This document shows positions 1 to 62,544 of a DNA stretch of 62,544 bases, piece after piece. The stretch is from contig JBEGTL010000001.1 of the NCBI GenBank assembly GCA_041179425.1, positions 1 through 62,544 on the forward strand. The letters run 5' to 3'. The translations under genes and the position numbers were made by a program. Origin of the DNA: Pseudomonadota bacterium (lineage in GTDB: Bacteria; Myxococcota_A; Polyangia; Polyangiales; DASUME01). The first letter of the stretch is position 1. Every line of letters starts with the position of its first letter. The notes below the pieces were generated by a model. It ran no database searches. It had not been told where the DNA came from and was given only the letters and a program-made list of their open reading frames with translations.

Positions 1-1
1 C

Positions 2-118
2 TGGGTCGACCCCATCGAAGATCTGAGCGTCGTGTTCATGACGCAGCTCGTGCCTTCGTCTACCTTCCCCTTTCGAGCGGAACTCAAGGCGCTCGTCCAC
101 GGCGCCATCATCGACTAG
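2..118 (+). CDS. 3' end of a serine hydrolase / beta-lactamase-family protein (5' part lies outside the window)
   Basis: Frame is open from the window edge to TAG at 116-118. The tail WVDPIEDLSVVFMTQL...LVHGAIID resembles C-termini of class-C beta-lactamase-related esterases. Confidence 0.45.
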   Translation, partial: WVDPIEDLSVVFMTQLVPSSTFPFRAELKALVHGAIID

Positions 119-145
119 GTCCGCGCGCGGCGCGTCGTTTTGTAC

Positions 146-721
146 TCAGGCTCCGCTGCGCAAAAGGGCCAGGGCGAGCGAGATGAACAAGGTCAGCTCG
201 GCGATGCGCTGAAGCAGCCCGCGCACGCGCGACTGGCCCGTCACCACGTTGATGGCCGAGACGAGCACGACGACGACGGCCGGCGCCGCGGTGAGCGGTC
301 CCGCTTGCACCGCGGTGCGATACAGGGCGTAGGCGCCGCCGAGGTACTCTGCCTGTCCGCAAAGGTTGTGCACCTGCTGCCGCCATGTCCCCCGACTCGG
401 CGCGCCGGGGTCGCAGCGAAAGAGTGCTCCGCCCAGATAGCCAGTCGCCAGAGAGGCGGCGAGCAACGCCACGTGTCTGTCGATCGCGAGCGAGAAGTAG
501 GCGATGACTGCCAACGCGAAGCCGACGGGCAGAAACACGCCGTACGAAGTCAGCGGTCCCAAGCGCGCGCCCGTCTCGCCTAGCTGACTTATCGTGTCGC
601 GCACATGACTGTAGTCAGGACGCGCCGCAGACACGCCGACGACCGACACCGTCAGATACAAAAGCGTAGCGAGCGCAAGCATGAACATGACAGACGAGCT
701 CGATTCGGGCGCCGTCGACAC
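146..721 (-). CDS. DUF998-like integral membrane protein
   Basis: 191-aa ORF with about six hydrophobic helices. The ISQLGETGARLGPLTSYGVFLPVGF segment resembles the DUF998 signature. Confidence 0.6.
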   Translation of the reverse strand: MSTAPESSSSVMFMLALATLLYLTVSVVGVSAARPDYSHVRDTISQLGETGARLGPLTSYGVFLPVGFALAVIAYFSLAIDRHVALLAASLATGYLGGALFRCDPGAPSRGTWRQQVHNLCGQAEYLGGAYALYRTAVQAGPLTAAPAVVVVLVSAINVVTGQSRVRGLLQRIAELTLFISLALALLRSGA

Positions 722-872
722 GTCGGCCCTCGCGTTCTAGGTCGAGACGCGGGCGCTAGCCAGCAGCCTGGCTCGAGCTGGACACCTGCACTGCTGGTAC
801 GGCCCGCTTTCTCGTAGGCACGCGGCCTATCGCAGTACCATCGCGAACCGACGAGCGGACGGGCGCTCGTCG

Positions 873-1385
873 TTGCGGAGGGGGTGGGGCGTGAAGAGAC
901 CTGCGTCGTGGGCACTTTTTGTTCTGCTGGCGGTGCTGTCGACCGCCAGTTCCCTCGAGGGGCGGGCCCGCGGGCAAGACACCGTCGGCGCGGCGGCGAC
1001 CCAGAGCTTGCTCGGACCTGGGCTCTACCTGTTTCAGACTCGCACGCGTGGCTCCACTTGCAACGACTCCGAGCGAGACGGCTACGTCATGAGCTTCGTC
1101 GCCGCGATCGACGGGGTCCCCGGAAGCATCGCGATGACGATGCAGCTGGTAAACACGCCGCACTTCGTCAAGTGGACACTCCGCGTGTCGGACGACGGCA
1201 AGGTCTCGGGGTCTTCGAAGATGGGCACCACCAACGGTGCGCCCGAGACCCACTTCACAGCGACCCTCGACGACGACAAGTGGAAGGGCACGGGCGCGCG
1301 CACGTACAACGGCGTGCTCGAGGGCAAGCCCACGCGCTGTCGCGTCGACTACGACGCGCTGCTACGACGTATCGACGCGCGCTGA
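873..1385 (+). CDS. secreted hypothetical protein
   Basis: 170-aa ORF with an N-terminal signal-like helix (WALFVLLAVLSTASS). Amino-acid composition is protein-like and wobble positions are G/C-rich. Confidence 0.6.
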   Translation: MRRGWGVKRPASWALFVLLAVLSTASSLEGRARGQDTVGAAATQSLLGPGLYLFQTRTRGSTCNDSERDGYVMSFVAAIDGVPGSIAMTMQLVNTPHFVKWTLRVSDDGKVSGSSKMGTTNGAPETHFTATLDDDKWKGTGARTYNGVLEGKPTRCRVDYDALLRRIDAR

Positions 1386-2055
1386 GCTGTGCACCCCGCG
1401 CCGAGCGTGCCGAGGGACGAAGACGCGACCAATCACGCCTTACCTCGCCACCCTCTTGTACTTGCTCTTCGCCACGCACACCGCGCTCGCGCATCCTCCG
1501 ACCGAAGAATGGGTCACCACACTCGTCCGTGACCAAGGGCCGAGCGTAGAGGTCGTCAAACGGTACGTGGACGGTATCTTCTCGGTGGACCCCGTGCAGG
1601 TCGTGCTGCGCGATGCCGGCGGGTTCACGCTCGACGAGACCGCGTTTGCGCGAGACGTCGCGAGCTCGTGTGACCGCCGTGTCTGCACCGTCTATCGCTT
1701 CGATGGTGCGCTCTCGGTGGTTCCCGCCGAGGTGTTCGAGAGTCGAGGAGATGCTCTGGTCCCGGTGCAGGGCAAGCTTCGCAAGGTAACAGGCGCGCTC
1801 GTGCATCTTGGAGAGCATGCTGTTGGTTACGCGGTTTTTGCCCTCCCTTGGGCGGCCGTGTCGTGGTGGCTCGGCCAGCTCAGGCGAGCCACACGCCTAA
1901 AGCGCGTCGCGTCGCTCGGTGTGATCCTGGGGATGCTCGGTTTGTGGCGGTACACGGTCACTGCGCTGTCGCGTCTCGTTGTAGTCTTCGCCGCTGAGTT
2001 CGGAGTCCTGCTGGCGATTGTGGTGTGGCTCGTCCGCAGGCGCCCGAGCGTGTGA
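1237..2055 (+). CDS. hypothetical membrane protein (start uncertain)
   Basis: The coding-like part begins near 1430 (LATLLYLLFATHTALAHPP, signal-like) and ends with two TM helices. The first ~50 codons of the ORF overlap the preceding gene and look non-coding. In-frame alternative starts are TTG at 1456 and 1462. Confidence 0.5.
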   Translation: MRPRPTSQRPSTTTSGRARARARTTACSRASPRAVASTTTRCYDVSTRAELCTPRRACRGTKTRPITPYLATLLYLLFATHTALAHPPTEEWVTTLVRDQGPSVEVVKRYVDGIFSVDPVQVVLRDAGGFTLDETAFARDVASSCDRRVCTVYRFDGALSVVPAEVFESRGDALVPVQGKLRKVTGALVHLGEHAVGYAVFALPWAAVSWWLGQLRRATRLKRVASLGVILGMLGLWRYTVTALSRLVVVFAAEFGVLLAIVVWLVRRRPSV

Positions 2056-2070
2056 CCTGCCTCGACGACG

Positions 2071-2898
2071 TCAGGGCTCGGCCAGTGCGTGCTCGAGCCG
2101 CTGCGTGTGTAGCGAGCCGGGAAAACGAGCCTCGAACTTCGTCAGCTCGGTGCGCGCCTCCAGCCGCTGGCCGGTGCCGACGAGCGCACGAATCAGCAGC
2201 GCCGCGCGCTCCTCTTCGAGCCACGACGCGGGGAACTGGGTGGCGTGGTCGCGCAGCAACACGAGTGCGTGGTCCGGTCGCGCCGAGAGCTCCTTTCGCG
2301 CCTGCTCGAGCAGCCTCGCTTCGAGCAGACGTGTCTCGTTCGGCGGGACACCCGGTACGCTCGCCAGGTCGCGTGGCTGCACACGTGACCTCTTGAGCCG
2401 CCGGGTGGCGTCTGTATCCTCTGGCCGAGCGGGGCGAGGCGGCGGCGCGACGTTGGCCGAGGCACGCGGCTCTTCCGGGCCGGCGCGAAGCATGGAGGTG
2501 TCGGAGGGAGCCGTCACCTCTGGGGCGAACGGCGGCGCCGCGCGCTGCACGTCAGGGAGCGGCTCGCGGTGCTGCGCTGACGGCGCATCGATGTGCGCGG
2601 GAAGACTCGAGCGAGCCCGCAGTGTCAGGTGCAGACTCAGACCCAGGACGACGAGCAGCACTGCGGATGCCGCCGCTTTGACGCCGAAGCTGGTCGTTGC
2701 AACCGGAGGCCGCAGGCTCGTCTCGTGCGCGGCTGCCGGGGCCACACTTTTTTCGTTCGTTAGCGCGGACGCACGTAGGCGCTCGCTGACGCGTGCGAGT
2801 GTCTCGGGAGGCGCGAGCTCGTCCGCGCCGACGCGCATCAGGGCGAGGAGCTCGGGCGGCTCCGCGCTCTCGAGCCAACGCAAGGGTTCACCGCTCAT
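2071..2898 (-). CDS. anti-sigma-factor-like membrane protein
   Basis: The ATG at 2898 overlaps the stop of the sigma fragment (ATGAGCGGTGA coupling). It has a short cytoplasmic N-terminus, one TM helix (AVLLVVLGLSL), and a Pro-rich then helical C-terminal part. The position is the one typical for an ECF anti-sigma gene. Confidence 0.6.
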   Translation of the reverse strand: MSGEPLRWLESAEPPELLALMRVGADELAPPETLARVSERLRASALTNEKSVAPAAAHETSLRPPVATTSFGVKAAASAVLLVVLGLSLHLTLRARSSLPAHIDAPSAQHREPLPDVQRAAPPFAPEVTAPSDTSMLRAGPEEPRASANVAPPPRPARPEDTDATRRLKRSRVQPRDLASVPGVPPNETRLLEARLLEQARKELSARPDHALVLLRDHATQFPASWLEEERAALLIRALVGTGQRLEARTELTKFEARFPGSLHTQRLEHALAEP

Positions 2899-3130
2899 CG
2901 TCGTCCTCCTCGTGGCGCGCTTCGCCCAGCGCCGCCTGCACCTGTTTTCGTGCTGCGTAGAGGCGCGCATAGGCCGTCTGCACGGGCACCCCGACGAGCT
3001 CCGCGACCTCTGCCATCGACAGCGCCTCCCACTCGAACATCACGAACACCGCGCGTTTGTCCTCGTCGAGCTGATCGAGGATGGCGTCGAGCAGGGCGCG
3101 CGCACGGTTGACCTCGACGGTCTGTTCACA
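2888..3130 (-). pseudogene. ECF sigma-70 fragment carrying region 4 only
   Basis: LDEDKRAVFVMFEWEALSMAEVAELVGVPVQTAYARLYAARKQV is a sigma-70 region 4 HTH. No region 2 is visible in any frame upstream. There is no in-frame start between the upstream stop context and region 4, apart from a GTG inside region 4. Confidence 0.5.
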
Positions 3131-3998
3131 GAGCCACCTCCGTGACCACTTGTGCGCTGCCGGCGAGCAGGGGAGCGCGGCGCCGGTAGTCGCGCTCGCT
3201 GAAGCCCGACCCGTCGGCCCGGAGCACGCCCGCGACCAAACCAGCGCAGGCGGCGAGGCCGAGCCAGCGCGTGGGGGCGATGGTTCTACACGCAGCGAGC
3301 AGCGCGTAGCTGGTGCGGAAGCGAGCGCTACCCAGGGAGTCGCCGCCCAGCTGGACGCGTGCGCCACCGAGTGCGACGAGGCTCAGCGCGATGGCGTACG
3401 TCTGTCGCGGCGCCACACGGAGGCTCACGAAGGCGTGCGCCCGGGGTGCTGGGAGCAGCGCGAGGGTGCCGACCGCCCCCGCCGCGACTGCGTAGCGCCA
3501 GCGTGCGGGGGTCGCGGGAAGTGGACGTTCTACGACCTGTCGATCAGGAGCAACAGCTGCGGGCGGCGCCGACTTCGTGGGGGGTGCCAACTCGAAGAGC
3601 AGGGCCACTGCGAGCGCCGTCGCTTCGGTCAGGGCCGTGCAGTCCGCGGACGCATCGACCAGCGTACGCTCGCCGAGCAGCTGCCCGTCCTGTTCACGGA
3701 GCCAAAGCTGGACGCGGTGCCCAGGGGAAAGCGGTACGACCTCGCCCTCGAGCGTGCGCTGCGCTCCTCCCCGCTCGCGCAAGGAGTCGCCGCCAACGCG
3801 GGTCCGCACGAGCTCGCGCAGCGCGTCCGCGTCGGGGCAGGCCTCCGCCCCGGGTTGGCGCCGCCACTGGAGAGCGAGCGCTTTTTGTTCTATCGCGGCC
3901 TCGGCAACTTCGCGCTCCCCGTCGAGGTCGCGGAGTGGAACGGCGGCGCCCAGGGCGTGGGTGTCAAGCTCACCAACCGTAGTCCTTGGCCCACGCAA
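3126..3998 (-). CDS. hypothetical protein (weak call, start uncertain)
   Basis: 290-aa ORF. Its central and C-terminal parts are protein-like (RVQLWLREQDGQLLGERTLVDASADCTALTEATALAVALLFE, RWRYAVAAGAVGTLALL...). The wobble-GC signal is weak, and its 5' end collides with the divergent + strand gene. Confidence 0.35.
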   Translation of the reverse strand: MRGPRTTVGELDTHALGAAVPLRDLDGEREVAEAAIEQKALALQWRRQPGAEACPDADALRELVRTRVGGDSLRERGGAQRTLEGEVVPLSPGHRVQLWLREQDGQLLGERTLVDASADCTALTEATALAVALLFELAPPTKSAPPAAVAPDRQVVERPLPATPARWRYAVAAGAVGTLALLPAPRAHAFVSLRVAPRQTYAIALSLVALGGARVQLGGDSLGSARFRTSYALLAACRTIAPTRWLGLAACAGLVAGVLRADGSGFSERDYRRRAPLLAGSAQVVTEVAL

Positions 3999-4565
3999 GG
4001 GGCCGCATTCGTGCTCGAGGTCGGCGCCGACAAAGGCGCGTTTCGGCAGCTCGATGGGGCTCTCGCGCCGTCCGTGCAGCGGACAGCGCAGCTGGTCGCC
4101 GACGACGCCTTACCGCTCGACCGCTTCGTCGACGCACTCGACGCCGCGATGACCACGGCGCTGCTCGCCACCGGCCTCTACCGCGACGAGGCCGTGGCCA
4201 TGGTGCGCACCTGGCGCCGCCAGTGGTTTCGTACGCCCGGCGTGCGTGTGCTGTACTTCGCACCAGCGCCATGGATCGATCGCGAGGTCCCCATCACTAT
4301 CGATCCCAAACCTGACACTCTGCTCCGCGTGATGGTGCTCCGTGTCGAGCTCCTTACCGGTGAAATCGAAGACGAGGATTTGATGTTTGTCGCCACGCTC
4401 GACGGTGGACCCAATCAGCAGGTCGGCGAGCGGCACTTTTACGGTCTCGGACGCTTTGCCGAGCCGCGCTTGCGTCGCGCCCTGAGTCGCCTCGGCCGCG
4501 TGCCACCTGCGGCAGCAGCCTTCTTGTCGACCCTCGAACATCCCAACGCGTCGATCGCGTGGTGA
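3717..4565 (+). CDS. conserved hypothetical protein; only the C-terminal half of the family seems present
   Basis: Strongly protein-like from ERFLFYRGLGNFALPVEV (about 3877) to the stop at 4565 (LYRDEAVAMVRTWRRQWFRTPGVRVLYF...). Upstream of about 3700 the frame looks non-coding. Candidate starts are GTG 3717 and TTG 3855. Confidence 0.55.
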   Translation: MPRGKRYDLALERALRSSPLAQGVAANAGPHELAQRVRVGAGLRPGLAPPLESERFLFYRGLGNFALPVEVAEWNGGAQGVGVKLTNRSPWPTQGAAFVLEVGADKGAFRQLDGALAPSVQRTAQLVADDALPLDRFVDALDAAMTTALLATGLYRDEAVAMVRTWRRQWFRTPGVRVLYFAPAPWIDREVPITIDPKPDTLLRVMVLRVELLTGEIEDEDLMFVATLDGGPNQQVGERHFYGLGRFAEPRLRRALSRLGRVPPAAAAFLSTLEHPNASIAW

Positions 4566-4586
4566 GCTCGACCGCGCTTCGACGCG

Positions 4587-5750
4587 CTACCGTGCAGCGC
4601 TGTAGCGCTCCAGCACGCGCGCTGTAGACGGCGGGTGGATGTTGGCGCGCGTGACGTCGCCCTCGTAGTGCGCCACCACCCGTGGGTCCATCACCCGCCG
4701 CCAGAGTGGTGGCACGAGCGCAAGTACGATCATGGTCGCGTAGCCGGCGGGCAGCTGGGGAGCGTCTTCGAAGTGGCGCAGCACCTGGTAGCGCAGCGCG
4801 GGGTTGGCGTGGTGATCGCTGTGCCGCTGTAGCTGGTACAAAAACAAGTTGGTGATCAGACGGTTGCTGTTCCAGCTGTGCTTGGGCTCCACTTTGACGT
4901 AGTGCCCGGCCGCGGTGCGCTCGCGCGCGAGTCCGTAGTGCTCGAGGTAGTTCACCACTTCGAGCAGCAAAAACCCGAGGACACCCTGCGCGATCAGCAT
5001 GGGCAACACACGCAGGCCGAACGCCGCGGTGAGCACGGCGAACAGCACGACCGTCATCGCCCACGCGTGGAGGACTTCGTTGCGAGCGTGGAAGGGAGAC
5101 TTGCCGCGCGCCTTCCAGCGCTTTGCCTCTAGCTCCCAGGCGGAGGTCACGCTCCCCCAGACGGTGCGCGGAACGAATGCGTAGAAGCTCTCTCCGAGGC
5201 GGCTACTCGCCGGGTCCTCGCGCGTCGAGACGCGTACGTGATGACCGCGGTTGTGCTCGACGAAGAAGTGTCCGTACAGACTTGGGGCGAGCGCGATCTT
5301 TGCGTACCACTGCTCCAGCTTCTCGCTCTTGTGGCCGAGCTCGTGCGCGGTGTTGATCGCGATGCCACTGACGGTGCCAAGGCTCGCGATCACGCCGAGC
5401 TTACCCACCCAGCCGAGGCCGTCGGCCCAGGCCCAGCAGCCGAGCACCAGCGTGCCGTACTGCAGCGGCAGGTAGAGGTAAGTAAGGTAGCGGTACCAGG
5501 CATCGTCTTGCAGCGCCTGCATCGAGGCGTTGGGCGCATTGCCACCGTCGTTGCCGACGTACCAGTCGAGCAGCGGGATGAGCACGAACACCAGGCCCGG
5601 CGTAAAGAACCAGCCCGCCTCGCTGCCACTGCGCGTGGCGATGCCGAACGAGACGTACGGCAAGATTGGGACGATGAGCGCTGCCATCCACAAGAAGCGC
5701 TTGCCATCTCGCCACACCGACGCTCTGTCTGCGCTGTTGCTCATCGTCAT
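4587..5750 (-). CDS. alkB: alkane 1-monooxygenase (integral-membrane di-iron hydroxylase)
   Basis: His boxes HELGHK, EHNRGHH and LQRHSDHH, plus NYLEHYGL, with several TM helices. The ATG at 5750 is preceded by GGAG. The longer ORF-track extension to 5888 looks non-coding. Confidence 0.9.
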   Translation of the reverse strand: MTMSNSADRASVWRDGKRFLWMAALIVPILPYVSFGIATRSGSEAGWFFTPGLVFVLIPLLDWYVGNDGGNAPNASMQALQDDAWYRYLTYLYLPLQYGTLVLGCWAWADGLGWVGKLGVIASLGTVSGIAINTAHELGHKSEKLEQWYAKIALAPSLYGHFFVEHNRGHHVRVSTREDPASSRLGESFYAFVPRTVWGSVTSAWELEAKRWKARGKSPFHARNEVLHAWAMTVVLFAVLTAAFGLRVLPMLIAQGVLGFLLLEVVNYLEHYGLARERTAAGHYVKVEPKHSWNSNRLITNLFLYQLQRHSDHHANPALRYQVLRHFEDAPQLPAGYATMIVLALVPPLWRRVMDPRVVAHYEGDVTRANIHPPSTARVLERYSAAR

Positions 5751-5853
5751 GCAAAATCTCCGACCGACGTTTCGCGCGGATGATACAGCTCTGCACAATG
5801 GGATGGTCAGCGAACCCAAGCCGCGGCCTTGCCTGATTAAAGGAAGTCCTCTG

Positions 5854-6144
5854 ATGACTACGGAGCAGCCGATGATGCAGCACGTCAAGCGCTCGGACGC
5901 ACCCCCCTCTCCGCCTAGCTATGGTGCCGTGATCGCAGGCCTAATCTTCGCGGCGATGGCGGTCTTGTTGTCGTACACGTTGTGGCCGCTGCCGGGGCAG
6001 CTGGCGCTCGGGCCGTACAACTACGCGCTGGCCGCTGCGCTGGTGCTGTTCGCGATCTGGCTCGCTCGGCGCTGGGTGGGTACGCCCTGGGTCGAGCAAG
6101 ATACGTCGTTCCGCCCGCGCTCGAGCGCCCGCCCCAAGGCGTAG
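5854..6144 (+). CDS. small hypothetical membrane protein
   Basis: ATG at 5854. The 96-aa product has two hydrophobic helices (VIAGLIFAAMAVLL, LAAALVLFAIWLA) and G/C-rich wobble positions. Confidence 0.5.
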   Translation: MTTEQPMMQHVKRSDAPPSPPSYGAVIAGLIFAAMAVLLSYTLWPLPGQLALGPYNYALAAALVLFAIWLARRWVGTPWVEQDTSFRPRSSARPKA

Positions 6145-6153
6145 GCGGCCGCC

Positions 6154-6816
6154 ATGGTTCGCGCGCTTCTTTGGGATCACGACGGCGTCTTGGTCGACAC
6201 CGAGCGGCTCTACTTTCGCGCCACCCGCGAGCTGCTGGCAGAGGTGGGCGCCGAGCTCGACGAAGCCGGCTACAGACGTTTTTTTCTGCAGCAAGGTACG
6301 GGCGCCTGGCACCTCGCGCGTGAGCGGGGTTGTGCAGAAGACGAGATCCAGAGCCTCAAGCGGCGGCGCGACGCACGCTACGAGGCGCTGCTGCGCAGCG
6401 AAGACGTGCTCATCCCCGGGGTACTGCCGGTGCTGGTCGAGCTTGCCTCGCGCGTGCGCATGGCCATCGTCACCAGCAGCAAGCGCGTTCACTTCGACGC
6501 CATCCATCAACGCACCGAGCTGCCGCGTCACTTCGAGTTCGTGCTCGCGCGCGAAGACTACACGCTCTCCAAGCCCGACCCGGAGCCGTACCTTGCCGGG
6601 GTCGCGCGCCTCGGCCTCGCCCCCGCCGACTGTCTGGTGATCGAAGACTCCGAGCGCGGGCTCGCCGCGGCCAAGGCGGCAGGTCTCAGCTGCTGGGTCA
6701 TCCCGTCCGACCTCACGCAGTTCTCGGACTTCAGAGCCGCCGATCGACGGTTTGTCGACCTGTCGTCGTTGCGTGCCGCGCTCGTCGAAGTGGTGTCGCC
6801 AACCAAGCAGCGCTGA
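6154..6816 (+). CDS. HAD-superfamily hydrolase (HAD-IA phosphatase / beta-phosphoglucomutase-like)
   Basis: Motif I is LLWDHDGVLVDTE, motif II is AIVTSS, and motifs III/IV are K..PDP...IEDSERG. Confidence 0.85.
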   Translation: MVRALLWDHDGVLVDTERLYFRATRELLAEVGAELDEAGYRRFFLQQGTGAWHLARERGCAEDEIQSLKRRRDARYEALLRSEDVLIPGVLPVLVELASRVRMAIVTSSKRVHFDAIHQRTELPRHFEFVLAREDYTLSKPDPEPYLAGVARLGLAPADCLVIEDSERGLAAAKAAGLSCWVIPSDLTQFSDFRAADRRFVDLSSLRAALVEVVSPTKQR

Positions 6817-6820
6817 GCCT

Positions 6821-7705
6821 TCAGGGTGCGCTGCGCCTTCGTCTGTGGACCAGGCTCAGCACGACGGCGAGCACGCCGAGCAGCGTCAGCGGCGAGCTGC
6901 CGCCCCCGGTGCTGCAGCCGTCTCCGACATTGCAACCGCCGCCCGAGCCGCCCTCTCGGTCGTGCGGGAACGCGGTGGCGTGCGGGTAGCTCGCGCAGAT
7001 GCCGGCGACGTCGTCTGGTGCGAGCGAGCGCTTGTCCGTGTCGGCGGCCTGCGCGTCGCAGTACATGGTCGAGCCGGCGACGTCGCTGTGAGACAGGCCG
7101 AAGAAGTGCCCAATCTCGTGCGTCGCCACGTTTTGCAGGTCGGCCGTGGGGCCCGCGCTCGAACACGTGTCGACCGCGCAGTCGCCGTACTCTCCCATCC
7201 CGCCGTTGAAGCTGATGTCTGCTCCCAAGATCTCGCCCACCGTGCAGGTCTTTGCGCCCGTGGGACAGAACCAGACCGCCGTCACGGCGAAGGCTCGCGC
7301 GGAGTTGTCTTGCGCGGCCCAAGCTACCGGGTCGTAGAGAACGATCACGTTCTCGTTGGGCTCGCTCTCCTCGGGACCCAGGCCGAGGGGCGTCGTGCCT
7401 GGGATCTGGGAGGTGTGGAACCCGAGCTCCCGACCGTCGCACTGGACTCCCTCCCAGGCTTGAAACGACGCCTCGATGGTCTTGCGCAGACGTTCGTCGG
7501 ACAGGCCAGGGAAGCCGAGCTGGTTGAAGCCGTACGCGATGTCCGAGGTACCCCACGCGAGCGGCGTACCGTCGTTCTCACACAGCTCCGGGCAGGTGCT
7601 CTGCCGCGGATCGTCGGTGTGCGTGCGGCAGTACGCGTGCGCCGTCGGCGCGTGGGACAAGCACGCAAGCAGGGTGGCGGCCAACAGGACGGGGCGAACG
7701 AGCAT
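6821..7705 (-). CDS. secreted metzincin-type zinc metalloprotease with a MYXO-CTERM-like sorting tail
   Basis: Signal peptide MLVRPVLLAATLLACLS and zinc motif HEIGHFFGLSHS. The C-terminus reads GGGCNVGDGCSTGGG, then a hydrophobic helix, then RRRR. Confidence 0.8.
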   Translation of the reverse strand: MLVRPVLLAATLLACLSHAPTAHAYCRTHTDDPRQSTCPELCENDGTPLAWGTSDIAYGFNQLGFPGLSDERLRKTIEASFQAWEGVQCDGRELGFHTSQIPGTTPLGLGPEESEPNENVIVLYDPVAWAAQDNSARAFAVTAVWFCPTGAKTCTVGEILGADISFNGGMGEYGDCAVDTCSSAGPTADLQNVATHEIGHFFGLSHSDVAGSTMYCDAQAADTDKRSLAPDDVAGICASYPHATAFPHDREGGSGGGCNVGDGCSTGGGSSPLTLLGVLAVVLSLVHRRRRSAP

Positions 7706-8086
7706 GCAGCATCCCAAGTTACAGCGACGACCTCGAGGCGCCTAGGTTTTGGCTGCAGACTGCTCGGAACAACCTGCACAGCCAGCTCGCTGGCGCCCGC
7801 TACGGGCCGCCGGCCCTGCCGCGCCGCCTGCCCGAAAGAGAGCGAACTCGCGCAAGCTGTCTTTCCGCCTCTGTTTGGCGGCTCGTCCGCCTTGTGAGAC
7901 GTGCCACCGCCGACGCGACGTTGACCGCCGGCTCCGCTCGGGCGCGAATAACCGACCAATTACGAGTCGGCGCGCGTCCTCGAGAAGCCGCTCTCGCGCG
8001 CCACGCTCGACGCCCTGCTCAGTGAGATCGGTGGCGAGTCGCGCGTCGCGCAGGTCAAGCTGCCCCCGGCGATCATCGATCCGCGC

Positions 8087-8428
8087 GTGATCGAAGACCT
8101 GACGGAGCTCAAGACGCAGACGGGCGAGCCCATGCTGCCGCGCTTGCTGGCGCAGACCGAAGAGGCCCAGGCGCGTGACCTTGCGCTGCTCGAGGTCGCT
8201 ATCGCCGAGCTCGATCAGCCGTCCATCGCACGCCTCGCACACAACGTCGCCGGACAAGCCGCGCTGCTGGGCGCGCACGACGTCACCCGTCGCGCGCGCG
8301 AGCTCGAAGACGAGGCCGCGGCAGGCGAGCTCACGCGCGAAGAGGCCGACGCCGAGCTGCATGAGCTCAAGCGTGCCTGGGTACGCGCCTTACGTGCACT
8401 CAGCCAGCTGACCGCGCCGAGCCCCTGA
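8087..8428 (+). CDS. histidine phosphotransfer (HPt) domain protein
   Basis: IARLAHNVAGQAALLGA matches the HxxKG-type phospho-His helix of HPt domains, and the protein is all-helical and about 113 aa. GTG start; the frame is open upstream to the stop at 7949 without another start codon. Confidence 0.7.
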   Translation: MIEDLTELKTQTGEPMLPRLLAQTEEAQARDLALLEVAIAELDQPSIARLAHNVAGQAALLGAHDVTRRARELEDEAAAGELTREEADAELHELKRAWVRALRALSQLTAPSP

Positions 8429-8464
8429 GTCCGCTGCGGCGCGCAGCCTGTTTGGCGTCTGACG

Positions 8465-10240
8465 TCACGGTCGACCTGCCGCAAGCGTCTCGACGAGCAG
8501 GGGAAACAGCGCGTCGTGCGACATCGCGGGCGCGCGCGCAGCCTCGAGCCACAGACCAGGCACAAAGCCGCGCGCGAGGGCGGTCTGCAGACGCTGTGGG
8601 TCGCGGGACAACAAGTGAACCGGACTGTCGAAGCTCTGGTCGCTGCGCGAGAGGACCGGCGGCTGGTGATCGCCGATCAGGATCACGACGGCGTCGTCAG
8701 CGCGACGCGCTAGGTACGCGGCGATCACCTTCAGGTCGTAGTGCACGGTCGCCTGGTAGCCGTCGCGCAGCGTCTGGTCGAAGTGCTCGAAGTCGACGAA
8801 GCGGCGCTCAGCCTTGTGATCGTAGCGGGCCAGCCTCGTGAGCACGGTGCCTGCTCCGCTGCCGTGCTCCTGGCGAGCTTCGTCGTGGGCAGCGACGTAG
8901 CTGGGATCGTCGTAGAGCGGCGGGACCACGGCCCACGGCGCGTGGGAGGTCACCATGTGAAAGTCGAGGAACACAGGCTGCTTGCGCGCCCGCGCCGGCA
9001 ACAGCACGCGCTGCTCCGCGATCGCGAGGCTGTACTGGTCAGGCACGATGCCCCAGCCCATGGGCCGCCCGCGGTACGCGAGCCCATCGTGCGTGAGCAG
9101 CTCCGAGAAGCCGTAGCGGTTGACCACGTACGCGCCCGGTCGGTTGCGATCGGCCGGCGCCAGCAAGGTGGTGTAGTAGCCCCGTTGACGCAGGAAACCC
9201 ACGAGCGAGGGAGGCGAGGGACGGAGCGCGATCAGGTGCTGAAACACCGACTCGTAGCGGATCGGCAGGCCCATCAGCATGGTGCCCTCGGCGATCCACG
9301 AGCGGCCGCCGCTCACCGTGGACGTGCTGAACGCGCTTGCCGCGTGCCAGCCCGTGCGCGCGAGCTCGTGGGTGAGCGTGCTCAAGAGAGCGCGGTGCGT
9401 GTCGCGCGTGCCCGGGTCGACGGACAACAATCGTCCGTAGCTCTCCACGATGAACAACAACACGTCGGGCTTGTCGTGCAAGGTCAGCGCCGCGAAGCGG
9501 GCGTGCGGCGAGCTGTGGCTGTCGCTCTGCACGCGCTCGTAGACGTCGCGCGACGCGTGCAGGTTCGCGATCAGCAGGGGGGTCAGCCAGCCGACGCGAG
9601 GGGCAGCTGCCGAGCTTCTCGGCAGGGCAGACAGACCGAGCGCAACCGACCAGAACAGCGCCGCCAGCACGGCGGTGTGTCTGCGGCGAGCGGGCGCGAC
9701 CAGCTGGCTCGCCTGCCGCAGCAAGCGGCGCACGAGACGTGCCGTCAACCAGGCCAAGCCAGCCACGCCGAGCAGCACGGCTAGCGTCGTCGGGCTGATC
9801 AGGTCGCCGATCAGCACGCCCAGGTGTTTGGCCATGAACCACTGGTCGTAGAGCAGCGGCTCTTCGCGCATGAGCAGCCAACAGATCCACTGGTCGAGGC
9901 GCAGCGCGAGCAGCAGGAAAGCCAGCAGCCAGAGCGTGCGCCGCAACAGCACCCGCGCGCGCGACCTAGGGGGAGCCACGAAGAACGTTGCCACGAGGCC
10001 GGCGAGCGTGAGCAAGAGCGGCAGCTCGAGGGAGAGACGGAGGGCGGACAAGTCGGGTGCCGCCGCCACGAACGCGCGTGGCAGCTCGAACAGCAGGCAC
10101 AACATCAGCAGTGACAGCCAGGGCGTGAGTACACGCGCCGCGCCCCGCGCCTGCTCGACCAGGCGTGCGCCAAACAGCCGCACCCGAGTGGCAAGTGCCG
10201 GCTGCTCGGCGTTCTGGTCTGGACCTGGCGAGGAGGGCAC
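8465..10240 (-). CDS. membrane-anchored sulfatase / LTA-synthase-like (alkaline phosphatase superfamily) protein
   Basis: About 5 N-terminal TM helices, followed by LLFIVESYG, HMVTSHAPW and LIGDHQPP, which are typical of phosphoglycerol/phosphoethanolamine transferase-like sulfatase folds. Confidence 0.8.
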   Translation of the reverse strand: MPSSPGPDQNAEQPALATRVRLFGARLVEQARGAARVLTPWLSLLMLCLLFELPRAFVAAAPDLSALRLSLELPLLLTLAGLVATFFVAPPRSRARVLLRRTLWLLAFLLLALRLDQWICWLLMREEPLLYDQWFMAKHLGVLIGDLISPTTLAVLLGVAGLAWLTARLVRRLLRQASQLVAPARRRHTAVLAALFWSVALGLSALPRSSAAAPRVGWLTPLLIANLHASRDVYERVQSDSHSSPHARFAALTLHDKPDVLLFIVESYGRLLSVDPGTRDTHRALLSTLTHELARTGWHAASAFSTSTVSGGRSWIAEGTMLMGLPIRYESVFQHLIALRPSPPSLVGFLRQRGYYTTLLAPADRNRPGAYVVNRYGFSELLTHDGLAYRGRPMGWGIVPDQYSLAIAEQRVLLPARARKQPVFLDFHMVTSHAPWAVVPPLYDDPSYVAAHDEARQEHGSGAGTVLTRLARYDHKAERRFVDFEHFDQTLRDGYQATVHYDLKVIAAYLARRADDAVVILIGDHQPPVLSRSDQSFDSPVHLLSRDPQRLQTALARGFVPGLWLEAARAPAMSHDALFPLLVETLAAGRP

Positions 10241-10345
10241 GCAATACCTTACTCACGCGCCTGTGCGCGCGCCTGAGGTTGTTGTCGTTGTTGTTTCGCC
10301 GGCGCGGGCGCCCCCGCTGCCAGGCGCGAGCGAAGAGAGGCTCAC

Positions 10346-11263
10346 GTGCGCGAGGCTTACGGTCACGAGGTGCCATCTCCCGCAGCAGGGCGCGACGCGT
10401 TGGGGCCGACCCAAGCCGAGGCGTGGGAGGTGTTGCTCAGCCTGGCGGCGCGCGCCAAGCGCGGCGAGCCGCTACTCGCGCGCAGCACCTTTTGCGACGG
10501 GCAGGTCGCCCTCGATCCGCAGGCGCCCAGCATGGTGAGCGCACCGTCCGGAGAGGCGCGCACACTGCTCGAGCTGATGGTGCCCCTGGTGGTCGGACCG
10601 CGTGCGACGTCGCTCGTGGTGGGTCACCTGGGACAGAGCCTCGATGGTCGCGTGGCCACGCCTACGGGGGCATCCAAGTTCATCACCGGGCACGAGGACA
10701 TCGTGCACACACACCGGCTGCGCGCACTGTTCGATGCCGTGGTGGTCGGCGTGCGCACCGTCCAGCTCGACGACCCTCAGCTCACCACGCGACACGTCTC
10801 GGGCGAGCACCCCACGCGTGTCGTGCTCGACCCGCGCGGCAAGCTGCGCGACGGCTTCAAGATCTTGCACGACGGCGAGGCGCCCACGCTGATCGTCACG
10901 TCGCTCGCGACCACGCCCACGCCTCGGCGCAGAGGGCACGTGGAGTGGGTGGGCCTCGCCACGGTCGACGACCGCTTTCTGCTGGGGCCGCTGTGTGGGT
11001 TGCTCGCCGCGCGGGGTCTCTCGCGGATCTTCGTCGAAGGTGGGGGCGTCACCGTGTCGCGCTTTCTTGCGGCGCGTGCGCTCGACCGGCTGCACGTGAC
11101 GGTGGCGCCGCTGATCCTCGGCTCGGGCGCGCCCGCGTTCAAGCTGCCCGACATCGACCAGCTCGACCAAGCGGTGGGCCTCCGCTGCCGACACTTCGCG
11201 CTCGGCAACGACGTGCTGTTCGACTGCGAGCTCACCCCGCTCGCAAGGGCAGAGGCCGAATGA
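10346..11263 (+). CDS. RibD C-terminal-domain (DHFR-like) reductase with an ~85-aa N-terminal extension
   Basis: GHLGQSLDGRVATPTGASKFITG, HRLRALFDAVVVGVRTVQLDDPQLTTR and IFVEGGGVTVSRFL match the pyrimidine reductase / RibD_C fold. Confidence 0.75.
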   Translation: MREAYGHEVPSPAAGRDALGPTQAEAWEVLLSLAARAKRGEPLLARSTFCDGQVALDPQAPSMVSAPSGEARTLLELMVPLVVGPRATSLVVGHLGQSLDGRVATPTGASKFITGHEDIVHTHRLRALFDAVVVGVRTVQLDDPQLTTRHVSGEHPTRVVLDPRGKLRDGFKILHDGEAPTLIVTSLATTPTPRRRGHVEWVGLATVDDRFLLGPLCGLLAARGLSRIFVEGGGVTVSRFLAARALDRLHVTVAPLILGSGAPAFKLPDIDQLDQAVGLRCRHFALGNDVLFDCELTPLARAEAE

Positions 11264-12297
11264 GTGCGCGTCCGGTTCTGTTCATCGTGCCCGCGCCCGA
11301 TGCGCCCCCGAGCGGCGGCAACCGCTACAACGACGGGCTGATCGCGGCGCTCGGCGCCGACGCGGTGCGCGCTGAGCCGGCACAGGTGACGCGCGAGTTA
11401 CTCGCTTCGTGTTCGTCGGTGTGGGTCGACAGCTTGTACCTCGACCCGCTGGCGGCGCTGCGCGCAGAGACGCCCGGCGGTCTCCCGCTCTGCCTGCTCG
11501 CCCACTCGTTGCCCTCGCTGTTGCACGCGGCGGCGGGGCACGACGCGACCGTGCTGCGCGCACGAGAACGCGAGCAGCTCGCCCTGTTCGACGGTGCGCT
11601 CGCCCCCAGCCGCACCATGCACACCTGGCTCCGCGAGCGCGGCGCGACGTTCCCGGTGTGGGTGGCCGAGCCAGCCAGCGAGCGCGCCCTGATCACGCGC
11701 ACGACGGACGGCGTGCTGCGCGCGGTGGTGGTCGCCAACATCATCGCCAACAAGGGTGTTCTGCCGCTGCTGCAGGCGCTGCGTTGGCAGCTCGAGGTGC
11801 GCGCGCCACAAGTCCCGCCTGCGCTCCGTGTGCACGTGGTCGGCCGCCGAGAGACCGACCCGGCGTACACCCGTGCCTGCCAACACGAGCTCTCTGCGAG
11901 CAGCGCGCTCGCAGCTTGTGTGCAGCTGGTGGGCACGGCCTCGTACGAGTCGTTGCTGGGTGAGCTCGGCGCTGCGCACGTGCTGCTCTCTGCGTCGCGC
12001 GTCGAGTCGTACGGCATGGCCATCGCCGACGCGCGCGCCGCAGGCTGCGTGGTGATCGCGCGTCGCGCTGGGCACGTCGAGCACCTGGTCTCGGCGCAAG
12101 CCGGTGGCGAGCTGGTCGACGACGACGACGCGCTCGTCGCGCGCCTGCTCAGGCTGGTCGACGATCGGTCGTTGTTGCAGTCGCGCCTCGCGCAGGCGGC
12201 CCAGCACAGGTTGCCGGTGCGCGGCTGGGACGACGTCGCGCGCGAGCTGCGTGTCGCCCTCGCTGTTGACTTCGCGGCGCTCGTGTCCAAGCCCTGA
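11260..12297 (+). CDS. GT-B (family 4-like) glycosyltransferase
   Basis: The ATG overlaps the upstream stop (ATGA). The C-terminal SASRVESYGMAIADARAAGCVVIA is an E-x7-E-type GT1/GT4 motif. Confidence 0.8.
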   Translation: MSARPVLFIVPAPDAPPSGGNRYNDGLIAALGADAVRAEPAQVTRELLASCSSVWVDSLYLDPLAALRAETPGGLPLCLLAHSLPSLLHAAAGHDATVLRAREREQLALFDGALAPSRTMHTWLRERGATFPVWVAEPASERALITRTTDGVLRAVVVANIIANKGVLPLLQALRWQLEVRAPQVPPALRVHVVGRRETDPAYTRACQHELSASSALAACVQLVGTASYESLLGELGAAHVLLSASRVESYGMAIADARAAGCVVIARRAGHVEHLVSAQAGGELVDDDDALVARLLRLVDDRSLLQSRLAQAAQHRLPVRGWDDVARELRVALAVDFAALVSKP

Positions 12298-12308
12298 CGG
12301 CGCGTCTG

Positions 12309-13049
12309 TCAGGGCTTGGTCTGGGCCGCAAACGCCCACCAAAACGAGCGGCCGAACGACCACAGTAAGATCGCCGTGCCGAGCGCGGCCAGCCCCACGC
12401 AGAGTGCAGCCGGGACCACCAGGGCGACGGTCAGGCAGCCCAGCGAGGCCGCAAACGCGTAGCGACCCAGGCGCGTGCGCGGTGCCTCGCCGCGCGAGGG
12501 GAACAGCGTGGTGGCCAGGGAGTACGCGTAACGAAGCAGGCCGCCCGTGAGGACCCAAGCGCCGTGCCCGGCGAGCGCGTGCAGACTACAGACAGTCAGG
12601 ACCAGGTAGGCGTCGCTCTCCATATCGAAGTGTGCGCCCTGCGCTGAGCTCGCGTGCAGGCTGCGCGCGAGCACCCCATCGAGCCCGTCGAGCGCAAAGA
12701 TGAGCAGCACCGTCAGTGCGGCGACGTGCGGGGTACACCACGGCTGTTGGCTGCACAAAGCGAGCAGACCCGTCAGCATCACGCGCAGCGCGGTGACCGC
12801 ATTGGGCAGCGTGTTGTGACGCGAGCCAAACGACTGCATGCCGCGCACGAGCAAGGCCAGCGCGACCGGGCCCAACAGGGCCAGTGGAGCCAGCGTCGCG
12901 AAGTACAGAGAAACCAGCGCGGAGGTCGGCAGCAGCAGTGCCGTCACCAGCGAGGTCCGCCGCTGCGCAAGCGCGAGTCCGGGCAACGAGGCGTCGCCCT
13001 CCCGTGCACGCGCAGCTGGCTGCACGCCGTCGACGCCAGGTGCGATCAC
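12309..13049 (-). CDS. CDP-alcohol phosphatidyltransferase family protein
   Basis: LDGLDGVLARSLHASSAQGAHFDMESD fits D-G-x2-A-R-x8-G-x3-D-x3-D. The protein is polytopic. Its GTG start overlaps the PTPS stop (GTGA). Confidence 0.8.
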   Translation of the reverse strand: MIAPGVDGVQPAARAREGDASLPGLALAQRRTSLVTALLLPTSALVSLYFATLAPLALLGPVALALLVRGMQSFGSRHNTLPNAVTALRVMLTGLLALCSQQPWCTPHVAALTVLLIFALDGLDGVLARSLHASSAQGAHFDMESDAYLVLTVCSLHALAGHGAWVLTGGLLRYAYSLATTLFPSRGEAPRTRLGRYAFAASLGCLTVALVVPAALCVGLAALGTAILLWSFGRSFWWAFAAQTKP

Positions 13050-13447
13050 GACGCCAACAGCGCGGACTCGTACGCCGCGAACGCAACGTGAGACTCGCGC
13101 AGCGAGACGCGCAGGTGGGTGAGGCCCTCGTGGCCCGCGCCTAGCTCGACGCGCCGCTCGGCGACCCGATCGAACACGTACTTGCAGAGCACCTCGGTGG
13201 TGGTGTTGACGCCGGCGAGCGCGGGCAGCTGGTCGAGGTCTTGATAGCGCAGCGGCTCGAGCACGCTGGCCAGCAGGCTGGTGGCGCGTCCGATGTCGAC
13301 GACCACGCCGTGCGGGTCGAGGTCGGGACGCTTGAGCTCGAGATCGATGACGTAGGTAGCGCCGTGCAGGCGCTGGGCCGGGCCGAACAGCGCGCCGCGC
13401 AGGCTGTGGGCGATCATGACGTGGTCGCGAACGGAGACGCTGAACAT
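13046..13447 (-). CDS. 6-pyruvoyl-tetrahydropterin synthase / QueD-fold protein with a variant active site
   Basis: 133 aa. FSVSVRDHVMIAHSL...RLHGATYVIDLEL...DPHGVVVDIG...TTTEVLCKYVFD aligns with COG0720 proteins. The C-x3-HGH motif reads AQRLHGA here. Confidence 0.8.
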   Translation of the reverse strand: MFSVSVRDHVMIAHSLRGALFGPAQRLHGATYVIDLELKRPDLDPHGVVVDIGRATSLLASVLEPLRYQDLDQLPALAGVNTTTEVLCKYVFDRVAERRVELGAGHEGLTHLRVSLRESHVAFAAYESALLAS

Positions 13448-13457
13448 GGCGAGAGCC

Positions 13458-14435
13458 TCAGGGCAAAGGGTAAGACAGGCGGGCGCACAGCTCGCCCGAG
13501 TCGGGCTGAAAGATGGCACGCAGGCGCTCGGGTGCGGACGCGAACGGCGTGTCGGAGCTGATCAGCGCGTCGAGCAGCGGATCGGCCAGCAGGCGGAGCG
13601 CAGTGGCGAGCCGCCGGCGGTGCGTCCAGCGGGCGGCATGCGAGACAGGCACGCGACCCACCTGCGAGGAACGGAGGGTGAGCCGCTTGGCGTGAAAGGC
13701 CGCGCCGAGGGCGAGCGGGACCAGCTGCTCGCCGTACCAGCTGAGCTCGAGCACGCGCGCCTCGACGGCCGCGAGCTCGAGGGCACGTGCGAGACCTGGG
13801 GGCGCACCGCTCGCATGGACCACGAGGTCGTTGTCGTCGGGGGCCTGGTCGTCCTGGACGAAGCGGGCGCCGAGTCGTTCGACGATGTTTGCGCGGCGGG
13901 GGTCGAGATCGAGCACGCAGACCTCGGTGCCGGGGTGCCGCGCCGCGAGGTACGCGACCAGACAGCCCACGACGCCTGCGCCGACGATACACACGCGATC
14001 GCCGGCCGCGAGCTCGGCATCCCACACGGCGTTGAGCGCGGTCTCCATGTTGGCGGCCAGCACCGCACGCGCGGCGGGCACCCCGGCGGGCAGCGGCAAG
14101 ACGCTGTCGTGCGGAACCACGAAGCGTGTCTGGTGCGGGTACAAGCAGAACACGTCACGCCCCAGCAGCGTGGCGGGGCCTGCCTCCACGGTGCCCACGC
14201 TCGCGTAGCCGTACTTGAGTGGGTAGGGGAACACGCCGTCCTGAAACGGCGCGCGCATACGTTGGTACTCGCTGCGCGGGACGCGGCCCTCGAACACCAG
14301 CCGCTCGGTGCCGCGACTGATGGCCGAAAATTGAGCGCGCACGCACACCTGCTCGGCGCTGGGGACGGGCACCGACTCGGCGCGCAGCTCGGCGCGCTCG
14401 GGGCCCGTGATCCACAGTGCAAGCGCGTCGGCCAT
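13458..14435 (-). CDS. MDR-superfamily (alcohol dehydrogenase-like) oxidoreductase
   Basis: ATG at 14435 (MADALALWITGPER). GroES-like N-domain and Rossmann motif VCIVGAGVVGCLVAYL. I see no obvious structural-zinc Cys cluster. Confidence 0.8.
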   Translation of the reverse strand: MADALALWITGPERAELRAESVPVPSAEQVCVRAQFSAISRGTERLVFEGRVPRSEYQRMRAPFQDGVFPYPLKYGYASVGTVEAGPATLLGRDVFCLYPHQTRFVVPHDSVLPLPAGVPAARAVLAANMETALNAVWDAELAAGDRVCIVGAGVVGCLVAYLAARHPGTEVCVLDLDPRRANIVERLGARFVQDDQAPDDNDLVVHASGAPPGLARALELAAVEARVLELSWYGEQLVPLALGAAFHAKRLTLRSSQVGRVPVSHAARWTHRRRLATALRLLADPLLDALISSDTPFASAPERLRAIFQPDSGELCARLSYPLP

Positions 14436-14520
14436 GGTCCGAGTGTGCGTTGCAGAGCGCAGGGCGCAAACGCGGGCGGCGCGGGCACCTGTGGGGCGAA
14501 GCTGATACCGTGGACGACGC

Positions 14521-14781
14521 ATGGATCGCGCCCAGCCCAACAACCCGCTGCACGGCGTCACGCTGGAAGAGATCGTCACCCGGCTGGTCGAGCACTACGG
14601 CTGGGACGAGCTGGCCGACCGGGTGCCCATCCACTGCTTTCAAAACGAGCCCAGTGTCCGCTCGAGCCTCAAGTTCTTGCGCCGGATGCCCTGGGCGCGC
14701 AGCAAGGTCGAGGCCCTCTACATCGGCACCAGGTTCGCGCCCCCCGGCGTGGTTCGCGCGGCCAAGCCGAGCGAGCCCTAG
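14521..14781 (+). CDS. VF530/DUF2132 family small DNA-binding protein
   Basis: [24 protein letters not shown]...[20 protein letters not shown] is the conserved core of this family. Confidence 0.75.
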
Positions 14782-14784
14782 GCT

Positions 14785-15225
14785 GTGACCGCGCCCTTCT
14801 GGCAGACCAAGACACTCGCCGAGATGTCGTCGGCCGAGTGGGAGTCGTTGTGCGATGGCTGCGGCAAGTGCTGCTTGCACAAGCTCGAGGACGAAGACAC
14901 CGGCCGCATCCACCTCACCGTGGTCGCCTGCCGCCTGCTCGATCTGTCCACGTGCCGCTGCAGCCACTACCAGAAGCGACGACGCTTCGTGCCCGAGTGC
15001 GTGCAGATCGCGCCCGAGACCGTGGCCTCGCTCACCTTGCCCAGCAGCTGTGCCTATCGCGCCCTCGCCGAGGGGAGGGGGCTCGCGAGCTGGCATCCGC
15101 TGGTGAGCGGATCGCGCGAGTCCGTGCACGCCGCGGGCGTCTCGGTGCGCGCGTGGGCCGTCTCGGCGTCCCAGGTCGATGAGGACGACCTCGAGGACTA
15201 CGTGATCGCCGAAGAGTCGGACTGA
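14785..15225 (+). CDS. ycgN: YcgN/UPF0260 cysteine-cluster protein
   Basis: [18 protein letters not shown]...[19 protein letters not shown] matches UPF0260. GTG start. Confidence 0.85.
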
Positions 15226-15261
15226 GCCGGGGTGCCGGGCGAAGACTGCTAACCTCCGGGC

Positions 15262-15456
15262 ATGCCCTGGAAAGTCTGCAGTATCTGCCGCAAGCCCATC
15301 GAGCTCGGCCAGGTGTACTACGCGTGCAGCGTGTCGACCTGCAACCGGGTCCGCACCGCGCTCTTTTTCTGCACCGTCGAGTGCTGGGAAGGGCACCTGC
15401 CCACCGCGCGCCACCGCGACGCGTGGGCCGAAGAGAAGCGCGCGCCCAAAGCCTGA
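15262..15456 (+). CDS. small Cys-rich (zinc-ribbon-like) protein
   Basis: 64 aa with CSIC...C..STC...C..EC..H. Wobble positions are very G/C-rich. Confidence 0.55.
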   Translation: MPWKVCSICRKPIELGQVYYACSVSTCNRVRTALFFCTVECWEGHLPTARHRDAWAEEKRAPKA

Positions 15457-15659
15457 CGCGTGTTCTCGATTCGTTCACGCTCGAGCGCACCGTGCTGCGG
15501 AGCGTCAGCGCAGACGCACACGAACGCAGAGCAGGGAGCGGGCTCAGCACTGCAACACTACAGCGCAGACGTGAGCGTCCTCATCTTGGCGCCGCGCGTC
15601 ATCATACTTGGCGCGACTCGCCTATCGACAAGTTGAGGTCAGGCTGTCTACATGGGTGA

Positions 15660-16322
15660 GTGCAAGTTCGTCTCCCCCTCGTTACGGCTTTTCTTCTGCT
15701 CAGCGCCTCTTTGTCCCTCGCAGACGACTCGGGCGGCTGGACGGTCATCGACAAAGATCGCGGCATCACCGTCAGCAAGCGGGTCGCGCCGGGTTGCCCG
15801 CTGCCTTCGTTTCGTGGGCAGGGTCGCATCAAGGGCAACGTGCTCCAGCTGCTCTCGCTCATGCTCGATCTCAAAGCCGTCAACGCGTGGGCCTACGGGG
15901 TCGACAGCTCCAAGCCGATCAAACGTATCGACGAGCGCAGCCACCTCATCTACCTCACCTCTGACCTGCCCTGGCCCGTGCGCGATCGCGACATGGTCGT
16001 GCGCAGCGAGGTCGAGGTCATCAAGCCCGCGCAAGAGTTCCGCATCTCGCTGCACTGCGAGCCCAGTGCCCAGCCCGAAAAGAGTGGCCTCATCCGCGTC
16101 AAACAGTGCGAGAGCACGCTGACCCTGCGCAAGGTCGACGCCGAGACCACCGAGGTCGACTACGTGATGACGCTCGACCCGGCGGGCTACCTGCCGCGCT
16201 GGTCCACCGAGTGGGTCACCAAGGCGACGCCCATGAAGACGCTCATCGCGCTCGAGGAGCAGGCCGCAGCCAGCCAGGGCAAGTACACGGCAGCCGTTCG
16301 CTCCTGGTCGGCCGCGCTCTAG
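15660..16322 (+). CDS. secreted START/SRPBCC-like lipid-binding domain protein
   Basis: Signal peptide LPLVTAFLLLSASLSLA. The LPWPVRDRDMVV and TLDPAGYLPRW segments are typical of START domains. Confidence 0.7.
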   Translation: MQVRLPLVTAFLLLSASLSLADDSGGWTVIDKDRGITVSKRVAPGCPLPSFRGQGRIKGNVLQLLSLMLDLKAVNAWAYGVDSSKPIKRIDERSHLIYLTSDLPWPVRDRDMVVRSEVEVIKPAQEFRISLHCEPSAQPEKSGLIRVKQCESTLTLRKVDAETTEVDYVMTLDPAGYLPRWSTEWVTKATPMKTLIALEEQAAASQGKYTAAVRSWSAAL

Positions 16323-16359
16323 CCCTGCGACCCAGAAGTCGTGCGAGACGCAGAACTTT

Positions 16360-17340
16360 TTGAGCGACCGTAGCTGCGGCTGTGGGGAACGCTTTCGCCG
16401 CTGTGAGTCGGGGGACAAGGCCGTCTACGACGCCCGTGTGGCCGCCATCAGCGAAGAGCCGGTGGCTATCACCGACTCGGTGCTGCGCGCCGACGAGGAC
16501 TACTTTCACATCCTCACCACGCGGCGCGGCTTCGTGAACGGCGTGCTCGCGTCTTACTATCGTCAGGATCAGGGCACGGGTGTGCTGGCGATCACGCCGC
16601 CCATCGCGCGCGAGGCCGTGCCCGACTTGCCGTTCAGCGCCCCAGAAGACGAGTGGAGGGAGTACCTGCGCGACGAGAACGCGAGTGGTGTGCTCACCAC
16701 GCCAGGCTGGCTGTACCGCTTTCCCACCCAGCGCTCGCGGGTCGCGCAGTTCTACGACGCGTTCTTGTGTCAGTCGTTCGTGCCGCCGGTGGACGCGGTC
16801 GCGCCCGACCCCGAAGACTCGTGTAACCGCGAGAACAACCTGGCCAAGCGCTGCGGCTGCAACTACTGCAACGCCGTGATCGAGCCCACGGGGGCGCACT
16901 GGGGACGCTACGGCGAGCGCAACGCGCAGTACCTCGACGTGACGCGCTTTCCCAAGTTCGACGCCAAGTGTCGCGATTGCGCGCTCGCTGGCAACACCGG
17001 CTGCGACGGGGAGTGCGGCAACTACGTGATGCAGGCCTACGACGGCGACGGCGCCAACTCGTTGGGCATGCTCAAGAGCTACCTGTACCGCTCGGCGTCT
17101 GACGAGGCGAACATCTCGAGTGGGCCGCGGCTGCTCGTGCAGCGCATGCTGCAGACCGGCGACCTCGAGCGCTGCACGGTCAAGCGGATCTGGAAAGAGC
17201 TGCTCGGTCGCCCGATGGCAACCGAAGAGGAGAGCTTGTACCTGCGCGGACTGACCGACGGCTTCGTCGACAACCAGCACAACCTCAAGCGCCTGATCGA
17301 GGCCGTGGTCGGCACTGATGCCTATCGGAGGATCGACTGA
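16360..17340 (+). CDS. hypothetical protein resembling the DUF1588/DUF1585 C-terminal modules of planctomycete/myxobacterial PSD-type proteins
   Basis: LTTPGWLYRFPTQRSRVAQFYDAFLCQSFVPP and CGCNYCNAVIEPTGAHWGRYGE echo the DUF1588/1585 motifs. TTG start, no signal peptide. The stop overlaps the next ATG (TGATG). Confidence 0.55.
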   Translation: MSDRSCGCGERFRRCESGDKAVYDARVAAISEEPVAITDSVLRADEDYFHILTTRRGFVNGVLASYYRQDQGTGVLAITPPIAREAVPDLPFSAPEDEWREYLRDENASGVLTTPGWLYRFPTQRSRVAQFYDAFLCQSFVPPVDAVAPDPEDSCNRENNLAKRCGCNYCNAVIEPTGAHWGRYGERNAQYLDVTRFPKFDAKCRDCALAGNTGCDGECGNYVMQAYDGDGANSLGMLKSYLYRSASDEANISSGPRLLVQRMLQTGDLERCTVKRIWKELLGRPMATEEESLYLRGLTDGFVDNQHNLKRLIEAVVGTDAYRRID

Positions 17341-17879
17341 TGTTGAGATCGTACGCGCTCTGTCTGACCCTCCTCGCGTCGGCTGCGTGCAGCAATCAGG
17401 CGCCCGATGCCGCGCCGGCCGCCGCCGTGCCCGCGCAGCTCGAGCCCGTCCCGGCAGGACATCCGCCGATCGTCGCGCTGCCCGATCCCGAGCTCGCCGG
17501 GGGGCACGTGGGGCGCGCTCCTCGCCGTCTCACCACTGCGCAGCTCAAGGCGAGCATCCGCGTCACCACCGGACGCGACTGGTCACAGATCGACAACCTG
17601 GCCGCCTCGCTGGGGCGCGCCGACTACGCGCTGGTCAACGCCGAGGCAACCGAGACCAACCTGGTGTTCGCCAAGTTCCTCGACGACGGAGCGCGCGAGG
17701 TGTGTCTCGCCGCGGCCGACGCCGACCTCAAACAGACCGACGTTACGCAAGGTGCTGGTCTTCCCGTACGACCTGCTCAGCGCGGGCGCCGAGCTCAACA
17801 AACCCATGGAGGCTCGCGCGGGCGCCAACAAGAGCGACACGCTGGGGGTCTCTGTGTTGGGCTACCTGGCAAACCGTAA
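17340..17879 (+). CDS. lipoprotein N-terminal module; the coding signal leaves this frame near 17745
   Basis: Lipobox LLASAAC, then RRLTTAQLKASIRVTTGRDW...FAKFLDDGAREVCLAAADADLKQTD. After about 17745 wobble GC collapses and the peptide becomes Arg/Gly/Gln junk. Confidence 0.5.
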   Translation: MLRSYALCLTLLASAACSNQAPDAAPAAAVPAQLEPVPAGHPPIVALPDPELAGGHVGRAPRRLTTAQLKASIRVTTGRDWSQIDNLAASLGRADYALVNAEATETNLVFAKFLDDGAREVCLAAADADLKQTDVTQGAGLPVRPAQRGRRAQQTHGGSRGRQQERHAGGLCVGLPGKP

Positions 17880-19482
17880 GGTCAGTGCGGACACACCGCG
17901 TGGTCTGCTCGCCTACGCAGGACGCGCCACCACGCGCTTTGGCGACTACACGGGCCGCCTCGACAGCTACCTGGGCAGCGGCGCCCTGTCGGCGCGCACG
18001 GCGAGCGCTGCAGAGATTCCGGCGCGGGTCGCTTCGGAGCAGCACGGTGCGGCCGTGCGACTCGGCGTGATCGACGGCACCGTGCGCGCATTGGTGGGTG
18101 TGCCCGGCTACGCTGGCGGCGGCGTCAACGGCGACGGCGTGGATCTGGGTGCAGGACGCGCGCTGCACTACCAGCTCGGTGCCGGAAACAACCCTCAGAT
18201 CGTCGCCCAAGGAGCAGACCGCCCGTACACCGACGGCCTTCAGGCGGCCTACGGGGGGCGCAACGTGGGTGTCGACGTTGCGTTCACGGACTTCGACGGC
18301 GACGGTCGCCAAGACTTGGTGGTGGCAGCGCCCCTGCTGTCGACACCGACCACGAGCAGCACCGACTACGCAAGCGTGAAGCCGGAGTGCGTGACGGCGT
18401 CTGCACAGACCAATGGCGGCGCGCTGATCTTCCTGGCTCGCGCCGACGGCACGTTCGTGAACGGATTTCGTGTGTTTGCGGCAAACGCCATCGCGGGTTG
18501 CACGCCTGCCGACAGCAATGCCTGCAAGCGCACCAACCTCGGTCGCGCCGGCATCGCCGGTGGATTCGACTTCGACGGCGACGGCAAACAAGACCTCCTG
18601 CTCACGCGCAACAATGGACTCGAGCTCTTTCTCGGTCGCGCGCCGGACGACCGCGCGTTGGCCAAGCCCACCATGGTCTGTGATCCCGCATTCTCTCTGC
18701 CCGCGCTGGCGCAGGGTGTCTCTGCACCGCAGGCGCTCGGCGATCTCGACGCCGACGGGTGCGCCGAGGTGTCGCTTCGCTACAGCGACGACCAGCGCGC
18801 GGGCCTCGTCGTGCTGTTCGGCTTTGCCGCGGACGGCACACGGTGCAAGGCGCACAAAGAGGCCGCGTGGCTGCGCATCTCGGGCGATGCGGAGACCGGC
18901 CTCGACAACATGAAGCTCGGCGTGGCCACGGTGCGCGCCGGCAAGCTCCTCGGCGATGCGCGTGACTTCGTGGCGGTGTCGGCGGCGCTGTACCCGTTCC
19001 GCGGTCAACCGCAGCCCACGGTGCTGTTGTTCGACGCTGCGGAGTGGGTACAAAAGCGGCCCCCCAAGGGTGAGCTGTTGCTGAGCGCGCTCCACGACGG
19101 TCTCACCCCCCTCGCGCTGACCTACCGCGAGCGGGCGGTCGAGCTCGGCCGCGGTCTGGCCGGCAACGTCGATCTCGACGGCGATGGGGCCGTCGACCTC
19201 GTCGTCGCGGCGCCCGGCGCATCCCTCAATGGAGACGGTGCCGGTGCGGTGTTCGTGTTCCGTGGCGGGGCGCCGCTGGTGGCGCAGCTCGCCGGCCAGA
19301 CCAGCGCCGCACTCGCCTCGCACATCACCGTGTTGGGAGATGGAGCCGAGCGCGCGAGCGTGGGGCAGAGCGTGAGTACGGTCGCACGCACCGCAAGCAG
19401 TCCTGCGGTGCTGGGCATCGGCGCACCCCTCAGCTACCGCACGGGCACGGCCAACGGAACCAGCTGGCTACTCGCCTTCTGA
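17752..19482 (+). CDS. FG-GAP/VCBS (integrin-alpha-like) repeat protein, probably the body of the lipoprotein at 17340
   Basis: Repeated FTDFDGDGRQDLVVAAP, GFDFDGDGKQDLLL, LGDLDADGCAEV and NVDLDGDGAVDLVVAAP. The frame is open from 17407 but coding-like only from about 17749. An in-frame GTG lies at 17752. Confidence 0.7.
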   Translation: MLVFPYDLLSAGAELNKPMEARAGANKSDTLGVSVLGYLANRKVSADTPRGLLAYAGRATTRFGDYTGRLDSYLGSGALSARTASAAEIPARVASEQHGAAVRLGVIDGTVRALVGVPGYAGGGVNGDGVDLGAGRALHYQLGAGNNPQIVAQGADRPYTDGLQAAYGGRNVGVDVAFTDFDGDGRQDLVVAAPLLSTPTTSSTDYASVKPECVTASAQTNGGALIFLARADGTFVNGFRVFAANAIAGCTPADSNACKRTNLGRAGIAGGFDFDGDGKQDLLLTRNNGLELFLGRAPDDRALAKPTMVCDPAFSLPALAQGVSAPQALGDLDADGCAEVSLRYSDDQRAGLVVLFGFAADGTRCKAHKEAAWLRISGDAETGLDNMKLGVATVRAGKLLGDARDFVAVSAALYPFRGQPQPTVLLFDAAEWVQKRPPKGELLLSALHDGLTPLALTYRERAVELGRGLAGNVDLDGDGAVDLVVAAPGASLNGDGAGAVFVFRGGAPLVAQLAGQTSAALASHITVLGDGAERASVGQSVSTVARTASSPAVLGIGAPLSYRTGTANGTSWLLAF

Positions 19483-19805
19483 GTGTCTGTTCCGCGCGGA
19501 TCACCTGCAGCTCTGCGTGCGACGACGCCGTCGCGTGCGACACCAGGTGCAAGAGTGGTGCGACCTGCAATATCGATTGCAGTCACTCCGACGCGTGCAC
19601 CGCGAAGTGCGAAAAGGGCTCGTTTTGCGGCATCGACTGCCATAGCGTCGAGGACTGTAGCGGGGTCAGCTGCGAGGCAGGTTCGGTCTGTCGCCTCCAC
19701 TGCCGCGAAGGCGGCGACCCTGCAGGCAAGTGCGAACTCGACTGCAAAGACGGCACAGGGGCCAGCTGCCCCGACGGCACGCTCGTCTGCAACGCGCCCT
19801 GCTGA
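19482..19805 (+). CDS. Cys-rich 10-residue-repeat segment with no start codon (likely detached C-terminal tail of the FG-GAP protein)
   Basis: A frame absent from the ORF track because it has no ATG/GTG/TTG. It spans 108 codons including the stop, with 20 Cys among its 107 residues: ITCSSACDDAVACDTRCKSGATCNIDCSHSDACTAKCEKGSFCGIDCHSVEDC... It ends at TGA 19803-19805. Confidence 0.45.
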   Translation, partial: SVCSARITCSSACDDAVACDTRCKSGATCNIDCSHSDACTAKCEKGSFCGIDCHSVEDCSGVSCEAGSVCRLHCREGGDPAGKCELDCKDGTGASCPDGTLVCNAPC

Positions 19806-19952
19806 GACAACCCGCCGCGCTCGAACGGGCTATGTCTGCGATCGCAGGGGCGCCTTTCAAGGGTGTGCATAGCGCGCTGCGGCGCGAAGAAATGCACTCG
19901 TTTGTTAACTACTGTCCCAATCCCTGGTTTCCGCGCGAGCGCCAGGTAACAT

Positions 19953-21578
19953 GTGCACAGCGTGTCCCCGACCCTAGAGAGCCAGCGCAAGCTCGAAGAT
20001 CTGGAGCATCAGTTCCAGGCGCTCGTCGAGTGCTCCGCCGACGCCATCTTCATCACCGACTTCGACTCGGCGCGTTTTATCCGCGTCAACTCGCGTGCGG
20101 TCGAGTTGTTCGGGTACGAGGCAGACGAGCTCGCCGGCATGACAGGGCGTCAGCTGCACCCCAGTGAAGACAACGCCGTGGTCGACGACATCAGTCGCGA
20201 TCTGATTCGCGACGGGTCGGTCACGCGACACGCCGTGCGTCTACGTCGCAAAGACGACGGCGTGTTCTGGGCCGAGCTGCGCAGCAGCGCCTACGTCGCC
20301 GATGGGCGCAAGCTGTACGTCACGTTCGTGCGCGACATCTCCGGCAAGCTCGTGCGCGAGCTGGAGCTCAACCAGGCCTACCAGACACTCAAAGACACCG
20401 AGGCGCAGCTGATTCGTTCGTCGCGTTTGGCGGCGATAGGTCAGCTTGCAGCGGGTGTCGCGCACGAGGTCAACAACCCGGCCGCAAGTGCGTTGCTCAA
20501 CCTCGAGGTCCTCGAGCAAGAGGTGCACGCGCTGGCTGAAGACGCTGCCTACGCCGAAGCGCGCGACTGTCCGCAGGTGCTGTTCGACTCCGTGCGCCGC
20601 GTCACGCGCGAGGCCGAAGAAGCGGTGCGCGACTCGTCCGAGGCGCTGCGTCGGATCGCCTCGGTGGTCAAGGGGCTGCGCGGCTTCGTGCAGATCACCG
20701 ACAGCGAGGTGCGTCGCGTCAGCGTGGACGAGGCCATCGACGCGGCGCTGCGCCTCGTGCAAAACCAGGTCCGCCAGCGCGCGACGGTGCACTGCACGTT
20801 TGGCTCTTCGCGCGAGCTCGTCGCCGATCGCGGCAAGCTGATCCAGGTCTTCATCAACCTCTTGCTCAACGCGGCGCAGGCCATCGAGGGCGGTGGCGGC
20901 GGCAAGATCGAAGTGTTCACCATGGACTCCGCCGACGGCGTCTTGGTGCGCGTCATCGACGATGGCCCAGGCGTGCCTGCGCACGCTGCGCCGCACATCT
21001 TCGAGCCCTTCTTCACCACCAAAGAAGCAGAGCACGGCACGGGGCTCGGGCTGTCCCTGTGCGCCGACATCATCCATCGTCACCGCGGCAAGCTCGAGCT
21101 ACGGAGCAGCGAGCGCGGTGCGAGCTTCGAGATCTTTTTGCCCATCGACACGGGCCTCGAGCTGCCCCGGCCGAGCGAGCCAGCCACCGACATGGGGCGC
21201 GCGCGCATCTTGGTGGTCGACGACGACGAAGGTTTGGTGCGCGCCTACCGACGCTGGCTCGGTCGCAAACACGACGTCATCGTCGCGTACGACGGCGAAG
21301 AAGCGCTGCAGCTGCTCGAGCAAGATCAAGAGTTCGACGTCATCTTGTGCGACCTGATGATGCCGCGCTTTGACGGCGTGGCGCTGTACGAGGCCGTCAT
21401 CGCGCACAAGCCGCACCTGCTCTCGCGCATGGTCTTCTGTAGTGGTGGGCCCACGAGCCCTCGCTATCAAGACTTCGCCAAGCTGCCGAGCATCGTGTTC
21501 TTCGACAAGCCCATCCCGCACGACGGCTTCGAGCAGTGGGTGGCCGGCCGCATTCGCGAGCGCGAAAACCGCGTCTGA
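19953..21578 (+). CDS. PAS-sensor hybrid histidine kinase with C-terminal receiver domain
   Basis: PAS region (ADAIFITDFDSARFIRVN), H-box AAGVAHEVNNP, N-box LLLNAAQA, G1 DDGPGV and G2 GTGLGLS. The receiver reads ILVVDDDEG...VILCDLMMP...FFDKP. Confidence 0.9.
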   Translation: MHSVSPTLESQRKLEDLEHQFQALVECSADAIFITDFDSARFIRVNSRAVELFGYEADELAGMTGRQLHPSEDNAVVDDISRDLIRDGSVTRHAVRLRRKDDGVFWAELRSSAYVADGRKLYVTFVRDISGKLVRELELNQAYQTLKDTEAQLIRSSRLAAIGQLAAGVAHEVNNPAASALLNLEVLEQEVHALAEDAAYAEARDCPQVLFDSVRRVTREAEEAVRDSSEALRRIASVVKGLRGFVQITDSEVRRVSVDEAIDAALRLVQNQVRQRATVHCTFGSSRELVADRGKLIQVFINLLLNAAQAIEGGGGGKIEVFTMDSADGVLVRVIDDGPGVPAHAAPHIFEPFFTTKEAEHGTGLGLSLCADIIHRHRGKLELRSSERGASFEIFLPIDTGLELPRPSEPATDMGRARILVVDDDEGLVRAYRRWLGRKHDVIVAYDGEEALQLLEQDQEFDVILCDLMMPRFDGVALYEAVIAHKPHLLSRMVFCSGGPTSPRYQDFAKLPSIVFFDKPIPHDGFEQWVAGRIRERENRV

Positions 21579-21911
21579 GCCCCTCGTGCACTGACTCGCG
21601 CGCGCTCTCGAGCGGCCTGCGCGATCGGCTTTGCGATCTCGCGAGCAGGGTGCAAGAAAAATTGCCTGGCTAAACTGTCAGTGAATGATGGTTCGTCTCC
21701 ACGTCCGTCTGACTAGCCGACGTCATACGAGGGCGAACGTTTTGACCCATCGAGTGCATGACGAGAGGTCGCTTGCTGCGCCTTGCCGTTCTGCCCTCGC
21801 CAATCGATCGCGTGGACTCACTTTTGGGGGGGGTAGTAGAGCCCGGCACCTGTCCCTGGGTGCGAGCGTTTGCCACAATGGCCTACCCCCCAGCCACGGA
21901 GTCTGCTTCCG

Positions 21912-24900
21912 ATGGTCCACACTCGTGTAGAGGACTCGCTCAGCGCCGACGGCGCGGCGGTCACGGCGAAGCTCCGTCACGATGAAGAGCACAGGCGATT
22001 CCTCAGCGTGCCGCGCGCGGCGGCAGAGCTTGCGTTGCGCCGGCTCGAGCGCAACAACCTGCGCGCAGGCCACGAAAACGCGGGTTTTCTCTCGGCGGGT
22101 CGCGGCTATCTGCCCGCCACCAATCCGCTCACGCGGCTCGACCCTCGGTACGCCGCATGGGACGAGCTGGCGGCGGAGCTGCCCGCGCTCTACCGGTCGC
22201 TCAAGCTGCGCAAACGGGTCGAACAACTTCCCATCTTGGAAGCGTCTGCAGACTGCCTCGAAGCTCGCTACGCGATGCGTGCGTGCTCGCTGCTCGCGAT
22301 CGTGTCGCACGCGTACTGGTACGTGGACAGTCGCCCGCCGCGCGGCGCGCTGCCCGAGGCGCTGCGTCGTCCCTGGGCGCAGCTGCGTAAGCGCCTGGGG
22401 CGCACCCAAGAAGTCATCAACTACATCGATCTGATCGTCTACAACTGGAAGCTGCGCGACCCGACCCTGCAGAACCCGCTGGTGGTCGAGAACCTCGAGC
22501 TGTTGTTCCCCACGGTGGGCAACCAAGAAGAGCGCGTCTTTTACATGACGCAGCTGGAGATCCTCGCGCGCACCAGCCCCGTGGTGCGTCAGGTGGCCGC
22601 AGCGCAAGGCGCCGTGCTGCGCCAGGACGACGCGGCGCTCGAGATTGCGCTGCTCGACATCATCGACTGCCTCGGGCGCGTGGTGGCCACCTCGCTCCCC
22701 AAGATCAACCCCAACCCGTACGCGGACAACCACGTCGACCCGGTGGTGTGGGCCAAGACCGTTGCACCCTTCGCGGTGCCCATCCACGCGGGCGATCAAG
22801 GGCCGAGCGGCACCTCGTCGCCGCTCTTCAACACACTCGACCTGTTCTTCGGGCGCAAGGACTACGCGTCGTTTCTCGGCCGCGAGATCAAGCAGCTGCG
22901 CGCGCACTATCCACGGTCGTGGCAGGTGTACCTGTCGTCGCTGACCGAGCTCTCGGTGGCCAGCTACATCGAAGAGCGAGGCAGTCGCACCCTCCGCAGT
23001 GCGTTTCGGGAGGCCTTCGAGCTGTACGCCGGAGAGAGCGGCTTTCTCGGTCGTCATCGTATGAAGGTGTACGGCTACCTGGAGCTGGCCTTCAAGGTCG
23101 GCCGCTCGGTCACCATCGGTGGCTTTGGTGGCGTGTTCACCGATCGCACCTGGGACCTGGTCGATCGCGAGCTCGCAGCCTCCCAAAACGAGCGACTGCG
23201 CTCGTTGCCGCACTTCGTGCAGTGCGCGCGTGTGGTTGCCTCCAAAGAGTCCGACGCGGGCTCGGGCATTCGTCGCATCACGCTCGACGTCGAGAAGGCA
23301 GGGGTCCGCTATCGCCCCGGGGACCGCTGCCTGATCCTGCCCGAAAACGAACCCGCGCTGATCGAGCAGACCCTCAGGTCGCTGGGCCTTGCCGGCGAGC
23401 AGCCGATCGCGCTGACGCCCGAGTGGAAGGCGTACGCCAAAGACCGCCTCGAGCTCGACGGCAAGACCCAGATCTGCGCGCGCGAGCTGCTGCGCTACGG
23501 GGCCATCCGCCCGGTGTCACCGCGCCTGGCAGAGGCCCTGCACGCGCGCACGCAGTCGGAGTTCTTGTTCGATGCCATCGGCCGCGGCTCGACCGAGCGC
23601 TGGGAGCTGTGGGAGCTGCTCGACCTGTTGTCTGCACGCGGCCTCGCGCCGACGACGCTGTGGCAAGGCACCGACACGAATGGCGAACAGCCCAGTGAGC
23701 TGCTGAGCCGGCTGATCCCGCCGCAGCGCTTTCGTGTGTACTCCGTGTCGTCCGCGCCCAAGAGCCCGCTGCGGCGAGGGGAAGACACCATCGAGCTGAC
23801 GGTGGGGCAGCTCGCGTACGAAGCCAAGCCGTCCGAGCTCGACGCGGTGCGCGCGCGTGCGGACGCCGACACGGCACCCACGGTGCTGCGACGCGGGACC
23901 GGGTCGAGCTTCCTCGCGCGTGCCGAGCGGCTGGGTAGCGCGGTGGTCTTTCGGATCCAGCACCCCGACGTGTTCAGGTTGCCCGAGGACCCGGAGACGC
24001 CGATCGTCATGTTTGCCGGCGGCTCGGGCATCGCGCCCTTTCGCGCCTTTTTGCAAGAGCGGGCGCGCAACGCGCGACGCACGCGAGCCTGCCTGTTCGT
24101 GTCGGTTCGTGCGCCCGAAGACTTTTTGTACGGTGACGAGCTGGAGCGCGCGGTCGGCTCGGGCACGCTTTCGCTGACCGTTGCCTTCACGCGCAAGGGG
24201 GGGGCGCTCGTGCGAGACCGAGCCGGCCGGCTCGAGGTCCGACCTGCGGAGCCCCAGCGGCTAGAAGACCTGATGTTGGCGCCCGCCACCGCAGCCGAGC
24301 TGTGGCAGCTCGCCAAGACCAAGGCCGAGGGGGGCAGCGGCGCGGTGTTCTACGTCTGCGGTCGCAGCGGCTTTGCCGACACCGTGCTGGCCACGCTCAA
24401 GCGCATCTTTCGTGACCAGCTGGCGAGCGTGCCCGGTGCCGACCTGGCCACTGCGACCGAGCGGGCTGCGCAGCGCGTGTACCAGATGGTCGGTGATCGC
24501 AGGCTCTTGTCCGAGGTGCACACCGACGCGCGGCCGCTCGACGAGCAGCCACGCCTGTTCGACGTGTCCGAGATCGCTCGGCACAACGACGCCCAGCACG
24601 GCTACTGGATCGTGGTCGACCGCGTGGTCTACGACCTGACCGAGTTCATCGAGCTTCACCCCGGCGGCCGGCGCGTGGTGCAGGCGTACGCGGGCATGGA
24701 CGCGAGCCACGGCTTTGCGCGCGCACACCACGGGCGGGCCGATGTCGACGCGATGCGTGAGAGCTACCGCATCGGCATGGTGCGCACGCTCCGCTTCGAC
24801 GATCTCGTGGTGCGCGTCCTGGCCCCGAGCGGCGCGGTCCCGGTCGACGCCGCCGTCGCCTACCGCACGTTCGTCAAGGCGCTGACCCTGGTCGTGGAGA

Positions 24901-25901
24901 TGCAGAACGCGCTGGTCGCCGACCAGTCGCTACAGGCGCGGCCCGAGGCCGACGGCAGCCCGGGCCTTGGACCGCGCAGCGAGCGCAGCGCCTACCGCCT
25001 GCAGCGCGCCCTGGAGACGCACCGTCGATTTCTCAAGAACTACTTCGCCGTCATGCTGGACAGCACGCTGCCCGAGCTGTGGACGCTCTCCTCCGGTCTG
25101 TTCTTTCCGGACGAGCCGAGAGACGCCATGTCGACCTACCTGACGACCCTGCGCGCGACGGAGCCAGCCGTGCGCACCGAGGCGCTCGCGCAGCACGCGT
25201 TCGACCAGTTCGAGAGCTGGCACGAAGCGGGGGGACTGCACAGTCTGGTCGAGTCCTTCGAGGCGGCCGACGTCTGGTTCTTGCACGCGCTCAAGGCCGC
25301 ACTCGTGGCGGCGGTGCGCGAGTTCGAGCGGCACGGCCCGCGCGTGCGCACGCGTGGCGCCGCGCGGGTGCGCCGGACATGTCAGCGCATGGCGGGCATC
25401 GTTCGTCAGTACTACGCAAGGTCCACGCGCGAGGCGCAGCGTGTGGTCCGCATCCATCCGCTCACGAGCAGAGAGAGCGAGCAACGCAGCAGCCAGCCCC
25501 CACCCGTCAACACGCGGCTGCACACGGGCACGCACTGGATCTTCGAAGAAGACGGAGCGCAGAAGCTGGCCGTGTTGCGGCGCACGCCGGTCGTAGCCGG
25601 CTCGCTGCTGGCGCTGTCGGACGAGAACGAGAACGTGCTGCGCTGCCTCTTGCCGCGGCATCGCGAGTTTGGTCTGGTCGTGGACATGCGACAGGCGCGT
25701 ATGCGCAACGACAGTGGTTTCGAAGACGCCATGGCGCGCTTGCGCCGCGAGCTGACCACACACTTTCAGCGCGCGGCAGTCTTGCTCGAGAGCACCATCG
25801 GCGAGCTGCAGGTGAGCCGCATCGAGCGCGACGAGCGGCGCGACGCCATCGCCACGCGCAGCGAGAGCACGGCGTTCAAGTTTGCCCGCGGCGGCGCCTG
25901 A
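21912..25901 (+). CDS. multidomain redox protein: IDO-like heme dioxygenase + CysJ/CPR-type FAD/NADPH reductase + cytochrome b5 + unassigned C-terminal region
   Basis: One open frame of 1329 aa from ATG 21912 (a TTG at 21870 is also possible). IDO motifs are VYNWKLRDP, GPSGTSSPLFNTLDLFFG and GRHRMKVYGY. Reductase motifs are RFRVYSVSS, PIVMFAGGSGIAPFRAF and FYVCGRSG. The b5 motif is YDLTEFIELHPGG. Confidence 0.85.
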   Translation: MVHTRVEDSLSADGAAVTAKLRHDEEHRRFLSVPRAAAELALRRLERNNLRAGHENAGFLSAGRGYLPATNPLTRLDPRYAAWDELAAELPALYRSLKLRKRVEQLPILEASADCLEARYAMRACSLLAIVSHAYWYVDSRPPRGALPEALRRPWAQLRKRLGRTQEVINYIDLIVYNWKLRDPTLQNPLVVENLELLFPTVGNQEERVFYMTQLEILARTSPVVRQVAAAQGAVLRQDDAALEIALLDIIDCLGRVVATSLPKINPNPYADNHVDPVVWAKTVAPFAVPIHAGDQGPSGTSSPLFNTLDLFFGRKDYASFLGREIKQLRAHYPRSWQVYLSSLTELSVASYIEERGSRTLRSAFREAFELYAGESGFLGRHRMKVYGYLELAFKVGRSVTIGGFGGVFTDRTWDLVDRELAASQNERLRSLPHFVQCARVVASKESDAGSGIRRITLDVEKAGVRYRPGDRCLILPENEPALIEQTLRSLGLAGEQPIALTPEWKAYAKDRLELDGKTQICARELLRYGAIRPVSPRLAEALHARTQSEFLFDAIGRGSTERWELWELLDLLSARGLAPTTLWQGTDTNGEQPSELLSRLIPPQRFRVYSVSSAPKSPLRRGEDTIELTVGQLAYEAKPSELDAVRARADADTAPTVLRRGTGSSFLARAERLGSAVVFRIQHPDVFRLPEDPETPIVMFAGGSGIAPFRAFLQERARNARRTRACLFVSVRAPEDFLYGDELERAVGSGTLSLTVAFTRKGGALVRDRAGRLEVRPAEPQRLEDLMLAPATAAELWQLAKTKAEGGSGAVFYVCGRSGFADTVLATLKRIFRDQLASVPGADLATATERAAQRVYQMVGDRRLLSEVHTDARPLDEQPRLFDVSEIARHNDAQHGYWIVVDRVVYDLTEFIELHPGGRRVVQAYAGMDASHGFARAHHGRADVDAMRESYRIGMVRTLRFDDLVVRVLAPSGAVPVDAAVAYRTFVKALTLVVEMQNALVADQSLQARPEADGSPGLGPRSERSAYRLQRALETHRRFLKNYFAVMLDSTLPELWTLSSGLFFPDEPRDAMSTYLTTLRATEPAVRTEALAQHAFDQFESWHEAGGLHSLVESFEAADVWFLHALKAALVAAVREFERHGPRVRTRGAARVRRTCQRMAGIVRQYYARSTREAQRVVRIHPLTSRESEQRSSQPPPVNTRLHTGTHWIFEEDGAQKLAVLRRTPVVAGSLLALSDENENVLRCLLPRHREFGLVVDMRQARMRNDSGFEDAMARLRRELTTHFQRAAVLLESTIGELQVSRIERDERRDAIATRSESTAFKFARGGA

Positions 25902-25904
25902 GCC

Positions 25905-26504
25905 TCACACCCACGAACAACGAAACACGCAGCGTTGCTCGTACTGCACGCTGGGTAGCACACGAACTTTGACGTTTTTGCCGGCGCCCAGCTTGATGGC
26001 CGACGCGAGGACGCCGCAAAAAGCGGTGCGAAAGTAGCCAAACTGGGCGAGCGGCAGCAGACACGCCACGGCGCGTGCCTCGTTGGGTCCGGTGCGTGTG
26101 AGGCTCACGCCGCCGCCCGTCATCAGGCGATCCCACAGGCGCTGAAACTGCGCGAGCGGCACCCAAGGTGTCAGGCCAAGGACGCGTGCACGGCGCACGA
26201 TCATCGCCACGAACGTGCCCTGGATGTACTCCCCCACGCCCTCCCCAATCTCGAGCAGCTCGTCGTGTCCGAGACCGAGCGCGTCGCACGCGGTGTAGTG
26301 CGCGAGCGCGAGATCCATGTCGAGCCACTCGGCCGCGATGGTCTCGAGGATGCGCGCGCGGTACGCCGGCGCGACCAGGGTCAGGTAGCGGTCGTAGTGA
26401 CCATGCTTGCGGATGCTCTCCAGCGAAGACTGGATCAGCGTACTGCGCACAGCCGTCACCGGACGCAGGACTTCGGGAAGTGCGATCAGAACCTCGACGC
26501 TCAC
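25905..26504 (-). CDS. hypothetical protein, possibly of the myxococcal DUF2378 (TIGR02265) paralogous family
   Basis: 199-aa ORF with GTG start, clean coding composition and very G/C-rich wobble. The family assignment is from memory only. Confidence 0.6.
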   Translation of the reverse strand: MSVEVLIALPEVLRPVTAVRSTLIQSSLESIRKHGHYDRYLTLVAPAYRARILETIAAEWLDMDLALAHYTACDALGLGHDELLEIGEGVGEYIQGTFVAMIVRRARVLGLTPWVPLAQFQRLWDRLMTGGGVSLTRTGPNEARAVACLLPLAQFGYFRTAFCGVLASAIKLGAGKNVKVRVLPSVQYEQRCVFRCSWV

Positions 26505-26586
26505 TCCGCTACGATAGTCGCGGCGTGGGCGCGGAGCAGATTTTCATGCGGACGGTGCCACGAGAGGTCTGCAGTGGATGCAGACC

Positions 26587-28395
26587 TTACCCTCGTACTG
26601 CACGGATGATCGTCTGTGCCTGAGGGTCGGTGATGCCCAGTTTTCGCCACCCCTCGGCCTCTTCGTGCGTGGGCTCCGGATGTCCACGCGTCGACACGCG
26701 AGCAAAGACATCGGACAGCATGGCGACACGTACAGGGCGCGACTCGGCGTGCTTTTCGTCGTGATGAAGCGCGCACGCCTGGACGATGTCCGAGTGCAAG
26801 TTCCACTTCTCGGCTAGCTGCGCTCCGGCGTGCGCGTGGTAACGCTCGACCAACTCGGCGATCACCTGCAGACCGGCCGTGGGCACGGGAAGGCCGGCCA
26901 AGATGCGCAGCACACGCGCTTCGCCAAGGTTGTGCAACAGACCGCAAAGGTAAGCCGGCTCGTAGTTCCAGCGCATCTCCTGACAGACTGCGAGCGCGCA
27001 GCGGGCAGCGAGCTGGGCGAGCTCGGAGTGGCGATCGAGCAGCTCGTTGTACTTGGGTAGGGCTACCGAGTGGGCGATGTTGGCGAGGATCTCGCGGCCC
27101 TGACCAATGCCCATACGCATCAGCGCGTCGCGCGTGGAGGCGATGCGAAAGCCGCGGTAATACGCGGGTGAGTTTGCCACCGCGAGGAAGCGCGCCGCCG
27201 TGTACGGGTCTTTCTCGAGCAGCCGTGCCAGCTTGGTGAGGTTGACGTTGGGGCTGTTGGCCATGCGCAGCGCGGCCATGGCGACCGCCGGGATGACGGG
27301 CAGCGCCGACGTCCCTTCGTTGAGCTGCTTGACGAGCTCGGCCTCGAGCGCCGTCGCATCGCCGCGGTCGGGCCGCTTGTGCGTGCCGGTGAGCGTGCTG
27401 CGTGAGATGGCGTGCGCGATGGTGGCGGACTTCTCGTCCTCGAAGCTGCGGCGGATCGGCGTGGCCATGACCACGCGGTTGCGACCTCTGTGTTTGGCTT
27501 GGTACAGCGCGCTGTCCGCGCGCTTGAGCAACGCAGTCAGCGAGCTGTCGGGCACGGCCGGGTTGAACACCGCCACGCCGATGCTCGCCGTCACGCGCTC
27601 CGGGTGGTTCTCTTTGGGGAAGGGGATGTTCTCGATCCACTCGCGATGACGCTCGGCGATCTTCGGCGCAAAGTCGTTGTCGCAGCCGGACAGACAGACC
27701 ACGAACTCTTCGCCGCCGTAGCGACCCGCGATGTCGTTGCTACGAATGGTCTTGCGCAGGTGCCCGCCCAGGGCGCGCAGCACGTTGTCGCCCACGTCGT
27801 GCCCGTACTTGTCGTTGATCGACTTGAAGTGATCGAGGTCGACGAACATCACCGCGAAGGGCGCGTTGAGGTTGAGCTGCGACAGCAGCGCCTCTTCGAG
27901 TGCGCCGCGATTGAGGACCTGCGTGAGCGGGTCGACCGTGGCCTTGACGCGCAGCTTGTCCCGCTCCGAGCGCAGGGTGCGCAGCGAGTCGCGGTTGCGC
28001 CGATTGCGCAGCTGCACGGCAAAGCGGGCCTGCAGCTCACCGGCGCCGATGGATGCGCGCACCACGTCGTCGGCGCCCGCCAGGAGGCCGCGCTCGATGG
28101 CGTCTTCCTGACTGTCCGCTGCGATCAGCAGCACGGGCAGCTCGTGCGCCGGGTCCACCAAGCGTAGGTCGGCGCACACCTCGAAGCCCCAGGTCTCGCC
28201 GTCGCCGACGAGCAACAGCAACAGGTCCGGGGCGTGTTGTTCGAGGGTCAACGAGACGTTGGCCGGCCACTGCGCGAACAGGGCCACACAGCCCACGCGC
28301 TCCGCGACCTGCTGGAGCACCGCGATGGCGTCACCATCCGTGCCCACGATCAGGATCCGCGCCGGCTCGTCTTTCGCTTGCTCCAACTCCACCAT
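26587..28395 (-). CDS. receiver-like domain / GGDEF diguanylate cyclase / HDOD domain protein
   Basis: ATG at 28395 (MVELEQAKDEPARILIVG). GGDEF core with I-site reads RSNDIAGRYGGEEF. The C-terminal HDOD-like region reads LPVIPAVAMAALRMANSP...GLLHNLGEARVL. The acidic pocket of the receiver looks atypical. Confidence 0.85.
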   Translation of the reverse strand: MVELEQAKDEPARILIVGTDGDAIAVLQQVAERVGCVALFAQWPANVSLTLEQHAPDLLLLLVGDGETWGFEVCADLRLVDPAHELPVLLIAADSQEDAIERGLLAGADDVVRASIGAGELQARFAVQLRNRRNRDSLRTLRSERDKLRVKATVDPLTQVLNRGALEEALLSQLNLNAPFAVMFVDLDHFKSINDKYGHDVGDNVLRALGGHLRKTIRSNDIAGRYGGEEFVVCLSGCDNDFAPKIAERHREWIENIPFPKENHPERVTASIGVAVFNPAVPDSSLTALLKRADSALYQAKHRGRNRVVMATPIRRSFEDEKSATIAHAISRSTLTGTHKRPDRGDATALEAELVKQLNEGTSALPVIPAVAMAALRMANSPNVNLTKLARLLEKDPYTAARFLAVANSPAYYRGFRIASTRDALMRMGIGQGREILANIAHSVALPKYNELLDRHSELAQLAARCALAVCQEMRWNYEPAYLCGLLHNLGEARVLRILAGLPVPTAGLQVIAELVERYHAHAGAQLAEKWNLHSDIVQACALHHDEKHAESRPVRVAMLSDVFARVSTRGHPEPTHEEAEGWRKLGITDPQAQTIIRAVRG

Positions 28396-28771
28396 GCCCG
28401 AGCCGTCGACGTGCGCGTGCACCGCAAACGACCGCGTGCGTGCGAGCGAAAAGTCGAGCGCCGCCGACGACCTCCGTTCGATCTTATCGACGGAGCGCGG
28501 TGTCTCGCAAGCGTGCCCACGGGACGACGCGAAGGCGCTGCCCACACTGAATGCGTCGCCCCACGATCAGCGCGGCGTGGGGCCTTTTGGCGAGTCCCCG
28601 TCCGGCGCTGCCATCGCGCCACGCACGGTTCATTGGGCGGGCTCCGCACCGGCGCCGACGACGCGCACAGCGCGCGCCAAGATCGCGGCACAAAACACGT
28701 CGCCCCATGCGCTCGCGCACGCTCTTCGTGTTCGCGCCGAGGCTGGCGCAGACGATGCAACCACCCGCGTC

Positions 28772-29071
28772 ATGGCGACTCCACGCACGACCCGCGCCTC
28801 CTCCGGCGCCCCCTCCAAGAGCACGCGCGCCCCGCGCTATCAAGACATCGCGGCGCTCCGCTCGCAGCTCCCGCGCTACTGGTGGGCCGAGGTCAGTCGG
28901 GTGCGCGCGTTGATCGATGCCGACGTGGAGACAGGCGGACGCGCTGCGCAGCTCTTCGAGTTCGTGGCCGAGGCGTTGGCCGACGAAGGCGAGCTGCAGC
29001 ACGCCGTCGCGTTGTGCGCCGCCTCGCGCAGGCTCTCCGCGATCGCCAACGCGCAGTCCGCCGCGATCTGA
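28772..29071 (+). CDS. small hypothetical protein
   Basis: ATG at 28772, 99 aa. The last ~75 codons have very G/C-rich wobble (YQDIAALRSQLPRYWWAEVSRVRALIDADVE...). The antisense ORF 28876..29187 looks like its shadow. Confidence 0.4.
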   Translation: MATPRTTRASSGAPSKSTRAPRYQDIAALRSQLPRYWWAEVSRVRALIDADVETGGRAAQLFEFVAEALADEGELQHAVALCAASRRLSAIANAQSAAI

Positions 29072-29193
29072 GCATCGTCCGACCCTCGTTGAGAGCGCAA
29101 GCTGGCTTGTCGCTCGCGCACGAGTTCGCCTAGGCGTCTGAGCTCGGTCTGTGCCACGCCAATCGGACTGTCTGTACAGGCCGACACGTGGGC

Positions 29194-30600
29194 TCAGCGC
29201 TCGCCTGACGACGAGAGTGCGGGCATGGAGCTCGGCAGGGTGCCTCTGCGGCCACACGCCCGACGCAGCGCCGAGAGAGCGACGCTCACGATGATACCGG
29301 GTCGCAGCAGCGTGTACGGCGATGCGACCAGCTGGAACACTGGACCGAGCGCTCGCTTGAGCTTGGGACTGTCGTGCGCCGCGCGCACCACGGCGACGCT
29401 CAGACCAAACAAGAACGCGTAGCCCGCCGGGCGAACCCCTTCGGTCTCCGGCCACTCGAGATCCATGCCGGTCGACATGTCCCAGGCGTTGCGGAGCTGA
29501 TGCCACTGCTGCTGATGAAACTTCCTGGTCAGCGCATAGGGGTCGAGCTTGGCGCCGCGAGCGCAGACCTCGCCGAGGATCGTGGCCGCGAGCGCAGCCA
29601 TGCTCATGCCTTGGCCATGGTAGGCGTTGAACGCGATGGCGCCGTCGCCGAGCGCGACGAAGCCGCCCACCTCCGCCGTCCAGCGCTCGAAGTGCCGGGC
29701 CCGGTTGTAGAGCGCCCGGTGGGTGTGGATGGACGAGACCGGCGTTGCATCCGCGATCACACGCGCGAGTACGGGCGAGCGAAGGCTACCGAGAAATGTC
29801 TGAAAGCCTTCTTCGTCGCCGGGCGGGTAGTCACGATTGAGCCCGCCGAGCGTGAGGACGTGGCGGCCGTCCTCGACCGGCATTAGCAATGCCCAGCGCT
29901 TTTGGTCGGGCGCTTTGGGGTCGATTAGCATTCCACGCCACCAGCGCGTGTCGTCTGGAGCTAACTCGTAGAAGCGGGATGCATAGCCCGCAAACGCATC
30001 GACGACCTCAGTGTCTGGCCGCGCCACGCCATGTGCCGCCAGCCAATCTAGACACTTACTATTACGACCGCTGGCGTCGATGACCAGATCGGCGAATAGC
30101 TCTGGCGACTCCACACGGTCGGTCGTGACGCCTGTCACCTTTACGCGCGTGCCCTCGTGGCTCGTCAGCAATCCAGTGACGCGCGTGTCCTCGAGCAATG
30201 AAAGATTGTTCAGATCGTGTCGCAGCCGCGCGCGTATGACACTCTCGAGTCCGATTCTCGACATGGTCAGCGGTTCGACTTGGATCGCCGCGCGTGGTGC
30301 CCAACCCCAGTCCGTATAGTGGGCGAACTCGCTTCCGAGATCCATGCGGTGCGCTCCTGCCGCGACGAGCTCTCGTTCGATGCCAGGAAACAGCGTCTCC
30401 AGCTCGAGCAGACCGCGGAGCAGCAACGCGTGCACATGCTGGCTCTGCGGTACGCCCGTGCGATGTGCGGGGCCGGTGGGAAGGAGATCGCGCTCGATCA
30501 GCGTGACTTGCTGAAAATGTCGGCTCAGCGCGCGTGCCGCGCACAAGCCAGCGATGCTGCCGCCGATCACGACCGCATGCGAGCGATGTTTCAGTTCCAT
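29194..30600 (-). CDS. FAD-dependent oxidoreductase/monooxygenase (paralogue A)
   Basis: ATG at 30600 (MELKHRSHAVVIGGSIAGLCAARAL is a GxGxxG motif). VIDASGRNS and ALGDGAIAFNAYHGQGMS are also present. It aligns by eye along its length with the gene at 37936..39420. Confidence 0.8.
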   Translation of the reverse strand: MELKHRSHAVVIGGSIAGLCAARALSRHFQQVTLIERDLLPTGPAHRTGVPQSQHVHALLLRGLLELETLFPGIERELVAAGAHRMDLGSEFAHYTDWGWAPRAAIQVEPLTMSRIGLESVIRARLRHDLNNLSLLEDTRVTGLLTSHEGTRVKVTGVTTDRVESPELFADLVIDASGRNSKCLDWLAAHGVARPDTEVVDAFAGYASRFYELAPDDTRWWRGMLIDPKAPDQKRWALLMPVEDGRHVLTLGGLNRDYPPGDEEGFQTFLGSLRSPVLARVIADATPVSSIHTHRALYNRARHFERWTAEVGGFVALGDGAIAFNAYHGQGMSMAALAATILGEVCARGAKLDPYALTRKFHQQQWHQLRNAWDMSTGMDLEWPETEGVRPAGYAFLFGLSVAVVRAAHDSPKLKRALGPVFQLVASPYTLLRPGIIVSVALSALRRACGRRGTLPSSMPALSSSGER

Positions 30601-30627
30601 TGGTGCGCCCACGGTGAAGAGTTTATC

Positions 30628-30655
30628 GATAGTCACTGCCTCCGCTGGATAGTCA
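30628..30655. repeat. direct repeat GATAGTCA-N12-GATAGTCA in a divergent promoter region
   Basis: Exact 8-mers at 30628-30635 and 30648-30655, 20 bp centre to centre. They lie 28-55 bp upstream of the FAD oxidoreductase ATG in a locally AT-richer spacer. Confidence 0.35.
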
Positions 30656-30931
30656 ATCTCCGTTCGCGTCAACTCCGAGCATTCGGATTCCGATGGACTG
30701 TTGCACGGGTGAATGGGCGTCAAACGAAGCAGCGTTCGCGCCTCGTCGACGCGCTCCGTCAACTGTCTCCACGCGCCACGGGTTTCGGCGATCGGTGAAC
30801 CAGATCATCCGATCGTGGAGACGACTTACTGTCCGCGTGAATTCCTGAACGCGTTTGGCTGACAAACTACCTGGGGAAGGCTGACCGAATTGACACGCTC
30901 AGACGAAACGTGAGAGCACAGCCACACCCCC

Positions 30932-31651
30932 GTGCACAACGAGACGAACATCGAGCCCACCGTCCATCAGGCAAGTCAGTCTTCCGCCATCAAAGCGCGA
31001 CGCAACGACTTCGACCTCGTGGCCCCCATCTACGATGCCCTCGCGAGCTTTGTGTTCGCCGGCGCCATTCGGAGAGCACAGCTCTCGCTGCTCCCGCGCC
31101 TATCAGATGCCAGAAGCGCGCTGATAATCGGCGGAGGCACTGGCTGGTTTCTGCTCGAACTCCTACAGAACCTGGGCGTTCAGCACGTGCTCTACGTCGA
31201 GAAGTCACCCAAAATGATCCGCTACTCACAAGACCTGATCAGAAAGCACGCTCCGGCGTTGTTCGGTCGTGTCGAGTTCAGGCTGGGCACCGAAGAGTCC
31301 CTCACGGCGAGTGACGGTCCGTTCGACCTGGTCGTCACCAACTTTTTCCTCGACCTCTTCTCGGACGAGAACAGCGCTGAGGTGGCCGAGGTACTTCACA
31401 AGTACTTGGCCGACACCGGGCGCTGGTTGTTCGTCGACTTCCAAGAGCCGCCTGGTGTGCTGGCCAACTCCGCCGCCCGCGCCCTGTTCAAGGTCATGTT
31501 CACGTTCTTCAACGTGGTGGCCCGCATGGAGTCCCGTCGTCCGCCCAACTACGAGCGGATCTTCGGTCGGCTCGGCATGAACGTGCTCGAAGAGCGCCAC
31601 TTCTATGCCTCGTTCATCTCTGCTCAGCTGCTGACGAAGACCCCGCGTTAG
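30932..31651 (+). CDS. class I SAM-dependent methyltransferase (paralogue 1)
   Basis: Motif I is ALIIGGGTGWFLLEL. PFDLVVTNFFLDLF and GRWLFVDF are also present. By eye it is roughly half identical to the gene at 33262..33942. GTG start is uncertain. Confidence 0.8.
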   Translation: MHNETNIEPTVHQASQSSAIKARRNDFDLVAPIYDALASFVFAGAIRRAQLSLLPRLSDARSALIIGGGTGWFLLELLQNLGVQHVLYVEKSPKMIRYSQDLIRKHAPALFGRVEFRLGTEESLTASDGPFDLVVTNFFLDLFSDENSAEVAEVLHKYLADTGRWLFVDFQEPPGVLANSAARALFKVMFTFFNVVARMESRRPPNYERIFGRLGMNVLEERHFYASFISAQLLTKTPR

Positions 31652-31743
31652 CTAGCTGACGTCTCTGCTCTGTCCCCCGTCTCTGTTTCCTAGGCAAGCT
31701 CCGATCCGCCCCCGCGGGTCGAGCCCCGACCCCTCGGATAGAC

Positions 31744-33228
31744 ATGTCGATCTCCACTGCGCTGCAGATGCTTCGAAGTCATGGGCGCGCTGCCGCCTCC
31801 TTTCAGATCCTCACGTCCGACCTGAACTACTGGTTCGCGGGTCAGGCCTGCGTGGCCTATGCGGACGTAGGGGGCGCCTGGGTCGCGCTGGGAGGCCCGG
31901 TCGGGCCCAAGGAGAGAGAAGCCGAGACCACGCGTCTGTTCGTCGAGGAGGCCCGCCGCCGGGGCAAACGAGTCCGCTTCTTTGCCTTCGAGAGCGAGGT
32001 CCCCGCGGGTGCGGGCCTGACGGCGCTGCACATCGGCGAACAGCCCGTGTGGAATCCGGCAGACTGGCCGCACTCCCTGCCCACCAAGATGCGTGGGCAG
32101 CTGCGTCGCGACCTCAAGAAGGCCGTCGTCAGCCTGCGACTCGCGACCCCTGCCGAGATCGAGGACCCCACCAGTCCGACCCGCCGTGGACTCGACGAGG
32201 TCATCTCGCAGTGGCTCGACTCGCGCAAGATGGCGCCCATGGACTTCATGGTGCAGCTGAACCCTTACTATCTCGCGCGGGAGCGCCGCTTCTTCGTGGC
32301 CGAGCTCGAGGGCAAGGTCGTCGCCGCCCTGATCGCGGTGCCTGTGTACGGTCGCAATGGCTGGTTCCTCGAGACGCTGCTGCGCGACCCACGCGCTCCC
32401 AATGGCACGGTCGAGCTTTTGTTCTCGCACGCCATGGAGACGTTTGCGGCCGGCGGCAGCAGCTACGTGACGTTTGGACTCTGTCCGCTGAGCGGCGCGA
32501 GTGACAGCCTCACCAAGCTCATCCGCCGAGGCGCGCGCTCGTTCTACAACTTCGACGGCCTTCGCAAGTTCAAGGGCAAGCTGGGACCTTCGGAGTGGGA
32601 GCCTGTGTACCTCGCCTTTCCCGAGGGCGACAATGCCGTGCTTGCCATGGTCGACTCGCTGCGCGCGTTCTTGGGCGGGGGCTTCGTTCGTTTTGGCCTG
32701 CGCACCATGGTGCAGCGCGCGAGCGCCGTCTCGGCCGTCATCGCGGCGCTGCTGTTGCCGTGGACCGTCCTGCTCGCATTCGCCGATACGGCGCACTGGT
32801 TCCCGTCGCGCGCAGTGCAGCTCGGCTGGGTCGCACTCGACTTGGTTTTGCTCGGCGGCTTCGTCTCCCTGGCGCGAAAGTTCCAAAAGCCGCTCGCCCT
32901 TGCACTCGCTGCCGGCGCCGGTCTCGACTTCGGGCTGAGCTGCTTGCAGTTCGGCTCGCACAACATGGAGCGCGCCCACGGCGTCGACTGGCTGTTCAGC
33001 GCCGTCGGCATCCTTGCGCCCCTGGTCTGCGCGCTGTTTCTCTGGTTCAGCCGAAACCGAAACCAGCTCTACACACCGACCGTCGCCACGCCGACCACAA
33101 CGGTCTCGGTCCGGAGACCGCTGCGCCCAAAGAGGGCAGAAGCGCGTCTCGAGCTCACCGACTCGTCCGTGCAGAAGCGCGTCCGCGCGGTCGCACCCGA
33201 AAGCTTGCCAGAACAGTCCGCTTCTTGA
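31744..33228 (+). CDS. DUF2156 (aminoacyl-phosphatidylglycerol synthase / MprF C-terminal-like) domain protein with C-terminal TM helices
   Basis: WLDSRKMAPMDFMVQLNPYY, GWFLETLLRDPRAPNGTVELL and FYNFDGLRKFKGKLGP resemble the LPG-synthase C domain. The last ~150 aa contain 4 hydrophobic helices. Confidence 0.75.
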   Translation: MSISTALQMLRSHGRAAASFQILTSDLNYWFAGQACVAYADVGGAWVALGGPVGPKEREAETTRLFVEEARRRGKRVRFFAFESEVPAGAGLTALHIGEQPVWNPADWPHSLPTKMRGQLRRDLKKAVVSLRLATPAEIEDPTSPTRRGLDEVISQWLDSRKMAPMDFMVQLNPYYLARERRFFVAELEGKVVAALIAVPVYGRNGWFLETLLRDPRAPNGTVELLFSHAMETFAAGGSSYVTFGLCPLSGASDSLTKLIRRGARSFYNFDGLRKFKGKLGPSEWEPVYLAFPEGDNAVLAMVDSLRAFLGGGFVRFGLRTMVQRASAVSAVIAALLLPWTVLLAFADTAHWFPSRAVQLGWVALDLVLLGGFVSLARKFQKPLALALAAGAGLDFGLSCLQFGSHNMERAHGVDWLFSAVGILAPLVCALFLWFSRNRNQLYTPTVATPTTTVSVRRPLRPKRAEARLELTDSSVQKRVRAVAPESLPEQSAS

Positions 33229-33261
33229 CCACCCCAGCGAAGACGGAGAAAGGCGCCTGCC

Positions 33262-33942
33262 ATGTCTGATAAATTCTCGAACAACAACTTCGACGCGGTC
33301 ACTCCCATCTACGACGCTCTCGCCGGGCTCGTGTTCGGCGGAAACATCCGACGCTCGCAGGTCGCGCTGCTCCCGAAGCTCAAGACCATCGACTCTGCCC
33401 TCGTGATCGGAGGCGGAACGGGCTGGTTTCTGCTGGAGCTCCTCGCGCAGACCGACGTGCGCAAGGTGCTCTACGTAGAGCTCTCGCGAGACATGCTCAA
33501 CAAGTCACGTCAGCTCGTCGAGCGGCGGGCGCCTCAGTGGCTGCACCGCGTGGAGTTCAAGCTGGGCAGCGAGCAGTCCATCACCCCCGAAGACGGTCCG
33601 TTCGATCTGATCGCGACCAACTTCTTCCTGGCTTGTTTTGGCGACGACAACTGCACGCAGATGATCCGGCGTCTGCACCCGCACATGAGCCCCAACGGCC
33701 GCTGGTTGTTTTCGGACTTCCAGGTGCCCGAGCGCGGCTGGGCGCGCCTCTGCGCGCTGGTCCTGTTCAAGGTCATGTTCACGTTCTTCAACGTGTTCAG
33801 CGGACTCGAAGCGCGCCGGCCGCCGAACTACGACCAGGGCTTTCACCAGGTGGGTCTCAAGCCGCAGACCGAGCGTCGTTTCTACGCGCGCATGATCCAC
33901 GTCAAGCTGCTCTCCAACGCGCCGCAGCTCAGCGCCGCCTGA
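33262..33942 (+). CDS. class I SAM-dependent methyltransferase (paralogue 2)
   Basis: Contains ALVIGGGTGWFLLEL, PFDLIATNFFLACF and GRWLFSDF. It shares a 34-nt identical stretch with paralogue 1. Confidence 0.8.
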   Translation: MSDKFSNNNFDAVTPIYDALAGLVFGGNIRRSQVALLPKLKTIDSALVIGGGTGWFLLELLAQTDVRKVLYVELSRDMLNKSRQLVERRAPQWLHRVEFKLGSEQSITPEDGPFDLIATNFFLACFGDDNCTQMIRRLHPHMSPNGRWLFSDFQVPERGWARLCALVLFKVMFTFFNVFSGLEARRPPNYDQGFHQVGLKPQTERRFYARMIHVKLLSNAPQLSAA

Positions 33943-34004
33943 GCTTGGCGGCGTGAGGTTCGATCGGCCTCTGTGACGAGCGCGCCGTGATGTACGACCC
34001 AAAC

Positions 34005-34036
34005 AAAGACGGCAGGAGCTTGCTCCGGCCGTCTTT
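34005..34036. terminator. hairpin between convergent genes (candidate bidirectional terminator)
   Basis: AAAGACGGCAGGAGC-TT-GCTCCGGCCGTCTTT forms an imperfect 15-bp stem and is followed by GACTTTT. It lies between the stops at 33942 (+) and 34042 (-). Confidence 0.5.
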
Positions 34037-34041
34037 GACTT

Positions 34042-34371
34042 TTAGTGGCGCGCTGCACCACTCAGGTTGAGTCCGACTAGACCGATCACCACCAGCACCA
34101 TGCTCAGGATCTTGAACATGCTGGTGGGCTCCCTGAAGTAGAAGATGCCGATCAGCGCGACGGCGGTGCTGCCGAGCCCCGCCCAGATCGCGTACGCGAC
34201 CGAGACCGGGATCTGGCGTAGCGCAAAGCTCAGACTGCTGAGGCTCGCCATGTACAAGATGAACGAGAGCGCCGAGGGGACGAACACCGTCATCCCCTTG
34301 GAGAACTTGAGTGCGATCGTGCCGGCGACCTCGAGCGCAATCGCGACGTAGAGGTAGATCCAAGACTGCAT
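34042..34371 (-). CDS. small multidrug resistance (SMR/EmrE-SugE family) transporter
   Basis: 109 aa, 4 TM helices, and a conserved TM1 Glu (VAIALEVAGTIALKFS). It aligns with EmrE by eye. Confidence 0.85.
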   Translation of the reverse strand: MQSWIYLYVAIALEVAGTIALKFSKGMTVFVPSALSFILYMASLSSLSFALRQIPVSVAYAIWAGLGSTAVALIGIFYFREPTSMFKILSMVLVVIGLVGLNLSGAARH

Positions 34372-34381
34372 GCCGAGGAAC

Positions 34382-36946
34382 TTACTCGTACTGCAGGGCC
34401 TCGACAACGCTGAGTCGGGCCGCGCTGCGCATCGGCAGCCACGCTCCGACCAGCGCGACAAGCAGTGCCACGCACACCGTCTCGACCACGGCCACCGGAG
34501 AGGCCTGCCAAGCGATGCTCCAGCCCATCTGAAAACGAAGCAGCTCTTTGACCGTGTAAACCGAGATGATCAGCCCGCCGCCGACGCCGAGGACGGCCGC
34601 TGCAAGGCCGATCATCAGCGCTTCGGTGACGAACATCCGCCGTACTTGCTGGCTGACGGCGCCGATGGCCTTAAGCGTGCCGAGCTCGGTGGTCCGATCG
34701 ATCACGGAGACGAACAGGGTATTCACGATGCCCAGCAGCGCGACGATGATGGCGATGACCTCCATCGAGCGCATCAACGAAAACGAGCGATCGAACATGG
34801 CGAGGACTTCGGATTTGTACTCGGCGTTGCCCAGCACGACGAGCTGATGTTTGCTCCCGAGCTCACGCACGATGCGCTCGCGCAGGGGGCCGGCCGCGCG
34901 CGGGTCGGTGATGTACAGGCCAAACGAGTCGACCTTGCGGTCTTTCCAGAGCTTGATGAAGACGTCGCGGCTCATGCTCAGGATGCCGAGCTCCGACGAG
35001 TAGTCGACGTAGATCACCGAGATACGAAACGGGCGCGGGCCCGACGGAGTCTGGAGCGTCACGCTGTCGCCGACCTCGACGTGGAAGTCGCGCGCAAACG
35101 ACTCGCTCGCAGCCACGCCGGTGCCCTCGCGGATCTCCTCGACGGCCTGGTCGAGGTCCCCGGAGACCACCGGCAGATCCTCGTGCTGGGTGTAGTGGAC
35201 GAAGTCGAACGCATCGACGATGAAGGGTTTGTCGCGGTACTGCTGGCGAACCATGCGCAGCGGATTGACGAAGGTCACGTTGGGCATGGCCGAGAGCTCG
35301 GCAAGCATGCTCTCGGGCAGGGAGCGCTCGAAGCGCCCCTGCACCTTGGTGCCCGCGAACACCAAGATGTCGGCCTTGAGCGAGCGCTCGAACCAGCTGA
35401 TGGTGTTCTGCTTCATCGACTCCAAAAAGCAGGCGATGTTGACGACGTTGGCGAGCGCCATGCCGAGCGCCGCGATGGCGATGGCGTTGCGACCCGTGTT
35501 GCGCTCGAAGCCGAGCAGGCCGAGGCGCAGCGTCGCGGAGCGGCGTTTGGTGAAGCGCCGTGCGATGCGCACGAGCAGCAGCGCCAGCGGAGGTGCGAGG
35601 AACACGGTCGCCAGCGCAAAAAACACGGAGACGCTGACACCGAGGAAGAGGTCTTCGCGTGCGTGGGCCACCAGCGCGACGATCACACCCACGCCGAGCA
35701 TGGCGGCGCTGATGGTGAGCGGCCGAGCCGTACCACCGAGCGCGCCCGTGCTGGCTTGCTCGCGCTTTTTCATCGCCACGGTGGGCTCGATGTAGCTGGC
35801 GGCACGGGCTGGAAAGAGTGCGGCGATGAACGAAGCGCCGACGCCGACGGAGATGGCGGCGATGAGCTGGCTCGGCTCGACGGTCAGCGACTCGGGTTTG
35901 ACGGTCGCGAACATCTCGGAGACGCTGGCCGTGGCCGTGGCGAGCGCGGACTTGCCGAGGAACAGACCCAGCAGCACGCCAAAACACGAGCCGACGGCGC
36001 CTACCAACACTCCCTCGCCGACGAACAGTGCGACCACCTGGCCGCGCGTGGCACCGAGGGCGCGCAAGATGCCAATCTCACGACGGCGCTGCGCGACCGC
36101 GATGGCGAGCGCGTTGTAGACGATGAAGCCACCGACCAAGAGGGCCACCAACGAAGCGATGGACAGGCCGAGCTTGAAGCTGGCGAGCAGCTGGTCGGCG
36201 TCTTTGGAGCGCTGCTCGGGCCGCGTGACCGAGGCCTTTTGGCCGATGGCCCGCGAGATGCGCAGCGCGAGCTCGTTGGTGTCTTCGTTCTCGGCGGGCA
36301 CGATGTCGATGCGGTCGAAACGTTTGCCGCGCTCGAACGCGATCTGCGCTGCGTACACGTCCATCAGCAACAAGTCGCCGCCGAACACCTTGGCCGGACC
36401 GCTGGGTGCGAGCAGCCCGCGCACGTTGAAGTCGCTGCGGCCCTGCGTGGTCTCGAGCGAGAGCGCCGTCCCCTCGGCGACGCCGTTCTTTTTGGCGTAG
36501 CTCGCCGCGAGCAAGATGCCGCGCGGGTCGTTGAGAAAGGCGAGGTCGTCCTTGACCTTGACCTCTTCGCCATCGCCTTCGCCGACGTGGTACTCGCGCA
36601 CACCGTCGTCGGCCAGGGTGTCGACCGCCAGCACGACCAGCTGCGTGTCGTGCGCCACGTCGCGGACGATCTCTTGGATGACGGGTGCGGCCACGGCCAC
36701 GCCGGGCACACCGCGGACGACGTCGAGCAGCTCTTCGTCGACGCCTGTGCTCTCGCCCACGACCAGGGCCGTCTTGCCGGCCATCTGGTCGATGCTGCTG
36801 CGAAACGACGCCATCACCGAGCCGTTGACGACCTCGATGGCGAAGACGAGCGCGACCCCCAGTGCGACGCCCAGCAGCGTGAGCAGCGACCGGCCCGGCG
36901 ACGCGGTCATGTGGCGGAGCGAGATGATGCGGATCAGATGGCGCAC
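34382..36946 (-). CDS. ABC transporter permease with two FtsX-type modules (MacB/LolE-like)
   Basis: 854 aa. Two repeats of TM1, a large extracytoplasmic domain and 3 TM helices. The 5' end overlaps the ATPase gene by 13 nt. Confidence 0.85.
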   Translation of the reverse strand: MRHLIRIISLRHMTASPGRSLLTLLGVALGVALVFAIEVVNGSVMASFRSSIDQMAGKTALVVGESTGVDEELLDVVRGVPGVAVAAPVIQEIVRDVAHDTQLVVLAVDTLADDGVREYHVGEGDGEEVKVKDDLAFLNDPRGILLAASYAKKNGVAEGTALSLETTQGRSDFNVRGLLAPSGPAKVFGGDLLLMDVYAAQIAFERGKRFDRIDIVPAENEDTNELALRISRAIGQKASVTRPEQRSKDADQLLASFKLGLSIASLVALLVGGFIVYNALAIAVAQRRREIGILRALGATRGQVVALFVGEGVLVGAVGSCFGVLLGLFLGKSALATATASVSEMFATVKPESLTVEPSQLIAAISVGVGASFIAALFPARAASYIEPTVAMKKREQASTGALGGTARPLTISAAMLGVGVIVALVAHAREDLFLGVSVSVFFALATVFLAPPLALLLVRIARRFTKRRSATLRLGLLGFERNTGRNAIAIAALGMALANVVNIACFLESMKQNTISWFERSLKADILVFAGTKVQGRFERSLPESMLAELSAMPNVTFVNPLRMVRQQYRDKPFIVDAFDFVHYTQHEDLPVVSGDLDQAVEEIREGTGVAASESFARDFHVEVGDSVTLQTPSGPRPFRISVIYVDYSSELGILSMSRDVFIKLWKDRKVDSFGLYITDPRAAGPLRERIVRELGSKHQLVVLGNAEYKSEVLAMFDRSFSLMRSMEVIAIIVALLGIVNTLFVSVIDRTTELGTLKAIGAVSQQVRRMFVTEALMIGLAAAVLGVGGGLIISVYTVKELLRFQMGWSIAWQASPVAVVETVCVALLVALVGAWLPMRSAARLSVVEALQYE

Positions 36947-37704
36947 TCGGATTCCCCTTCTAGTGTCCGTACGGGCGGCAGTTCATGCGCCGTGGTTGCC
37001 GCGCCTGGAGTCGGACGACTCGGCGCGCTCTCGCTTACGATCTTTCCGTCTTTGAAGTCCACCACACGATCGGCCCGTCGCGCCGCGACCACGTCGTGCG
37101 TGATGATGATCAGGGCACAGCCGCTGTTGCTCGCCGCGTCGAGCAACATCTTTTGGACGATGGCGCCAGACGCGGAGTCGAGGTTGCCGGTGGGCTCGTC
37201 GGCCAAGAGCAGCAGAGGCCGCTGGCTGAGCGCACGAGCCACCGCCACCCGCTGCATCTCGCCGCCGCTCAGCTGATCGGGCCGATGCCCCATGCGGGCG
37301 CCCAGGCCGACCAGGTCGAGCAGCTCTCCTGCGCGCTCATCGGCCTCGTCGAACGAGCTCCCTGCGAGCAACAACGGCAGCGCGACGTTCTCTCGTGCGC
37401 TCAGCAACGGCAGCAGGTTGAAGAATTGAAAGATCAAGCCGACACTTTTGCGGCGCAGGCGCGTCAGGTCGTCGTCTGACAGGCCGGACAGTGCGACGCC
37501 GCCGATGCGCACCTCCCCGGAGCTGGGCCGATCGAGCCCGCCGAGCAGGTTGAGCAAGGTAGACTTGCCCGAACCTGACGGTCCGACGATGGCGACCGTC
37601 TCCCCAGCCTCTACCTGGAGGGAGACGCCCTTGACGGCGCTCACCGCGGCATGTCCGGTGCGATAGGATTTGTGTACGTCGACGGCTTGCAAGATGGCCC
37701 GCAT
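36934..37704 (-). CDS. ABC transporter ATP-binding protein (MacB/LolD-like)
   Basis: Walker A GPSGSGKST, Q-loop, signature LSGGEMQRVAVARAL, Walker B LLLADEPT and an H-loop (IITHD). Confidence 0.9.
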   Translation of the reverse strand: MRAILQAVDVHKSYRTGHAAVSAVKGVSLQVEAGETVAIVGPSGSGKSTLLNLLGGLDRPSSGEVRIGGVALSGLSDDDLTRLRRKSVGLIFQFFNLLPLLSARENVALPLLLAGSSFDEADERAGELLDLVGLGARMGHRPDQLSGGEMQRVAVARALSQRPLLLLADEPTGNLDSASGAIVQKMLLDAASNSGCALIIITHDVVAARRADRVVDFKDGKIVSESAPSRPTPGAATTAHELPPVRTLEGESECAI

Positions 37705-37935
37705 TGGACACCAGACTAGTCAATGCGTGAGCGCGGTCTACAGAATAAGAGGAAGGAGAGCGAGTCTACAGTCCGCTTTCTCGGCAACTCTCTGCTGGCG
37801 CCGGGTCGTGTAGTGCCGGACACCGAGCGGGACCCTGCACAAACGGCCCAAATTGCAGCGCGCGGACAAAACGTAAACTCGTTCGTCGCCCCGGCTGTGT
37901 TAGCTTCCCCGTCTTCGCCCCCCCTCGGAGAAAGC

Positions 37936-39420
37936 ATGTCAGGAAAGCCGTCAGTTCGTGGTTCGCGCGCAGCACAAGCGAGCACTTCGACGCAAAAGCA
38001 TCGGCGCGCCGTGGTGATCGGCGGCAGTATGGTCGGCATGGCGGTGGCGCGTGCAGTCAGCGACCACTTCGACGAGGTCTTCGTGATTGACAAAGACCAC
38101 TTCCCGCGCGACGCGCCCGACCACCGCAAGAGCGTCCCGCAGAGCTGGCACATCCACAACCTGACGCTCCGCGGACAGCGCGAGATCGAAGAGTTGTTGC
38201 CTGGCTTCGTCGAGACCGCCGTGGGCCTCGGCGCGATGCAGATCGATCACGCTCTCGATGTCGCAGCGTTTACATCGCTCGGCTGGGAGCCGCGGTTCGA
38301 GAGCGGCTTCATCGCGCTGTCTGCCACGCGCATCCTGCTCGAGTTTGCGCAGCGTCAGCGCTTTTTCGAGCTCGTCAAAAACGCCGTCGTGCTCGAGGGC
38401 ACGCGTGTCACGTCTCTGGTGGTCGAGGCCGAGGGCAAGACCCGTCGTGCAGTTGCCGTCACCACCGACAACGCCGAGCACAAAGAGATCCGCGCCGACT
38501 TGATCATCGACTGTGCGGGACGCAGCAGCAGCTGGAAGAGCTGGCTCAAGTCGCACGACGTGCCGCTGCCCAAGGAGACCTTGGTCGACTCGCGCTGCGG
38601 CTACAGCTCCCGGTTTTATCGGCCGCGCGACCCCTCCACGTTCAACTGGAAGGCGCTGATCGTCGACGCCGTGTGCCCTGACCTCCCGCAGTGGGGCGTC
38701 ATCGTGCCGCTCGAGAACAACGACTGGGTGGTGACGCTGGGCGGCTTCAACGACCAGTTCCCGCCGGGCGACGAAAAAGGCTTCATGGAGTTTGCGCGCA
38801 AGCTGCCCACTCCGTCTTACTACGAGGCCCTGCAGCAGGCCGATCCACTCACCGAGGTTCGCACGTTTCGTAAGCTCGAGATGCGCTGGAACCACTTCGA
38901 GAACTACGACCACCCGCTGCAAGGCTTCATGGTGCTCGGAGACGCTGCGTGGGCCTACAACCCGCTCTACGGACAGGGCATGTCGATCGGCACCACGTGC
39001 GCTCGTATCCTGCGCGACGTCCTCGACGAAGACGCCGATCTCAGCTCCCTACCGTTCCGGTTTTACCCGCGGGCCAAGAAGTTTGCGTGGGACCCATGGG
39101 AAGCGACCGCGCTGATGGACATGCGTTGGCCCAAGACCAGCGGCAAGCGGCCGTGGCACAGCAAGATCACCATCCCTGTCACCGCGTTCGTGCTCGATGC
39201 CGGTCACTACGACGAGTATCTGTATCTGGGCATGCTGCAGGCCATTCACTTGCTCAAGCAGCCGAGCGAGCTGCTGAGTCTGCGCAGCGTCTACGGCGTG
39301 CTCCGCTACGCAGTTCGGCGTCTGCTCTCGCTGCTCCCCCCGCTCAACACGTTGCCTTCGCCGCCGGCGCCGACACGTAGCGTCTCGCAGGCCTCTGGCA
39401 CGAGCGTGGCCCTTCGCTGA
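37936..39420 (+). CDS. FAD-dependent oxidoreductase/monooxygenase (paralogue B)
   Basis: ATG at 37936. Contains RRAVVIGGSMVGMAVARAV, IIDCAGRSS and VLGDAAWAYNPLYGQGMS. It is a paralogue of 29194..30600. Confidence 0.8.
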   Translation: MSGKPSVRGSRAAQASTSTQKHRRAVVIGGSMVGMAVARAVSDHFDEVFVIDKDHFPRDAPDHRKSVPQSWHIHNLTLRGQREIEELLPGFVETAVGLGAMQIDHALDVAAFTSLGWEPRFESGFIALSATRILLEFAQRQRFFELVKNAVVLEGTRVTSLVVEAEGKTRRAVAVTTDNAEHKEIRADLIIDCAGRSSSWKSWLKSHDVPLPKETLVDSRCGYSSRFYRPRDPSTFNWKALIVDAVCPDLPQWGVIVPLENNDWVVTLGGFNDQFPPGDEKGFMEFARKLPTPSYYEALQQADPLTEVRTFRKLEMRWNHFENYDHPLQGFMVLGDAAWAYNPLYGQGMSIGTTCARILRDVLDEDADLSSLPFRFYPRAKKFAWDPWEATALMDMRWPKTSGKRPWHSKITIPVTAFVLDAGHYDEYLYLGMLQAIHLLKQPSELLSLRSVYGVLRYAVRRLLSLLPPLNTLPSPPAPTRSVSQASGTSVALR

Positions 39421-39473
39421 CGCGCGCGCGACGTCTCTTCGCTTCGACGGCAGTCCGCTTGCCAGAGAGCCGC

Positions 39474-41654
39474 ATGATTCAAAAGAAGGTCACGTTCTGT
39501 CGTATCTGCGAAGCGAGCTGCGGGCTGGTCGCAGAGGTCGACGACGAGCGTCGTGTACTGCGGCTGCTGCCCGACCCGGAGCACGTGGTCAGCCGCGGCT
39601 TCGTCTGCGTGAAGGGCACGCGCTACGTCGACGTGCACAACTCACCCGACCGTCTGCAGACTCCGCTCAAGCGTGTAGGTGACCACTTCGAGCCCATCTC
39701 GTGGGACCGGGCCATGCACGAGATTGGCGCCAAGGTGCGTGCGCTGCGCGCGCAACACGGCACCGAGAGCGTGGGCATGTACCTCGGCAATCCGGCGGCG
39801 TTCAGCTTGCCCCACGTCGCATTCGCAGGCTTTTTTGCCAGTGCGCTGGGCACGCGGCACCTCTACACGTCGGGCTCGCAAGACTGCAACAACAAGTTCG
39901 TCGCGGCAGAAGAGATGTTTGGCTCGCCGCTGCTGCAGCCCATCCCCGACATCGATCACGTCCGCTGCTTCATCTTGGTCGGGTCCAACCCCGTCGTCTC
40001 TCAGCTCACGTTCGTCAGTGCGCCGCGCTTGCTCGAGCGTCTGCGCGCCATCGAGAGCGGCGGCGGGCGTGTGGTCTTCGTCAACCCACGCCACACCGAG
40101 TCTGCTGCCAGCTGTGGTCAGCAAGTGTTCATCCGACCGGGCAGCGACGTGTTTTTCTTTCTCGCGTTCGCCAACGAGCTGTTCGCGCGCGGTGGGGTCT
40201 CCGCCAAGGTCGAACCCAGCGTCGTGGGCCTGACGGCGCTGCGCGAGGTCGTCGAGCCGTGGCTTCCCGAGCGTGTCGCGCGCGTGACAGGCATCGCGCC
40301 CGAGCAGCTGCGCGAGCTCGTCGAGGCGTATCTGTCTGCCGACGGAGCCGTTCTCTACGCGGGGACCGGAGTCAACCAAGGCCCGCACGGGACGATCTGT
40401 GCGTGGCTGCTCAACGCCATCAACCTGCTCTCCGGCAACCTCGACCGACGCGGCGGCATGCTGCTGACCAAACAACAGCGCCGCAGTGCCAAGCTGGCCT
40501 ACCCGACTGGCGACAAGATCCCGCACACGTACTCGCGCGTGGGTGGGCACCGCTCGGTGCTCGACTCCATGCCCGCGGCGCTGCTTGCCGACGAGATCAC
40601 CACGCCCGGAGAGGGGCAGCTGCACGGGCTGTTCGTGTCGGCGGGCAACCCGGTGCTCAGCTGCTCCAACAGCGAGCGCACCACCGAGGCGCTGCGCAAG
40701 CTGGAGCTGATTGTCGCGGTCGACCTGTTTCGCAACGAGACGGGCAACCTCGCGCACTACATCCTGCCGGTGACGTCGTCGCTCGAGCGTTCCGACATGC
40801 CGATGGGCATCGCTGGGTATCAGCCCGTGCCTTACTTGCAGTGGGTCGATGCGGTCGTACCGCCGCTTGCCGACACGCGCGACGAGTGGTGGATCTTCTC
40901 TCGCCTGGCGAGCGCGTGTGGCACACCTCTGCTCGGCTCGAAGTTGTTTCAGGGCTGGCTCGACCAATCGACCGACGTGCAGGGGCGCGCCAAGTGGCTG
41001 CCCAAGTGGCTGCGTTTTACGACGTTGTGGCTGTTTGCGATGCTCTGCTCGCTGGAGCTCAAGACGCTGCGTGGACTGCGTAGACGGCTACACGGCGTAC
41101 TGCTCGCTGCGCCGCGAGGCGGCGACTTCGTCGGCAAGAGCGTGCCCACCGCCCACGGCAAGGTCGAGCTCGCGCCGCGCACCTTCGTCGAGGCCGCCGG
41201 CCAGCTCGACCAGGTACACGAGCAGCAGCTCGCGGCAGTAGGGCGTCTTCGTTTGATCACCAAGCGGGAGAAGACGAGCCACAACTCTTGGATGCACAAT
41301 GTCGACCGCTTCGTGAGCGGCGTCCGCAGTCGCAACTACCTTTATATGCACCCCGAAGACGCCAAAGAGCGCGGGCTCAGCGACGGGGTCATGTGTCAGG
41401 TTCGTTCAGACACCGGACAGCTCGAGGTTGAGGTGCAGCTGTCGGACGAGCTGATGCGAGGCGCCGTGGCCCTGCCGCACGGCTGGGGCCACCAGCAGGC
41501 ATCGGGTCTGACGGTCGCGCGACGCACCCACGGGGTCAACGCAAACCTGTTGTCGCCCGATGGCTCGGCCTCGGTCGAGGCGCTCTCGGGCATGACGCAG
41601 CTCACGGCGATCTTGGTCGACGTGAGTGCCGTGCCGTCCTCGGCCCCAGGTTGA
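39474..41654 (+). CDS. molybdopterin-dependent oxidoreductase (MopB superfamily, catalytic subunit)
   Basis: N-terminal CRICEASCGL...(26)...C is a 4Fe-4S motif, followed by a MopB core. The C-terminal region (YMHPEDAKERGLSDGVMCQVRSDTGQLEVEV...LPHGWGH) is a molybdopterin dinucleotide-binding barrel. Confidence 0.85.
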   Translation: MIQKKVTFCRICEASCGLVAEVDDERRVLRLLPDPEHVVSRGFVCVKGTRYVDVHNSPDRLQTPLKRVGDHFEPISWDRAMHEIGAKVRALRAQHGTESVGMYLGNPAAFSLPHVAFAGFFASALGTRHLYTSGSQDCNNKFVAAEEMFGSPLLQPIPDIDHVRCFILVGSNPVVSQLTFVSAPRLLERLRAIESGGGRVVFVNPRHTESAASCGQQVFIRPGSDVFFFLAFANELFARGGVSAKVEPSVVGLTALREVVEPWLPERVARVTGIAPEQLRELVEAYLSADGAVLYAGTGVNQGPHGTICAWLLNAINLLSGNLDRRGGMLLTKQQRRSAKLAYPTGDKIPHTYSRVGGHRSVLDSMPAALLADEITTPGEGQLHGLFVSAGNPVLSCSNSERTTEALRKLELIVAVDLFRNETGNLAHYILPVTSSLERSDMPMGIAGYQPVPYLQWVDAVVPPLADTRDEWWIFSRLASACGTPLLGSKLFQGWLDQSTDVQGRAKWLPKWLRFTTLWLFAMLCSLELKTLRGLRRRLHGVLLAAPRGGDFVGKSVPTAHGKVELAPRTFVEAAGQLDQVHEQQLAAVGRLRLITKREKTSHNSWMHNVDRFVSGVRSRNYLYMHPEDAKERGLSDGVMCQVRSDTGQLEVEVQLSDELMRGAVALPHGWGHQQASGLTVARRTHGVNANLLSPDGSASVEALSGMTQLTAILVDVSAVPSSAPG

Positions 41655-43952
41655 CTAGGCGTCTGCCAGTGCGTCCGGCATCGCCTTTTGTTCCTGCGGA
41701 TAAAAGCCCTCGATGCTGAACTCGCCGTTGGGCAGGTGCACCGGACGCGGGCAGAACTCTTCGCCGGGCGGGATGATCTCGGCCAGCAGCGGGTAGTACT
41801 CGAAGATGCCAGGCCCGTCGTAGGCGTGACAACGTTTGCCCATCTCCGACCAACGGAAGGCGCACACGTGCATCATCATCAGGTCGTAGCGCAAGAGACC
41901 GAGCGTCCAGAGCTGTGTCTGGTCCGTCGTCTGGGCGGCGCGTGCGGCCGCGGTCTGTGGGCTCTGTAGCTGGGCGAGGTACGCCTGTCGGCCGTCGATG
42001 ACCGTCTCGTGCAAAAACATGTGGTAGCGCCACGTGCTCTTGAGCTCGACCTTGGGCAGCGCGCTGCCGATGTGGTGCTGCTCGGTGCACAGGCGCATCA
42101 GCCAGGCGTAGCGCTCGAGCAGTCGCTCGAAGCGGGCGAGCTGCGCGATGCCGTAGCGTGCGAGCAGCGCCGAAGCGCGCTCGTGGATGTGCGCCCAGTC
42201 GCCCCGATCGCGCTGTAGCTCGGGCACGAGCTCGGCCCAGAACGTAGCTACGTCGGCGGTGGTCAGGTCGCTCTCGACGAGCACCGCCTCGTCAGGGGGG
42301 AGGCCGGCTGCGTACGCTTGTCCGATGCGCGTGAGCGCGCGTGAGCGACGCCGGTAGTCGACGAGATCGGGATGGAACGACTCGGGCTCGGGCAACGTCA
42401 GCGCGTACGGCCAGCTCTCGAGCTCGCGCGGCGGCATCAGCTGGCCGAGCCGACGGATGTGCCACCACTGGCCCGTCTTTTTGCGCGTACTCAGCGAGGT
42501 GGGCGTCATCAGGATGGAGCTGACGCGCACCAGCTTGGGCGGCGCGTCGGGGAACGGATTGGCGCCGAGCGCCTTGGTGATCACCGAGTCGCCTTCGAGC
42601 AAACGCTGCGCGACGCGATCGAGCCAGCTCGAGTGCGCGTACGACGAGTAAGGTGTGCCGTCGCTGATGATGGAGCCAAAGAAGCTGCCGTCCTGGATGC
42701 CTGCGGCCGCGTAGTACAGCGCCTGGTCGAGGCGCGGGTGGTGCGGCGCGACGAACGGTGCGCGCTGATCGGGGCGCGTCGGCATGTAGCGATAGCCGTA
42801 GGCGTGCCACGTCACGCCGTCGCGACTTCCCTCGAACACCGGCACCATGCGGGTGGGCGCCTGCGCGTAGGGCGGAAAGACGCCGTATGCGTTGGCGATC
42901 CGAAATGGCGCAAACGCCTTGAAGAACGGCAGCACCTTCTTGACCCACGGCTGGTTCCACGAGCCGTCGTCCCAGGGCCAGTGCACCCACGTGCGCGACA
43001 CCCAGGAGTTGAAGGCAAAGGCGGCGAGCGTGAGGACGAACAGCCCCGCGAGTGCGCCGTTGAGGAGCAGGCTGTGGGGGGTGAGTGCCTGGCTGGCCCA
43101 GGGCTCGGCGAAGACGTCGAAGATGGACGACTGGGTGTCGAGCAGGCAGGTCGCGAGCAGCACGTAGCCGATGTTGAAGTAGCCCCAGTTGCCCGTGAGC
43201 TGGATGCCGACCATCAGCATGGTGAGCGACACGAACGACACCACACGCAGTGGGCCCGAGAAGAAGCCGAGCATGGGAGCCACGACCTCCCCGAAAAACA
43301 TGAAGGCGAGGCTAGCCTTGTGCAGCCAGCCAGGTGCGTGGTGTGCGAACCAGGCGAGCGGCGACGGTAGCGGTGCCCACACAAAGAAGCCCTGCAGGTA
43401 GAGCGAGTCTTGTTTGGTGGTGCCGATGAACTTGACCTTCCCGAAGCCGATCATCAGGCGCAGGACGAACCAACGAAACATGAAGGCCACGGCGGGCAGG
43501 GGCAGGGCACTGGTGTGCAGCTCGGGGAGCGTGCCGACCAGAGGCAAAAACAGCACCAAAAAGCCGGCCTCTTGCAGCATCGTGTCCCACGGAAAGATCA
43601 ATCCCGCAGGCTCGAACGAGAGCCAGATCAGCCACGCGACAAAAAGTGCGAGGTAGCCAAGTGGTCCGCCGTACACGGCCGCGACGCCGCACAGCACACC
43701 GAGGATGGCCGCGCCGTGCAGCACCCGGTCGCTCGCGTGGAGCCAGAACAGGTTGGGGTACTCGAAGAAGCGGCGCAGCCCGGGGTAGTCGCGGTGGATT
43801 CGCGCGAGCTTGGTGGCGAGCGGCGACAAGCCCCGAGAGCCGACGGTGACGTCGATTTGGCTGACGATTGCGCCAAACGCCAACACGTACAGAACCCCCA
43901 CGAAACGTGGAATCAGCCCCCAGACGAGCTCAGGCGTAATGCCATTGGGCAT
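41655..43952 (-). CDS. lipase maturation factor (LMF1/DUF1222) family membrane protein with an ~280-aa C-terminal extension (paralogue 1)
   Basis: NAYGVFPPYAQAPTRMVPVFEGSRDGVTWHAYGYRYMPTRPDQRAPFVAPHHPRLDQALYYAA parallels the human LMF1 core (GYGLF...VVLEGS.DG..W...PHQPRLDWQMWFAA). The N-terminal half is polytopic. Confidence 0.8.
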   Translation of the reverse strand: MPNGITPELVWGLIPRFVGVLYVLAFGAIVSQIDVTVGSRGLSPLATKLARIHRDYPGLRRFFEYPNLFWLHASDRVLHGAAILGVLCGVAAVYGGPLGYLALFVAWLIWLSFEPAGLIFPWDTMLQEAGFLVLFLPLVGTLPELHTSALPLPAVAFMFRWFVLRLMIGFGKVKFIGTTKQDSLYLQGFFVWAPLPSPLAWFAHHAPGWLHKASLAFMFFGEVVAPMLGFFSGPLRVVSFVSLTMLMVGIQLTGNWGYFNIGYVLLATCLLDTQSSIFDVFAEPWASQALTPHSLLLNGALAGLFVLTLAAFAFNSWVSRTWVHWPWDDGSWNQPWVKKVLPFFKAFAPFRIANAYGVFPPYAQAPTRMVPVFEGSRDGVTWHAYGYRYMPTRPDQRAPFVAPHHPRLDQALYYAAAGIQDGSFFGSIISDGTPYSSYAHSSWLDRVAQRLLEGDSVITKALGANPFPDAPPKLVRVSSILMTPTSLSTRKKTGQWWHIRRLGQLMPPRELESWPYALTLPEPESFHPDLVDYRRRSRALTRIGQAYAAGLPPDEAVLVESDLTTADVATFWAELVPELQRDRGDWAHIHERASALLARYGIAQLARFERLLERYAWLMRLCTEQHHIGSALPKVELKSTWRYHMFLHETVIDGRQAYLAQLQSPQTAAARAAQTTDQTQLWTLGLLRYDLMMMHVCAFRWSEMGKRCHAYDGPGIFEYYPLLAEIIPPGEEFCPRPVHLPNGEFSIEGFYPQEQKAMPDALADA

Positions 43953-44289
43953 ATGGTGTTTCCCTCAGGAGGTCAGAAGCCTCGATCGCTAACACGGGAG
44001 GCCACGGTAGAGCACTGCAATGAGACTCCGGTGCGGCTTGGTCCCGACAATCGAGCGCTGCGATCGATGCAAAAGTGAACTGTTGCTGCTGCACGCCGAC
44101 GCCTCGCCCAAACCCCGCCATTGTGCGATCTGACTGACGCGTTCGCGATTGCGCCAGAGGCGCCGACGAGCATTGAGCCGGGTGCGCTGCGCGTGTAGGG
44201 TCGGGGCTCGGTAGACACGGAAACGAGTGTGGACCTGACCACGGTGGAGACCGACTCTCCGCCGGACTTGTCGCGACGAGAGGATCGGG

Positions 44290-46605
44290 ATGTTGGAGAC
44301 GTTGACGGCTGAGCTGGTATGGGGCCTGGTCCCACGGTTCGTCGGAGTGATCTACCTGCTCGCGTTCGGAGCGTTGATCCCGCAGCACGAGATCATGCCG
44401 GGGGCACGCCGCCTGGCCCCGCTCGGGCTCTTGCGCGCGCGCATTCGCCGCGACTTCCCCGGGCTACGGCGCTACTTCGAGTTCCCCACCGTGCTGTGGA
44501 TCGACGACAGCGAGTTCACACAAAAGGCGCTGCTCTGGGCGGGCGCCCTGTGTGGTGCATGCGCCGTGTACGGCGGGCCCTACGCCTTCTACGCGCTGCT
44601 AGTCGGGTGGATCATCTGGCTCTCCGTCGAGCCGCGCGGACTCATCTTCCCGTGGGACACCATGCTGCAGGAAGTGGGCTTTTTGGTGCTGTTTCTGCCC
44701 GCGGGCGAGACACTGCCCAGCCTGCTGGCGACGGCGCTGCCGCTGCCCTCGGTGGCCTTCGTGTTCCGCTGGTTCGTGCTGCGTTTGGTGCTGGGTTTCG
44801 GCAAGGACAAGTTTGTCGGCACCACCAAACAAGACCTGCTGTACCTGCGCGGCTTCTTTGTGTGGATGCCGCTGCCCACGCCGCTGGGTTGGTACGCTCA
44901 TCACGCGCCCGCTTGGTTCTTGCGGGCCAGCCTCGGCTTCATGTTCTTCGCCGAGATCATCGCGCCCGTGCTTGGGCTGTTTTCGGGCCCGCTGCGGGTC
45001 GTCTCGTTCGTCACGCTGGTCGGGCTGATGGCCGGCATTCATGCAACTGGCAACTGGGGGTTCTTTAACCTCGGCTTCGTCATGCTCAGCGTGTGTCTGC
45101 TCGACACCAAGTCTTCCATCTTCGACCTGCAGCTCGAGCCGTGGGCCAGCCGGCTCACCACCTTCCCGGACGTGGCGATCCATTCGACGATGGCCGGCTT
45201 GTTCTTGGTGAGCCTGCTCTACGTGTTCAACAACTCGTGGTTCATGCGCACCTGGCTGCACTGGCCGGCCGACATGTTCCCGCTCCCACACAAGTGGGTC
45301 CCGTGGGTCGCGCGCTTCAACGCGGCGCTCGAGCCGCTGCGCTGGCTCGCTCCGTTCCGCGTGGTCAACGGCTACGGCGTGTTTCCCCCGCACTCCATGC
45401 CCCCGATGCGCCTCCTGCCCGTGCTCGAGGGCAGCGACGATGGCGTCACCTGGAAGCAGTACGGGTACAGACACATCCCCAGCTTCGCGCACTCGCGGCC
45501 GCCGTTCATCGCGCCCTACCACGCGCGGCTCGATCAGATCACGTACTACATGACCATGGGCATCGACAGTGGCAGCCTGTTCGGCTCGCTGTTTCCGCTC
45601 GCCAATCCGTACACCATCAACGCGCGCGTGATCATGTTCGACCTGCTCGCGCAGCGTGTGCTCTCGGGCGACCCGCACCTGCTTCGCCAGCTCGGCCACA
45701 ACCCCTTTCCCGAGGCGCCGCCGACGCTCGTCCGGGTCGGCATGATCGGGATGACGCCCACGCGGCCGAGCGAGCTGCGCGCGACCGGGGAGTGGTGGCA
45801 CGTGCGGCGCCTGGGCACGCTGGTGCCGGCGCGCGGCGTGACGACCTGGCTCAACGAGCTGCTGATTCCGGAGCCCGAGCTGTTCCATCCCGATCTCGTG
45901 CGCTGGCGTGATCGCGCCGCGCCGCTGCGCGCAATCGTGGCCGCGCACGCAGCGGGTCAGCACCCCGACCAGGCCGTGTTGGCCGGCAGCGACCTCACTC
46001 TGGCCGACGTCGAGTGCCTGTGGAACGAGCTCGTGCCCATGCTGGCCGAGGCACGCGGCGACTGGACGCGCATGCACGAGCGCGAAGACGCGGTCACGGC
46101 GCGTTTTGGTCCCGTCGCGCTGTATCGTCTCGAGCGCGTGTTCGAGCGCTACGTGTGGTTGTTGCGCAAGCAGACCGGGCGCCATCGTTTTGGCCTCACA
46201 GAGCCGTCGCTGCCGGTGCAGAGCAACTTCCGCTACCACATGCTCATGCACGAGATCGTGCTCGACGGGCGCGCTGCCTACCACGCCGTGATGGCCGACC
46301 CCGCGCGCGTGGTCGAGCGTGTCGAGCGCTCCACCGATGCGACGCAGCTGTGGGCGCTCACGCTGTTCCGCTACGACCAGGTGATGCTGCACGTCAGCAC
46401 ATTCCGCTGCTCGCAGATGGGTCTGCAGAGCAAGATGCACGGGCTGCCGAGCTTCTTCGAGTACTACGACCTGCTCGTGGAGCAGGTGCCGCGCGGCGAA
46501 GAGTTCTGCCCCAAGTTCGTGCTGCACGAAGACGGCGAGCACACCATCGAGGGCTTCTACCCGCCGCCTCCGCTGCTCACGAGCACCCGCGCGCAAGAGG
46601 GCTGA
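44290..46605 (+). CDS. lipase maturation factor (LMF1/DUF1222) family membrane protein with C-terminal extension (paralogue 2)
   Basis: Collinear with 41655..43952 over the full length, for example LIFPWDTMLQEVGFLVLFLP, NGYGVFPPHSMPPMRLLPVLEGSDDGVTWKQYGY and the tail EEFCPKFVLHEDGEHTIEGFYP. Confidence 0.8.
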   Translation: MLETLTAELVWGLVPRFVGVIYLLAFGALIPQHEIMPGARRLAPLGLLRARIRRDFPGLRRYFEFPTVLWIDDSEFTQKALLWAGALCGACAVYGGPYAFYALLVGWIIWLSVEPRGLIFPWDTMLQEVGFLVLFLPAGETLPSLLATALPLPSVAFVFRWFVLRLVLGFGKDKFVGTTKQDLLYLRGFFVWMPLPTPLGWYAHHAPAWFLRASLGFMFFAEIIAPVLGLFSGPLRVVSFVTLVGLMAGIHATGNWGFFNLGFVMLSVCLLDTKSSIFDLQLEPWASRLTTFPDVAIHSTMAGLFLVSLLYVFNNSWFMRTWLHWPADMFPLPHKWVPWVARFNAALEPLRWLAPFRVVNGYGVFPPHSMPPMRLLPVLEGSDDGVTWKQYGYRHIPSFAHSRPPFIAPYHARLDQITYYMTMGIDSGSLFGSLFPLANPYTINARVIMFDLLAQRVLSGDPHLLRQLGHNPFPEAPPTLVRVGMIGMTPTRPSELRATGEWWHVRRLGTLVPARGVTTWLNELLIPEPELFHPDLVRWRDRAAPLRAIVAAHAAGQHPDQAVLAGSDLTLADVECLWNELVPMLAEARGDWTRMHEREDAVTARFGPVALYRLERVFERYVWLLRKQTGRHRFGLTEPSLPVQSNFRYHMLMHEIVLDGRAAYHAVMADPARVVERVERSTDATQLWALTLFRYDQVMLHVSTFRCSQMGLQSKMHGLPSFFEYYDLLVEQVPRGEEFCPKFVLHEDGEHTIEGFYPPPPLLTSTRAQEG

Positions 46606-46760
46606 AGTCTGGGACGACCTAGCCCACCATGAAACAGTGACGGATGGAGTCGGAGCCGTGGTGCGAGGCGCCGCCGGTTCTGAGGAGCCCCCGGAGCGGA
46701 CTTCCTGTCCGTGAGGAGGCACCGCAGGAAGCGGTGGCGGATCGCGCCGCGGATCCGGCT

Positions 46761-47723
46761 CTAGCCGTTACTGTTTCGAGCCAGCATGTGGCGGTAGGCG
46801 TTGATCTGGTGGACTACGCGGCCACCGTTGCTCAGCGCCGAAGCGGGTAGGGCGCGCTCGAGCAGCGTGGTGTGCTGAATGAACGTGGACCCGTACTGAA
46901 TCATCGCGCTCGGCTCGGCGAGAAAGCGCGTGAACACGGGTGCCGCGCGCCTGACCTGCGTGCGGAACGTGCTCTGTGGCTTCATACGCCGACGAATCGC
47001 GGCCTTGACCTGCTCGGAGATGTCGCTGTCGTTCTCCCAGCGTAGACCGTGCCCAGCGTCGGCCTTGCAGCGCTCGAGCTCTTGTTTGCGCTCGTCGGTG
47101 ACGAAGTCGACCCAGGAGAAGTGTCCGCCCGGCTTGAGCACGCGGCCCACCTCTTTGAAGAACGCGCCGAGGTTGGGGTAGTTGTGCGAGCTCTCCACGT
47201 TGAGGACGACGTCGAACTCAGCGTCGCCGAACGGTAGGTTCTCCGCGTCGCCGTGGACGTAGTGCAGCACCTCGGGGCGCGAGAAACGCGCGTTGGCGCG
47301 AGCGACCGCGAGGCGCGCGAGATCGACGCCCACGAACGTGCTCTGACGCTCGTTGCGCGAGAGGAAGTTGAGCCCGGCGCCGGCGCCGCTGCCGACCTCG
47401 AGGATCTTGCGCGGCGTGCCTTCGACCGAGGGCACCTGGTGCAGCGTGAAGTAGTACAGCTGCTCGGAGTAGCCGTCCGAGCCATGGCGATCGTACTCGC
47501 CGAGTTTCTGCTCGATCTGGTGGTGTGCTCGCTCGTCGAACAGGCCCCAGTTCCAGAACGGAAGCGCAAAGTCGTCGGCCCAGTCGTCGTACGAGGCGCT
47601 GACCTGCTTTTTGATCGACTCTTGTTCGCTGTTGGTCAGGCTCTGACTCTGACCGCTGATCATGAGTCGTGCGAGAGCGTTCCCGTAGTCGCTCCAGGTC
47701 TTGTGCTCTCTGCGCAGGTTCAT
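46761..47723 (-). CDS. class I SAM-dependent (O-)methyltransferase, similar to the mycobacterial phthiotriol/phenolphthiotriol dimycocerosate methyltransferase family
   Basis: ATG at 47723 is preceded by AAGGAG. Contains ILEVGSGAGAGLNFL, GDAENLPFGDAEFDVVLNVESSHNYP and VLKPGGHF. The rest of the 859-aa ORF-track entry is non-coding overlap. Confidence 0.85.
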   Translation of the reverse strand: MNLRREHKTWSDYGNALARLMISGQSQSLTNSEQESIKKQVSASYDDWADDFALPFWNWGLFDERAHHQIEQKLGEYDRHGSDGYSEQLYYFTLHQVPSVEGTPRKILEVGSGAGAGLNFLSRNERQSTFVGVDLARLAVARANARFSRPEVLHYVHGDAENLPFGDAEFDVVLNVESSHNYPNLGAFFKEVGRVLKPGGHFSWVDFVTDERKQELERCKADAGHGLRWENDSDISEQVKAAIRRRMKPQSTFRTQVRRAAPVFTRFLAEPSAMIQYGSTFIQHTTLLERALPASALSNGGRVVHQINAYRHMLARNSNG

Positions 47724-47773
47724 TCCAAATCTCCTTTGCTGTATCGGTTGGGCATGGTCGGGTCCGGAGCTAC

Positions 47774-49231
47774 TCACCGCGCGACGAGCCGAAGGCCCAC
47801 GCTGCCTGAGACGCAGCCGAGAGGTCTGTACACATGCGACGCTTCGTACTCTTTTTGCAGAAAGAACGAGCAGCGCGTGAGGAGGGTGTGAAAAAACACC
47901 TTGGCTTGTAGCGTCGCGAGCTGCATGCCGATGCACACGTGCGCGCCGCCCCCAAACGGACTGAAGATGGCGGGGTGCCGCTTGTGCTCCGCGCGCTCGG
48001 GCGAAAAACGCTCGGGGTCGAAGGTCAGCGGCTGGGTCCACCAATCTGGATGGCGACCCAGGCAGCCCGCCATGGCGCCGACCAGCGTGCCGGCGAGCAG
48101 CTTGTGGCCCCCGATCTCGACGTCGCACAGCGCGCGGCGCGGAAGGAAGTCGGTGATGGGCATGAGTCGTAGCGACTCTTTCCACACCCACTCGAGCTGA
48201 TCGAGCTTCGAGAGCCCCTTGGCGTCGAGCGCGCGCGCTCCCACTTGGTCGGCCTTTTCGCGCAGGCGCCGCTGCCACGGGATGTGTTTGGCGAGCAGGT
48301 AGGCCATGCTGGTGATGCCGAGCGACGTGGAGTCGTGCGCCCCGAGCATCATCGTCAGAAACACGCGCACCAGCGCATGGTCGGTCAGCTCGCCGGCGAC
48401 TCCGGTCAGTTGACAAAGCTGACTGAACAGGTCGTTGCCTGGGGAGGCGCGGCGGGCAGGCGCGAGCGCGACGAAGTAGTCCGTGAGGTAGCCGTACGCG
48501 CGCTTGGCGCGGGAGAGCCAGGGGTTGAGGGCCTGCCTGCGCACGAGCGCCTGGGCGCCCGACGAGGTGTGCCGCAAGGCGTCGTCGATGCGGGCCAGGT
48601 CTTCTGGATCTTCGATGCCCGTCAGCAAGCGGTTGGAGATCGCAGGAAACAACGCCTGCATGGCGGGCTTGAGGTGCACGCCGCCATCGGTGATCCAGCC
48701 TGCGATGGCACGGTCGACCTGCGGACGAGCGATCTCCAGGTAGCCGCGGATGGCGCTCGCGGAGAAGGCAGGCTGCATCAGCCGACGCACCACGCTGTGA
48801 TCTGCGAAGTCGAGTGTCAGCAGGGAGCCGGGGTTGCCACCCTCTGCGTTGAGCCCGTCGAAGAACAGGTACTCCCACGCCATCGCGGTGGACCAGACGC
48901 TCTGCTCGTTGCGCAGGATCTTCTGGACCTCGTCGGCCGCGCACACAGCCACCATGGGCTGGGTCATGTACATCGAGCGATAGAGCTCGCCGTGGCGCTG
49001 CTGCATACGCTCGGCATGGGCGACGCCTGAACGGAAGGCGCCGTACATGGACTTGAGAGACGCGCTCACACCGACTTGGCCGGGAAGGCTCGTGGGGGGC
49101 AAGACGGGCCCAGGCACGCCCACGGGCGCTTCTGCACGTCCGATGCTGGCGAGAATGGCGCGGGCCGCTTGCGGTGCTGAACTCGAAGCGGCATTTGATC
49201 GGGATGCGTCTAGTGACGCGGTTTCGGACAT
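47774..49231 (-). CDS. cytochrome P450
   Basis: Cys-ligand loop FSPFGGGAHVCIGMQLA, ExxR (ESLR) and I-helix MLGAHDSTS. The ATG at 49231 is preceded by AGGAG. Confidence 0.9.
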   Translation of the reverse strand: MSETASLDASRSNAASSSAPQAARAILASIGRAEAPVGVPGPVLPPTSLPGQVGVSASLKSMYGAFRSGVAHAERMQQRHGELYRSMYMTQPMVAVCAADEVQKILRNEQSVWSTAMAWEYLFFDGLNAEGGNPGSLLTLDFADHSVVRRLMQPAFSASAIRGYLEIARPQVDRAIAGWITDGGVHLKPAMQALFPAISNRLLTGIEDPEDLARIDDALRHTSSGAQALVRRQALNPWLSRAKRAYGYLTDYFVALAPARRASPGNDLFSQLCQLTGVAGELTDHALVRVFLTMMLGAHDSTSLGITSMAYLLAKHIPWQRRLREKADQVGARALDAKGLSKLDQLEWVWKESLRLMPITDFLPRRALCDVEIGGHKLLAGTLVGAMAGCLGRHPDWWTQPLTFDPERFSPERAEHKRHPAIFSPFGGGAHVCIGMQLATLQAKVFFHTLLTRCSFFLQKEYEASHVYRPLGCVSGSVGLRLVAR

Positions 49232-49428
49232 CGTCGCTCCTCGGGTGCCTGCGCGCTCGCGCACCCGCAGCGCGACTGTTGCCTGCAAGTTGGCCTGCCG
49301 AAAAGTCTCTTCTGTCGTATGCGGCGAGATTCGCACGCACCCGAGCGCAAATGGTGGCCCTGAGCTCAGACTACCGACGACGCGGTCCGAAAACTGCGTT
49401 GCCACTATCACTGCGCCCTGCCGTCGAA

Positions 49429-49541
49429 GCGCGCGGTCTTCCGCGCGCGAGCGAAGAGCCGACGGCGCGCGGTCTTCCGCGCGCGAGCGAAGTGCCGACG
49501 GCGCGCGGTCTTCCGCGCGCGAGCGAAGAGCCGACGGCGCG
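49429..49541. repeat. 36-bp tandem repeat, 3 full copies plus a partial one, each containing an 8-bp-stem hairpin
   Basis: GCGCGCGGTCTTCCGCGCGCGAGCGAAG(A/T)GCCGACG at 49429, 49465 and 49501. The stem is GCGCGCGG/CCGCGCGC with loop TCTT. It lies in the spacer between the SRPBCC stop and the P450 start. Confidence 0.85.
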
Positions 49542-50069
49542 CTACGACCGATGCGGTAGACCACTCGCGGCCACGCCGTGCGTTCGAATCCAACGGTTGA
49601 GGAAATCGGCCGCGCGATTGTGTGCGTCTCGCTGGGTCCGCTCGAGAAACTTCTCGATGAGTCCGCCCACGCCGTAGACCTTGACGGTATTCTCGACTAC
49701 GGTCACGCGCTCACAGCGTGTTCCGTCACCCAGCGGACGCGTGCTGATCTCGAACGTCGTGCCGAACTTGTCGGCATTCTGTTTGGGCACGCAGCGCGCG
49801 CTGTACTGCTTCCGCACGCTGTCGTAGTCCCCAAACTCGCTGTACGAGCCATCGCCCACGAACTTCTTGGCGAAGCTCGGCAGCTCGACCTGGGCGGTGT
49901 AGTCGATGCGCCAGCGGGTGCCGACGTCGCTGACCTGCTCTTCGACGACCTCGTAGCTGCCGGGACTGCCGAGGTCCTGCCACATGGCCAGTGCCACATT
50001 CTGGTCCAAAAACAGCTTCCAGAAGCTGTCGACGTCCGTTTCGATGGTGTGACGTACCGTGTAGCCCAA
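49542..50069 (-). CDS. SRPBCC-superfamily (DUF2505 / polyketide-cyclase-like) protein
   Basis: 175 aa. The MGYTVRHTIETDVDSFWKLFLD... pattern is typical of DUF2505. Coding composition is clean. Confidence 0.7.
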   Translation of the reverse strand: MGYTVRHTIETDVDSFWKLFLDQNVALAMWQDLGSPGSYEVVEEQVSDVGTRWRIDYTAQVELPSFAKKFVGDGSYSEFGDYDSVRKQYSARCVPKQNADKFGTTFEISTRPLGDGTRCERVTVVENTVKVYGVGGLIEKFLERTQRDAHNRAADFLNRWIRTHGVAASGLPHRS

Positions 50070-50307
50070 GGCCCGACCTCCCGCTGTGGCTCTGCCTTAG
50101 CTCGCGAGCGAGCCGCGGTCACCTGTCCAGGCGCAGCACGGTTCCGTGGTGCAGAGCTCGAAAGATCCGTTTTTCGACAGTCTCCTACCTCGGGCGCCGT
50201 CCCCACGAACGGAGGACGCTGAAGCTCCAACACGGGACGATTCGGTCCCACCCGGGACAATCACGGACCCTCGTCAGCGCACCGTTTTTGAGCGGCCCCG
50301 GTAGATT

Positions 50308-50695
50308 GTGTCAGCGCGTGCGCGGGCTCCAAATGTCCCATGCGATTCGTCGAGCACGGCGGGCGACCTGAGGCGCAGCGCCGAGCAGACGCAGACCGGA
50401 CGCGGCGTGATCGTGGCCCACATCGACTGGGGCTTGGACTTTGCGCATCCCGACTTCCGGCATCCAGACGGGCGCACGCGCGTGCTTGCACTGTGGGATC
50501 AGACCTGCCCCTACGACGCGCGGTATCCCAACCCCTCCAAGCTCGGTCGCGTCTATCGAAGCGCCGAGATCGATCGCGCACTCGCGACGTCCGATCCGTA
50601 TCGTGCGCTGGGCTACGACCCAACGCAGTCCGATTCTGGCAAGGGCACGCACGGCACGCACACCATGAGCATCGCGGCGGGCAGTGGGGGGGGCA
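50308..50695 (+). CDS. N-terminal segment of a subtilisin-family (S8) protease carrying the catalytic Asp and His; the frame is lost at the G8 tract
   Basis: TGRGVIVAHIDWGLDFAHPDF carries the Asp and GKGTHGTHTMSIAAGSGGG carries the His. After the G run this frame turns into Arg-rich junk and the S8 sequence continues in frame +2. GTG start at 50308. Confidence 0.6.
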
Positions 50696-53600
50696 CAGCG
50701 ACCGAGCGGACTCGCCCCGAATGCAAGGCTCGTCTTCGTGCAATTCGCGACGACGCTGCCCAACGCACCCGCGCTGCTCGGCGACTCGGTGACTCTTCTC
50801 GAGGCACTCACCTTCGTCGAGAGCGTGGCAGAAGGGAGCTGCTTCGTGATCAATGCCAGCTTGGGCCGGCACGCTGGCGAGCACGACGGTTCAACCCTGA
50901 CCGAACAAGCCATGGACCACTTTTTGTTGGCGGCGCCAGGGCGCGCGATCGTGCAGAGCTGTGGCAACTACTTCGACCGCGGTATTCATACGAGCGGCGT
51001 ACTGAGACCGGGTCAGACCGAGCGGCGGCGGATGCTCGTCGAAGAGGGCGACCGCACGCCCAACGAGCTCGACCTGTGGTATCCGGGTGCGGATCGCTTT
51101 CGTGTCACGGTGCGCGGCCCTGGTCGCGTTGGCGAGGTCAGCGTTCGTGGCGACGAGCAGGCCCTCGTCGTGGTCGATGGGCAAGTGCTCGGCCGGCTCT
51201 ATCATCGGCTCGGCGATCCCAACAACGGCGACAACCAGGTCACGCTGTTTCTCTATCGCGGCGCACCCGCCGGGGCATGGGAGGTCGAGCTGTTCGGCGA
51301 AGACGTCGTCGATGGGCGCTTCCACGCGTGGGTGGAGCGCGACGCCGCGTGCGCAGGATGTCAGGCCCGCTTCGCGCCCGAAGATCGCGATCCGACCGGA
51401 ACACTAGGCACGATCTGCAACGGCCTGCGCACGCTGGCCGTTGGCGCCTACGACGCGCATGACCCGCGGCGCCCTCTCGCACGCTTCTCGAGCGCCGGCA
51501 GGACGCGCGACGGTCGTGAGAAGCCGGACCTGGTAGCACCCGGTGTCGCCATCCTCGCGGCGCGTTCAAGACCACGTACGACGAGCGAAGAGGCCGCGCT
51601 GCTGACGCGCATGTCTGGCACCAGCATGAGCGCGCCCCACGTGACTGGCACGATCGCACTGATGTTCGAAGCCGCCGGCAGGCCGCTGCGCATCGAGGAG
51701 ACGCGCAGCTTGCTGCTGGGGCACTGCGACCCGAGCGAGAGCACGCTCGATCTCGATCAGTATCGCCACGGCAGTGGCTATCTGAATACGGACGCAGCCG
51801 TCGCTGCGACTCTGCACGCCGCGCGCACGAACCGATTCACAGCACGCACCGCCCAAGGCACCGCACCACAACTTTCCCCTCGTGTAACTGATTGGAGGCA
51901 ACTTCCGATGGACCCAAACAACAGCGCGAACTCGAGCTCCGGTGTGGCGCCAGAGCACGACGCAGAGGCCCGCTCCGACGAGCGCGGTACAAAACAAGGT
52001 AGGACCTCGAGGTTTCAGCCTTCGCCATTTCAGTTTCAGATCCCGCCCGCGGGCGGACCTCCGGCACTGGGCATTCCGATTGGCGGTCCTGGATCGCCGC
52101 TGGGCTTTTCGATTCCGCTTGGCGGCGCGAGCCTACAACCCGCGGCGCCCGCGCCAGTGGCGAGTGCAGCGCCCAACGTCACGGGCTCGGTAACCGTCGG
52201 GGCGGCAACTGCTCTCGGGGCCACGCCGCCGCGTATGGGTAGCGAGCTCGAGCCGGTCGCGGTGGCGACGTCTGAGCCCCTGTACGCGCCGCCCGCCCCC
52301 GAGTGGATGGAAGCCGAAGAATATGAGATCTCACAAGAGCGTTCGGGTCTCGGCTCGTCCGAGCCCGCCTTTGGCCAGCGTGTGCTGGCCGCCGCGGAGA
52401 GCCTGATCGCCGCGGGCTCGCATGGGCGCACCGTTTCTTCGTCGGCTTTGCTCCGCGCTCTGTTCCATGGGCCGAACGCGCTCGCAGCTCCCGCCGTGCA
52501 AGCACCGACTGCCCCGCTGGCGCCTCACGGGGCCGCACCGTCCGCGACCGCTCTCTTCAAGGTGCTCGCGTACCCGCGGGCGTCGGCGGCCCGTCGCGGT
52601 GCCATCGAGCGCCTCTACGGTACGCGCTACGCCGTGTTGGCTCGGCCGGGCGATCCGTTGTCCAACATCGCGCCCGCGCCTGGCGACTTACTGCTGCGGG
52701 TCGCGCGCGGCGAGGCCTGGGGACACGTCGCGGTGGTCGCTTCGCCGGCCTTGTTTGCTCACGAGCAGCTCGTTGCACTGCGTCTGCAGCCCGAAGGCGC
52801 GCCACGAGCACTGCCTGGTCACTACCTGCACGTCGTCGAACTCGCGCCGATTCGACGTCTTGCCAGTGAGCGATTTGTGCGGCGATTGTGCGATGCAGCG
52901 GGCGTGGTGTTGCCCGACACACTGTGGCTGCGGCCGATCGATCCGCGCGCTCTGGGGTCGAACGAGCCAACACGACGAGTCGACACGAGGTCGTTCAGCA
53001 CGCATCGCGCCTCGTCCGAGGTCGGCTCGTGTGCGGTCTGCACCGAACGCCTCGGCGAAGACGCCGGAGCACCGGCGGTGCCAGTTCCGGCGGGCCGACT
53101 CGTCGTCAACCAAGTGCCTCTTTTGCGTGCGCATCGCGGGACGCGGCCCGATCTCATCTTGTCTTGGAATCGTATGCCGTCTGCTCCACGTGCCGTCGAC
53201 GTGGTCGTGCATCTACACGGCTTCTCGCGTGCAGGCGCACAGATGAGTCTCGAGCGCGACAAGGAGCCGATGTGCGGCCTCGACTTTTCCGATCCCGACG
53301 ATCCCAGCGCAGAGGGCCGGCGAGAGCCGACCCTGTGTGTCTTGCCGCGGGGTAACTTCTATGGCGGTCGCTCCGGCGCGGGGTACGACTTTCCGGCGCT
53401 GCTCGGCAGTGACGGCTTGAGCGAGCTGATTCGTCTGTCTCTTGCACAGCTCGCGGCGCAGCTTGGGCAGCGCGAGGTCTCGATGCGCCGCTTGATCCTG
53501 ACTGCGCACTCGGGCGGCGGCGCTGCGCTCATGGGGCTGCTCGCCGGCACCGACCCCGACGAGGTCCACATCTACGATGCGTTGTACGGCGACGCTTCGA

Positions 53601-56029
53601 GGTTGATCGCCTGGGCCGGCGCGCGCCTGTTGCGGCCCGATGCCGCCGACTCTGCACTGCGTGTCGTGTACATCGCAGGCACCGGCACGGCCGCCCAGAG
53701 CGAGCGTGTCGCGCGCGCGTTACGTGGCGCCATTCCTGTGGGCGATCCACGTGCGACACGCTTTCGTGTAGAGGCGAGCGCGCTCCCTCACAATGCGATC
53801 CCTCGCCGCTCTGGTTTTCGGCTGCTGCGCGATGCAGGCGCAGATCTGACGGCGCGGGTGCACACGCGCGTGGACCAGGCGCCAACGCGCGAGCACTCCG
53901 ACGCCCCGGTGCCAGAGCGGGCTGACGAAGGCGAGCCAGGCGAAAGCGACGACTCGTCCGACAACCAACACGCGGGAGCGTGGGCAGAGGATCAGGGCTT
54001 CGCCGACGACGATGGCCCGCCGCCGATCATCCCCACCAAGACACCTCTCGCGGTCCCGCCTGGAACGCCCGTTCCATTTGCCCCCGCGCCGGGTCCAGGT
54101 AGCTTCTGGCCCATCATCACCTCCCATCGTACGGGCCGCTCGGTGAGCTTCTTGGCGGACGACGGCACCACGGTCGGGCAAGCGGGCCGTCGTTTTTTTG
54201 CCGATCGCACGAGCGGCAATCGTCATCACGCGGGGGTCGACCTGTTTGCCAACTTGGACGATCGCGTGGTCGCGATCGAAGACGGTCAGATCGTCAGCTT
54301 CTTCGGGTTTTGCTGCGGTGAACATCACACCACTTTTGCGCTGCTGATTGCGCACGCGCAGCTGGTGGTCAACTACGGCGAGCTCGCACCGGACTCGTTG
54401 TCGCGCGCAGGCCTGCGCATCGGCTCTCGCGTGCGAGCTGGCGATCTCGTGGGCTTCGTCGGCCGCAATCCCGAGGGTAGCAGCATGCTGCACCTCGAGA
54501 CCTACGTGCCTGGCACGCAGGCCAATGCGCGCTGGCCGCGCGGTGCGGCGGCACCCGCGAGTCTGTTCAATCCAACGTCGTATCTGCTGCACCTTCAGCA
54601 GCACGGAAGAGTGGGCGGGTCCGCACTTCCGGGTTTGCCCACTCCGCTACCCGGCCTCACGCCTCCCCCAGCAGGTCCCTTGGCCGCGCCGAATCGTCGT
54701 AGCCCGGCGTACATTGCCTGGGTGCAGACGTCGCTCAACGCGATCGCGCACGCCGGCTTGGTCGTCGACGGCATCAGCGGACCCCGGACCCGAGCTGCCG
54801 TGCGCGCCTTCCAGCAAAGTCGCGGTCTCACACAGGATGGCATCGTCGGACCGCACACCGAGGCTGCGCTGCTTGCGAGCGGCGCGACTGCCCCGTTTGG
54901 CGCGCTACCGACGCCTGTACCGCAGGTGACGCCTCCCACGCCGCCATCGCCACAGCCACCACCGCCGCCTCCGATCTCGCCGCCGCCGCAGCCACCGCTG
55001 TCTGCTGAGACGCCGATCTCCGACGCACTGGTGCTCGCGGTGACTCCGCTGCAGTTCGCCAATGCCGCCAACATCGACGAGTTCTTCCGCCGTACGAGCG
55101 GAGCCGACTTCGTCGACTGGTTCAACGCACGAATCGCCGGAACTGGTCTCTGGAGTCGCTCGCGGCTCGAGCCGGCCCGCACCCCAACGACGGCAAAGGC
55201 TCGCTTCCGGCAGATCTGGGATCGCATCCCCGAGCTGTTTGGCACACCGACCGTCAACCTCTTTCAGTTCCTCTCGCTGATGAGCATCATCATCAACGAG
55301 ACGGGCGGCCAGATGCTCCCGATCTCCGAGCGGGTCGGTCGCCCTGGCCACCCGGGGATCGCGTACGCGTTCGATCGCATTCCGGGCACCAAACATTCCT
55401 ACAACGCTGGGGGCAATCGCACGGCGCTCCAGCTCTTCAACGACAGCGAGTTTCTGAACGCACACGGCGGACTTCCGCTGGCCGCTCGTGTGCGCGACAC
55501 GACCGATGCGCGCTGGGGAGGCGACGTCTATCCCCAAGGCGACTTCCCGACCTCGACCGATCCCAGCATCAGCGGCATCCTGCTCCAGGCCGACTTCTAC
55601 AAGTTCCGCGGACGCGGCCTGATTCAGACGACCTTCCGCGACGCGTATCGGCGCGTCATCGCGCACATTCAGAACCACGCGCCTACGCAGGCCGTCGTCG
55701 CTGACTTCAGCAGACGGTGGGCCGGTCGAAGCGCGGAGAGTATCGCGACGACCACTAGCAACGAAGACTGGAATCGCCTCTACGAAGAGACTGACCTGTG
55801 GGTGGCCGCGGCCAGCGTGCATCTACACAGTCAGAGCAAGCGCAACTATCTGACGCTACCGCTCGACGCCCGCACTCTCAACGGCAGACAAAATGGTTCC
55901 ATCTGGAACGTCGGGCGACAGGTAAGCGGCTCCGAGCGCTATGCAGACTTGCTGCGCGGCCGCGTGTTGCAGATGATTCGGGCGCTCCCGCTGGCCGCTG
56001 AGCGGCCGAGTGAACAAGCGGTGGGGTGA
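50684..56029 (+). CDS. giant multidomain hydrolase: rest of S8 protease + alpha/beta-hydrolase-like + M23-like + PG_binding_1 + GH19/lysozyme-like modules
   Basis: 1781-codon open frame. Motifs are SGTSMSAPHVTG (S8 Ser), VVVHLHGFS/LTAHSGGG, NRHHAGVDL, DGISGPRTRAAVRAFQ...DGIVGPHT, SIIINETGG and FYKFRGRGLIQTT. Pro-rich linkers join the modules. Confidence 0.8.
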   Translation: MGGAQRPSGLAPNARLVFVQFATTLPNAPALLGDSVTLLEALTFVESVAEGSCFVINASLGRHAGEHDGSTLTEQAMDHFLLAAPGRAIVQSCGNYFDRGIHTSGVLRPGQTERRRMLVEEGDRTPNELDLWYPGADRFRVTVRGPGRVGEVSVRGDEQALVVVDGQVLGRLYHRLGDPNNGDNQVTLFLYRGAPAGAWEVELFGEDVVDGRFHAWVERDAACAGCQARFAPEDRDPTGTLGTICNGLRTLAVGAYDAHDPRRPLARFSSAGRTRDGREKPDLVAPGVAILAARSRPRTTSEEAALLTRMSGTSMSAPHVTGTIALMFEAAGRPLRIEETRSLLLGHCDPSESTLDLDQYRHGSGYLNTDAAVAATLHAARTNRFTARTAQGTAPQLSPRVTDWRQLPMDPNNSANSSSGVAPEHDAEARSDERGTKQGRTSRFQPSPFQFQIPPAGGPPALGIPIGGPGSPLGFSIPLGGASLQPAAPAPVASAAPNVTGSVTVGAATALGATPPRMGSELEPVAVATSEPLYAPPAPEWMEAEEYEISQERSGLGSSEPAFGQRVLAAAESLIAAGSHGRTVSSSALLRALFHGPNALAAPAVQAPTAPLAPHGAAPSATALFKVLAYPRASAARRGAIERLYGTRYAVLARPGDPLSNIAPAPGDLLLRVARGEAWGHVAVVASPALFAHEQLVALRLQPEGAPRALPGHYLHVVELAPIRRLASERFVRRLCDAAGVVLPDTLWLRPIDPRALGSNEPTRRVDTRSFSTHRASSEVGSCAVCTERLGEDAGAPAVPVPAGRLVVNQVPLLRAHRGTRPDLILSWNRMPSAPRAVDVVVHLHGFSRAGAQMSLERDKEPMCGLDFSDPDDPSAEGRREPTLCVLPRGNFYGGRSGAGYDFPALLGSDGLSELIRLSLAQLAAQLGQREVSMRRLILTAHSGGGAALMGLLAGTDPDEVHIYDALYGDASRLIAWAGARLLRPDAADSALRVVYIAGTGTAAQSERVARALRGAIPVGDPRATRFRVEASALPHNAIPRRSGFRLLRDAGADLTARVHTRVDQAPTREHSDAPVPERADEGEPGESDDSSDNQHAGAWAEDQGFADDDGPPPIIPTKTPLAVPPGTPVPFAPAPGPGSFWPIITSHRTGRSVSFLADDGTTVGQAGRRFFADRTSGNRHHAGVDLFANLDDRVVAIEDGQIVSFFGFCCGEHHTTFALLIAHAQLVVNYGELAPDSLSRAGLRIGSRVRAGDLVGFVGRNPEGSSMLHLETYVPGTQANARWPRGAAAPASLFNPTSYLLHLQQHGRVGGSALPGLPTPLPGLTPPPAGPLAAPNRRSPAYIAWVQTSLNAIAHAGLVVDGISGPRTRAAVRAFQQSRGLTQDGIVGPHTEAALLASGATAPFGALPTPVPQVTPPTPPSPQPPPPPPISPPPQPPLSAETPISDALVLAVTPLQFANAANIDEFFRRTSGADFVDWFNARIAGTGLWSRSRLEPARTPTTAKARFRQIWDRIPELFGTPTVNLFQFLSLMSIIINETGGQMLPISERVGRPGHPGIAYAFDRIPGTKHSYNAGGNRTALQLFNDSEFLNAHGGLPLAARVRDTTDARWGGDVYPQGDFPTSTDPSISGILLQADFYKFRGRGLIQTTFRDAYRRVIAHIQNHAPTQAVVADFSRRWAGRSAESIATTTSNEDWNRLYEETDLWVAAASVHLHSQSKRNYLTLPLDARTLNGRQNGSIWNVGRQVSGSERYADLLRGRVLQMIRALPLAAERPSEQAVG
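50686..50693 (+). repeat. G8 homopolymer at the frame break of the S8/multihydrolase gene
   Basis: GCAGT-GGGGGGGG-CACAG. With 7 G the two ORFs fuse to give ...HGTHTMSIAAGSGGAQRPSGLAPNARLVFVQF, the expected S8 context. Confidence 0.8.
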
Positions 56030-56052
56030 GGGGGAGACTATCGGCGGACTGA

Positions 56053-57054
56053 CTAGAGCGTATCGAACTCTCTCCTGTCGATCCCATGCTTGCGCATGAG
56101 TCGGCCAAATACACGTCGGTCCTTACCAGCGCGCAAAGCTGCAGCAGAGACGTTGCCACCCGTCTCGGCCAGCTGCGCACGCACGTAGCGCGCTTCGAAG
56201 TCGGTGAGCACGGCACTGCGCGCGGCTCGGAATTCTTCTCGAGCGACACTGGCGCTCGCTGCCGCCGGCTCGCGAGCGGTGGTCGGCTCCAGCTGGATCA
56301 CGTCGGCGTCCGACATGAGGAATGCACGATGAACGAGATTCTCCAGCTCGCGCACGTTGCCGGGCCAGCTTTGCGCCTTGAGCCAAGACAGCGATGTAGC
56401 GCTGCAGCGTCTGCGCCCGGTACCGTGGCGCGCGCTGAGCCTCGCCAGGATGTTGTCCACCAGCAGCGGCACATCGTCCTTGCGAGCCCGCAGGGGCGGC
56501 AGATGGAGCTGTCCAACGTTGAGCCGATGATGTAGGTCCTCGCGGAACGTGCCCTCTGCCACGCGCTCTGGTAGCGACTGGTTGGTGGCCGCCAGCAAGC
56601 GTACATCGGCGCGACGAGCCGAGGTGGCGCCGAGCGGGCGATACGAGTGGTCTTGCACGAAGCGCAGCAGCGCCACCTGACCCTTGGCTGAGAGGCAGTG
56701 CACTTCATCGAGGAGCAGCGTACCTCCCTCGGCCTGCGCGACGAGTCCGCGCGACTCGCCGCGGGCATCGGTGTACGCGCCGGAGACGTGACCAAACAGC
56801 TCGTTTTCGAACAAGTTGTCCGGTAGCGCTCCGCAGTTGACGGGCACAAAAGGTTTGCTGCGTCGTGGTCCCAGATAGTGGAGTGCGCGGGAGAACAGCT
56901 CCTTGCCGGTCCCCGTCTCTCCCTCCAACAGCACAGGCACGTCGTAGCGCGAAAGACGCCTGACCAAGCGACACGCGGCCTTGATCATGGTCAACGGCCC
57001 GGCCTGGAAAGCTTTGATCGAAGAGGAGTTCGGCGACGGAATCATGTCGGCCAT
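56053..57054 (-). CDS. sigma-54-dependent transcriptional activator (AAA+ and Fis-type HTH only, no N-terminal sensory domain)
   Basis: Walker A is LLEGETGTGKE. The GAFTGA-equivalent is ELFGHVSGAYTDA. Walker B is LLLDEV, followed by WPGNVRELEN and the C-terminal HTH GNVSAAALRAGKDRRVFGRLMRKHGI. ATG at 57054; an upstream TTG at 57126 is also possible. Confidence 0.85.
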   Translation of the reverse strand: MADMIPSPNSSSIKAFQAGPLTMIKAACRLVRRLSRYDVPVLLEGETGTGKELFSRALHYLGPRRSKPFVPVNCGALPDNLFENELFGHVSGAYTDARGESRGLVAQAEGGTLLLDEVHCLSAKGQVALLRFVQDHSYRPLGATSARRADVRLLAATNQSLPERVAEGTFREDLHHRLNVGQLHLPPLRARKDDVPLLVDNILARLSARHGTGRRRCSATSLSWLKAQSWPGNVRELENLVHRAFLMSDADVIQLEPTTAREPAAASASVAREEFRAARSAVLTDFEARYVRAQLAETGGNVSAAALRAGKDRRVFGRLMRKHGIDRREFDTL

Positions 57055-57132
57055 CGACTTCGACTTGAAGCTGGAGCGCCTCGCAAACGCCAAGGGCGAC
57101 CGCGTACAGCTCACCATGTCAGGCAAGTTCTT

Positions 57133-57321
57133 GCCGTACGTTTATTACGGCAACGAAGAGGGCGTGCCCGCAAACGGCCTCAAGGTACGCTGAGAGTGCG
57201 CTCGACCAGGCAGCTCGCTGAGGTCCGTGCCGTGCACCAGCTCCACGGTGGAGAAGGCACCCTCGGCATCGCGCTGATCGTCGAACACCTGCACGATGCC
57301 GGGGTGGTTCAAGCTCGATGT
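57133..57321 (-). pseudogene. relic of a Ser/Thr kinase N-lobe (Hanks subdomains IV-V only)
   Basis: It follows the TGA of the large kinase directly and in the same frame: TSSLNHPGIVQVFDDQRDAEGAFSTVELVHGTDLSEL... It ends at TAA TAA (57127-57132). It has no Gly-loop, VAIK Lys or catalytic loop. Confidence 0.55.
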
Positions 57322-60300
57322 TCATGAGGCCACGATGTGGGAGGCGATCGCGCGCAGCACTGCAGGCTCGGGCATCCGCGGCACGCGGTTGTCGAAGCCG
57401 AGCACCAGCGCCGCCACCACTTGATCCTGGCCGTCTTGACGCGCCCAGAGCGGCGCCACGCAGTAGCGCTTGTTGCCCACCACCTTGTAGTTGGAGTCGA
57501 TCTGCGAGTTGACGTCCTCGGTCATCACCGTCTGCTCGTCGACGTCGGCGTCGAGCAGGTTCTGCTCGGCCCACAACACCAGCTCGCGCTCGGGCGAGTC
57601 GTTGCCCAGGTGCGCGGCGGGTTCACCCTCGGAGCCCGCCAGCACCACGAAGCCCTCGTCCGCGGTGGAGAGCTCCAGCGCCACCTGCAGGCAGCGGGTG
57701 GCGCGCTCGCCGACCTGGGTTTCCGCGTGCTGATTGAGCATCAGCTGCACGCGCGTCATCAGGTGATTCACGTTGTCGAGCAGCGCGCCATCGCTGTCCA
57801 AGGTCACGCCGTTGGGGTTCTCGGCGCGGTCGATCTGCCGCCCCAGCGCGCGGCAGCGCTCGATCAGCGAGGGGATGCCGAGCGGCTTGAGCAGCGCCTG
57901 GGTCTGCTCCAGCTCGCTGTGTGCCGTCGCGAAGTCGCGGCCGATCAGGGCCACTCGTGCCAGCGCGTCGTGCAACGAACCCAGTGTCAACGCGCTCTGG
58001 TTGGGCTCGTTGTCGGCCAGCAGCTTCGCCAGCTGTTCGCGCGCCAGCGCTAAGCGCCCGAGCCCCGCTTCGGCGAGCGCGAGCTCGATCGGCGCGTTGA
58101 GGCCCATCGCCACGTACTTGAGGTCGTCGGGCTCCAGCTCGGACATCGCGTCGAGGCAGATCGCACGCGCCTGCTCGTGCTGGCCGAGCTCGTTGTGGGC
58201 GCGCGCGAGCACACCCCGGCTGCGCCACCAGCCCACGGCGCCGTAGCGCTCATCCACGGGGCCAGCATCGGAGAGCTCGATCGCTTGTGCGTACTTGCCC
58301 CGCAGCACCAGGTACGCCACGCGCGCAGCGCGCTCCTGCACGTGCAGCGAGGGGATCTCCGCGCTCAGCCTGCTCAGCTCCTGCACCGCGCGCTTCATCA
58401 CGGAGGCATCGTGGGTGCGCAGTGCGAGCTTGGTGGAGTCCGCGGGAGCCCAGCTCTCCACTTGCCAGGCGCTGCCGAGCTGCACCGCGTGAACCTCCAT
58501 ACGCTGGCGGCAGGCCTCCGCGCGTTCCGTGTCGCCTTGCCCGGCGAAATGGCTCTTTCGCAGGTGCTCCGCGACCATGGCGAACATCGGGCCGAAGTGC
58601 TCCAGCTCGTCGGCGATCGCAAGCACGTCCGTGGAGTCGCGCCAGCACTCGATCACACCCAGTGCGAACAAGCAGCCGGCCTGGTAGCTGCGCCGCACCT
58701 GGTCGGGGAACTCGCGGATCGGAGCTTGCAGTCGCACCATCAGCGCACGTACCTCGCGCACCGAGCGCGCGGGATGGTCGCGCACCTCCGTCTCCAGCAG
58801 CTTGCTGAAGTCGTAGACCACGCTGGTCGAGTGGTCCGACCCGAAGATCGTGAGCGGCTCGAGCAGCTCGGCATAGCGGGCCGCGCGGTCGGGATCGATG
58901 CACACTGCCGCCGTGCACGTCAGCGTGGACACCGCCGTCATCATCGCGCGCACCTGGTGCGCTAGCGGGAGCGCGCGCTTTTTGCGCACCGCCAGGCTGA
59001 AGCCTGCCACCACCAGCGCGACGATCATCGACAGCTTCTTGCCGAGCCAGGGCGTCAGTGCGCGCGCCATCGGCAACCGGAGCACACGTTGCTGGGTAGT
59101 CAGCGCCAGGTCTCCGTAGCGCTCTGCGTAGCGGCGGTTCGCCACGTAGCCTGCCACCGCCAGAATGGACAACGGCCCGCACAGCACGTAGTAGTCCGCG
59201 CCTGCGTCACGCAGCAGCAGGTAGACCTCTTCCAGCATCGCGGCGTCCCGCGCGACGATCGCCAGGTCGCCACCGGCGTAGACTGTCATGGCGCGGTTGA
59301 GCGGGGCATACGCGGCGGCCAGCTCACGGGCGCGCGTAAGGTGCGCGCACGCTCGCAGCTGGCCCAGGGGCTCGTGCGAGTCGCCCGACGCGAGCAACAT
59401 CCGTCCCACCCGTGCGTGCACGGCCAGCCGCTCGCTGGTGGCGAGCTCGCCGTGCAGCGCCTCGCGTAGATCCTGATGGGTGGTCGAGTAGCCGATGCTG
59501 TCGTCGCCGCGCAGCACACCTGCCCGCTCCAGCACCTCGATCAGCGGGTGCAGCTGGTCCGGAGCGAGCGCAGAGGCGGCGCTGGCCTGCTCGAGGGTCC
59601 AGTTGCCGGAATGCGGAACGCTCAGCTGCTGTGCCAACAGGCGCGCCGCAGTGGGCAGGCGCTCGAGCCGCGTCAGCAGACCGGCCTGGCGACTGCGCGG
59701 CAAGCTGTCGGCATCGAGCTCGGTGGGCAACACCCAGCCGCCCTCGACGTAGCGTGCGAGCCCGCTGTGCACGACATGTTGCGCGAGCTCCAGGCAATAG
59801 GCGGGGTTGCCCTCGCTGTTGCGTTGCAAGCGCTCGGCCAGGCGGTCGAGATAGGGTGCGTCGCCGAACACCGAGTGCAGCAGCTCGTACGTCTCGGCGG
59901 CGCTCAGCGGCAGCAGCCGAAGGCGCGTTGCTTGCCCGCGCAGGCTGGTGATGGCGGGCGAGAGCTCGCGCTGTGGGTCGCGCACGAGCGAGGTCACCAA
60001 GCACAGCCGCAAGGAAGCGACACCGTGCGCGAGCGCGGCGAACAGCGCCTGTGACTCCTCGTCGATGGCTTGCAGGTCGTCTACCAGCAGCACCGTGAAG
60101 CGCTCGCGTACCAGGCTGGAGAACACCTCGAGCAGCGCGCTCTGCAGGCGTACGCGCTCGTCGGCAGCGCTCTCCGCCAGCTGCGAGAGGCGCCCCACAC
60201 CCAGCAGCTCCCTCAGCGCGGGTGAGACGTGTGCCAGCACGCTCGCGTGCGGGGCGGTGGCGGCACGGGTCGGCTCCGGTAGCGTGCGGAACCACTGCGT

Positions 60301-61407
60301 CAGCACGAGCTCTGCGCCCGCGTACGGTCGCAGCGCGCGCGAGCCATCCAGGCTGAGCGTGAGCGCACCCTCGAGCTGCGCCAGCACCGCCAGCTCTTGT
60401 AGAAAACGCGTGCGCCCCACACCTTCGTCGCCTTCGATGGCGAGCACCCGGCCCTTGCCCTCGCGGGCCGTGCGCAGCGCCTCGCTGAAACGTTCGCGCT
60501 CGCGCTTGCGACCCACGAACGCCTTGCTCGCGAGGTACCCTGCCGCTGCCTGCTCGGTGGCCTCTGGCGCCAGATCTGCCAGCGTGTTGAGGCGATCGAT
60601 CAGCTCTACGGTACTGCCGGGGCGCTCGGTGGGGTCCACACGCAGCAGTGCGCCGAGCAGGTCGTCCAGCTCGGCAGGAGGCGGCTCGAGCCGATCATTG
60701 GCGGCCATCGCGATCAGCGACGAAGGGGGCACCGGATCGCGCTCCCACAGCTGAGGCAGATCGTTGAGCGTCCGCGCCGGGAAGGCGTTGGCGCCGGTGA
60801 TCAGCCAGTAGCCGAGCGCGCCGAGCGCAAACAGATCGGAGCGTTGATCGAGCGGCGAGGTGCGCAACGCTTCGGGCGAGACGAAGGGTGGGGTACCCAC
60901 CACGTCCAGCGGGAGACCGAACTCGGCCAGCGCACCGAAGTCGATCAGCTTCAGCAGGCCGCTGGGCGTCTCGATCAAATTGCGCGGACTCAAGTCGCGA
61001 TGGAGCAGACGACGCGCGTGCAGCAAGCCGAGGATGGACGCGGTGTCGCGCAGGTAGCGGCAGGCGGTGCGCCACGGCAGCGGCGCGCGCGTGCTCAGGT
61101 CGCGGCCCTCCACCAGCTCCATGGTGTAGTAGGCGCCTTCGCTGTCGGTTCTGTAGTCGTACACCTCCACGATGTTGGGATGGCGCAGGCCAGCCAGCGT
61201 GCGGTACTCGCGCTCGAACAGCGCGTTCGCTTTGTCGCGCGCGCTGCTGTGCAGCCGCTTGAGCGCGAGCTGCGCGCCGTTGGTCTTGTCGACCACCGCG
61301 TATACGGCGCCCATGCCACCCTGGCCGAGCAATCGCCCGACCTCGTAGCGGCCCCCAACTATGCACGCGGAGGCCTCGCGACGAGGCGCCACCGAACTTT
61401 GAGCCAT
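57322..61407 (-). CDS. Ser/Thr protein kinase fused to a STAND/AAA_16-type NTPase, TPR-like helical repeats and a C-terminal GAF domain
   Basis: Kinase motifs are GQGGMGAVY, LALKRL, HRDLSPRNL and DFG. The P-loop-like motif is IEGDEGVGRTRF. A long helical region follows, then a GAF-like end (...VAPLWARQDGQDQVVAALVLGFDNRVPRMPEPAVLRAIASHIV). ATG at 61407. Confidence 0.9.
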   Translation of the reverse strand: MAQSSVAPRREASACIVGGRYEVGRLLGQGGMGAVYAVVDKTNGAQLALKRLHSSARDKANALFEREYRTLAGLRHPNIVEVYDYRTDSEGAYYTMELVEGRDLSTRAPLPWRTACRYLRDTASILGLLHARRLLHRDLSPRNLIETPSGLLKLIDFGALAEFGLPLDVVGTPPFVSPEALRTSPLDQRSDLFALGALGYWLITGANAFPARTLNDLPQLWERDPVPPSSLIAMAANDRLEPPPAELDDLLGALLRVDPTERPGSTVELIDRLNTLADLAPEATEQAAAGYLASKAFVGRKRERERFSEALRTAREGKGRVLAIEGDEGVGRTRFLQELAVLAQLEGALTLSLDGSRALRPYAGAELVLTQWFRTLPEPTRAATAPHASVLAHVSPALRELLGVGRLSQLAESAADERVRLQSALLEVFSSLVRERFTVLLVDDLQAIDEESQALFAALAHGVASLRLCLVTSLVRDPQRELSPAITSLRGQATRLRLLPLSAAETYELLHSVFGDAPYLDRLAERLQRNSEGNPAYCLELAQHVVHSGLARYVEGGWVLPTELDADSLPRSRQAGLLTRLERLPTAARLLAQQLSVPHSGNWTLEQASAASALAPDQLHPLIEVLERAGVLRGDDSIGYSTTHQDLREALHGELATSERLAVHARVGRMLLASGDSHEPLGQLRACAHLTRARELAAAYAPLNRAMTVYAGGDLAIVARDAAMLEEVYLLLRDAGADYYVLCGPLSILAVAGYVANRRYAERYGDLALTTQQRVLRLPMARALTPWLGKKLSMIVALVVAGFSLAVRKKRALPLAHQVRAMMTAVSTLTCTAAVCIDPDRAARYAELLEPLTIFGSDHSTSVVYDFSKLLETEVRDHPARSVREVRALMVRLQAPIREFPDQVRRSYQAGCLFALGVIECWRDSTDVLAIADELEHFGPMFAMVAEHLRKSHFAGQGDTERAEACRQRMEVHAVQLGSAWQVESWAPADSTKLALRTHDASVMKRAVQELSRLSAEIPSLHVQERAARVAYLVLRGKYAQAIELSDAGPVDERYGAVGWWRSRGVLARAHNELGQHEQARAICLDAMSELEPDDLKYVAMGLNAPIELALAEAGLGRLALAREQLAKLLADNEPNQSALTLGSLHDALARVALIGRDFATAHSELEQTQALLKPLGIPSLIERCRALGRQIDRAENPNGVTLDSDGALLDNVNHLMTRVQLMLNQHAETQVGERATRCLQVALELSTADEGFVVLAGSEGEPAAHLGNDSPERELVLWAEQNLLDADVDEQTVMTEDVNSQIDSNYKVVGNKRYCVAPLWARQDGQDQVVAALVLGFDNRVPRMPEPAVLRAIASHIVAS

Positions 61408-61508
61408 CAAACCCCCCGCTCAACTACCGAACCCGTGCGGGCGCGCGTCAATGGACGCGTTTGAGAGCAGTGTCCTCGCGTTGCGGTGAATGTCGGCGCG
61501 AGTGCGCC

Positions 61509-61623
61509 TCAGGCGACCCGGTGAGTGGCGATCGCGTGCAGCAGGTGCGGCTCGGGAATACGTGGCACGCGGTTGTCGAAGCCGAGCATCGGTGCACGCG
61601 GATGGCTCCGCGCTCCGATTTCC
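61509..61623 (-). pseudogene. relic of a paralogous GAF-domain C-terminus
   Basis: (P)MLGFDNRVPRIPEPHLLHAIATHRVA* parallels the last 28 residues of the intact kinase. The DNA is also similar (61517-61585 vs 57334-57402). A stop lies 11 codons upstream of the Met. Confidence 0.55.
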
Positions 61624-62201
61624 TAGGTCCGGTGCAGGATGCCGTCGACCCTTTGACGACCGCCTTGAGTTCTTCACCCGCAACGTCCAGGGCCCTGTCG
61701 TCCGCCCGGCCAAGATGCGGGGTCGCGAGCACCAGGCACACGCCGATCCCCCACCAGGCACCACGCAAGCCCGAGCCCGTTGTGATGGCAGTCCGTACAA
61801 AACGCAGAAGATCCTGCACTGCAGGACGCCCGACGCCGCGATGCTACGAAAGTCCCGACTTTCGACCGATCCAACATGCGCCTCGCGACCAAGTTCATCG
61901 CTGCGCAGCTCAAGTCCACTGGCCGTTGAACGCGCTTTGTGAGCCGGGGCCCGGTAAGGCTGAGGCCCGCGTCCCGGGTCTCGGCCATGGCGCTCGCGCA
62001 TGTGCTCGTTATCCGCGGACTTTCGGCGGCAGGTGAAGAGGCGAACAGTGTAGGCACTTGTCTGCATCTGACGCCTGCGGCAGAGTAGCGGTTCAACGCA
62101 GCTCGGAGCCGGTTGTACGTGCCCGAGCGATGGATCTTCGCTCGCGCGCCCGAGGGCGCGCTTCGACAGCCCTGACCCCCCGGGGCAACCGAGGTGACTT
62201 C

Positions 62202-62468
62202 GTGAGCACTCGCTATCCACGAATCCGTAGGGCGTATGCCGGTGCTGCGCTTGTCCATGCGCTCGACCGTGTCGATGCGCTGGCGCACTCGGATGGACTG
62301 ATCCATCTGGTCTTGGTCCGATACCTGGACGTGCTCGAAGCGGCGCTGGGCGATCAACGCGAGTCAGGTGCGACCCGCCCGCTGTTGCATCGTGCTTTGG
62401 AAGCCGTCCACGAAGCGCTCGACACCTTCGGCCTACTCGAGCCCGAGGGAGCGTATCGGCTCAACTGA
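62202..62468 (+). CDS. small hypothetical protein (weak call)
   Basis: GTG start, 88 aa, helical-looking (ALVHALDRVDALAHSDGLIHLVLVRYLDVLEAALGDQ...). Wobble GC is clearly lower than in neighbouring genes. Confidence 0.3.
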   Translation: MSTRYPRIRRAYAGAALVHALDRVDALAHSDGLIHLVLVRYLDVLEAALGDQRESGATRPLLHRALEAVHEALDTFGLLEPEGAYRLN

Positions 62469-62544
62469 GAGCTCGGTTGCGGAGCACGCTGGTTGACGAA
62501 CCGCCGTGCAGATTGTCGTCGAGACGACGCCCACGTTGCCGCCC

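Follow-up and report, generated by a model that had tools for sequence, protein, structure and literature searches.

The human haem oxygenases IDO1 and IDO2 are the described enzymes whose haem domain belongs to the same family as that of the bacterial protein presented here. In these enzymes the haem domain, cytochrome b5 and the b5 reductase are separate, and b5 with its reductase was reportedly proposed by Maghzal in 2008 and by Vottero in 2006 as the cellular reductant of human and yeast-expressed IDO. Direct transfer of electrons from FAD to b5 in a single chain is established for nitrate reductase and Ncb5or, and direct flavin-to-b5 transfer within one polypeptide is found throughout the class formed by Ncb5or, assimilatory nitrate reductase and flavocytochrome b2, with flavin modules of b5-reductase type (FMN in b2). 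P450-BM3 (CYP102A1) and its relatives likewise hold a haem oxygenase and an NADPH reductase in one chain; in BM3 the P450 haem has a Cys ligand, and the final donor is an FMN domain. Flavohaemoglobin (Hmp) also fuses a His-ligated, O2-binding haem, here of the globin fold, to an FNR-superfamily NAD(P)H/FAD reductase, and as NO dioxygenase has its haem re-reduced by one electron per cycle (PMC3820574). The haem-globin RsbR of the O2-sensing stressosome of Vibrio, in turn, joins an O2-binding haem domain to a STAS domain and signals by partner switching (PMC4976288, PMC9237108). Finally, MarE and, in its monooxygenase side-activity, IDO are members of the superfamily of haem-dependent aromatic oxygenases whose monooxygenation is diverted or driven by a reductant (PMC12312684, PMC11904535, PMC12921851).

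The protein described here has a covalently fused donor chain, and its predicted terminal acceptor is an IDO-type haem. It differs from IDO1 and IDO2 in being bacterial, in carrying two extra C-terminal domains and in its signalling context, which is not that of the kynurenine pathway. Its FAD/NADPH module is homologous to that of P450-BM3, but the haem is His-ligated and of the IDO type, the order of the domains is different, FMN is absent, and b5, placed after the NADPH domain, would be the last donor. Flavohaemoglobin lacks the b5 intermediary and the helical and STAS modules, and has a globin where an IDO fold stands here. Unlike the FAD-b5 fusion proteins, the present protein has a CysJ/CPR-type flavin module that includes a connecting domain. 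RsbR is a globin sensor without a reductase. MarE, which is TDO-like, draws on free ascorbate, and no fused reductase is described for it.

The stretch of DNA analysed (the window) is 62,544 nucleotides long and contains the following features:

21912..25901, + strand: whole gene of a five-module flavo-haemoprotein of 1329 aa, with an ATG start supported by homologues
22044..23216, + strand: IDO-family haem domain (about residues 45-435; Pfam, PDB profile, hhalign)
23244..24527, + strand: CysJ/CPR-type FAD-binding, connecting and NADPH-binding module without an FMN domain (about residues 445-872)
24555..24785, + strand: cytochrome b5 domain (about residues 882-958) with His916 and His939 as haem ligands
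24795..25466, + strand: predicted beta-hairpin and long helical bundle (about residues 962-1185; AF2)
25503..25898, + strand: STAS/SpoIIAA-like alpha/beta domain (about residues 1198-1329; Foldseek)
19953..21578, + strand: upstream PAS / histidine-kinase / receiver hybrid (Pfam)
26587..28545, - strand: downstream receiver / GGDEF / HDOD protein (Pfam)

The reading frame is unbroken on the + strand from an in-frame alternative TTG start at 21870, or from the ATG at 21912 (1329 aa plus stop), through 25901. The closest homologues, P0001 and P0002 (85% and 83% identical), share its MV.NRVEDSL start, in support of the ATG. The GC content by codon position (0.705/0.484/0.865) is normal for coding DNA of a high-GC genome, and GC3 is uniform along the frame. 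A sequence-only reading had described a single uninterrupted frame of 1329 aa with three redox domains. The frame is confirmed at 21912-25901 (+), all ten peptides quoted in that reading were located, with matching coordinates wherever it gave them, and the three domains are indeed present, while about 370 C-terminal residues (~960-1329), comprising two further domains, had been overlooked. The stretch GFLGRHRMKVYGY lies at 23040-23078, with the codon of His382 at 23055-23057, RFRVYSVSS is found at 23727, and HPGG at 24657-24668.

The haem domain matches the Pfam IDO family PF01231 (E 1.1e-31, residues 62-265). When the family profile was compared with the PDB, IDO1 (E 2.8e-32) and IDO2 (E 7e-32) were the sole haem-oxygenase matches, with TDO, PrnB and MarE absent. 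Alignment to IDO1 by hhalign (probability 99.4%, 366 columns, 25% identity) places His382 opposite His346, the proximal ligand, as had been suggested from the sequence by eye, and this residue is kept in 64/64 sequences of a conservation set covering roughly eight phyla. Among the pocket equivalents are Y171 (IDO1 Y126), F210/Y211 (F163/F164) and S299-G300 (S263-A264). Several IDO1 pocket positions are kept, together with the G-S-A motif and a JK-loop motif containing T401 and G404, which favours a genuine substrate pocket over a domain in decay. In IDO1, F226, F227 and R231 are required for Trp turnover. This tryptophan-clamping segment has no alignable counterpart, either by hhalign to IDO1 or in the comparison of the family profile with the PDB; a conserved Pro-rich stretch without Arg, DPVVWAKTVAPFAVP, takes its place, so that the substrate is probably held otherwise than L-Trp in IDO1. 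In addition, a conserved Gln (59/64) stands at the position of IDO1 S167.

The reductase module is recognised by the CysJ-type models of NCBIfam (E 2e-30 to 1e-27, residues 430-833), by Pfam NAD_binding_1 PF00175 (E 5.8e-9, residues 700-823), and by PDB matches to CysJ (1ddg, E 1.7e-24), the FAD domain of P450-BM3 (4dqk, E 1.2e-19) and 8dme (E 5e-18). The full set of catalytic motifs is present and conserved in the family: R608-x-Y610-S611, G704-x-G706-x-x-P709, T760-R761, C816-G817 and E868-V-H870. In the 64 sequences, the S/T760-R761 site for the NADPH 2'-phosphate is kept in 55 and C816-G817 in all, while position 868 holds E or D and the FAD-stacking position 870 holds F, H or Y. No flavodoxin/FMN match was found in Pfam, NCBIfam or the PDB. 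The b5 domain matches Pfam PF00173 (E 3.2e-17, residues 886-957) and PDB b5 1jex (E 8.5e-13), to which both of its His residues align, and also the b5 of sulfite oxidase, cytochrome b2 and CYB5R4 (3lf5). Its haem ligands are His916 in HPGG (24657-24659) and His939 (24726-24728), which pairs with the second haem ligand of microsomal b5, each kept in 63/64. The earlier assignments of a CysJ/CPR-type module without FMN and of a cytochrome b5 thus stand, and PF01231, PF00173 and PF00175, among the Pfam families it had named, are significant, whereas FAD_binding_1 PF00667 (E 7.6e-6) falls under its curated cut-off.

In a homologue search, 444 proteins reached E<=1e-5. According to precomputed Pfam lists, 119 of the 120 best combine IDO, NAD-binding and b5 families, the sole exception (P0015) having FAD_binding_1 instead of NAD_binding_1. 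The fusion is present in at least 109 species from roughly eight phyla, including the complete genomes of the cultured strains Sandaracinus amylolyticus (CP011125), Oligoflexus tunisiensis Shr3, Chitinophaga solisilvae O9 and Aquimarina agarilytica ZC1. Among 147 family representatives (a 50% identity set), 85 show IDO, FNR and b5, and 28 have a shorter form with IDO and b5 but no FNR. This makes b5 the constant partner and the pair of haems the conserved unit, to which the flavin module is added, a pattern to be expected were b5 the direct donor. Literature searches found no published description or experimental study of the fusion or its family. The novelty once claimed for it holds to that extent, but not as rarity or uniqueness, since the family is widespread and automatically annotated.

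The AF2 model of the helical domain (pLDDT 91.3, pTM 0.88) finds no close counterpart in the PDB by Foldseek (best E 0.087, TM <= 0.41), nor is there any sequence match in Pfam, NCBIfam or the PDB. As modelled, the bundle is a novel domain, outside known sequence families and solved folds. The conserved polar residues E996, M997, N999, D1004, E1035, H1037, R1039, K1128 and E1139 recur in it across phyla. For the last domain, Foldseek retrieves 4qtp_D (TM 0.64, probability 1.00), 2q3l, 1th8_B and SiaC (7e6g/6kko), a fold shared by SpoIIAA and RsbV-type proteins. The Pfam STAS_2 match is weak (2/16 members). This domain has an invariant R-N-D..F-E motif and is confined, within the family, to a Myxococcota/Oligoflexia branch; in contrast to RsbR, the phosphorylatable Ser/Thr of partner switching is not conserved.

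About 16 Polyangiales-type loci have the same PAS-HK-RR gene immediately upstream, and one homologue, P0030, carries the PAS domain of this gene at its N-terminus (56% identity, 117 aa, E 5e-35). A GGDEF protein also lies downstream in L001 and in the Sandaracinus locus L002. Elsewhere, a class III cyclase is fused to the C-terminus (L044) or encoded directly downstream (L015, L051, L058, L079), 10 loci have a fused FHA domain, and 22 have a CBS-pair protein upstream. Conserved neighbours in Bacteroidota are a DsbA-like thioredoxin-fold protein and an HxlR-type regulator. Across 84 loci, the conserved neighbour clusters contain no kynurenine pathway, neither kynurenine formamidase nor kynureninase. 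The former label of self-sufficient IDO fits the family of the domain, but Trp oxidation is not supported, given this context and the unaligned F226/F227/R231 segment.

From the domain identities, cofactor ligands and motifs, conservation, distribution and gene context established here, we read the gene product, with a probability of about 0.5, as an IDO-family haem oxygenase that reduces itself and forms part of a signalling circuit, and infer the direction of electron flow, the oxygenase activity, the class of substrate and the nature of the signalling link as follows. NADPH would reduce the FAD of the CysJ/CPR-type module, the FAD would pass single electrons to the bis-His haem of b5, and b5 would reduce the His382-ligated haem, which would bind O2 and oxidise an indole-type or other aromatic substrate. 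The same route had been proposed before; all its domains are present and the forms with b5 but no reductase fit its order, the direction itself staying conditional. The permanently attached reductase suggests that electrons are often needed, possibly at every turnover, as in monooxygenase-type chemistry, rather than only to rescue occasional auto-oxidation. In the superfamily, reductant-dependent monooxygenation is reported for MarE, and monooxygenation is a side reaction of human IDO (PMC12312684 and PMC12921851, respectively). A true dioxygenase has no stoichiometric need for electrons, so the fused reductase would fit NO dioxygenation or the reduction of a sensor haem equally well.

The main rival of the oxygenase reading, unlikely but still the best of the alternatives, is a haem-based gas or redox sensor, in which the IDO-fold haem would merely bind O2, NO or CO, or report the NADPH/O2 balance. 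The reductase chain would then hold the haem ferrous, and the signal would pass from the helical bundle through the STAS domain to the PAS kinase, the GGDEF protein or a cyclase. The recurring PAS, FHA, CBS and cyclase partners speak for it, as does the STAS-like fold, whose structural matches include SiaC, the activator of the cyclase SiaD; fused signalling parts, including the L044 cyclase, are what a sensor input module would be expected to carry, and count against the oxygenase. Precedents are the O2-sensing haem-globin RsbR with its STAS domain (PMC4976288, PMC9237108), cytochrome b5 reductase 3, which keeps the sensor haem of guanylate cyclase reduced (reference list of PMC10988061), and the IDO-fold Turbo myoglobin, a plain O2 binder (PMC3820574). 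However, most members (~1075-1170 aa, e.g., in Bacteroidota, Poribacteria and Sericytochromatia) lack a recognised fused signalling domain, although the helical domain may still be an output; the conserved pocket residues would be superfluous for a pure gas sensor; and FHA, PAS, CBS and STAS could equally be regulatory inputs of an enzyme. To our knowledge, moreover, no haem sensor has a two-cofactor NADPH reductase chain, which we count against this rival.

Somewhat less probable again is the earlier reading in its strict form, canonical tryptophan 2,3-dioxygenation, from L-Trp to N-formylkynurenine, with a reductase that merely re-activates auto-oxidised ferric haem. The placement of the domain in the IDO branch, with IDO1 and IDO2 as the only haem-oxygenase matches, the proximal His and the many pocket residues kept favour it, and b5 is the proposed reductant of IDO in cells. 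The low identity to IDO1, the Arg-free Pro-rich replacement, the Gln at S167 and the lack of kynurenine genes among the conserved neighbours all weigh against it.

A detoxifying or radical-handling enzyme, in which oxy-ferrous haem would react with NO or other reactive species and be re-reduced by one electron per cycle, is improbable. The Bacteroidota neighbours would suit it, as regulators of the HxlR type often have to do with oxidative or electrophile stress; flavohaemoglobin is laid out in the same way, a His-ligated, O2-binding haem and an FNR-type reductase sharing a single chain, and one electron per turnover would account for the permanent fusion. Cytochrome b5 supports the NO dioxygenase activity of cytoglobin, but the IDO-like Turbo myoglobin is no high-fidelity NO dioxygenase (PMC3820574). 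Moreover, NO needs no conserved aromatic pocket, and neither an NO-responsive regulator nor a gene for denitrification was seen among the conserved neighbours. A chimeric assembly or read-through uniting separate genes has a negligible chance: frame errors do occur in the family (L085 is split into overlapping ORFs of 1184 and 381 aa), but the conservation of the fused form, also in complete genomes of cultured strains, refutes it, and the uniform GC3 opposes it.

The family nearly always adjoins, or is fused to, signalling proteins, in forms that differ by phylum. This link had been overlooked in the earlier reading, which is incomplete in that respect, and because of it a role as sensor or signal generator has to be taken seriously beside that of a plain metabolic enzyme. 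For the oxygenase itself, the helical bundle, the STAS-like tail, the upstream PAS-kinase gene and the downstream GGDEF gene would couple it to signalling, either by controlling the enzyme or by reading its redox or ligand state, or its product.

The gene lies on the + strand in a single unbroken ORF, which extends from either a TTG at 21870 or an ATG at 21912 to the stop codon at 25899-25901. The ATG is the likely start, giving a product of 1329 aa, because the two closest homologues begin at the residue that matches it (MV.NRVEDSL). The GC content of its three codon positions (0.705/0.484/0.865) follows the usual coding signature, in a genome of about 67% GC. A sequence-only reading had described here one uninterrupted frame of 1329 aa joining an IDO-like dioxygenase, an FAD/NADPH reductase and a cytochrome b5 domain. 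The frame is indeed unsplit in the window, every peptide quoted in that reading was found, with agreeing coordinates wherever it gave them, and profile searches matched all three domains; its domain list overlooked about 370 residues at the C terminus. The FAD_binding_1 match falls below the cut-off of that model, and the flavin module is additionally backed by CysJ-type models.

Pfam matches of the window protein
IDO (PF01231): E 1.1e-31
Cyt-b5 (PF00173): E 3.2e-17
NAD_binding_1: E 5.8e-9
FAD_binding_1: E 7.6e-6, under the curated cut-off of the model

The CysJ-type NCBIfam models match residues 430-833 with E-values of 2e-30 to 1e-27, and the PDB search retrieved the FAD/NADP domain structure of Escherichia coli CysJ (E 1.7e-24), the FAD domain of P450-BM3 (E 1.2e-19) and CPR (E about 1e-12 to 1e-14). 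No flavodoxin/FMN domain was detected in Pfam, NCBIfam or PDB searches of the protein, as the sequence-only reading had stated. Since the CysJ models are matched only from position 174-248 onwards and no FMN match was found, the module is of the FNR type and not a diflavin reductase, of which it represents the FNR half only. It carries the diflavin-reductase motifs R608/Y610/S611, G704/G706/P709, T760-R761, C816-G817 and E868 with H870 (F/H/Y across the family), the last pair corresponding to the ..DVW end of CPR. The b5 domain aligns with microsomal b5 (1jex, E 8.5e-13), with His916 (in HPGG) and His939 opposite both axial histidines, and by this alignment it is canonical.

Conservation of these positions was followed in an alignment of 64 sequences from Myxococcota, Bdellovibrionota, Chloroflexota, Acidobacteriota, Poribacteria, Actinomycetota, Bacteroidota, Sericytochromatia and Proteobacteria. 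The cofactor residues are largely conserved, and all three redox modules therefore look functional.

Conservation of cofactor residues in the 64-sequence alignment
His382, proximal ligand of the IDO-type haem: 64/64
His916 and His939, b5 ligands: 63/64 each
R608 (RxYS): 60/64, K in 4
Y610 (RxYS): 64/64
S611 (RxYS): 62/64, T in 2
G704 and G706 (G-x-G-x-x-P): 64/64
P709 (G-x-G-x-x-P): 62/64
R761 after S/T760, NADPH 2'-phosphate site: 55/64
C816-G817: 64/64
E/D868 and F/H/Y870: 63/64 each

The assignment of the haem domain to the IDO family is secure as far as profile comparison goes. A family profile covering residues 40-440 aligns with human IDO1 over 366 columns at 25% identity (hhalign probability 99.4%), and places His382 (GFLGRH382RMKV, codon 23055-23057) opposite the proximal ligand His346, as had been expected for this histidine. 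The IDO1 reference used in this alignment contains the aligned stretch of chain 7e0o_A as a substring and shows the landmarks Y126, F163/F164, S167, F226/F227, R231 and H346 at their expected indices. Searched against the PDB, a 28-sequence cross-phylum profile matched IDO1 (E 2.8e-32) and IDO2 (E 7e-32), without any further haem-oxygenase family (TDO, PrnB or MarE) among its matches.

Several positions of the distal pocket are retained. IDO1 Y126 corresponds to Y171, F163/F164 to F210/Y211, and S263-A264 to S299-G300 in the hhalign alignment, all of them conserved among the 64 sequences, while S167 is replaced by a conserved Gln214 (59/64) and G262 by Pro298. T401 and G404 fall in a conserved JK-loop motif (TIGGFGG, against GTGGT in IDO1); the pairing of T401 with IDO1 T379 is by motif position, the hhalign trace placing the motif one residue off. 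In IDO1, F226, F227 and R231 are needed for tryptophan turnover, with R231 acting as the carboxylate clamp. No counterpart of this segment was found in the family: hhalign leaves a 13-residue gap, and HMMER divides the IDO1 match into two stretches, omitting IDO1 221-260. The query stretch at the recognition segment, YADNHVDPVVWAKTVAPFAVP, contains no Arg, and the F226/F227/R231 stretch is replaced by an invariant Pro-rich DPVVWAKTVAPFAVP, likewise devoid of Arg. Thus, of the proposed IDO-like dioxygenase, the family and the proximal ligand stand and the tryptophan-recognition segment of IDO1 does not; a tryptophan dioxygenase label is not justified for this protein.

A lead on the substrate comes from 20 loci, including those of Sandaracinus amylolyticus (L002) and Oligoflexus tunisiensis (L017), in which a GGACT/AIG2 gamma-glutamyl-cyclotransferase-like domain is fused N-terminally to the IDO domain. 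Enzymes of the gamma-glutamyl-cyclotransferase type free amines. Together with the absent carboxylate clamp, this fusion hints at an amine, rather than an amino acid, as the candidate substrate, which should be taken as a lead only. In these GGACT-fused forms a further stretch of about 150 residues, unmatched by any family, also precedes the IDO domain.

A protein search with the window protein gave 444 matches at E<=1e-5. Among the best 120 of these, all but P0015 list IDO, NAD_binding_1 and Cyt-b5 in precomputed Pfam annotation, P0015 having FAD_binding_1 instead of NAD_binding_1. The source databases give the family members no names other than "cytochrome b5 domain-containing protein" or "sulfite reductase flavoprotein". 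When one genome per GTDB species was scanned, the fusion turned up in at least 109 species, and its cultured carriers include Oligoflexus tunisiensis Shr3, Chitinophaga solisilvae O9, Aquimarina agarilytica ZC1 and Xanthovirga aplysinae, as well as S. amylolyticus; the Aquimarina and Chitinophaga orthologues are shorter, at about 1080 aa. An artefact is extremely unlikely for so widespread a fusion. Exhaustive HMMER searching with the IDO domain yielded 1351 cluster representatives at E<=1e-3, of which 282 reached E<=1e-30. Architectures were counted for 147 of 150 representatives among the matches listed, using domain HMMs built for this analysis and a Pfam check.

Architectures among the 147 representatives listed
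IDO, FNR and b5, the helical domain coming next in nearly all: 85/147
IDO and b5 (and helical domain) without flavin module: 28/147
IDO only, or IDO and FNR (in part fragments): 34/147

Judged by domain content, the IDO haem, the b5 haem and the helical domain make up the constant unit, to which the reductase is added. Among the comparative results, this constancy most strongly supports b5 as the putative direct electron donor of the IDO haem. In one locus (L085:107-4799) the family gene is split near the b5/helical boundary into ORFs of 1184 and 381 aa overlapping by 8 nt, either by a frameshift error or as a genuine split form.

The residues that follow the b5 domain (about 960-1329) have no sequence family match in Pfam, NCBIfam or the PDB beyond a weak STAS_2. 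Searches limited to the C-terminal 375 aa gave nothing under E 0.2 in the PDB (profile search) and nothing in NCBIfam, and Pfam returned weak STAS_2 and noise; the STAS_2 match occurs in just 2 of 16 members, at E 0.026. In an AlphaFold2 model of residues 955-1329 (mean pLDDT 83.5), a beta-hairpin and a long helical bundle are followed by an alpha/beta domain at the C terminus. In this model the last 125 or so residues appear to adopt a STAS/SpoIIAA-like fold, with Foldseek target-normalised TM scores of 0.62-0.64 and probabilities of 0.99-1.00. The matches with these scores are the anti-sigma antagonist 4qtp (TM 0.64, probability 1.00), the DUF3478 protein 2q3l, SpoIIAA (1th8_B) and 2ka5, all with weak E-values (0.17-0.3) owing to the 375-aa length of the query model; SiaC, which activates the diguanylate cyclase SiaD, is a further match. 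This domain, confined to the Myxococcota/Oligoflexia branch of the family, has the invariant motif VVD.R.A..RND..FE.AM. The phosphorylatable Ser/Thr of partner-switching STAS proteins is not conserved in it, the position following the invariant R-N-D being S, P, A, K or T.

The helical domain comes after b5 in nearly all family members, reductase-less ones included. Modelled alone (24795-25466, residues about 962-1185), it folds with a pLDDT of 91.3 and a pTM of 0.88, and Foldseek found no credible structural relative in the PDB (best E 0.087, TM <= 0.41). Borrelia surface proteins, talin and designed bundles were rejected as relatives, none exceeding TM 0.41. Several polar residues are kept across phyla (E996, N999, D1004, E1035, R1039 and E1139, with H1037 in 51/64), which suggests a functional site or a domain interface. 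A third haem ligated by Met997 and His1037, as in cytochrome b562, was considered and dropped, since His1037 is Gln in 12/64. Word-indexed searches, run with the C-terminal region and the helical alignment as queries, gave 6 and 4 matches, all of them fragments of the same family; P0274 is encoded by the second part of a family gene that is split. As this type of search overlooked known full-length relatives, its few matches do not confine the helical/STAS module to the family.

The window gene is flanked by genes for signalling proteins.

Neighbours of the window gene
19953-21578, + strand: PAS / histidine-kinase / receiver hybrid, preceding the gene (Pfam)
25905-26504, - strand: 199-aa ORF between the gene and the GGDEF gene, coding-like (GC3 0.80)
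26587-28545, - strand: receiver-GGDEF-HDOD protein, downstream beyond the 199-aa ORF (Pfam)

The 199-aa ORF matches nothing in Pfam or NCBIfam, and in the other loci no homologue of it adjoins the family gene. Upstream of the kinase lies a large FG-GAP repeat protein (17407-19482, + strand), with a similar one upstream in the syntenic locus L001. Promoter and terminator scans of both flanks of the gene found nothing.

A counterpart of the window kinase is found directly upstream in about 16 Polyangiales-type loci, down to relatives of 50% identity. In two homologues (P0030 and P0031) a PAS domain is fused N-terminally to the family protein itself, and that of P0030 shares 56% identity over 117 aa (E 5e-35) with its counterpart in the window kinase, a Rosetta-stone link between the kinase sensor domain and the IDO fusion. 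In Oligoflexia, a kinase of about 900 aa is encoded divergently upstream. A kinase lies within 1 kb of 14 of the 23 STAS-bearing genes, compared with 1 of the 36 lacking STAS, in loci with enough flank, a difference that is partly phylogenetic. One Oligoflexales protein (L044:7155-12536) carries a C-terminal extension of about 400 aa that has a class III adenylate/guanylate cyclase domain at its end, and in four other loci (L015, L051, L058 and L079) a homologue of this extension is encoded by a gene of its own that follows the family gene after 0-128 nt. Some 200 aa preceding the cyclase domain have no family match.

Other branches show further partners. In 22 loci from Chloroflexota, Sericytochromatia, Vicinamibacterales and others, the gene immediately upstream, on the same strand, codes for a small CBS-pair protein and often overlaps the family gene or lies a few bases from it (e.g. 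L041:7392-7847 and L055:7438-7950). An FHA domain, of the phospho-threonine-binding type, is fused N-terminally in 10 loci (L025, L027, L030, L036, L037, L038, L040, L045, L046 and L078) from Chloroflexota and a few other phyla. In Bacteroidota (Aquimarina, Chitinophaga, Flavobacterium and Xanthovirga), a DsbA-like thioredoxin-fold protein is directly upstream and an HxlR-type regulator nearby (e.g. L077:6916-7644 and L064:6056-6406), which hints at a redox or electrophile-stress setting. Overall, the gene context of the family points to signalling.

The reading preferred here, given about even odds, is that of a self-reducing IDO-family oxygenase of an indole-type substrate tied to signalling. 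NADPH would reduce the FAD, which would feed electrons by way of the b5 haem into the IDO haem; the latter would use O2 to oxidise the substrate, and the helical/STAS tail and the neighbouring genes would couple the enzyme to two-component and c-di-GMP signalling. For the electron chain of the sequence-only reading, the domains and ligands are in place; the order of transfer, like the activity and the signalling link, is a prediction from sequence. The permanent reductase suggests a frequent or stoichiometric demand for electrons, which would fit monooxygenase-type chemistry. Such reductant-linked monooxygenation is documented for MarE (PMC12312684), and as a side path of human IDO (PMC12921851).

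An unlikely reading, though one with precedents, is that of a haem sensor keeping itself reduced. The O2 sensor RsbR joins a haem-globin to STAS (PMC4976288 and PMC9237108), a b5 reductase maintains the haem of guanylate cyclase (from the reference list of PMC10988061), and IDO-fold myoglobins show that the fold can serve as a plain O2 binder (PMC3820574). It is rather improbable that the protein is a canonical tryptophan dioxygenase whose reductase serves for reactivation only: it shares profile and proximal ligand with the IDO family, but the feature for tryptophan recognition is missing, and no kynurenine formamidase or kynureninase was found as a conserved neighbour among 84 loci. A NO dioxygenase resembling flavohaemoglobin can be given very little credence. 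Flavohaemoglobins work alike, but the protein has no globin and is not a member of that class, and an IDO-like myoglobin lacks such activity (PMC3820574).

A broader and still tentative proposal, somewhat improbable in either of its versions, is that the IDO-fold haem, its own reductase chain and the helical domain form the input or signal-generating module of a new bacterial signalling system. In the first version, a self-reduced haem would sense O2, NO or redox state, and the STAS/helical tail would talk to kinases, cyclases and c-di-GMP enzymes. In the second, the enzyme would turn an indole-type compound into a ligand sensed by the partner PAS kinase. Haem oxygenase similarly provides the chromophore of bacteriophytochrome kinases.

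In its general layout, the protein is a haem oxygenase fused to redox partners, as is already known from other systems. Self-sufficient P450s of the CYP102 type work alike and have a homologous FAD/NADPH part, but they combine a Cys-ligated P450 haem with an FMN reductase. The earlier likening to P450-BM3 thus applies to the functional layout and not to class membership, the protein having neither P450 nor FMN match. The unusual extras are the structurally novel, conserved helical domain and the systematic tie to signalling modules. Full-text literature searches brought up no account of IDO fused to b5 or to a reductase, and databases give automatic names only, in agreement with the earlier statement that no characterised enzyme with this architecture was known. 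A preprint on cytochrome P422 was discarded as a description of the family, its subject being DUF6875, whose fold is unrelated.

For decades there has been debate over how cells keep the haem of IDO-type enzymes ferrous. Cytochrome b5 is a proposed reductant of IDO, although PMC10988061, consulted on this point, contains no such statement. The widespread natural fusion of IDO to b5, in most cases together with an NADPH/FAD reductase, provides independent evidence from evolution for b5 as the cognate donor, and would offer a convenient single-chain, NADPH-only system for IDO chemistry. The altered recognition segment, like the permanent reductase, is suggestive of chemistry beyond tryptophan dioxygenation, possibly that of a monooxygenase acting on an indoleamine-like substrate; such an enzyme would widen the superfamily of haem-dependent aromatic oxygenases and could be of use as a biocatalyst. 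The helical domain, with about 200 residues confidently folded and no match among solved structures, is an unexplored domain. The cultured carriers S. amylolyticus, O. tunisiensis, C. solisilvae and A. agarilytica make these questions directly testable. To our knowledge, the IDO fold has so far been known only from metabolism, immunity and mollusc myoglobins; its recurrent coupling to kinase, cyclase, GGDEF, FHA, CBS and STAS modules suggests a role for this fold in bacterial signalling.

What the first reader, a model, noticed from the sequence alone, without database searches (positions are those of the whole stretch)
29194..50069. A 21-kb accessory island of tailoring and export genes built from three paralogue pairs, with no recognisable scaffold synthase
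Seen, contiguous genes in order:
- FAD oxidoreductase A (-)
- methyltransferase 1, DUF2156 aminoacyl-lipid-synthase-like gene, methyltransferase 2 (+)
- SMR pump and MacB-type ABC permease + ATPase (-)
- FAD oxidoreductase B and molybdopterin oxidoreductase (+)
- LMF1-family protein 1 (-), LMF1-family protein 2 (+)
- Rv2952-like O-methyltransferase, P450 and SRPBCC/DUF2505 protein (-)

Three families occur twice as clearly diverged copies: FAD oxidoreductases, methyltransferases and LMF1. There is no PKS, NRPS, terpene synthase or fatty-acid synthase gene in the island. Most products are membrane-bound or act on hydrophobic substrates.

Inference: this is a duplicated module that oxidises and methylates an existing membrane lipid or other hydrophobic envelope compound and exports or flips it. 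It would not be a classical biosynthetic gene cluster. I cannot match this gene set to a described pathway.
Basis: partly seen in the sequence, partly recalled or inferred. Interest (0 to 1): 0.65.

Follow-up and report, generated by a model that had tools for sequence, protein, structure and literature searches.

The report
Three lipid-tailoring gene modules side by side

Summary
All 14 genes, their order and strands, and the three paralogue pairs are real (FAD 38 %, methyltransferases 53 %, LMF1 55 % identity). No PKS, NRPS, terpene or fatty-acid synthase lies anywhere in the 62.5-kb window.

The reading as one co-functional island is only partly supported. Comparison with about 135 related loci splits it into modules.

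- **Module A (30932-37704):** MT1, a DUF2156 aminoacyl-lipid-synthase-like enzyme with a C-terminal membrane anchor, and MT2, facing an ABC ATPase, a MacB-type permease and an SMR protein. All six genes recur in the same order at 53-65 % identity in another lineage, with none of the other island genes nearby.
- **Module B:** two MonCI/Lsd18-like flavin epoxidases (FADA, FADB), a molybdopterin oxidoreductase and two LMF1-family proteins. FADB-molybdoenzyme pairs recur. A second MAG carries orthologues of both FADs and both LMF1s within 18 kb in a different order. The LMF1 model's only fold relatives are vitamin K gamma-carboxylase.
- **Module C (P450, O-methyltransferase, DUF2505):** synteny could not be tested.

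Most likely A makes and exports an N-methylated aminoacyl lipid, and B oxidises a membrane lipid or quinone. Both functions are inferred. There is no sign of mobility.

The parts
29194..30603 (-). FADA: MonCI/Lsd18-like class-A flavin monooxygenase. The ORF extends to 30762; the likely start is at 30603. Belongs to module B.
   Evidence: Pfam DAO/FAD_oxidored. PDB MonCI E 3e-57 and Lsd18 E 3e-55. 38 % identical to FADB. A 60 % orthologue lies in L129 beside LMF1 genes.
30932..31651 (+). MT1: class-I SAM methyltransferase. Module A.
   Evidence: Pfam Methyltransf_25/12/11. 53 % identical to MT2. A position-specific orthologue in L130 is 59 % identical to MT1 and 53 % to MT2.
31744..33228 (+). 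DUF2156 (LPG_synthase_C) aminoacyl-lipid-synthase-like enzyme with about four C-terminal transmembrane helices and no MprF flippase domain. Module A.
   Evidence: Pfam 129.6 bits. PDB LpiA/MprF C-domain E 2e-25. Hydropathy peaks at residues 328-435. 285 representative clusters at E<=1e-30, many of the same length. 53 % orthologue in L130.
33262..33942 (+). MT2: class-I SAM methyltransferase, paralogue of MT1. Module A.
   Evidence: The L130 orthologue is 65 % identical to MT2 and 55 % to MT1.
34042..34371 (-). SMR-family four-helix transporter, last gene of the ATPase-permease-SMR operon. Module A.
   Evidence: NCBIfam EbrB/SugE/Qac models at E 1e-20, below their cut-offs. Four hydrophobic segments. 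It starts 10 bp after the permease stop. 55 % orthologue in L130 carries Pfam Multi_Drug_Res.
34382..36946 (-). Fused double MacB_PCD/FtsX permease of MacB/LolCE type. Module A.
   Evidence: Pfam FtsX x2 and MacB_PCD x2. lolCE model 123.5 bits, below 362. 60 % orthologue over the full length in L130.
36934..37704 (-). ABC ATPase of LolD/MacB type, overlapping the permease start by 13 bp. Module A.
   Evidence: Pfam ABC_tran. LolD model 244.9 bits, below 307.75. 58 % orthologue in L130.
37936..39420 (+). FADB: MonCI/Lsd18-like flavin monooxygenase. The ORF runs from 37723; the likely start is ATG 37936 behind a GGAGA motif. Module B.
   Evidence: PDB Lsd18 E 4e-57 and MonCI E 2e-54. Homologues are 450-490 aa. 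Start site. Paired with the molybdoenzyme in L001, L013-L015, L083 and L085.
39459..41654 (+). Cytoplasmic Mo/W-bis-PGD oxidoreductase with an N-terminal [4Fe-4S] domain. It begins 38 bp after FADB. Module B.
   Evidence: Pfam Molybdop_Fe4S4, Molybdopterin and Molydop_binding. Best PDB relative is FdhF at E 1e-37. The Mo-ligand Cys is kept but the FDH His is replaced by Asn. All NCBIfam equivalogs fall below their cut-offs.
41655..43952 (-). LMF1a: 765-aa LMF1-family polytopic membrane protein with an extra helical C-terminal domain. Module B.
   Evidence: Pfam LMF1 and LMF1_C. AF2 model pLDDT 86.7. The only PDB fold relatives are VKGC/GGCX. Found next to FADB and the molybdoenzyme in L001, L083 and L085.
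44290..46605 (+). LMF1b: paralogue of LMF1a, divergently transcribed across a 337-bp spacer. Module B.
   Evidence: 55 % identical to LMF1a. A 64 % orthologue in L129 sits beside a second LMF1 and both FAD orthologues. An LMF1 pair is also present at the P0198 locus.
46761..47723 (-). SAM methyltransferase closest to the Rv2952/Mtf2 lipid O-methyltransferase models. Module C.
   Evidence: Pfam Methyltransf_11. NF045823 120.8 bits, below 300, and NF045825 118.8 bits, below 400. Adjacent to LMF1b also in the 90 % relative L128.
47774..49231 (-). Cytochrome P450. Likely start is ATG 49231. The methyltransferase starts 50 bp after its stop. Module C.
   Evidence: Pfam p450, E 3e-51. PDB 7wzl E 1e-33, then CYP51 and CYP3A4. 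Start site.
49429..49542 (.). 36-bp x 3.2 tandem repeat between DUF2505 and the P450. Each unit holds a G+C-rich hairpin.
   Evidence: TRF score 221 with 97 % matches. Three exact copies against 0 expected. Sequence.
49542..50069 (-). DUF2505 (SRPBCC-type) small protein. Module C, with uncertain linkage.
   Evidence: Pfam DUF2505 47.6 bits against a cut-off of 26.9.

Best explanation
The region is a juxtaposition of separately conserved envelope-lipid tailoring modules, not one pathway.

Module A (30932-37704)
- It consists of two convergent operons: MT1-DUF2156-MT2, and ABC ATPase-MacB-type permease-SMR.
- Inferred mechanism: the membrane-anchored DUF2156 enzyme transfers an amino acid from aminoacyl-tRNA to a hydroxyl of a membrane lipid. 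Known substrates of this domain are phosphatidylglycerol, diacylglycerol or glycolipid, and sterol.
- The two conserved, non-interchangeable methyltransferases then methylate the product, most simply its free amine, giving a methylated cationic head group.
- The SMR protein and the LolCDE-like ABC machine take the place of the flippase domain that MprF has and this enzyme lacks. They would move the lipid to the outer leaflet or out of the inner membrane.

Module B (FADA at 29194-30603, then 37936-46605)
- It consists of two MonCI/Lsd18-like flavin monooxygenases, a Cys-ligated molybdopterin oxidoreductase that is not a formate dehydrogenase, and two LMF1-family membrane proteins with a vitamin-K-carboxylase-like fold.
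- Inferred mechanism: a membrane-bound oxidation (epoxidation or hydroxylation) and reduction system acting on an alkene-bearing lipid, isoprenoid or quinone.
- In this genome module A sits between FADA and FADB.

Module C (46761-50069)
- A P450-methyltransferase pair plus DUF2505, which would hydroxylate and methylate a hydrophobic compound.

What is shown and what is inferred
- Shown: family assignments, paralogy, module-wise synteny, absence of a core synthase.
- Inferred: every substrate and every reaction.
- My sub-confidences are: composite architecture 0.7; module A as an aminoacyl-lipid plus methylation plus export system 0.35; module B as a lipid or quinone oxidation system 0.25.
For: Module A
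- In L130/L131, all six genes recur in the same order and orientation. Identities are MT1 59 %, DUF2156 53 %, MT2 65 %, SMR 55 %, permease 60 % and ATPase 58 %.
- There the module is flanked by mevalonate-pathway genes on one side and cytochrome-c/imelysin genes on the other. No FAD, molybdoenzyme, LMF1 or P450 homologue is present.
- A 45 % DUF2156 homologue is again followed by a methyltransferase.
- The DUF2156 domain matches MprF/LpiA/AlaPGS catalytic domains at E 2e-25 to 1e-18, and the sterol-aminoacylating ErdS domain more weakly.
- ErdS and ErgS show that the domain can use sterols (PMC7334510, PMC8913301). MprF can use glycolipids (PMC11630815).
- There is no PF03706 flippase domain. 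C-terminal transmembrane helices are present.
- Gaps of 33-92 bp, -13 bp and 10 bp fit two operons.

Module B
- Both FADs match MonCI and Lsd18 at E about 1e-57. Their epoxidase function is documented in PMC10560226 and PMC12144862.
- FADB-molybdoenzyme adjacency is seen in L001 (68 % / 65 %), L013-L015 (47-51 % / 55-56 %, divergent orientation) and the close relatives L083 and L085.
- L001 adds LMF1a (55 %), a methyltransferase and a MacB-type permease.
- L129 holds a FADA orthologue (60 %), an LMF1b orthologue (64 %), a FADB orthologue (58 %) and a second LMF1 (53 %) within 18 kb, in a different order.
- LMF1 pairs also occur at the P0198 locus.
- The LMF1a model (pLDDT 86.7) has only GGCX/VKGC as fold relatives: the top 14 hits, probability 0.87-1.0.
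- Many charged residues inside the membrane domain are invariant across 29 sequences.
Against: - Module A conservation rests on one independent lineage with all six genes, plus one partial case.
- DUF2156-TM homologues at 42-46 % identity stand alone, without methyltransferase or pump genes.
- The methyltransferases carry no signature that says N-, O- or C-methylation. The best named matches are weak.
- FAD-LMF1 linkage is a minority pattern. About 11 of 13 independent longer LMF1 loci and most of the 80 FAD loci lack the partner within 10 kb.
- An 81 % LMF1a relative (L084) has different neighbours.
- Fold similarity to VKGC is weak in numbers: E 1.8e-3 at best and TM 0.21-0.32. No sequence-level link is detectable.
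- Modules A and B are interleaved here and also in the 89 % relative L083. Some coupling in this lineage cannot be excluded.
- Module C synteny is untested.
- There are no expression data.
Confidence: 0.55

Rival explanations
1. One reading: all 14 genes form one co-functional, duplicated module that oxidises, methylates and exports a single pre-existing envelope lipid.
For: - All products are membrane-bound or of families that act on hydrophobic substrates.
- Modules A and B are interleaved: FADA, then module A, then FADB. The ATPase-FADB junction is kept in the 89 % relative L083.
- Methyltransferases and MacB-type permeases also turn up beside FAD/LMF1 genes in L001 and L129, though they are of different families or only 31 % identical.
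Against: - Module A occurs without B and C in L130/L131.
- B occurs without A and C in L001 and L129.
- No locus outside the window's own close relatives combines them, among about 135 loci.
- The region has seven strand switches and at least six transcription units.
Confidence: 0.15
2. A tailoring and export sub-cluster of a natural-product pathway, for example a polyene or polyether-like polyketide or a terpenoid, whose scaffold genes lie elsewhere in the genome.
For: - The only characterised relatives of both FADs are the polyether epoxidases MonCI and Lsd18.
- P450, methyltransferases, an SRPBCC-type protein, an SMR protein and an ABC exporter are common tailoring and resistance genes.
- Many FAD homologues lie in actinomycete loci next to LuxR/SARP-type regulators and MFS pumps.
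Against: - No PKS, NRPS, terpene synthase or epoxide hydrolase/cyclase of the MonB/Lsd19 type lies in 62.5 kb.
- None was seen in the annotated neighbourhoods of L001, L129 or L130.
- DUF2156 and LMF1 are not known natural-product tailoring enzymes.
- The modules are conserved without any core gene beside them.
Confidence: 0.15
3. A chance neighbourhood: unrelated genes that happen to lie together, with no functional link even within the sub-groups.
For: Most homologues of FAD and LMF1 have unrelated, variable neighbours. The region has many strand switches.
Against: - Six-gene order and orientation are kept at about 55-65 % protein identity while both flanks differ.
- Both FAD and both LMF1 orthologues occur together within 18 kb in L129.
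- FADB-molybdoenzyme adjacency is seen in at least four independent lineages.
- With about 4 FAD copies per 10-Mb genome (four loci in one 9.5-Mb MAG), a 20-kb neighbourhood would hold one by chance in under 1 % of cases.
Confidence: 0.05

Closest known systems
MprF / aminoacyl-phosphatidylglycerol synthases, and other DUF2156 aminoacyl-tRNA transferases such as LpiA, AlaPGS and the fungal ErdS/ErgS
   Same: The catalytic LPG_synthase_C/DUF2156 domain is present and well above Pfam threshold. It is 28-33 % identical to MprF C-domains. A lipid-translocation function is encoded with it.
   Different: - There is no N-terminal PF03706 flippase domain. Instead there is a short C-terminal four-helix anchor.
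- Translocation would be provided by separate SMR and MacB-type ABC genes.
- The enzyme is bracketed by two conserved methyltransferases, which no described aminoacyl-lipid system has. My literature searches found none.
- It scores far below the MprF equivalog cut-off: 104.9 against 600 bits.
MonCI / Lsd18 polyether epoxidases (class-A flavin monooxygenases)
   Same: These are the best and only strong solved-structure relatives of both FADA and FADB, at E about 1e-57 over about 380 residues. Size is similar.
   Different: There is no polyketide synthase and no MonB/Lsd19-type epoxide hydrolase nearby. Here they are paired with a molybdoenzyme and LMF1-family membrane proteins. Identity is only about 35 %. 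The family is spread over Myxococcota, actinomycetes, cyanobacteria and Chloroflexota in many contexts.
Eukaryotic lipase maturation factor 1 (LMF1), and the related vitamin K-dependent gamma-carboxylase (VKGC/GGCX)
   Same: Pfam LMF1 and LMF1_C domains are above threshold in both proteins. The AF2 model's only PDB fold relatives are GGCX structures.
   Different: - These are bacterial and carry an extra helical C-terminal domain of about 230 residues.
- They occur as a conserved a/b pair.
- They are linked to flavin monooxygenases, not to lipases.
- There is no detectable sequence similarity to VKGC.
- Equivalence of catalytic residues was not verified.
Giant-virus 'vitamin K redox modules' (VKOR plus gamma-carboxylase-like epoxidase plus desaturase), preprint 10.64898/2026.03.26.714578
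   Same: A VKGC-fold membrane protein is genetically linked to lipid-oxidising enzymes and a reductase, and is proposed to remodel membrane lipids.
   Different: The partner enzymes differ: flavin epoxidases and a molybdoenzyme here, a di-iron desaturase and VKOR there. There is no VKOR here. The membrane protein here is of the LMF1 branch, not the VKGC branch.
LolCDE / MacB-type (type VII) ABC transporters, and SMR transporters (EmrE, SugE/Gdx; ArnE/ArnF as a lipid-flipping precedent, from my own knowledge)
   Same: Fused double MacB_PCD/FtsX permease with a LolD/MacB-like ATPase. Four-helix SMR protein.
   Different: All equivalog scores are below cut-off. No adaptor (MFP) or TolC gene is adjacent, unlike MacAB-TolC. 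The SMR gene is the third gene of the ABC operon, which is an unusual combination conserved in L130.

Membership tests
Aminoacyl-lipid synthase (DUF2156 / LPG_synthase_C superfamily) | Catalytic DUF2156 (PF09924) domain above the curated threshold | tested here: met
   129.6 bits against a cut-off of 27.5, covering profile positions 6-298 of 298. PDB LpiA E 1.8e-25.
Bifunctional MprF | N-terminal flippase domain (PF03706) fused to the synthase, and the NCBIfam equivalog score | tested here: not met
   No PF03706 hit. NF033480 scores 104.9 bits against a cut-off of 600, and only model positions 530-836 match.
Aminoacyl-lipid synthase | Aminoacyl-tRNA-dependent transfer of an amino acid to a lipid hydroxyl | not testable with these tools
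   Needs an enzyme assay or lipidomics.
Polyether epoxidase (MonCI/Lsd18) | Sequence membership in the MonCI/Lsd18 clade of class-A flavin monooxygenases | tested here: inconclusive
   The strongest PDB relatives score E 3e-57 and 4e-57, but identity is only about 35 % and no tree with other class-A enzymes was built.
Polyether epoxidase (MonCI/Lsd18) | Location in a type-I PKS cluster with a MonB/Lsd19-type epoxide hydrolase | tested here: not met
   No PKS or NTF2-like hydrolase domain in any of the about 40 window proteins.
LMF1 family | Pfam LMF1 (PF06762) and LMF1_C (PF25179) above threshold | tested here: met
   LMF1a scores 96.9 and 85.6 bits. LMF1b scores 93.1 and 60.1 bits. Cut-offs are 27 and 34.2.
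Vitamin K-dependent gamma-carboxylase (VKGC/HTTM) | Shared fold of the membrane epoxidase domain | tested here: inconclusive
   The top 14 Foldseek PDB hits are all GGCX, with probability 0.87-1.0. However, E is 1.8e-3 to 0.12 and TM is 0.21-0.32.
Vitamin K-dependent gamma-carboxylase (VKGC/HTTM) | Catalytic K218 / D263 / N290 equivalents | not tested
   The family-invariant K172/K174, E222 and N255/N260 have a similar spacing.
Formate dehydrogenase (FdhF type) | Sec/Cys-His catalytic pair, and the equivalog score | tested here: not met
   The query reads 'QDCNNK' where FdhF has 'RLCHAP' or 'RVUHGP': the Cys is kept and the His is replaced by Asn. TIGR01591 scores 226.9 bits against a cut-off of 666.
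Mo/W-bis-PGD (DMSO reductase) superfamily | Fe4S4, molybdopterin and dinucleotide-binding domains | tested here: met
   PF04879, PF00384 and PF01568 are all above their cut-offs. The Cys pattern of the cluster is seen in the alignments.
LolCDE / MacB type-VII ABC transporter | MacB_PCD plus FtsX permease with a cognate ATPase; equivalog scores; an adaptor gene for MacAB-TolC | tested here: inconclusive
   The domains are present. The lolCE score of 123.5 is below 362.45, the LolD score of 244.9 is below 307.75, and the MacB score of 95.3 is below 966. No HlyD-type adaptor gene is present in the island.
Rv2952 / Mtf2 lipid O-methyltransferases | NCBIfam equivalog score | tested here: not met
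   120.8 bits against 300, and 118.8 bits against 400. The relation holds at family level only.
Classical biosynthetic gene cluster | A core scaffold enzyme (PKS, NRPS, terpene synthase, RiPP precursor or maturase) | tested here: not met
   None was found by Pfam in the whole window. antiSMASH itself was not available.
Genomic (accessory, mobile) island | Integrase or transposase, tRNA target, flanking repeats, or strong compositional shift | tested here: not met
   No tRNA. No mobility domain in any scan. G+C is 65.2 % against 67-68 % in the flanks. Flanking direct repeats were not searched for.

The most novel reading that the evidence does not exclude
The paired bacterial LMF1-family proteins are not chaperones. 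They would be membrane enzymes of the vitamin-K-carboxylase type, that is, quinol or lipid epoxidase-like. Together with two MonCI-like flavin epoxidases and a cytoplasmic molybdopterin oxidoreductase acting as the reducing arm, they would form a previously undescribed bacterial redox cycle that oxidises membrane lipids or the menaquinone pool. This would be analogous to the VKGC-VKOR cycle and to the 'vitamin K redox modules' recently proposed for giant viruses. It would give the first function to the LMF1 family outside eukaryotes.
Probability: 0.12. Interest if true: 0.8.

Novelty: new variant of a known kind. Interest (0 to 1): 0.5.

Why it matters
Three points would matter if the inferred functions hold.

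- **A new lipid class.** Aminoacylated lipids such as Lys-PG, Ala-PG and steryl-amino acids tune surface charge and resistance to cationic peptides. If module A works as inferred, it would add a methylated aminoacyl lipid. It would also show that the flippase half of MprF can be replaced by an SMR protein plus a Lol/MacB-like ABC machine.
- **A handle on bacterial LMF1.** Bacterial LMF1-family proteins are numerous in Myxococcota. More than 280 proteins (90 %-identity cluster representatives) were found, and I found no study of them in the searchable literature. Their repeated linkage to MonCI-like epoxidases gives the first testable lead on their function. It may also bear on what eukaryotic LMF1 does chemically.
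- **A lesson for genome mining.** A visually coherent 'island' of lipid-related genes can be a mosaic of independent modules. Paralogue pairs were the useful signal here, because each pair is conserved as a pair.

Tried and rejected
- **Chimeric query.** A concatenated query (DUF2156 + O-methyltransferase + DUF2505) was used for the last word-indexed protein search. It returned only 25 MprF proteins at about 30 % identity and nothing for the other two parts. The exhaustive HMMER search later found 285 clusters at E<=1e-30 for DUF2156 alone. The chimeric result was therefore a prefilter artefact and I disregard it. It cost the chance to fetch neighbourhoods for module C.
- **Exact look-up.** The look-up of the window's own LMF1a found nothing. 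The source genome is not in that collection.
- **Laying contigs.** Logan contigs of four freshwater metagenomes were laid on 24-44 kb. The contigs are too fragmented to show presence or absence of the island. They only show that a related strain (run X2) has the same local junctions.
- **RNA evidence.** No RNA runs hold this sequence.
- **Sequence link from LMF1 to VKGC.** Profile searches of PDB sequences with the full-length alignment and with the N-terminal alignment gave no hit, even at E<=10. Pfam at E<=10 gave only LMF1.
- **The name 'symbB'.** This name on one LMF1 homologue is a gene-name prefix used in dinoflagellate (Symbiodiniaceae) genome papers, not a function.
- **Neighbours of FAD homologues in other phyla.** These are LuxR/SARP-like regulators, MFS pumps, RelA/SpoT and others. 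They gave no common partner.
- **Formate dehydrogenase.** Rejected for the molybdoenzyme.

Full report

The window has high G+C (65-71 %), so I called genes by third-position G+C and checked them by domain scans.

- FADA: 29194-30762 (-).
- MT1: 30932-31651 (+).
- A DUF2156/LPG_synthase_C protein: 31744-33228 (+).
- MT2: 33262-33942 (+).
- An SMR protein: 34042-34371 (-).
- A fused double MacB_PCD/FtsX permease: 34382-36946 (-).
- Its ABC ATPase: 36934-37704 (-).
- FADB: ORF 37723-39420 (+).
- A molybdopterin oxidoreductase with an Fe4S4 domain: 39459-41654 (+).
- Two LMF1 + LMF1_C proteins: 41655-43952 (-) and 44290-46605 (+).
- A methyltransferase nearest to the Rv2952/Mtf2 models: 46761-47723 (-).
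- A P450: 47774-49231 (-).
- A DUF2505 protein: 49542-50069 (-).

None of the NCBIfam equivalog models reaches its curated cut-off, so all names are at family level only.

The three paralogue pairs are genuine. FADA/FADB share 38 % identity (E 3e-94). MT1/MT2 share 53 %. LMF1a/LMF1b share 55 % over 758 residues.

Domain scans of the other window genes found no PKS, NRPS, terpene synthase or fatty-acid synthase anywhere in the 62.5 kb.

I saw nothing that marks a mobile or recently acquired island. There is no tRNA, no Rfam hit and no integrase or transposase domain. The G+C dip is small, 65.2 % against 68.1 % and 67.3 %.

The sequence comes from a freshwater metagenome. Its closest protein relatives are from Polyangiales/Myxococcales MAGs.

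**2. Closer look at the proteins**

*The FAD enzymes.* Both have the polyether epoxidases MonCI and Lsd18 as their only strong solved-structure relatives, at E about 1e-57. Those enzymes epoxidise unactivated alkenes of a polyene chain (PMC10560226, PMC12144862).

*The DUF2156 protein.* It aligns with the catalytic C-domains of MprF, LpiA and AlaPGS (E 2e-25 to 1e-18) and, more weakly, with the fungal sterol-aspartylating ErdS. It lacks the MprF flippase domain. Instead it ends in about four hydrophobic helices. An exhaustive HMMER search shows this architecture of about 450-490 residues is a family of its own, with 285 representative clusters at E<=1e-30.

*The molybdoenzyme.* It has no signal peptide region ahead of its Fe4S4 domain. 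It keeps the cluster cysteines and the Mo-ligand cysteine. It has Asn where formate dehydrogenases have the catalytic His, so it is not an FDH. Its substrate is open.

*LMF1a.* It was modelled with AlphaFold2 from a 29-sequence alignment (mean pLDDT 86.7).
- The only PDB fold relatives are cryo-EM structures of human vitamin K gamma-carboxylase. They fill the top 14 places with probability 0.87-1.0, but with weak E-values (1.8e-3 at best) and TM-scores of 0.21-0.32.
- No sequence-level link could be detected.
- The membrane domain holds many invariant charged or polar residues, among them K172, K174, E222, N255, N260 and D272. To me this argues for an enzyme rather than a passive chaperone.
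- The spacing K174-E222-N255/260 resembles the K218-D263-N290 centre of VKGC and the K-E pair of viral epoxidase-like homologues described in a 2026 preprint. I could not superpose the structures, so this is a lead and not a result.

**3. Synteny: the decisive test**

I fetched 80 genome loci around FAD homologues and 44 metagenome loci around LMF1 homologues. I also fetched individual contigs for selected homologues. I then searched all of them with the island's proteins and clustered all neighbouring ORFs. Three results stand out.

*(a) Module A is conserved as a unit.*
- In L130/L131, found through a 53 % DUF2156 homologue, the order is MT, DUF2156, MT, then SMR, MacB-type permease and ABC ATPase on the opposite strand. 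This is exactly as in the window.
- Identities are 59, 53, 65, 55, 60 and 58 %.
- The upstream methyltransferase is closer to MT1 and the downstream one to MT2, so the duplication is old and both copies are kept in place.
- Both flanks differ from the window: mevalonate-pathway genes on one side and a cytochrome-c/imelysin set on the other. No FAD, molybdoenzyme, LMF1 or P450 homologue is present.
- A 45 % homologue is again followed by a methyltransferase.
- Homologues at 42-46 % stand alone. The six-gene module therefore belongs to one sub-clade of the DUF2156-TM family.

*(b) Module B is conserved in pieces.*
- FADB and the molybdoenzyme are adjacent in L001 (68 % and 65 % identity, same orientation), in three further Polyangiales MAGs (L013-L015, divergent orientation) and in the close relatives L083 and L085.
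- L001 continues with a methyltransferase, an LMF1a-type gene (55 %) and a MacB-type permease (31 %).
- L129 comes from an NCBI MAG. Within 18 kb it carries a FADA orthologue (60 % to FADA, 40 % to FADB), an LMF1b orthologue (64 %), a FADB orthologue (58 %) and a second LMF1 (53 %). The order differs and the intervening genes are unrelated. A PEMT/DUF1295-type membrane methyltransferase lies next to the FADA orthologue.
- Another contig has two convergent LMF1 genes.
- FADA therefore belongs with FADB and the LMF1 pair. In the window, module A lies between FADA and FADB.

*(c) The links are not universal.*
- About 11 of 13 independent longer LMF1 loci and most FAD loci have none of the partners within 10 kb.
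- Even an 81 % LMF1a relative (L084) has other neighbours.
- The FAD family reaches actinomycetes, cyanobacteria, Chloroflexota and beta-proteobacteria, where its neighbours are mostly regulators and pumps with no common theme.
- With about four FAD copies in a 9.5-Mb MAG, a chance hit within 20 kb would be expected in under 1 % of loci. The recurrences in (b) are well above chance but define a facultative association.

*Module C* could only be seen in a 90 % relative, L128, where LMF1a, LMF1b and the methyltransferase keep the window's order. Its conservation at greater distance is untested. A 310-bp spacer with three tandem 36-bp hairpin units separates DUF2505 from the P450.

**4. How it most likely works**

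*Module A.*
- Shown: a DUF2156 catalytic domain on a membrane anchor, two conserved methyltransferases in one operon with it, and a tightly packed ATPase-permease-SMR operon facing it.
- Inferred step 1: an amino acid is transferred from aminoacyl-tRNA to a lipid hydroxyl. Known acceptors for this domain are PG, DAG or glycolipids, and sterols (PMC11630815, PMC7334510, PMC8913301).
- Inferred step 2: methylation follows, most simply of the free amine.
- Inferred step 3: the SMR protein and the Lol/MacB-like machine stand in for the missing MprF flippase.
- From my own knowledge, SMR proteins typically handle quaternary ammonium or guanidinium cations, and the SMR-like ArnE/ArnF pair flips a cationic lipid-linked sugar. 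This fits a methylated cationic head group, but it is circumstantial.
- I put this mechanism at about 0.35.

*Module B.*
- Shown: two epoxidase-like flavoenzymes, a non-FDH molybdoenzyme and two VKGC-fold membrane proteins that recur together.
- Inferred: oxygenation of an alkene-bearing lipid, isoprenoid or quinone at the membrane, with the molybdoenzyme as an oxygen-atom-transfer or electron-transfer partner.
- I put a lipid or quinone oxidation role at about 0.25. I put the specific 'vitamin-K-cycle-like' version at about 0.12.

*Module C.* Hydroxylation and methylation of a hydrophobic compound. I have no further evidence.

**5. Comparison with what is known**

- Module A works like an MprF-type aminoacyl-lipid system. 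It fails the MprF membership test because it has no flippase domain and falls far below the equivalog score. It adds methyltransferases and pumps that no described system has. My literature searches found nothing comparable.
- The FADs resemble MonCI and Lsd18 but lack the defining polyketide context.
- The LMF1 proteins are members of the Pfam LMF1 family. I found no study of bacterial members.
- The nearest conceptual parallel is the proposed giant-virus vitamin K redox module.

**6. Verdict**

Its central claim of one duplicated island acting on one substrate is not supported.

What remains are two uncharacterised, conserved modules, each with a testable hypothesis. I rate the finding as a new variant of known kinds of system, with interest 0.5.

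Noticed in passing
window 21870-25901 (+): A 1343-residue protein combines an indoleamine-2,3-dioxygenase-like domain, FAD_binding_1/NAD_binding_1 reductase domains and a cytochrome b5 domain. It looks like a self-sufficient haem dioxygenase-reductase fusion.
   Followed up: no
window 49429-49542: A 36-bp unit is repeated 3.2 times between DUF2505 and the P450, and each unit holds a G+C-rich hairpin (GCGCGCGG-loop-CCGCGCGC). Three exact copies are found where chance would give none. It could be a terminator/attenuator array or a REP-like element.
   Followed up: partly
window 33928 and 39439 (intergenic MT2/SMR and FADB/molybdoenzyme): A related strain in metagenome run X2 carries 28-bp and 23-bp G+C-rich insertions at these intergenic points. 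The 23-bp one shares the stem sequence of the 36-bp repeat unit. This suggests a small palindromic element that varies between strains.
   Followed up: no
window 41654/41655: The stop codons of the convergent molybdoenzyme and LMF1a genes abut with a 0-bp gap, so there is no room for separate terminators.
   Followed up: no
window 50684-56029 (+): A 1781-residue protein directly right of the island carries subtilase S8, peptidase M23 and peptidoglycan-binding domains. It looks like a large secreted cell-wall-lytic protease, as expected in a predatory myxobacterium.
   Followed up: no
window 4587-5888 (-) and 15660-16322 (+): The left part of the window holds further lipid-related genes: a membrane fatty-acid desaturase and a START-domain lipid-binding protein. 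They are not contiguous with the island.
   Followed up: no
L001 8039-9880 (-); L096/L105/L107 about 2000-3800 and about 8100-9980: A polytopic membrane protein of about 610 residues without a Pfam match recurs next to FAD/LMF1/MacB-type genes in these loci, at 33-35 % identity. It has no homologue in the window.
   Followed up: partly
L130 572-6920: In the other lineage, module A lies directly downstream of a complete mevalonate-pathway set: type-2 IDI-like FMN dehydrogenase, polyprenyl synthase, three GHMP kinases/decarboxylase and HMG-CoA reductase. This may hint at an isoprenoid or sterol acceptor, or it may be coincidence.
   Followed up: no
L012 and L076 (genome loci): Some genomes carry two MonCI-like FAD genes in tandem. 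One 9.5-Mb Myxococcales MAG has four dispersed copies. Duplication is a recurrent trait of this family.
   Followed up: no

Follow-up and report, generated by a model that had tools for sequence, protein, structure and literature searches.

The DNA analysed here, a window of 62,544 nucleotides, probably carries between positions 50308 and 56029 a real, though disrupted, gene for a giant modular hydrolase of the cell wall. The family to which it belongs is widespread and apparently unstudied, no published description of it having been found in the literature. A sequence-only reading of the window had assigned the span to a single open reading frame (ORF) encoding one intact chain of about 1900 aa, but two frames are present instead, with a switch at a G8 tract, and the gene is truncated at its 5' end. 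As sequenced, this copy could make neither the 1900-aa chain nor an active S8 peptidase. The features are as follows.

50308 to 51462, plus strand: frame-1 ORF of the ORF listing, protein-like only to about 50690
50308 to 50693, plus strand: 5' gene fragment in frame 1, holding the start of the S8 domain, 89% identical to residues 93-209 of the closest relative (P0002)
50340 to 50360: approximate 5' breakpoint, with the sequence homologous to family members and the sister contig L001 from here on
50365 to 51808, plus strand: peptidase S8 (subtilase), split by the frameshift (Pfam PF00082, E 1.4e-29)
50684 to 56029, plus strand: long frame-2 ORF of 1781 codons with all modules after the frame switch (P0001, 100% identical)
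50686 to 50693, plus strand: G8 homopolymer at which the reading frame shifts by +1; G7 would restore a single ORF
51947 to 52528, plus strand: conserved leader and Pro/Ala/Gly-rich spacer, with FQFQIP at 52028 and PIGGPGSPLGFSIP
52529 to 52945, plus strand: module X, a conserved domain containing PGDLLLRVARGEAWGHVAVV
53069 to 53863, plus strand: module Y, predicted alpha/beta-fold serine hydrolase (invariant Ser, Asp and His, model and fold matches)
53136 to 54682, plus strand: 1.5-kb cassette of Y, acidic linker and M23, from comparison of the window with a sister gene
54071 to 54613, plus strand: variant M23/LytM domain (Pfam PF01551, bit score 32, cutoff 28.7)
54710 to 54880, plus strand: PG_binding_1 (Pfam PF01471, E 2.4e-14), followed by a poly-Pro linker
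55004 to 56029, plus strand: all-alpha 'GH19-like' module of a Pfam-less family (invariant Glu, motif and profile matches)
56053 to 57126, minus strand: intact sigma54-dependent transcriptional activator (Pfam; synteny with L001)

The G8 tract lies between the catalytic His and the oxyanion Asn of the S8 domain. Beyond it, frame 1 is Arg-rich nonsense up to a stop at 51462, and the two frames had been tacitly joined in the sequence-only reading, the S8 Asp and His being encoded in frame 1 and the rest in frame 2; when the sequence was re-read, every motif listed there was found where it had been placed. Removal of one G from the window sequence yields a continuous protein of 1906 aa, which equals the 82%-identical P0002 in length through the site, while the relative L001 reads GGCAGCGGCAGTGCAGAGCGA at this point, with no homopolymer and with the same length as the G7 version. 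The NCBI annotation of the same 62,544-bp contig covers 50738-56029 only, as a 1763-aa 'hypothetical protein'. An open frame of 1781 codons whose protein has 867 database homologues (E<=1e-5) is far beyond chance. Besides, the relatives, which come from many phyla (actinomycetes and cyanobacteria among them), are each encoded by one uninterrupted ORF of 1200-2600 aa, so that assembly error does not account for the multi-enzyme fusion.

Regarding the 5' end, unrelated minus-strand DUF2505 and P450 genes lie upstream of the breakpoint, and an in-frame TAG (50302-50304) stands just before the frame-1 fragment. Relatives have about 80-100 extra N-terminal residues compared to the window gene, and this part was absent from every frame of the window. 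In the same line, none of the small partner genes of the family operon is found in the window, and no sigma54 box above background occurs near the gene, relatives having such boxes upstream of the operon. The sole other component of the family cluster left in the window is the sigma54 activator, which is 45% identical to that of a Paraburkholderia cluster. The coding sequence itself shows no sign of decay, as judged from a dN/dS of 0.07-0.22 across the modules and from relative-rate tests of 8 vs 10, 3 vs 2 and 13 vs 9, so that the lesions would be either recent or technical.

It is unlikely that both lesions are sequencing or assembly artefacts, the extra G being a homopolymer miscall and the junction near 50340-50360 a chimeric contig join, in which case the genome would really read G7, perhaps with the full operon, and the organism would make the intact giant protein. 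The origin of the sequence from a metagenome-assembled genome points in this direction, as do the low dN/dS, the lack of excess in window-specific substitutions and the intact state of the retained activator; the open 1781-codon frame and the absence of accelerated change are just as compatible with an artefact, and within one assembly a true G8 and a miscalled G7, like a real 5' deletion and a chimeric join, are indistinguishable. However, the two lesions are independent and each would need its own artefact, no repeat able to promote a misjoin was found at the 5' junction, and the sister contig keeps synteny downstream but not upstream. A second G8 tract, at 24197, is moreover in frame within an intact 1354-aa ORF, which shows that miscalling of homopolymers is not systematic.

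It is rather improbable that the shortened gene still works, through a product of about 1760-1780 aa initiated internally at 50684 or 50738. Devoid of a working S8 domain, this protein would still comprise X, Y, M23, PG_binding_1 and the GH19-like module, and would serve to hydrolyse the cell wall. Such a product corresponds to the ORF annotated by NCBI, purifying selection has acted on its downstream modules, which are intact, multi-hydrolase proteins containing Y with no S8 head do exist, and the second large protein of the Paraburkholderia cluster begins directly with the leader and module X. Nevertheless, it would start in the middle of the S8 fold and lack a signal peptide, and the window offers no known export route, promoter, sigma54 box or partner genes. 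Finally, poly-G tracts are classic contingency switches and G8 tracts are rare here (3 in 62.5 kb), which is consistent with a phase-variable or programmed frameshift, slippage at the G8 switching the full-length protein on and off; this is very improbable, given that the closest relative has no homopolymer at the site, that 119/119 relatives are single ORFs, and that the 5' truncation and operon loss would be left unexplained.

Under the preferred reading of an interrupted but genuine family gene, the modules can be considered one by one. The S8 call stands on the Pfam match together with the motifs of Asp40 (50425-50427, in VIVAHIDWGLD, frame 1), His118 (50659-50661, in GTHGTHT, frame 1) and the nucleophile Ser439 (51623, in SGTSMSAPHVTG), to which the oxyanion Asn220 (50966) is added. 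These residues are kept in the family (Asp in 117/117, His in 105/118, Asn in 118/118 and Ser in 119/119), and the dN/dS of the domain is 0.07. The region that follows had been taken for a plain linker, but it holds a conserved FQFQIP...PIGG.GSPL common to the N-terminus of the second large protein of the Paraburkholderia cluster, residues 5-305 of which match the leader with an E-value of 1e-38; FxFxIP is present in 40/119 relatives. Module X (dN/dS 0.17) has no Pfam match and no PDB relative. It is probably non-catalytic, because its invariant residues comprise only G, D, R, A, V, T and F, with no invariant Cys or His.

Module Y can confidently be modelled as an alpha/beta serine hydrolase, in agreement at fold level with the sequence-only reading. 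It displays HLHGFS at 53210 and an invariant Ser-Asp-His triad made of the nucleophile Ser1068 (53510, in LTAHSGGG), Asp1090 (53576) and His1161 (53789). Profile matches to Hydrolase_4 are weak; the predicted structure (pLDDT 85.9, pTM 0.89) matches alpha/beta hydrolases only (E 2e-5, TM 0.45-0.53). Y is always fused to peptidoglycan enzymes. An 83%-identical sister gene has 47 nt in place of the 1.5-kb Y/M23 cassette, and P0002 has neither Y nor M23.

The M23/LytM assignment was borne out by a Pfam match above cutoff (E 1.5e-7). Mapping of the active site from family invariants and alignments to lysostaphin 4qp5 and 9gy1 indicates that, as in lysostaphin/LytM, the zinc ligands of the HxxxD motif and the last His are kept, namely His1307 (54227, in NRHHAGVDL), Asp1311 (54239) and His1395 (54491). 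In contrast to active M23 enzymes, both catalytic histidines are replaced, by the invariant Glu1358 (54380) and Met1393 (54485). The first His of HxH, already noticed as missing, corresponds to this Met, in MLHLE at 54485-54497. Without both catalytic His, the module may bind rather than cut. EnvC-type degenerate LytM domains have lost their metal ligands, whereas the window domain retains them. The PG_binding_1 call likewise rests on its Pfam match.

The C-terminal module is probably a muramidase-type glycosidase, judging from its motifs. It has an invariant Glu1664 (55298, in SIIINETGG) and Glu1674 (55328), then FYKFRGRGLIQTT at 55595, and its significant profile matches to GH19-type endolysins extend only over the 25-35 residues or so of the active-site motif. 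The GH19-like call therefore holds at motif level and not at fold level, the module having no Pfam match, PF00182 included, and no PDB fold match for an AlphaFold model that is weak in its core (pLDDT ~50-60). With PaGH19Lys (9EOI) and the SPN1S endolysin (4OK7) it shares the motif FRGRGxIQ(I/T)TGRxNY, whose Q and T belong to the catalytic cleft, as well as a Glu pair upstream of the motif and an all-alpha fold. 9EOI is a proven GH19 muramidase with active-site Q127 and T129 within the shared motif. The window module differs in the spacing of the Glu pair (10 residues vs 9), in the residue preceding it (Asn vs His), in having some 100 more residues between the pair and the motif, and in size (~340 aa vs ~200). 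Overall, fewer than two of the hydrolase assignments failed.

In the family, a conserved N-domain of about 90 aa precedes the S8 head, often followed by the leader and X, then by shuffled cell-wall-hydrolase cassettes, some members carrying M15/VanY domains. The gene stands at or near the end of an operon that is controlled by either a sigma54 activator or a BTAD regulator. Before it come 4-5 genes for small proteins that fit no described family: one with a glycine zipper, one with a four-Cys zinc ribbon, one with a coiled coil and a hydrophobic tail, and one that spans the membrane once and often has a PASTA domain. Of 54 loci whose flanks are long enough, 40 have the N-domain, 37 the zinc-ribbon protein and 31 the Gly-rich protein, in constant order. 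The only relatives of these partners in NCBIfam, PHROG, PADLOC or the PDB are PASTA-domain matches, obtained for the membrane protein. The reported lack of a Sec/Tat signal applies to the whole family, 0/119 relatives having a hydrophobic N-terminus. No immunity gene was recognised in the window or in the neighbourhoods of relatives, which is unusual for an antibacterial toxin.

Polymorphic toxins, as reportedly described by Zhang et al. in 2012, combine a conserved N-terminal part with variable C-terminal toxin cassettes, some with releasing peptidases. The present family resembles them by its conserved N-terminal region, its enzymatic C-terminal cassettes swapped between close relatives and its modules aimed at the cell envelope, but it has no recognised trafficking domain, secretion system or adjacent immunity gene, it has several catalytic modules in series rather than one toxin tip, and an operon of small accessory proteins is particular to it. 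In the S8-PTS of Firmicutes, exemplified by the S. aureus S8-Ntox35 locus, an S8 subtilase is likewise associated with an effector, a polymorphic antibacterial one that it activates by proteolysis; there it is separate and Sec-secreted, and its three-gene locus also encodes a BetaH-toxin fusion and an immunity protein (10.1101/2025.07.24.666436), whereas the family S8 is fused to the effector with no signal peptide, and no BetaH domain is seen. Several wall-cleaving and wall-binding modules per chain are also seen in multi-domain peptidoglycan hydrolases that are secreted or borne on virions, such as phage tail lysins and the wall-degrading effectors of the T4SS (X-Tfe) and T6SS. One family member is labelled 'phage tail tip lysozyme', and the GH19-like module has a marine-phage homologue, but no phage structural genes, XVIPCD, PAAR, VgrG or MIX occur in the protein or the examined neighbourhoods.

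Intact members would probably act as envelope-degrading effectors, and their domain content is fairly described as a 'cell-envelope demolition kit'. The GH19-like module would cut glycan strands, M23 (or the M15/VanY of other members) stem peptides or cross-links, and Y an ester or amide bond, while PG_binding_1 would anchor the protein. By architecture and analogy, the S8 head may cut the long linkers and thereby mature or release the modules, and the membrane partners might let a protein with no signal peptide reach the wall, a putative role in export. The proposed setting in a predatory myxobacterium is not supported, the family spanning many phyla, nor is that of a contact-dependent toxin, no T6SS, T4SS, CDI or OME markers or genes being found in the window or beside relatives. 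It is conceivable, though somewhat unlikely, that these proteins act on the producer's own wall instead of that of competitors, with the membrane partners as holin-like gates and the PASTA protein as wall sensor; regulated autolysis, abortive infection or developmental remodelling could then be their roles. The missing signal peptide and immunity gene, the tight sigma54 or BTAD regulation, the glycine-zipper and PASTA membrane proteins among the partners and the occurrence in both Gram-negative and Gram-positive lineages are consistent with this view, as is the use of GH19 endolysins for self-lysis in pyocin release (PMC12329726). Against it, cassettes are extensively shuffled between close relatives, which is the hallmark of polymorphic effectors used in antagonism, PADLOC gives no defence-system match for the small partners beyond the PASTA one of the membrane protein, and PLD or other toxin-like domains not directed at the wall occur in some members.

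The forward-strand span 50308-56029 holds a polymorphic multi-domain cell-wall hydrolase in a disabled copy. The sequence-only reading had its domain content largely right; the intact single chain, the myxobacterial predator and the contact-dependent toxin that it suggested are unsupported. In place of a single open reading frame (ORF) of about 1900 amino acids (aa), the span carries two overlapping plus-strand ORFs in different frames, 50308..51462 and 50684..56029. Frame 1 is protein-like up to '...GTHGTHTMSIAAGSGG' and Arg-rich nonsense after it, frame 2 has its meaningful start at 'GGAQRPSGLAPNARLVFVQ...' and carries all the downstream modules, and the switch between them is a run of eight G (G8) at 50686-50693. 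Removal of one G gives a continuous 1906-aa protein, here termed the repaired protein, to which the residue numbers refer. At the same site, the closest relative (P0002, an 82% identical protein) reads GGCAGCGGCAGTGCAGAGCGA, with no homopolymer and with a length equal to that of the G7 version. The Asp (50425) and His (50659) of the S8 peptidase are encoded in one frame, and its oxyanion Asn (50966), its Ser (51623) and all other modules in the other; the motif positions proposed earlier were all correct, but two frames had been joined without mention, which illustrates that a stitched reading of raw sequence can conceal a frameshift. For this span, the NCBI annotation of the contig, which stems from a metagenome-assembled genome, gives only a 1763-aa 'hypothetical protein' (P0001).

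Features of the span and of the gene that follows it
52529-52945, plus strand: module X, which contains PGDLLLRVARGEAWGHVAVV
53069-53863, plus strand: module Y, an alpha/beta serine hydrolase
55004-56029, plus strand: GH19-like module, a Pfam-less family
56053-57126, minus strand: sigma54 activator, intact, 45% identical to the activator of the family's gene cluster in Paraburkholderia (the Paraburkholderia cluster) and syntenic with the contig of P0002 (L001)

Besides the frameshift, the gene has lost its 5' end. In nearly all of the best 119 homologues, the counterpart of repaired-protein residue ~20 is residue ~90-110, and a conserved N-terminal domain (N-domain) precedes this point, with the pattern M-E-x-A-L-x-E-L..EG.PDDEV.VI.RL...GVR.VA.FG.I.TCRL.R.DI. 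This domain begins at the initiator Met, contains no hydrophobic segment and has its motif at the start of 86/119 relatives; it has no Pfam match even at E<=10, and from its position and size we infer a subtilase propeptide. No match to the first 92 residues of P0002 was found by tblastn in any frame of the window, an in-frame TAG stands at 50302-50304, and the DNA homology to L001 sets in at window position 50360, takes in the 3' end of the next gene and stops at 56229. Since the N-domain is absent and the homology starts at 50360, the window gene is 5'-truncated near 50340-50360. Upstream of the truncation, the opposite strand carries DUF2505 and P450 genes (Pfam), which have no relation to the family, and no repeat was found at the 5' junction. 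A tandem array with a 36-nt period, GCGCGCGGTCTTCCGCGCGCGAGCGAAG(A/T)GCCGACG, occupies 49429-49542 in three near-perfect copies; it falls between the DUF2505 stop and the Pfam-supported start of the minus-strand P450 gene.

Only two parts of the cluster are kept in the window, namely the truncated and frameshifted giant gene and the intact sigma54 activator. None of the small partner genes that precede the giant gene in relatives is present anywhere in the 62.5 kb, and no sigma54 box above background is found ahead of the giant gene. The coding sequence itself is undecayed: dN/dS against the sister gene on L001 is 0.07 (S8), 0.17 (X), 0.22 (PG_binding_1) and 0.16 (GH19-like), relative-rate tests with outgroups give counts of 8 vs 10, 3 vs 2 and 13 vs 9, so that changes specific to the window copy are not in excess, and 1781 open codons remain. 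The low dN/dS and the lack of rate acceleration lead to the rejection of long-term pseudogene decay, and the lesions must therefore be either very recent or technical. A general homopolymer problem is counted against by a second G8 tract, at 24197, which is in frame within an intact 1354-aa ORF, and a conserved programmed frameshift was rejected because the relatives have neither the tract nor the shift. The lower GC3 of the giant gene (0.75 vs 0.87-0.90 in neighbouring core genes) is consistent with horizontal acquisition. As sequenced, the window copy is probably non-functional and thus says little about the biology of the source organism. The ORF that contains the 24197 tract in frame (21840-25901, plus strand) encodes a 1353-aa fusion of indoleamine-2,3-dioxygenase-like, FAD/NAD-binding reductase and cytochrome b5 parts, and a further G8 tract, at 21826, lies just upstream of its start.

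At the head of the repaired protein, the proposed S8 subtilase is borne out by a PF00082 match of 103.8 bits, vs a cutoff of 21.8 (E 1.4e-29; Pfam). D40, H118, N220 and S439 are all encoded but, owing to the G8 frameshift, not in one polypeptide as sequenced; in intact relatives, the triad and the oxyanion Asn are together in one polypeptide. Counted by pairwise mapping, Asp is kept in 117/117 relatives, His in 105/118, Asn in 118/118 and Ser in 119/119.

The Pro/Gly/Ala-rich linker described ahead of module X is there, but it is not a plain one, as it contains a conserved FQFQIP...PIGG.GSPL.F.IPLG motif. This leader and X together align, at E 1e-38, to the extreme N-terminus of another large protein, the second encoded in the Paraburkholderia cluster, a similarity which suggests a shared recognition or delivery module. 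Module X is conserved and has no invariant Cys or His in the family alignment, where variation affects both the WGHVAVV His and the RRLCD Cys; with no Pfam match and no PDB relative (shallow profile), it is probably not an enzyme. Such a second large protein is encoded 3' of the giant gene in some clusters: at L002 (16892-20278), it has the FQFQIP leader and X at its very start, followed by PG_binding_1 and OmpA, and at L004 (16133-18457), it has PG_binding_1 at its start, followed by OmpA and PLD, and no match to the X query.

In the M23/LytM-like module, PF01551 scores 32.0 bits, vs a cutoff of 28.7 (E 1.5e-7; Pfam), and a separate profile search matches lysostaphin at 2.7e-5. Aligned to lysostaphin and a second M23 enzyme of solved structure, the module is seen to retain the Zn ligands H1307, D1311 (HxxxD) and H1395; the first His of HxH, reported as missing, is indeed replaced (Met1393), and Glu1358 takes the place of the mid-domain catalytic His. 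Neither replacement varies within this subfamily, in which the full HxxxD/HxH set with its catalytic histidines is not found, and to judge from these residues the domain would have either a different catalytic arrangement or a role in binding only. The adjoining PG_binding_1 repeat was correctly recognised (PF01471, 53.7 bits vs a cutoff of 23, E 2.4e-14; Pfam).

Module Y had been called an esterase-like alpha/beta hydrolase, and both the fold and the triad were found. Alignment A1 gives an invariant S148 (in the nucleophile elbow TAHSGGG), D170 (FDALY) and H241 (H.xIPR) in canonical order, plus HLHGFS. The AlphaFold2 model (pLDDT 85.9, pTM 0.89) was compared with the PDB by Foldseek: the best 50 matches are all alpha/beta hydrolases, with a top E of 2.3e-5 and 68 matches passing E<=1e-3. 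These matches, among them YjfP, the siderophore esterase EstB, PETases, prolyl oligopeptidases and antigen 85C, are all distant (E ~2e-5, TM 0.45-0.53, 10-15% identity). In the analysis as a whole, single-sequence PDB searches returned noise except for one motif match. Y belongs to no named Pfam family of esterases, lipases or peptidases: the window sequence has no Pfam match, and a permissive scan of its relatives gave weak Hydrolase_4 matches in 3/9, the best at 0.0015. Y is a compact family in its own right, with 581 of 1.84 billion representative clusters. The sampled proteins that carry Y without an S8 head all (10/10) join it to enzymes or binders of peptidoglycan (muramidase, glucosaminidase, SLT, VanY, M15_3/4, DUF2272, PG_binding_1, PLD), which argues for an envelope-directed serine hydrolase.

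The C-terminal module had been described as GH19-like, and this holds in so far as its active-site motif matches that of GH19-type endolysins, but not for the PF00182 match that had been expected: none of nine members matches this family even at E<=5, nor do any of the 120 listed of 162 homologues. Pfam gave no match at all for the window segment, and permissive scans of the members added none. Most of these listed homologues (P0121-P0240) are standalone 'hypothetical proteins' of 320-360 aa, for instance in Bacteroidota, and some are fused to PG_binding_1, OmpA, LGFP, SH3 or hemopexin. A 39-sequence profile matched seven PDB chains, all of endolysin type (9ms6 at 1.6e-5; 9hnv, 9ms7, 8xcl, 8p8e and 9eoi all at <=4.4e-4; 4ok7, the SPN1S GH19 endolysin, at 0.089), with matches confined to the FRGRGxIQ(T/I)TGRxNY motif. 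The active-site motif GRG(P/L)xQ(L/I)T with its cleft Gln and Thr is thereby present, and the Q and T are invariant in the family of the window module. 9EOI is PaGH19Lys, a proven GH19 muramidase in which the active-site Q127 and T129 lie within this motif and the catalytic Glu residues, E51 and E60, have a spacing of nine (PMC12329726). In the window module's family, E1664 and E1674 are invariant and 10 residues apart, in a region that HMMER leaves unaligned to GH19. The AlphaFold model is all-alpha, with a pLDDT of 71 overall and ~50-60 in the core, and in view of this moderate confidence and of the lack of any PDB fold match a GH19 fold is not claimed; the model strongly matches only one structure, that of a homologous 'putative hydrolase' of 776 aa from an uncultured marine phage (A0A8D9CEH1). 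We read the module as a distant GH19/lysozyme-like glycosidase outside PF00182, and probably a muramidase.

The question raised earlier, whether orthologues are single ORFs, is answered by the relatives, each of which encodes its 1200-2600 aa in one ORF. In these proteins, a constant S8 region at the N-terminus is combined with C-terminal cassettes that vary between proteins, as in polymorphic toxins. The cassettes include M15_4, VanY, M23, Amidase_2/3, GH25, glucosaminidase, SLT, phage-tail lysozyme and OmpA, and also PG_binding_1/3, PLD, metallophosphatase, beta-lactamase-like, hemopexin and other modules; the exact series of the window recurs in none of the best 120 relatives. Despite a DNA identity of 83%, the sister gene has neither Y nor M23: window positions 53136-54682 are replaced by 47 nt in it (L001 4932-4978). 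This clean 1.5-kb indel is, at the sequence level, a direct example of cassette shuffling, module cassettes thus moving between 83%-identical genes. The family is hosted by Alpha-, Beta- and Gammaproteobacteria, Myxococcota (several copies in Kofleriaceae metagenome-assembled genomes), Acidobacteriota, Gemmatimonadota, Planctomycetota, Chloroflexia, cyanobacteria and actinomycetes (Kribbella, Virgisporangium), and this spread over many phyla leaves the attribution to a predatory myxobacterium unsupported.

In every relative with enough flanking sequence, across many phyla, the giant gene is preceded by a conserved colinear set of small genes, seen at L002 (6511-9934), L004 (6668-9988), L005 (6134-8675), L006 (5505-8970), L007 (6070-8885) and also at L008-L045.

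Components of the accessory operon
Component 1: regulator, a sigma54 activator or BTAD
Component 2: ~90-aa protein, sometimes present
Component 3: 290-500-aa protein with an invariant glycine-zipper ladder
Component 4: protein of ~175-210 aa whose four-Cys zinc ribbon is invariant
Component 5: ~200-aa coiled-coil protein with a hydrophobic Gly-rich tail
Component 6: single-pass membrane protein of 150-210 aa that often carries a PASTA domain

A tblastn survey of the 54 GTDB loci whose upstream flank reaches 3.5 kb or more detected the N-domain at 40 of them, the zinc-ribbon protein at 37 and the Gly-rich protein at 31, in an order that never varied. In the sigma54-regulated operons, -24/-12 boxes stand ahead of the first small gene, with a perfect TGGCACG-N4-TTGCA at L006. 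Except for PASTA matches of the membrane protein, the small partners have no NCBIfam, PADLOC, PHROG or PDB relatives, the other PDB matches being coiled-coil noise. No published description of the family or of its operon was found in the literature, and neither is covered by the Aravind-lab conflict-systems paper. The giant S8-headed family, the two Pfam-less modules (Y as a distinct alpha/beta serine hydrolase, and the GH19-like one, which also exists as hundreds of standalone 'hypothetical proteins') and the colinear operon are thus three apparently unstudied things, and the wider family with its operon is an interesting lead.

With regard to known toxin systems, the S8-headed family resembles polymorphic toxins in its constant N-terminal region and variable C-terminal effectors, but differs from them in having no recognised secretion or trafficking domain or apparatus. 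The absence of a Sec/Tat signal noted for the window protein extends to the family, as 0/119 relatives have a signal-peptide-like N-terminus. No secretion-system genes lie beside the window gene or its relatives, and elsewhere the window has the usual content of a chromosome, without secretion-system or phage-tail genes. A T6SS, T4SS, CDI or OME effector was rejected, since neither markers nor neighbouring genes were found, and for the same reason a contact-dependent toxin is unsupported. The earlier remark that no immunity gene is obvious nearby agrees with the gene order, the next gene being the convergent sigma54 activator, 24 nt after the stop; nor does any consistent downstream gene, as an immunity candidate, occur in the examined relatives. 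In the Firmicute S8-PTS, whose three genes include one for immunity, a separate secreted S8 protease activates a BetaH-toxin fusion (10.1101/2025.07.24.666436). That three-gene locus is not found here, where the S8 is fused to the effector, signal-less and set among other neighbours, and the resemblance is an analogy only.

With the demonstrated anatomy, conservation, predicted folds and operon linkage of the family as a basis, intact members would be envelope-degrading effectors whose modules hit different bonds of the sacculus, with PG_binding_1 as an anchor. The fused S8 would mature or release these modules by cutting the long Pro/Ala/Gly-rich linkers, and the glycine-zipper, tail-anchored and PASTA membrane partners would give the signal-less protein access to the wall. 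Regulated autolysis, with the producer itself as the target, is kept alive by the lack of an immunity gene and by the tight regulation, whereas the shuffling of cassettes favours antagonism, with a competitor as the target. As a tentative and rather doubtful proposal, the giant S8-headed hydrolases and their operon (glycine-zipper, four-Cys zinc-ribbon, coiled-coil tail-anchored and TM/PASTA proteins under sigma54 or BTAD) could form an undescribed, horizontally mobile export/release system for signal-less polymorphic wall-degrading effectors in Gram-negative and Gram-positive bacteria, in which the fused S8 would serve maturation and of which the window would hold a recently disabled relic. 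If the operon does route such proteins to the cell wall, it would represent a new export or lysis mechanism and a source of new lytic enzymes.

Two further features of the window deserve mention. Directly past the sigma54 activator, a minus-strand gene (57322-61410) encodes a 1362-aa protein with a Ser/Thr kinase, an AAA_16 (STAND-like) ATPase and TPR. Further upstream, two divergent genes, at 41655-43964 (minus strand) and 44290-46605 (plus strand), encode paralogues of ~770 aa with LMF1 and LMF1_C lipase-maturation-factor domains, a family better known in eukaryotes.
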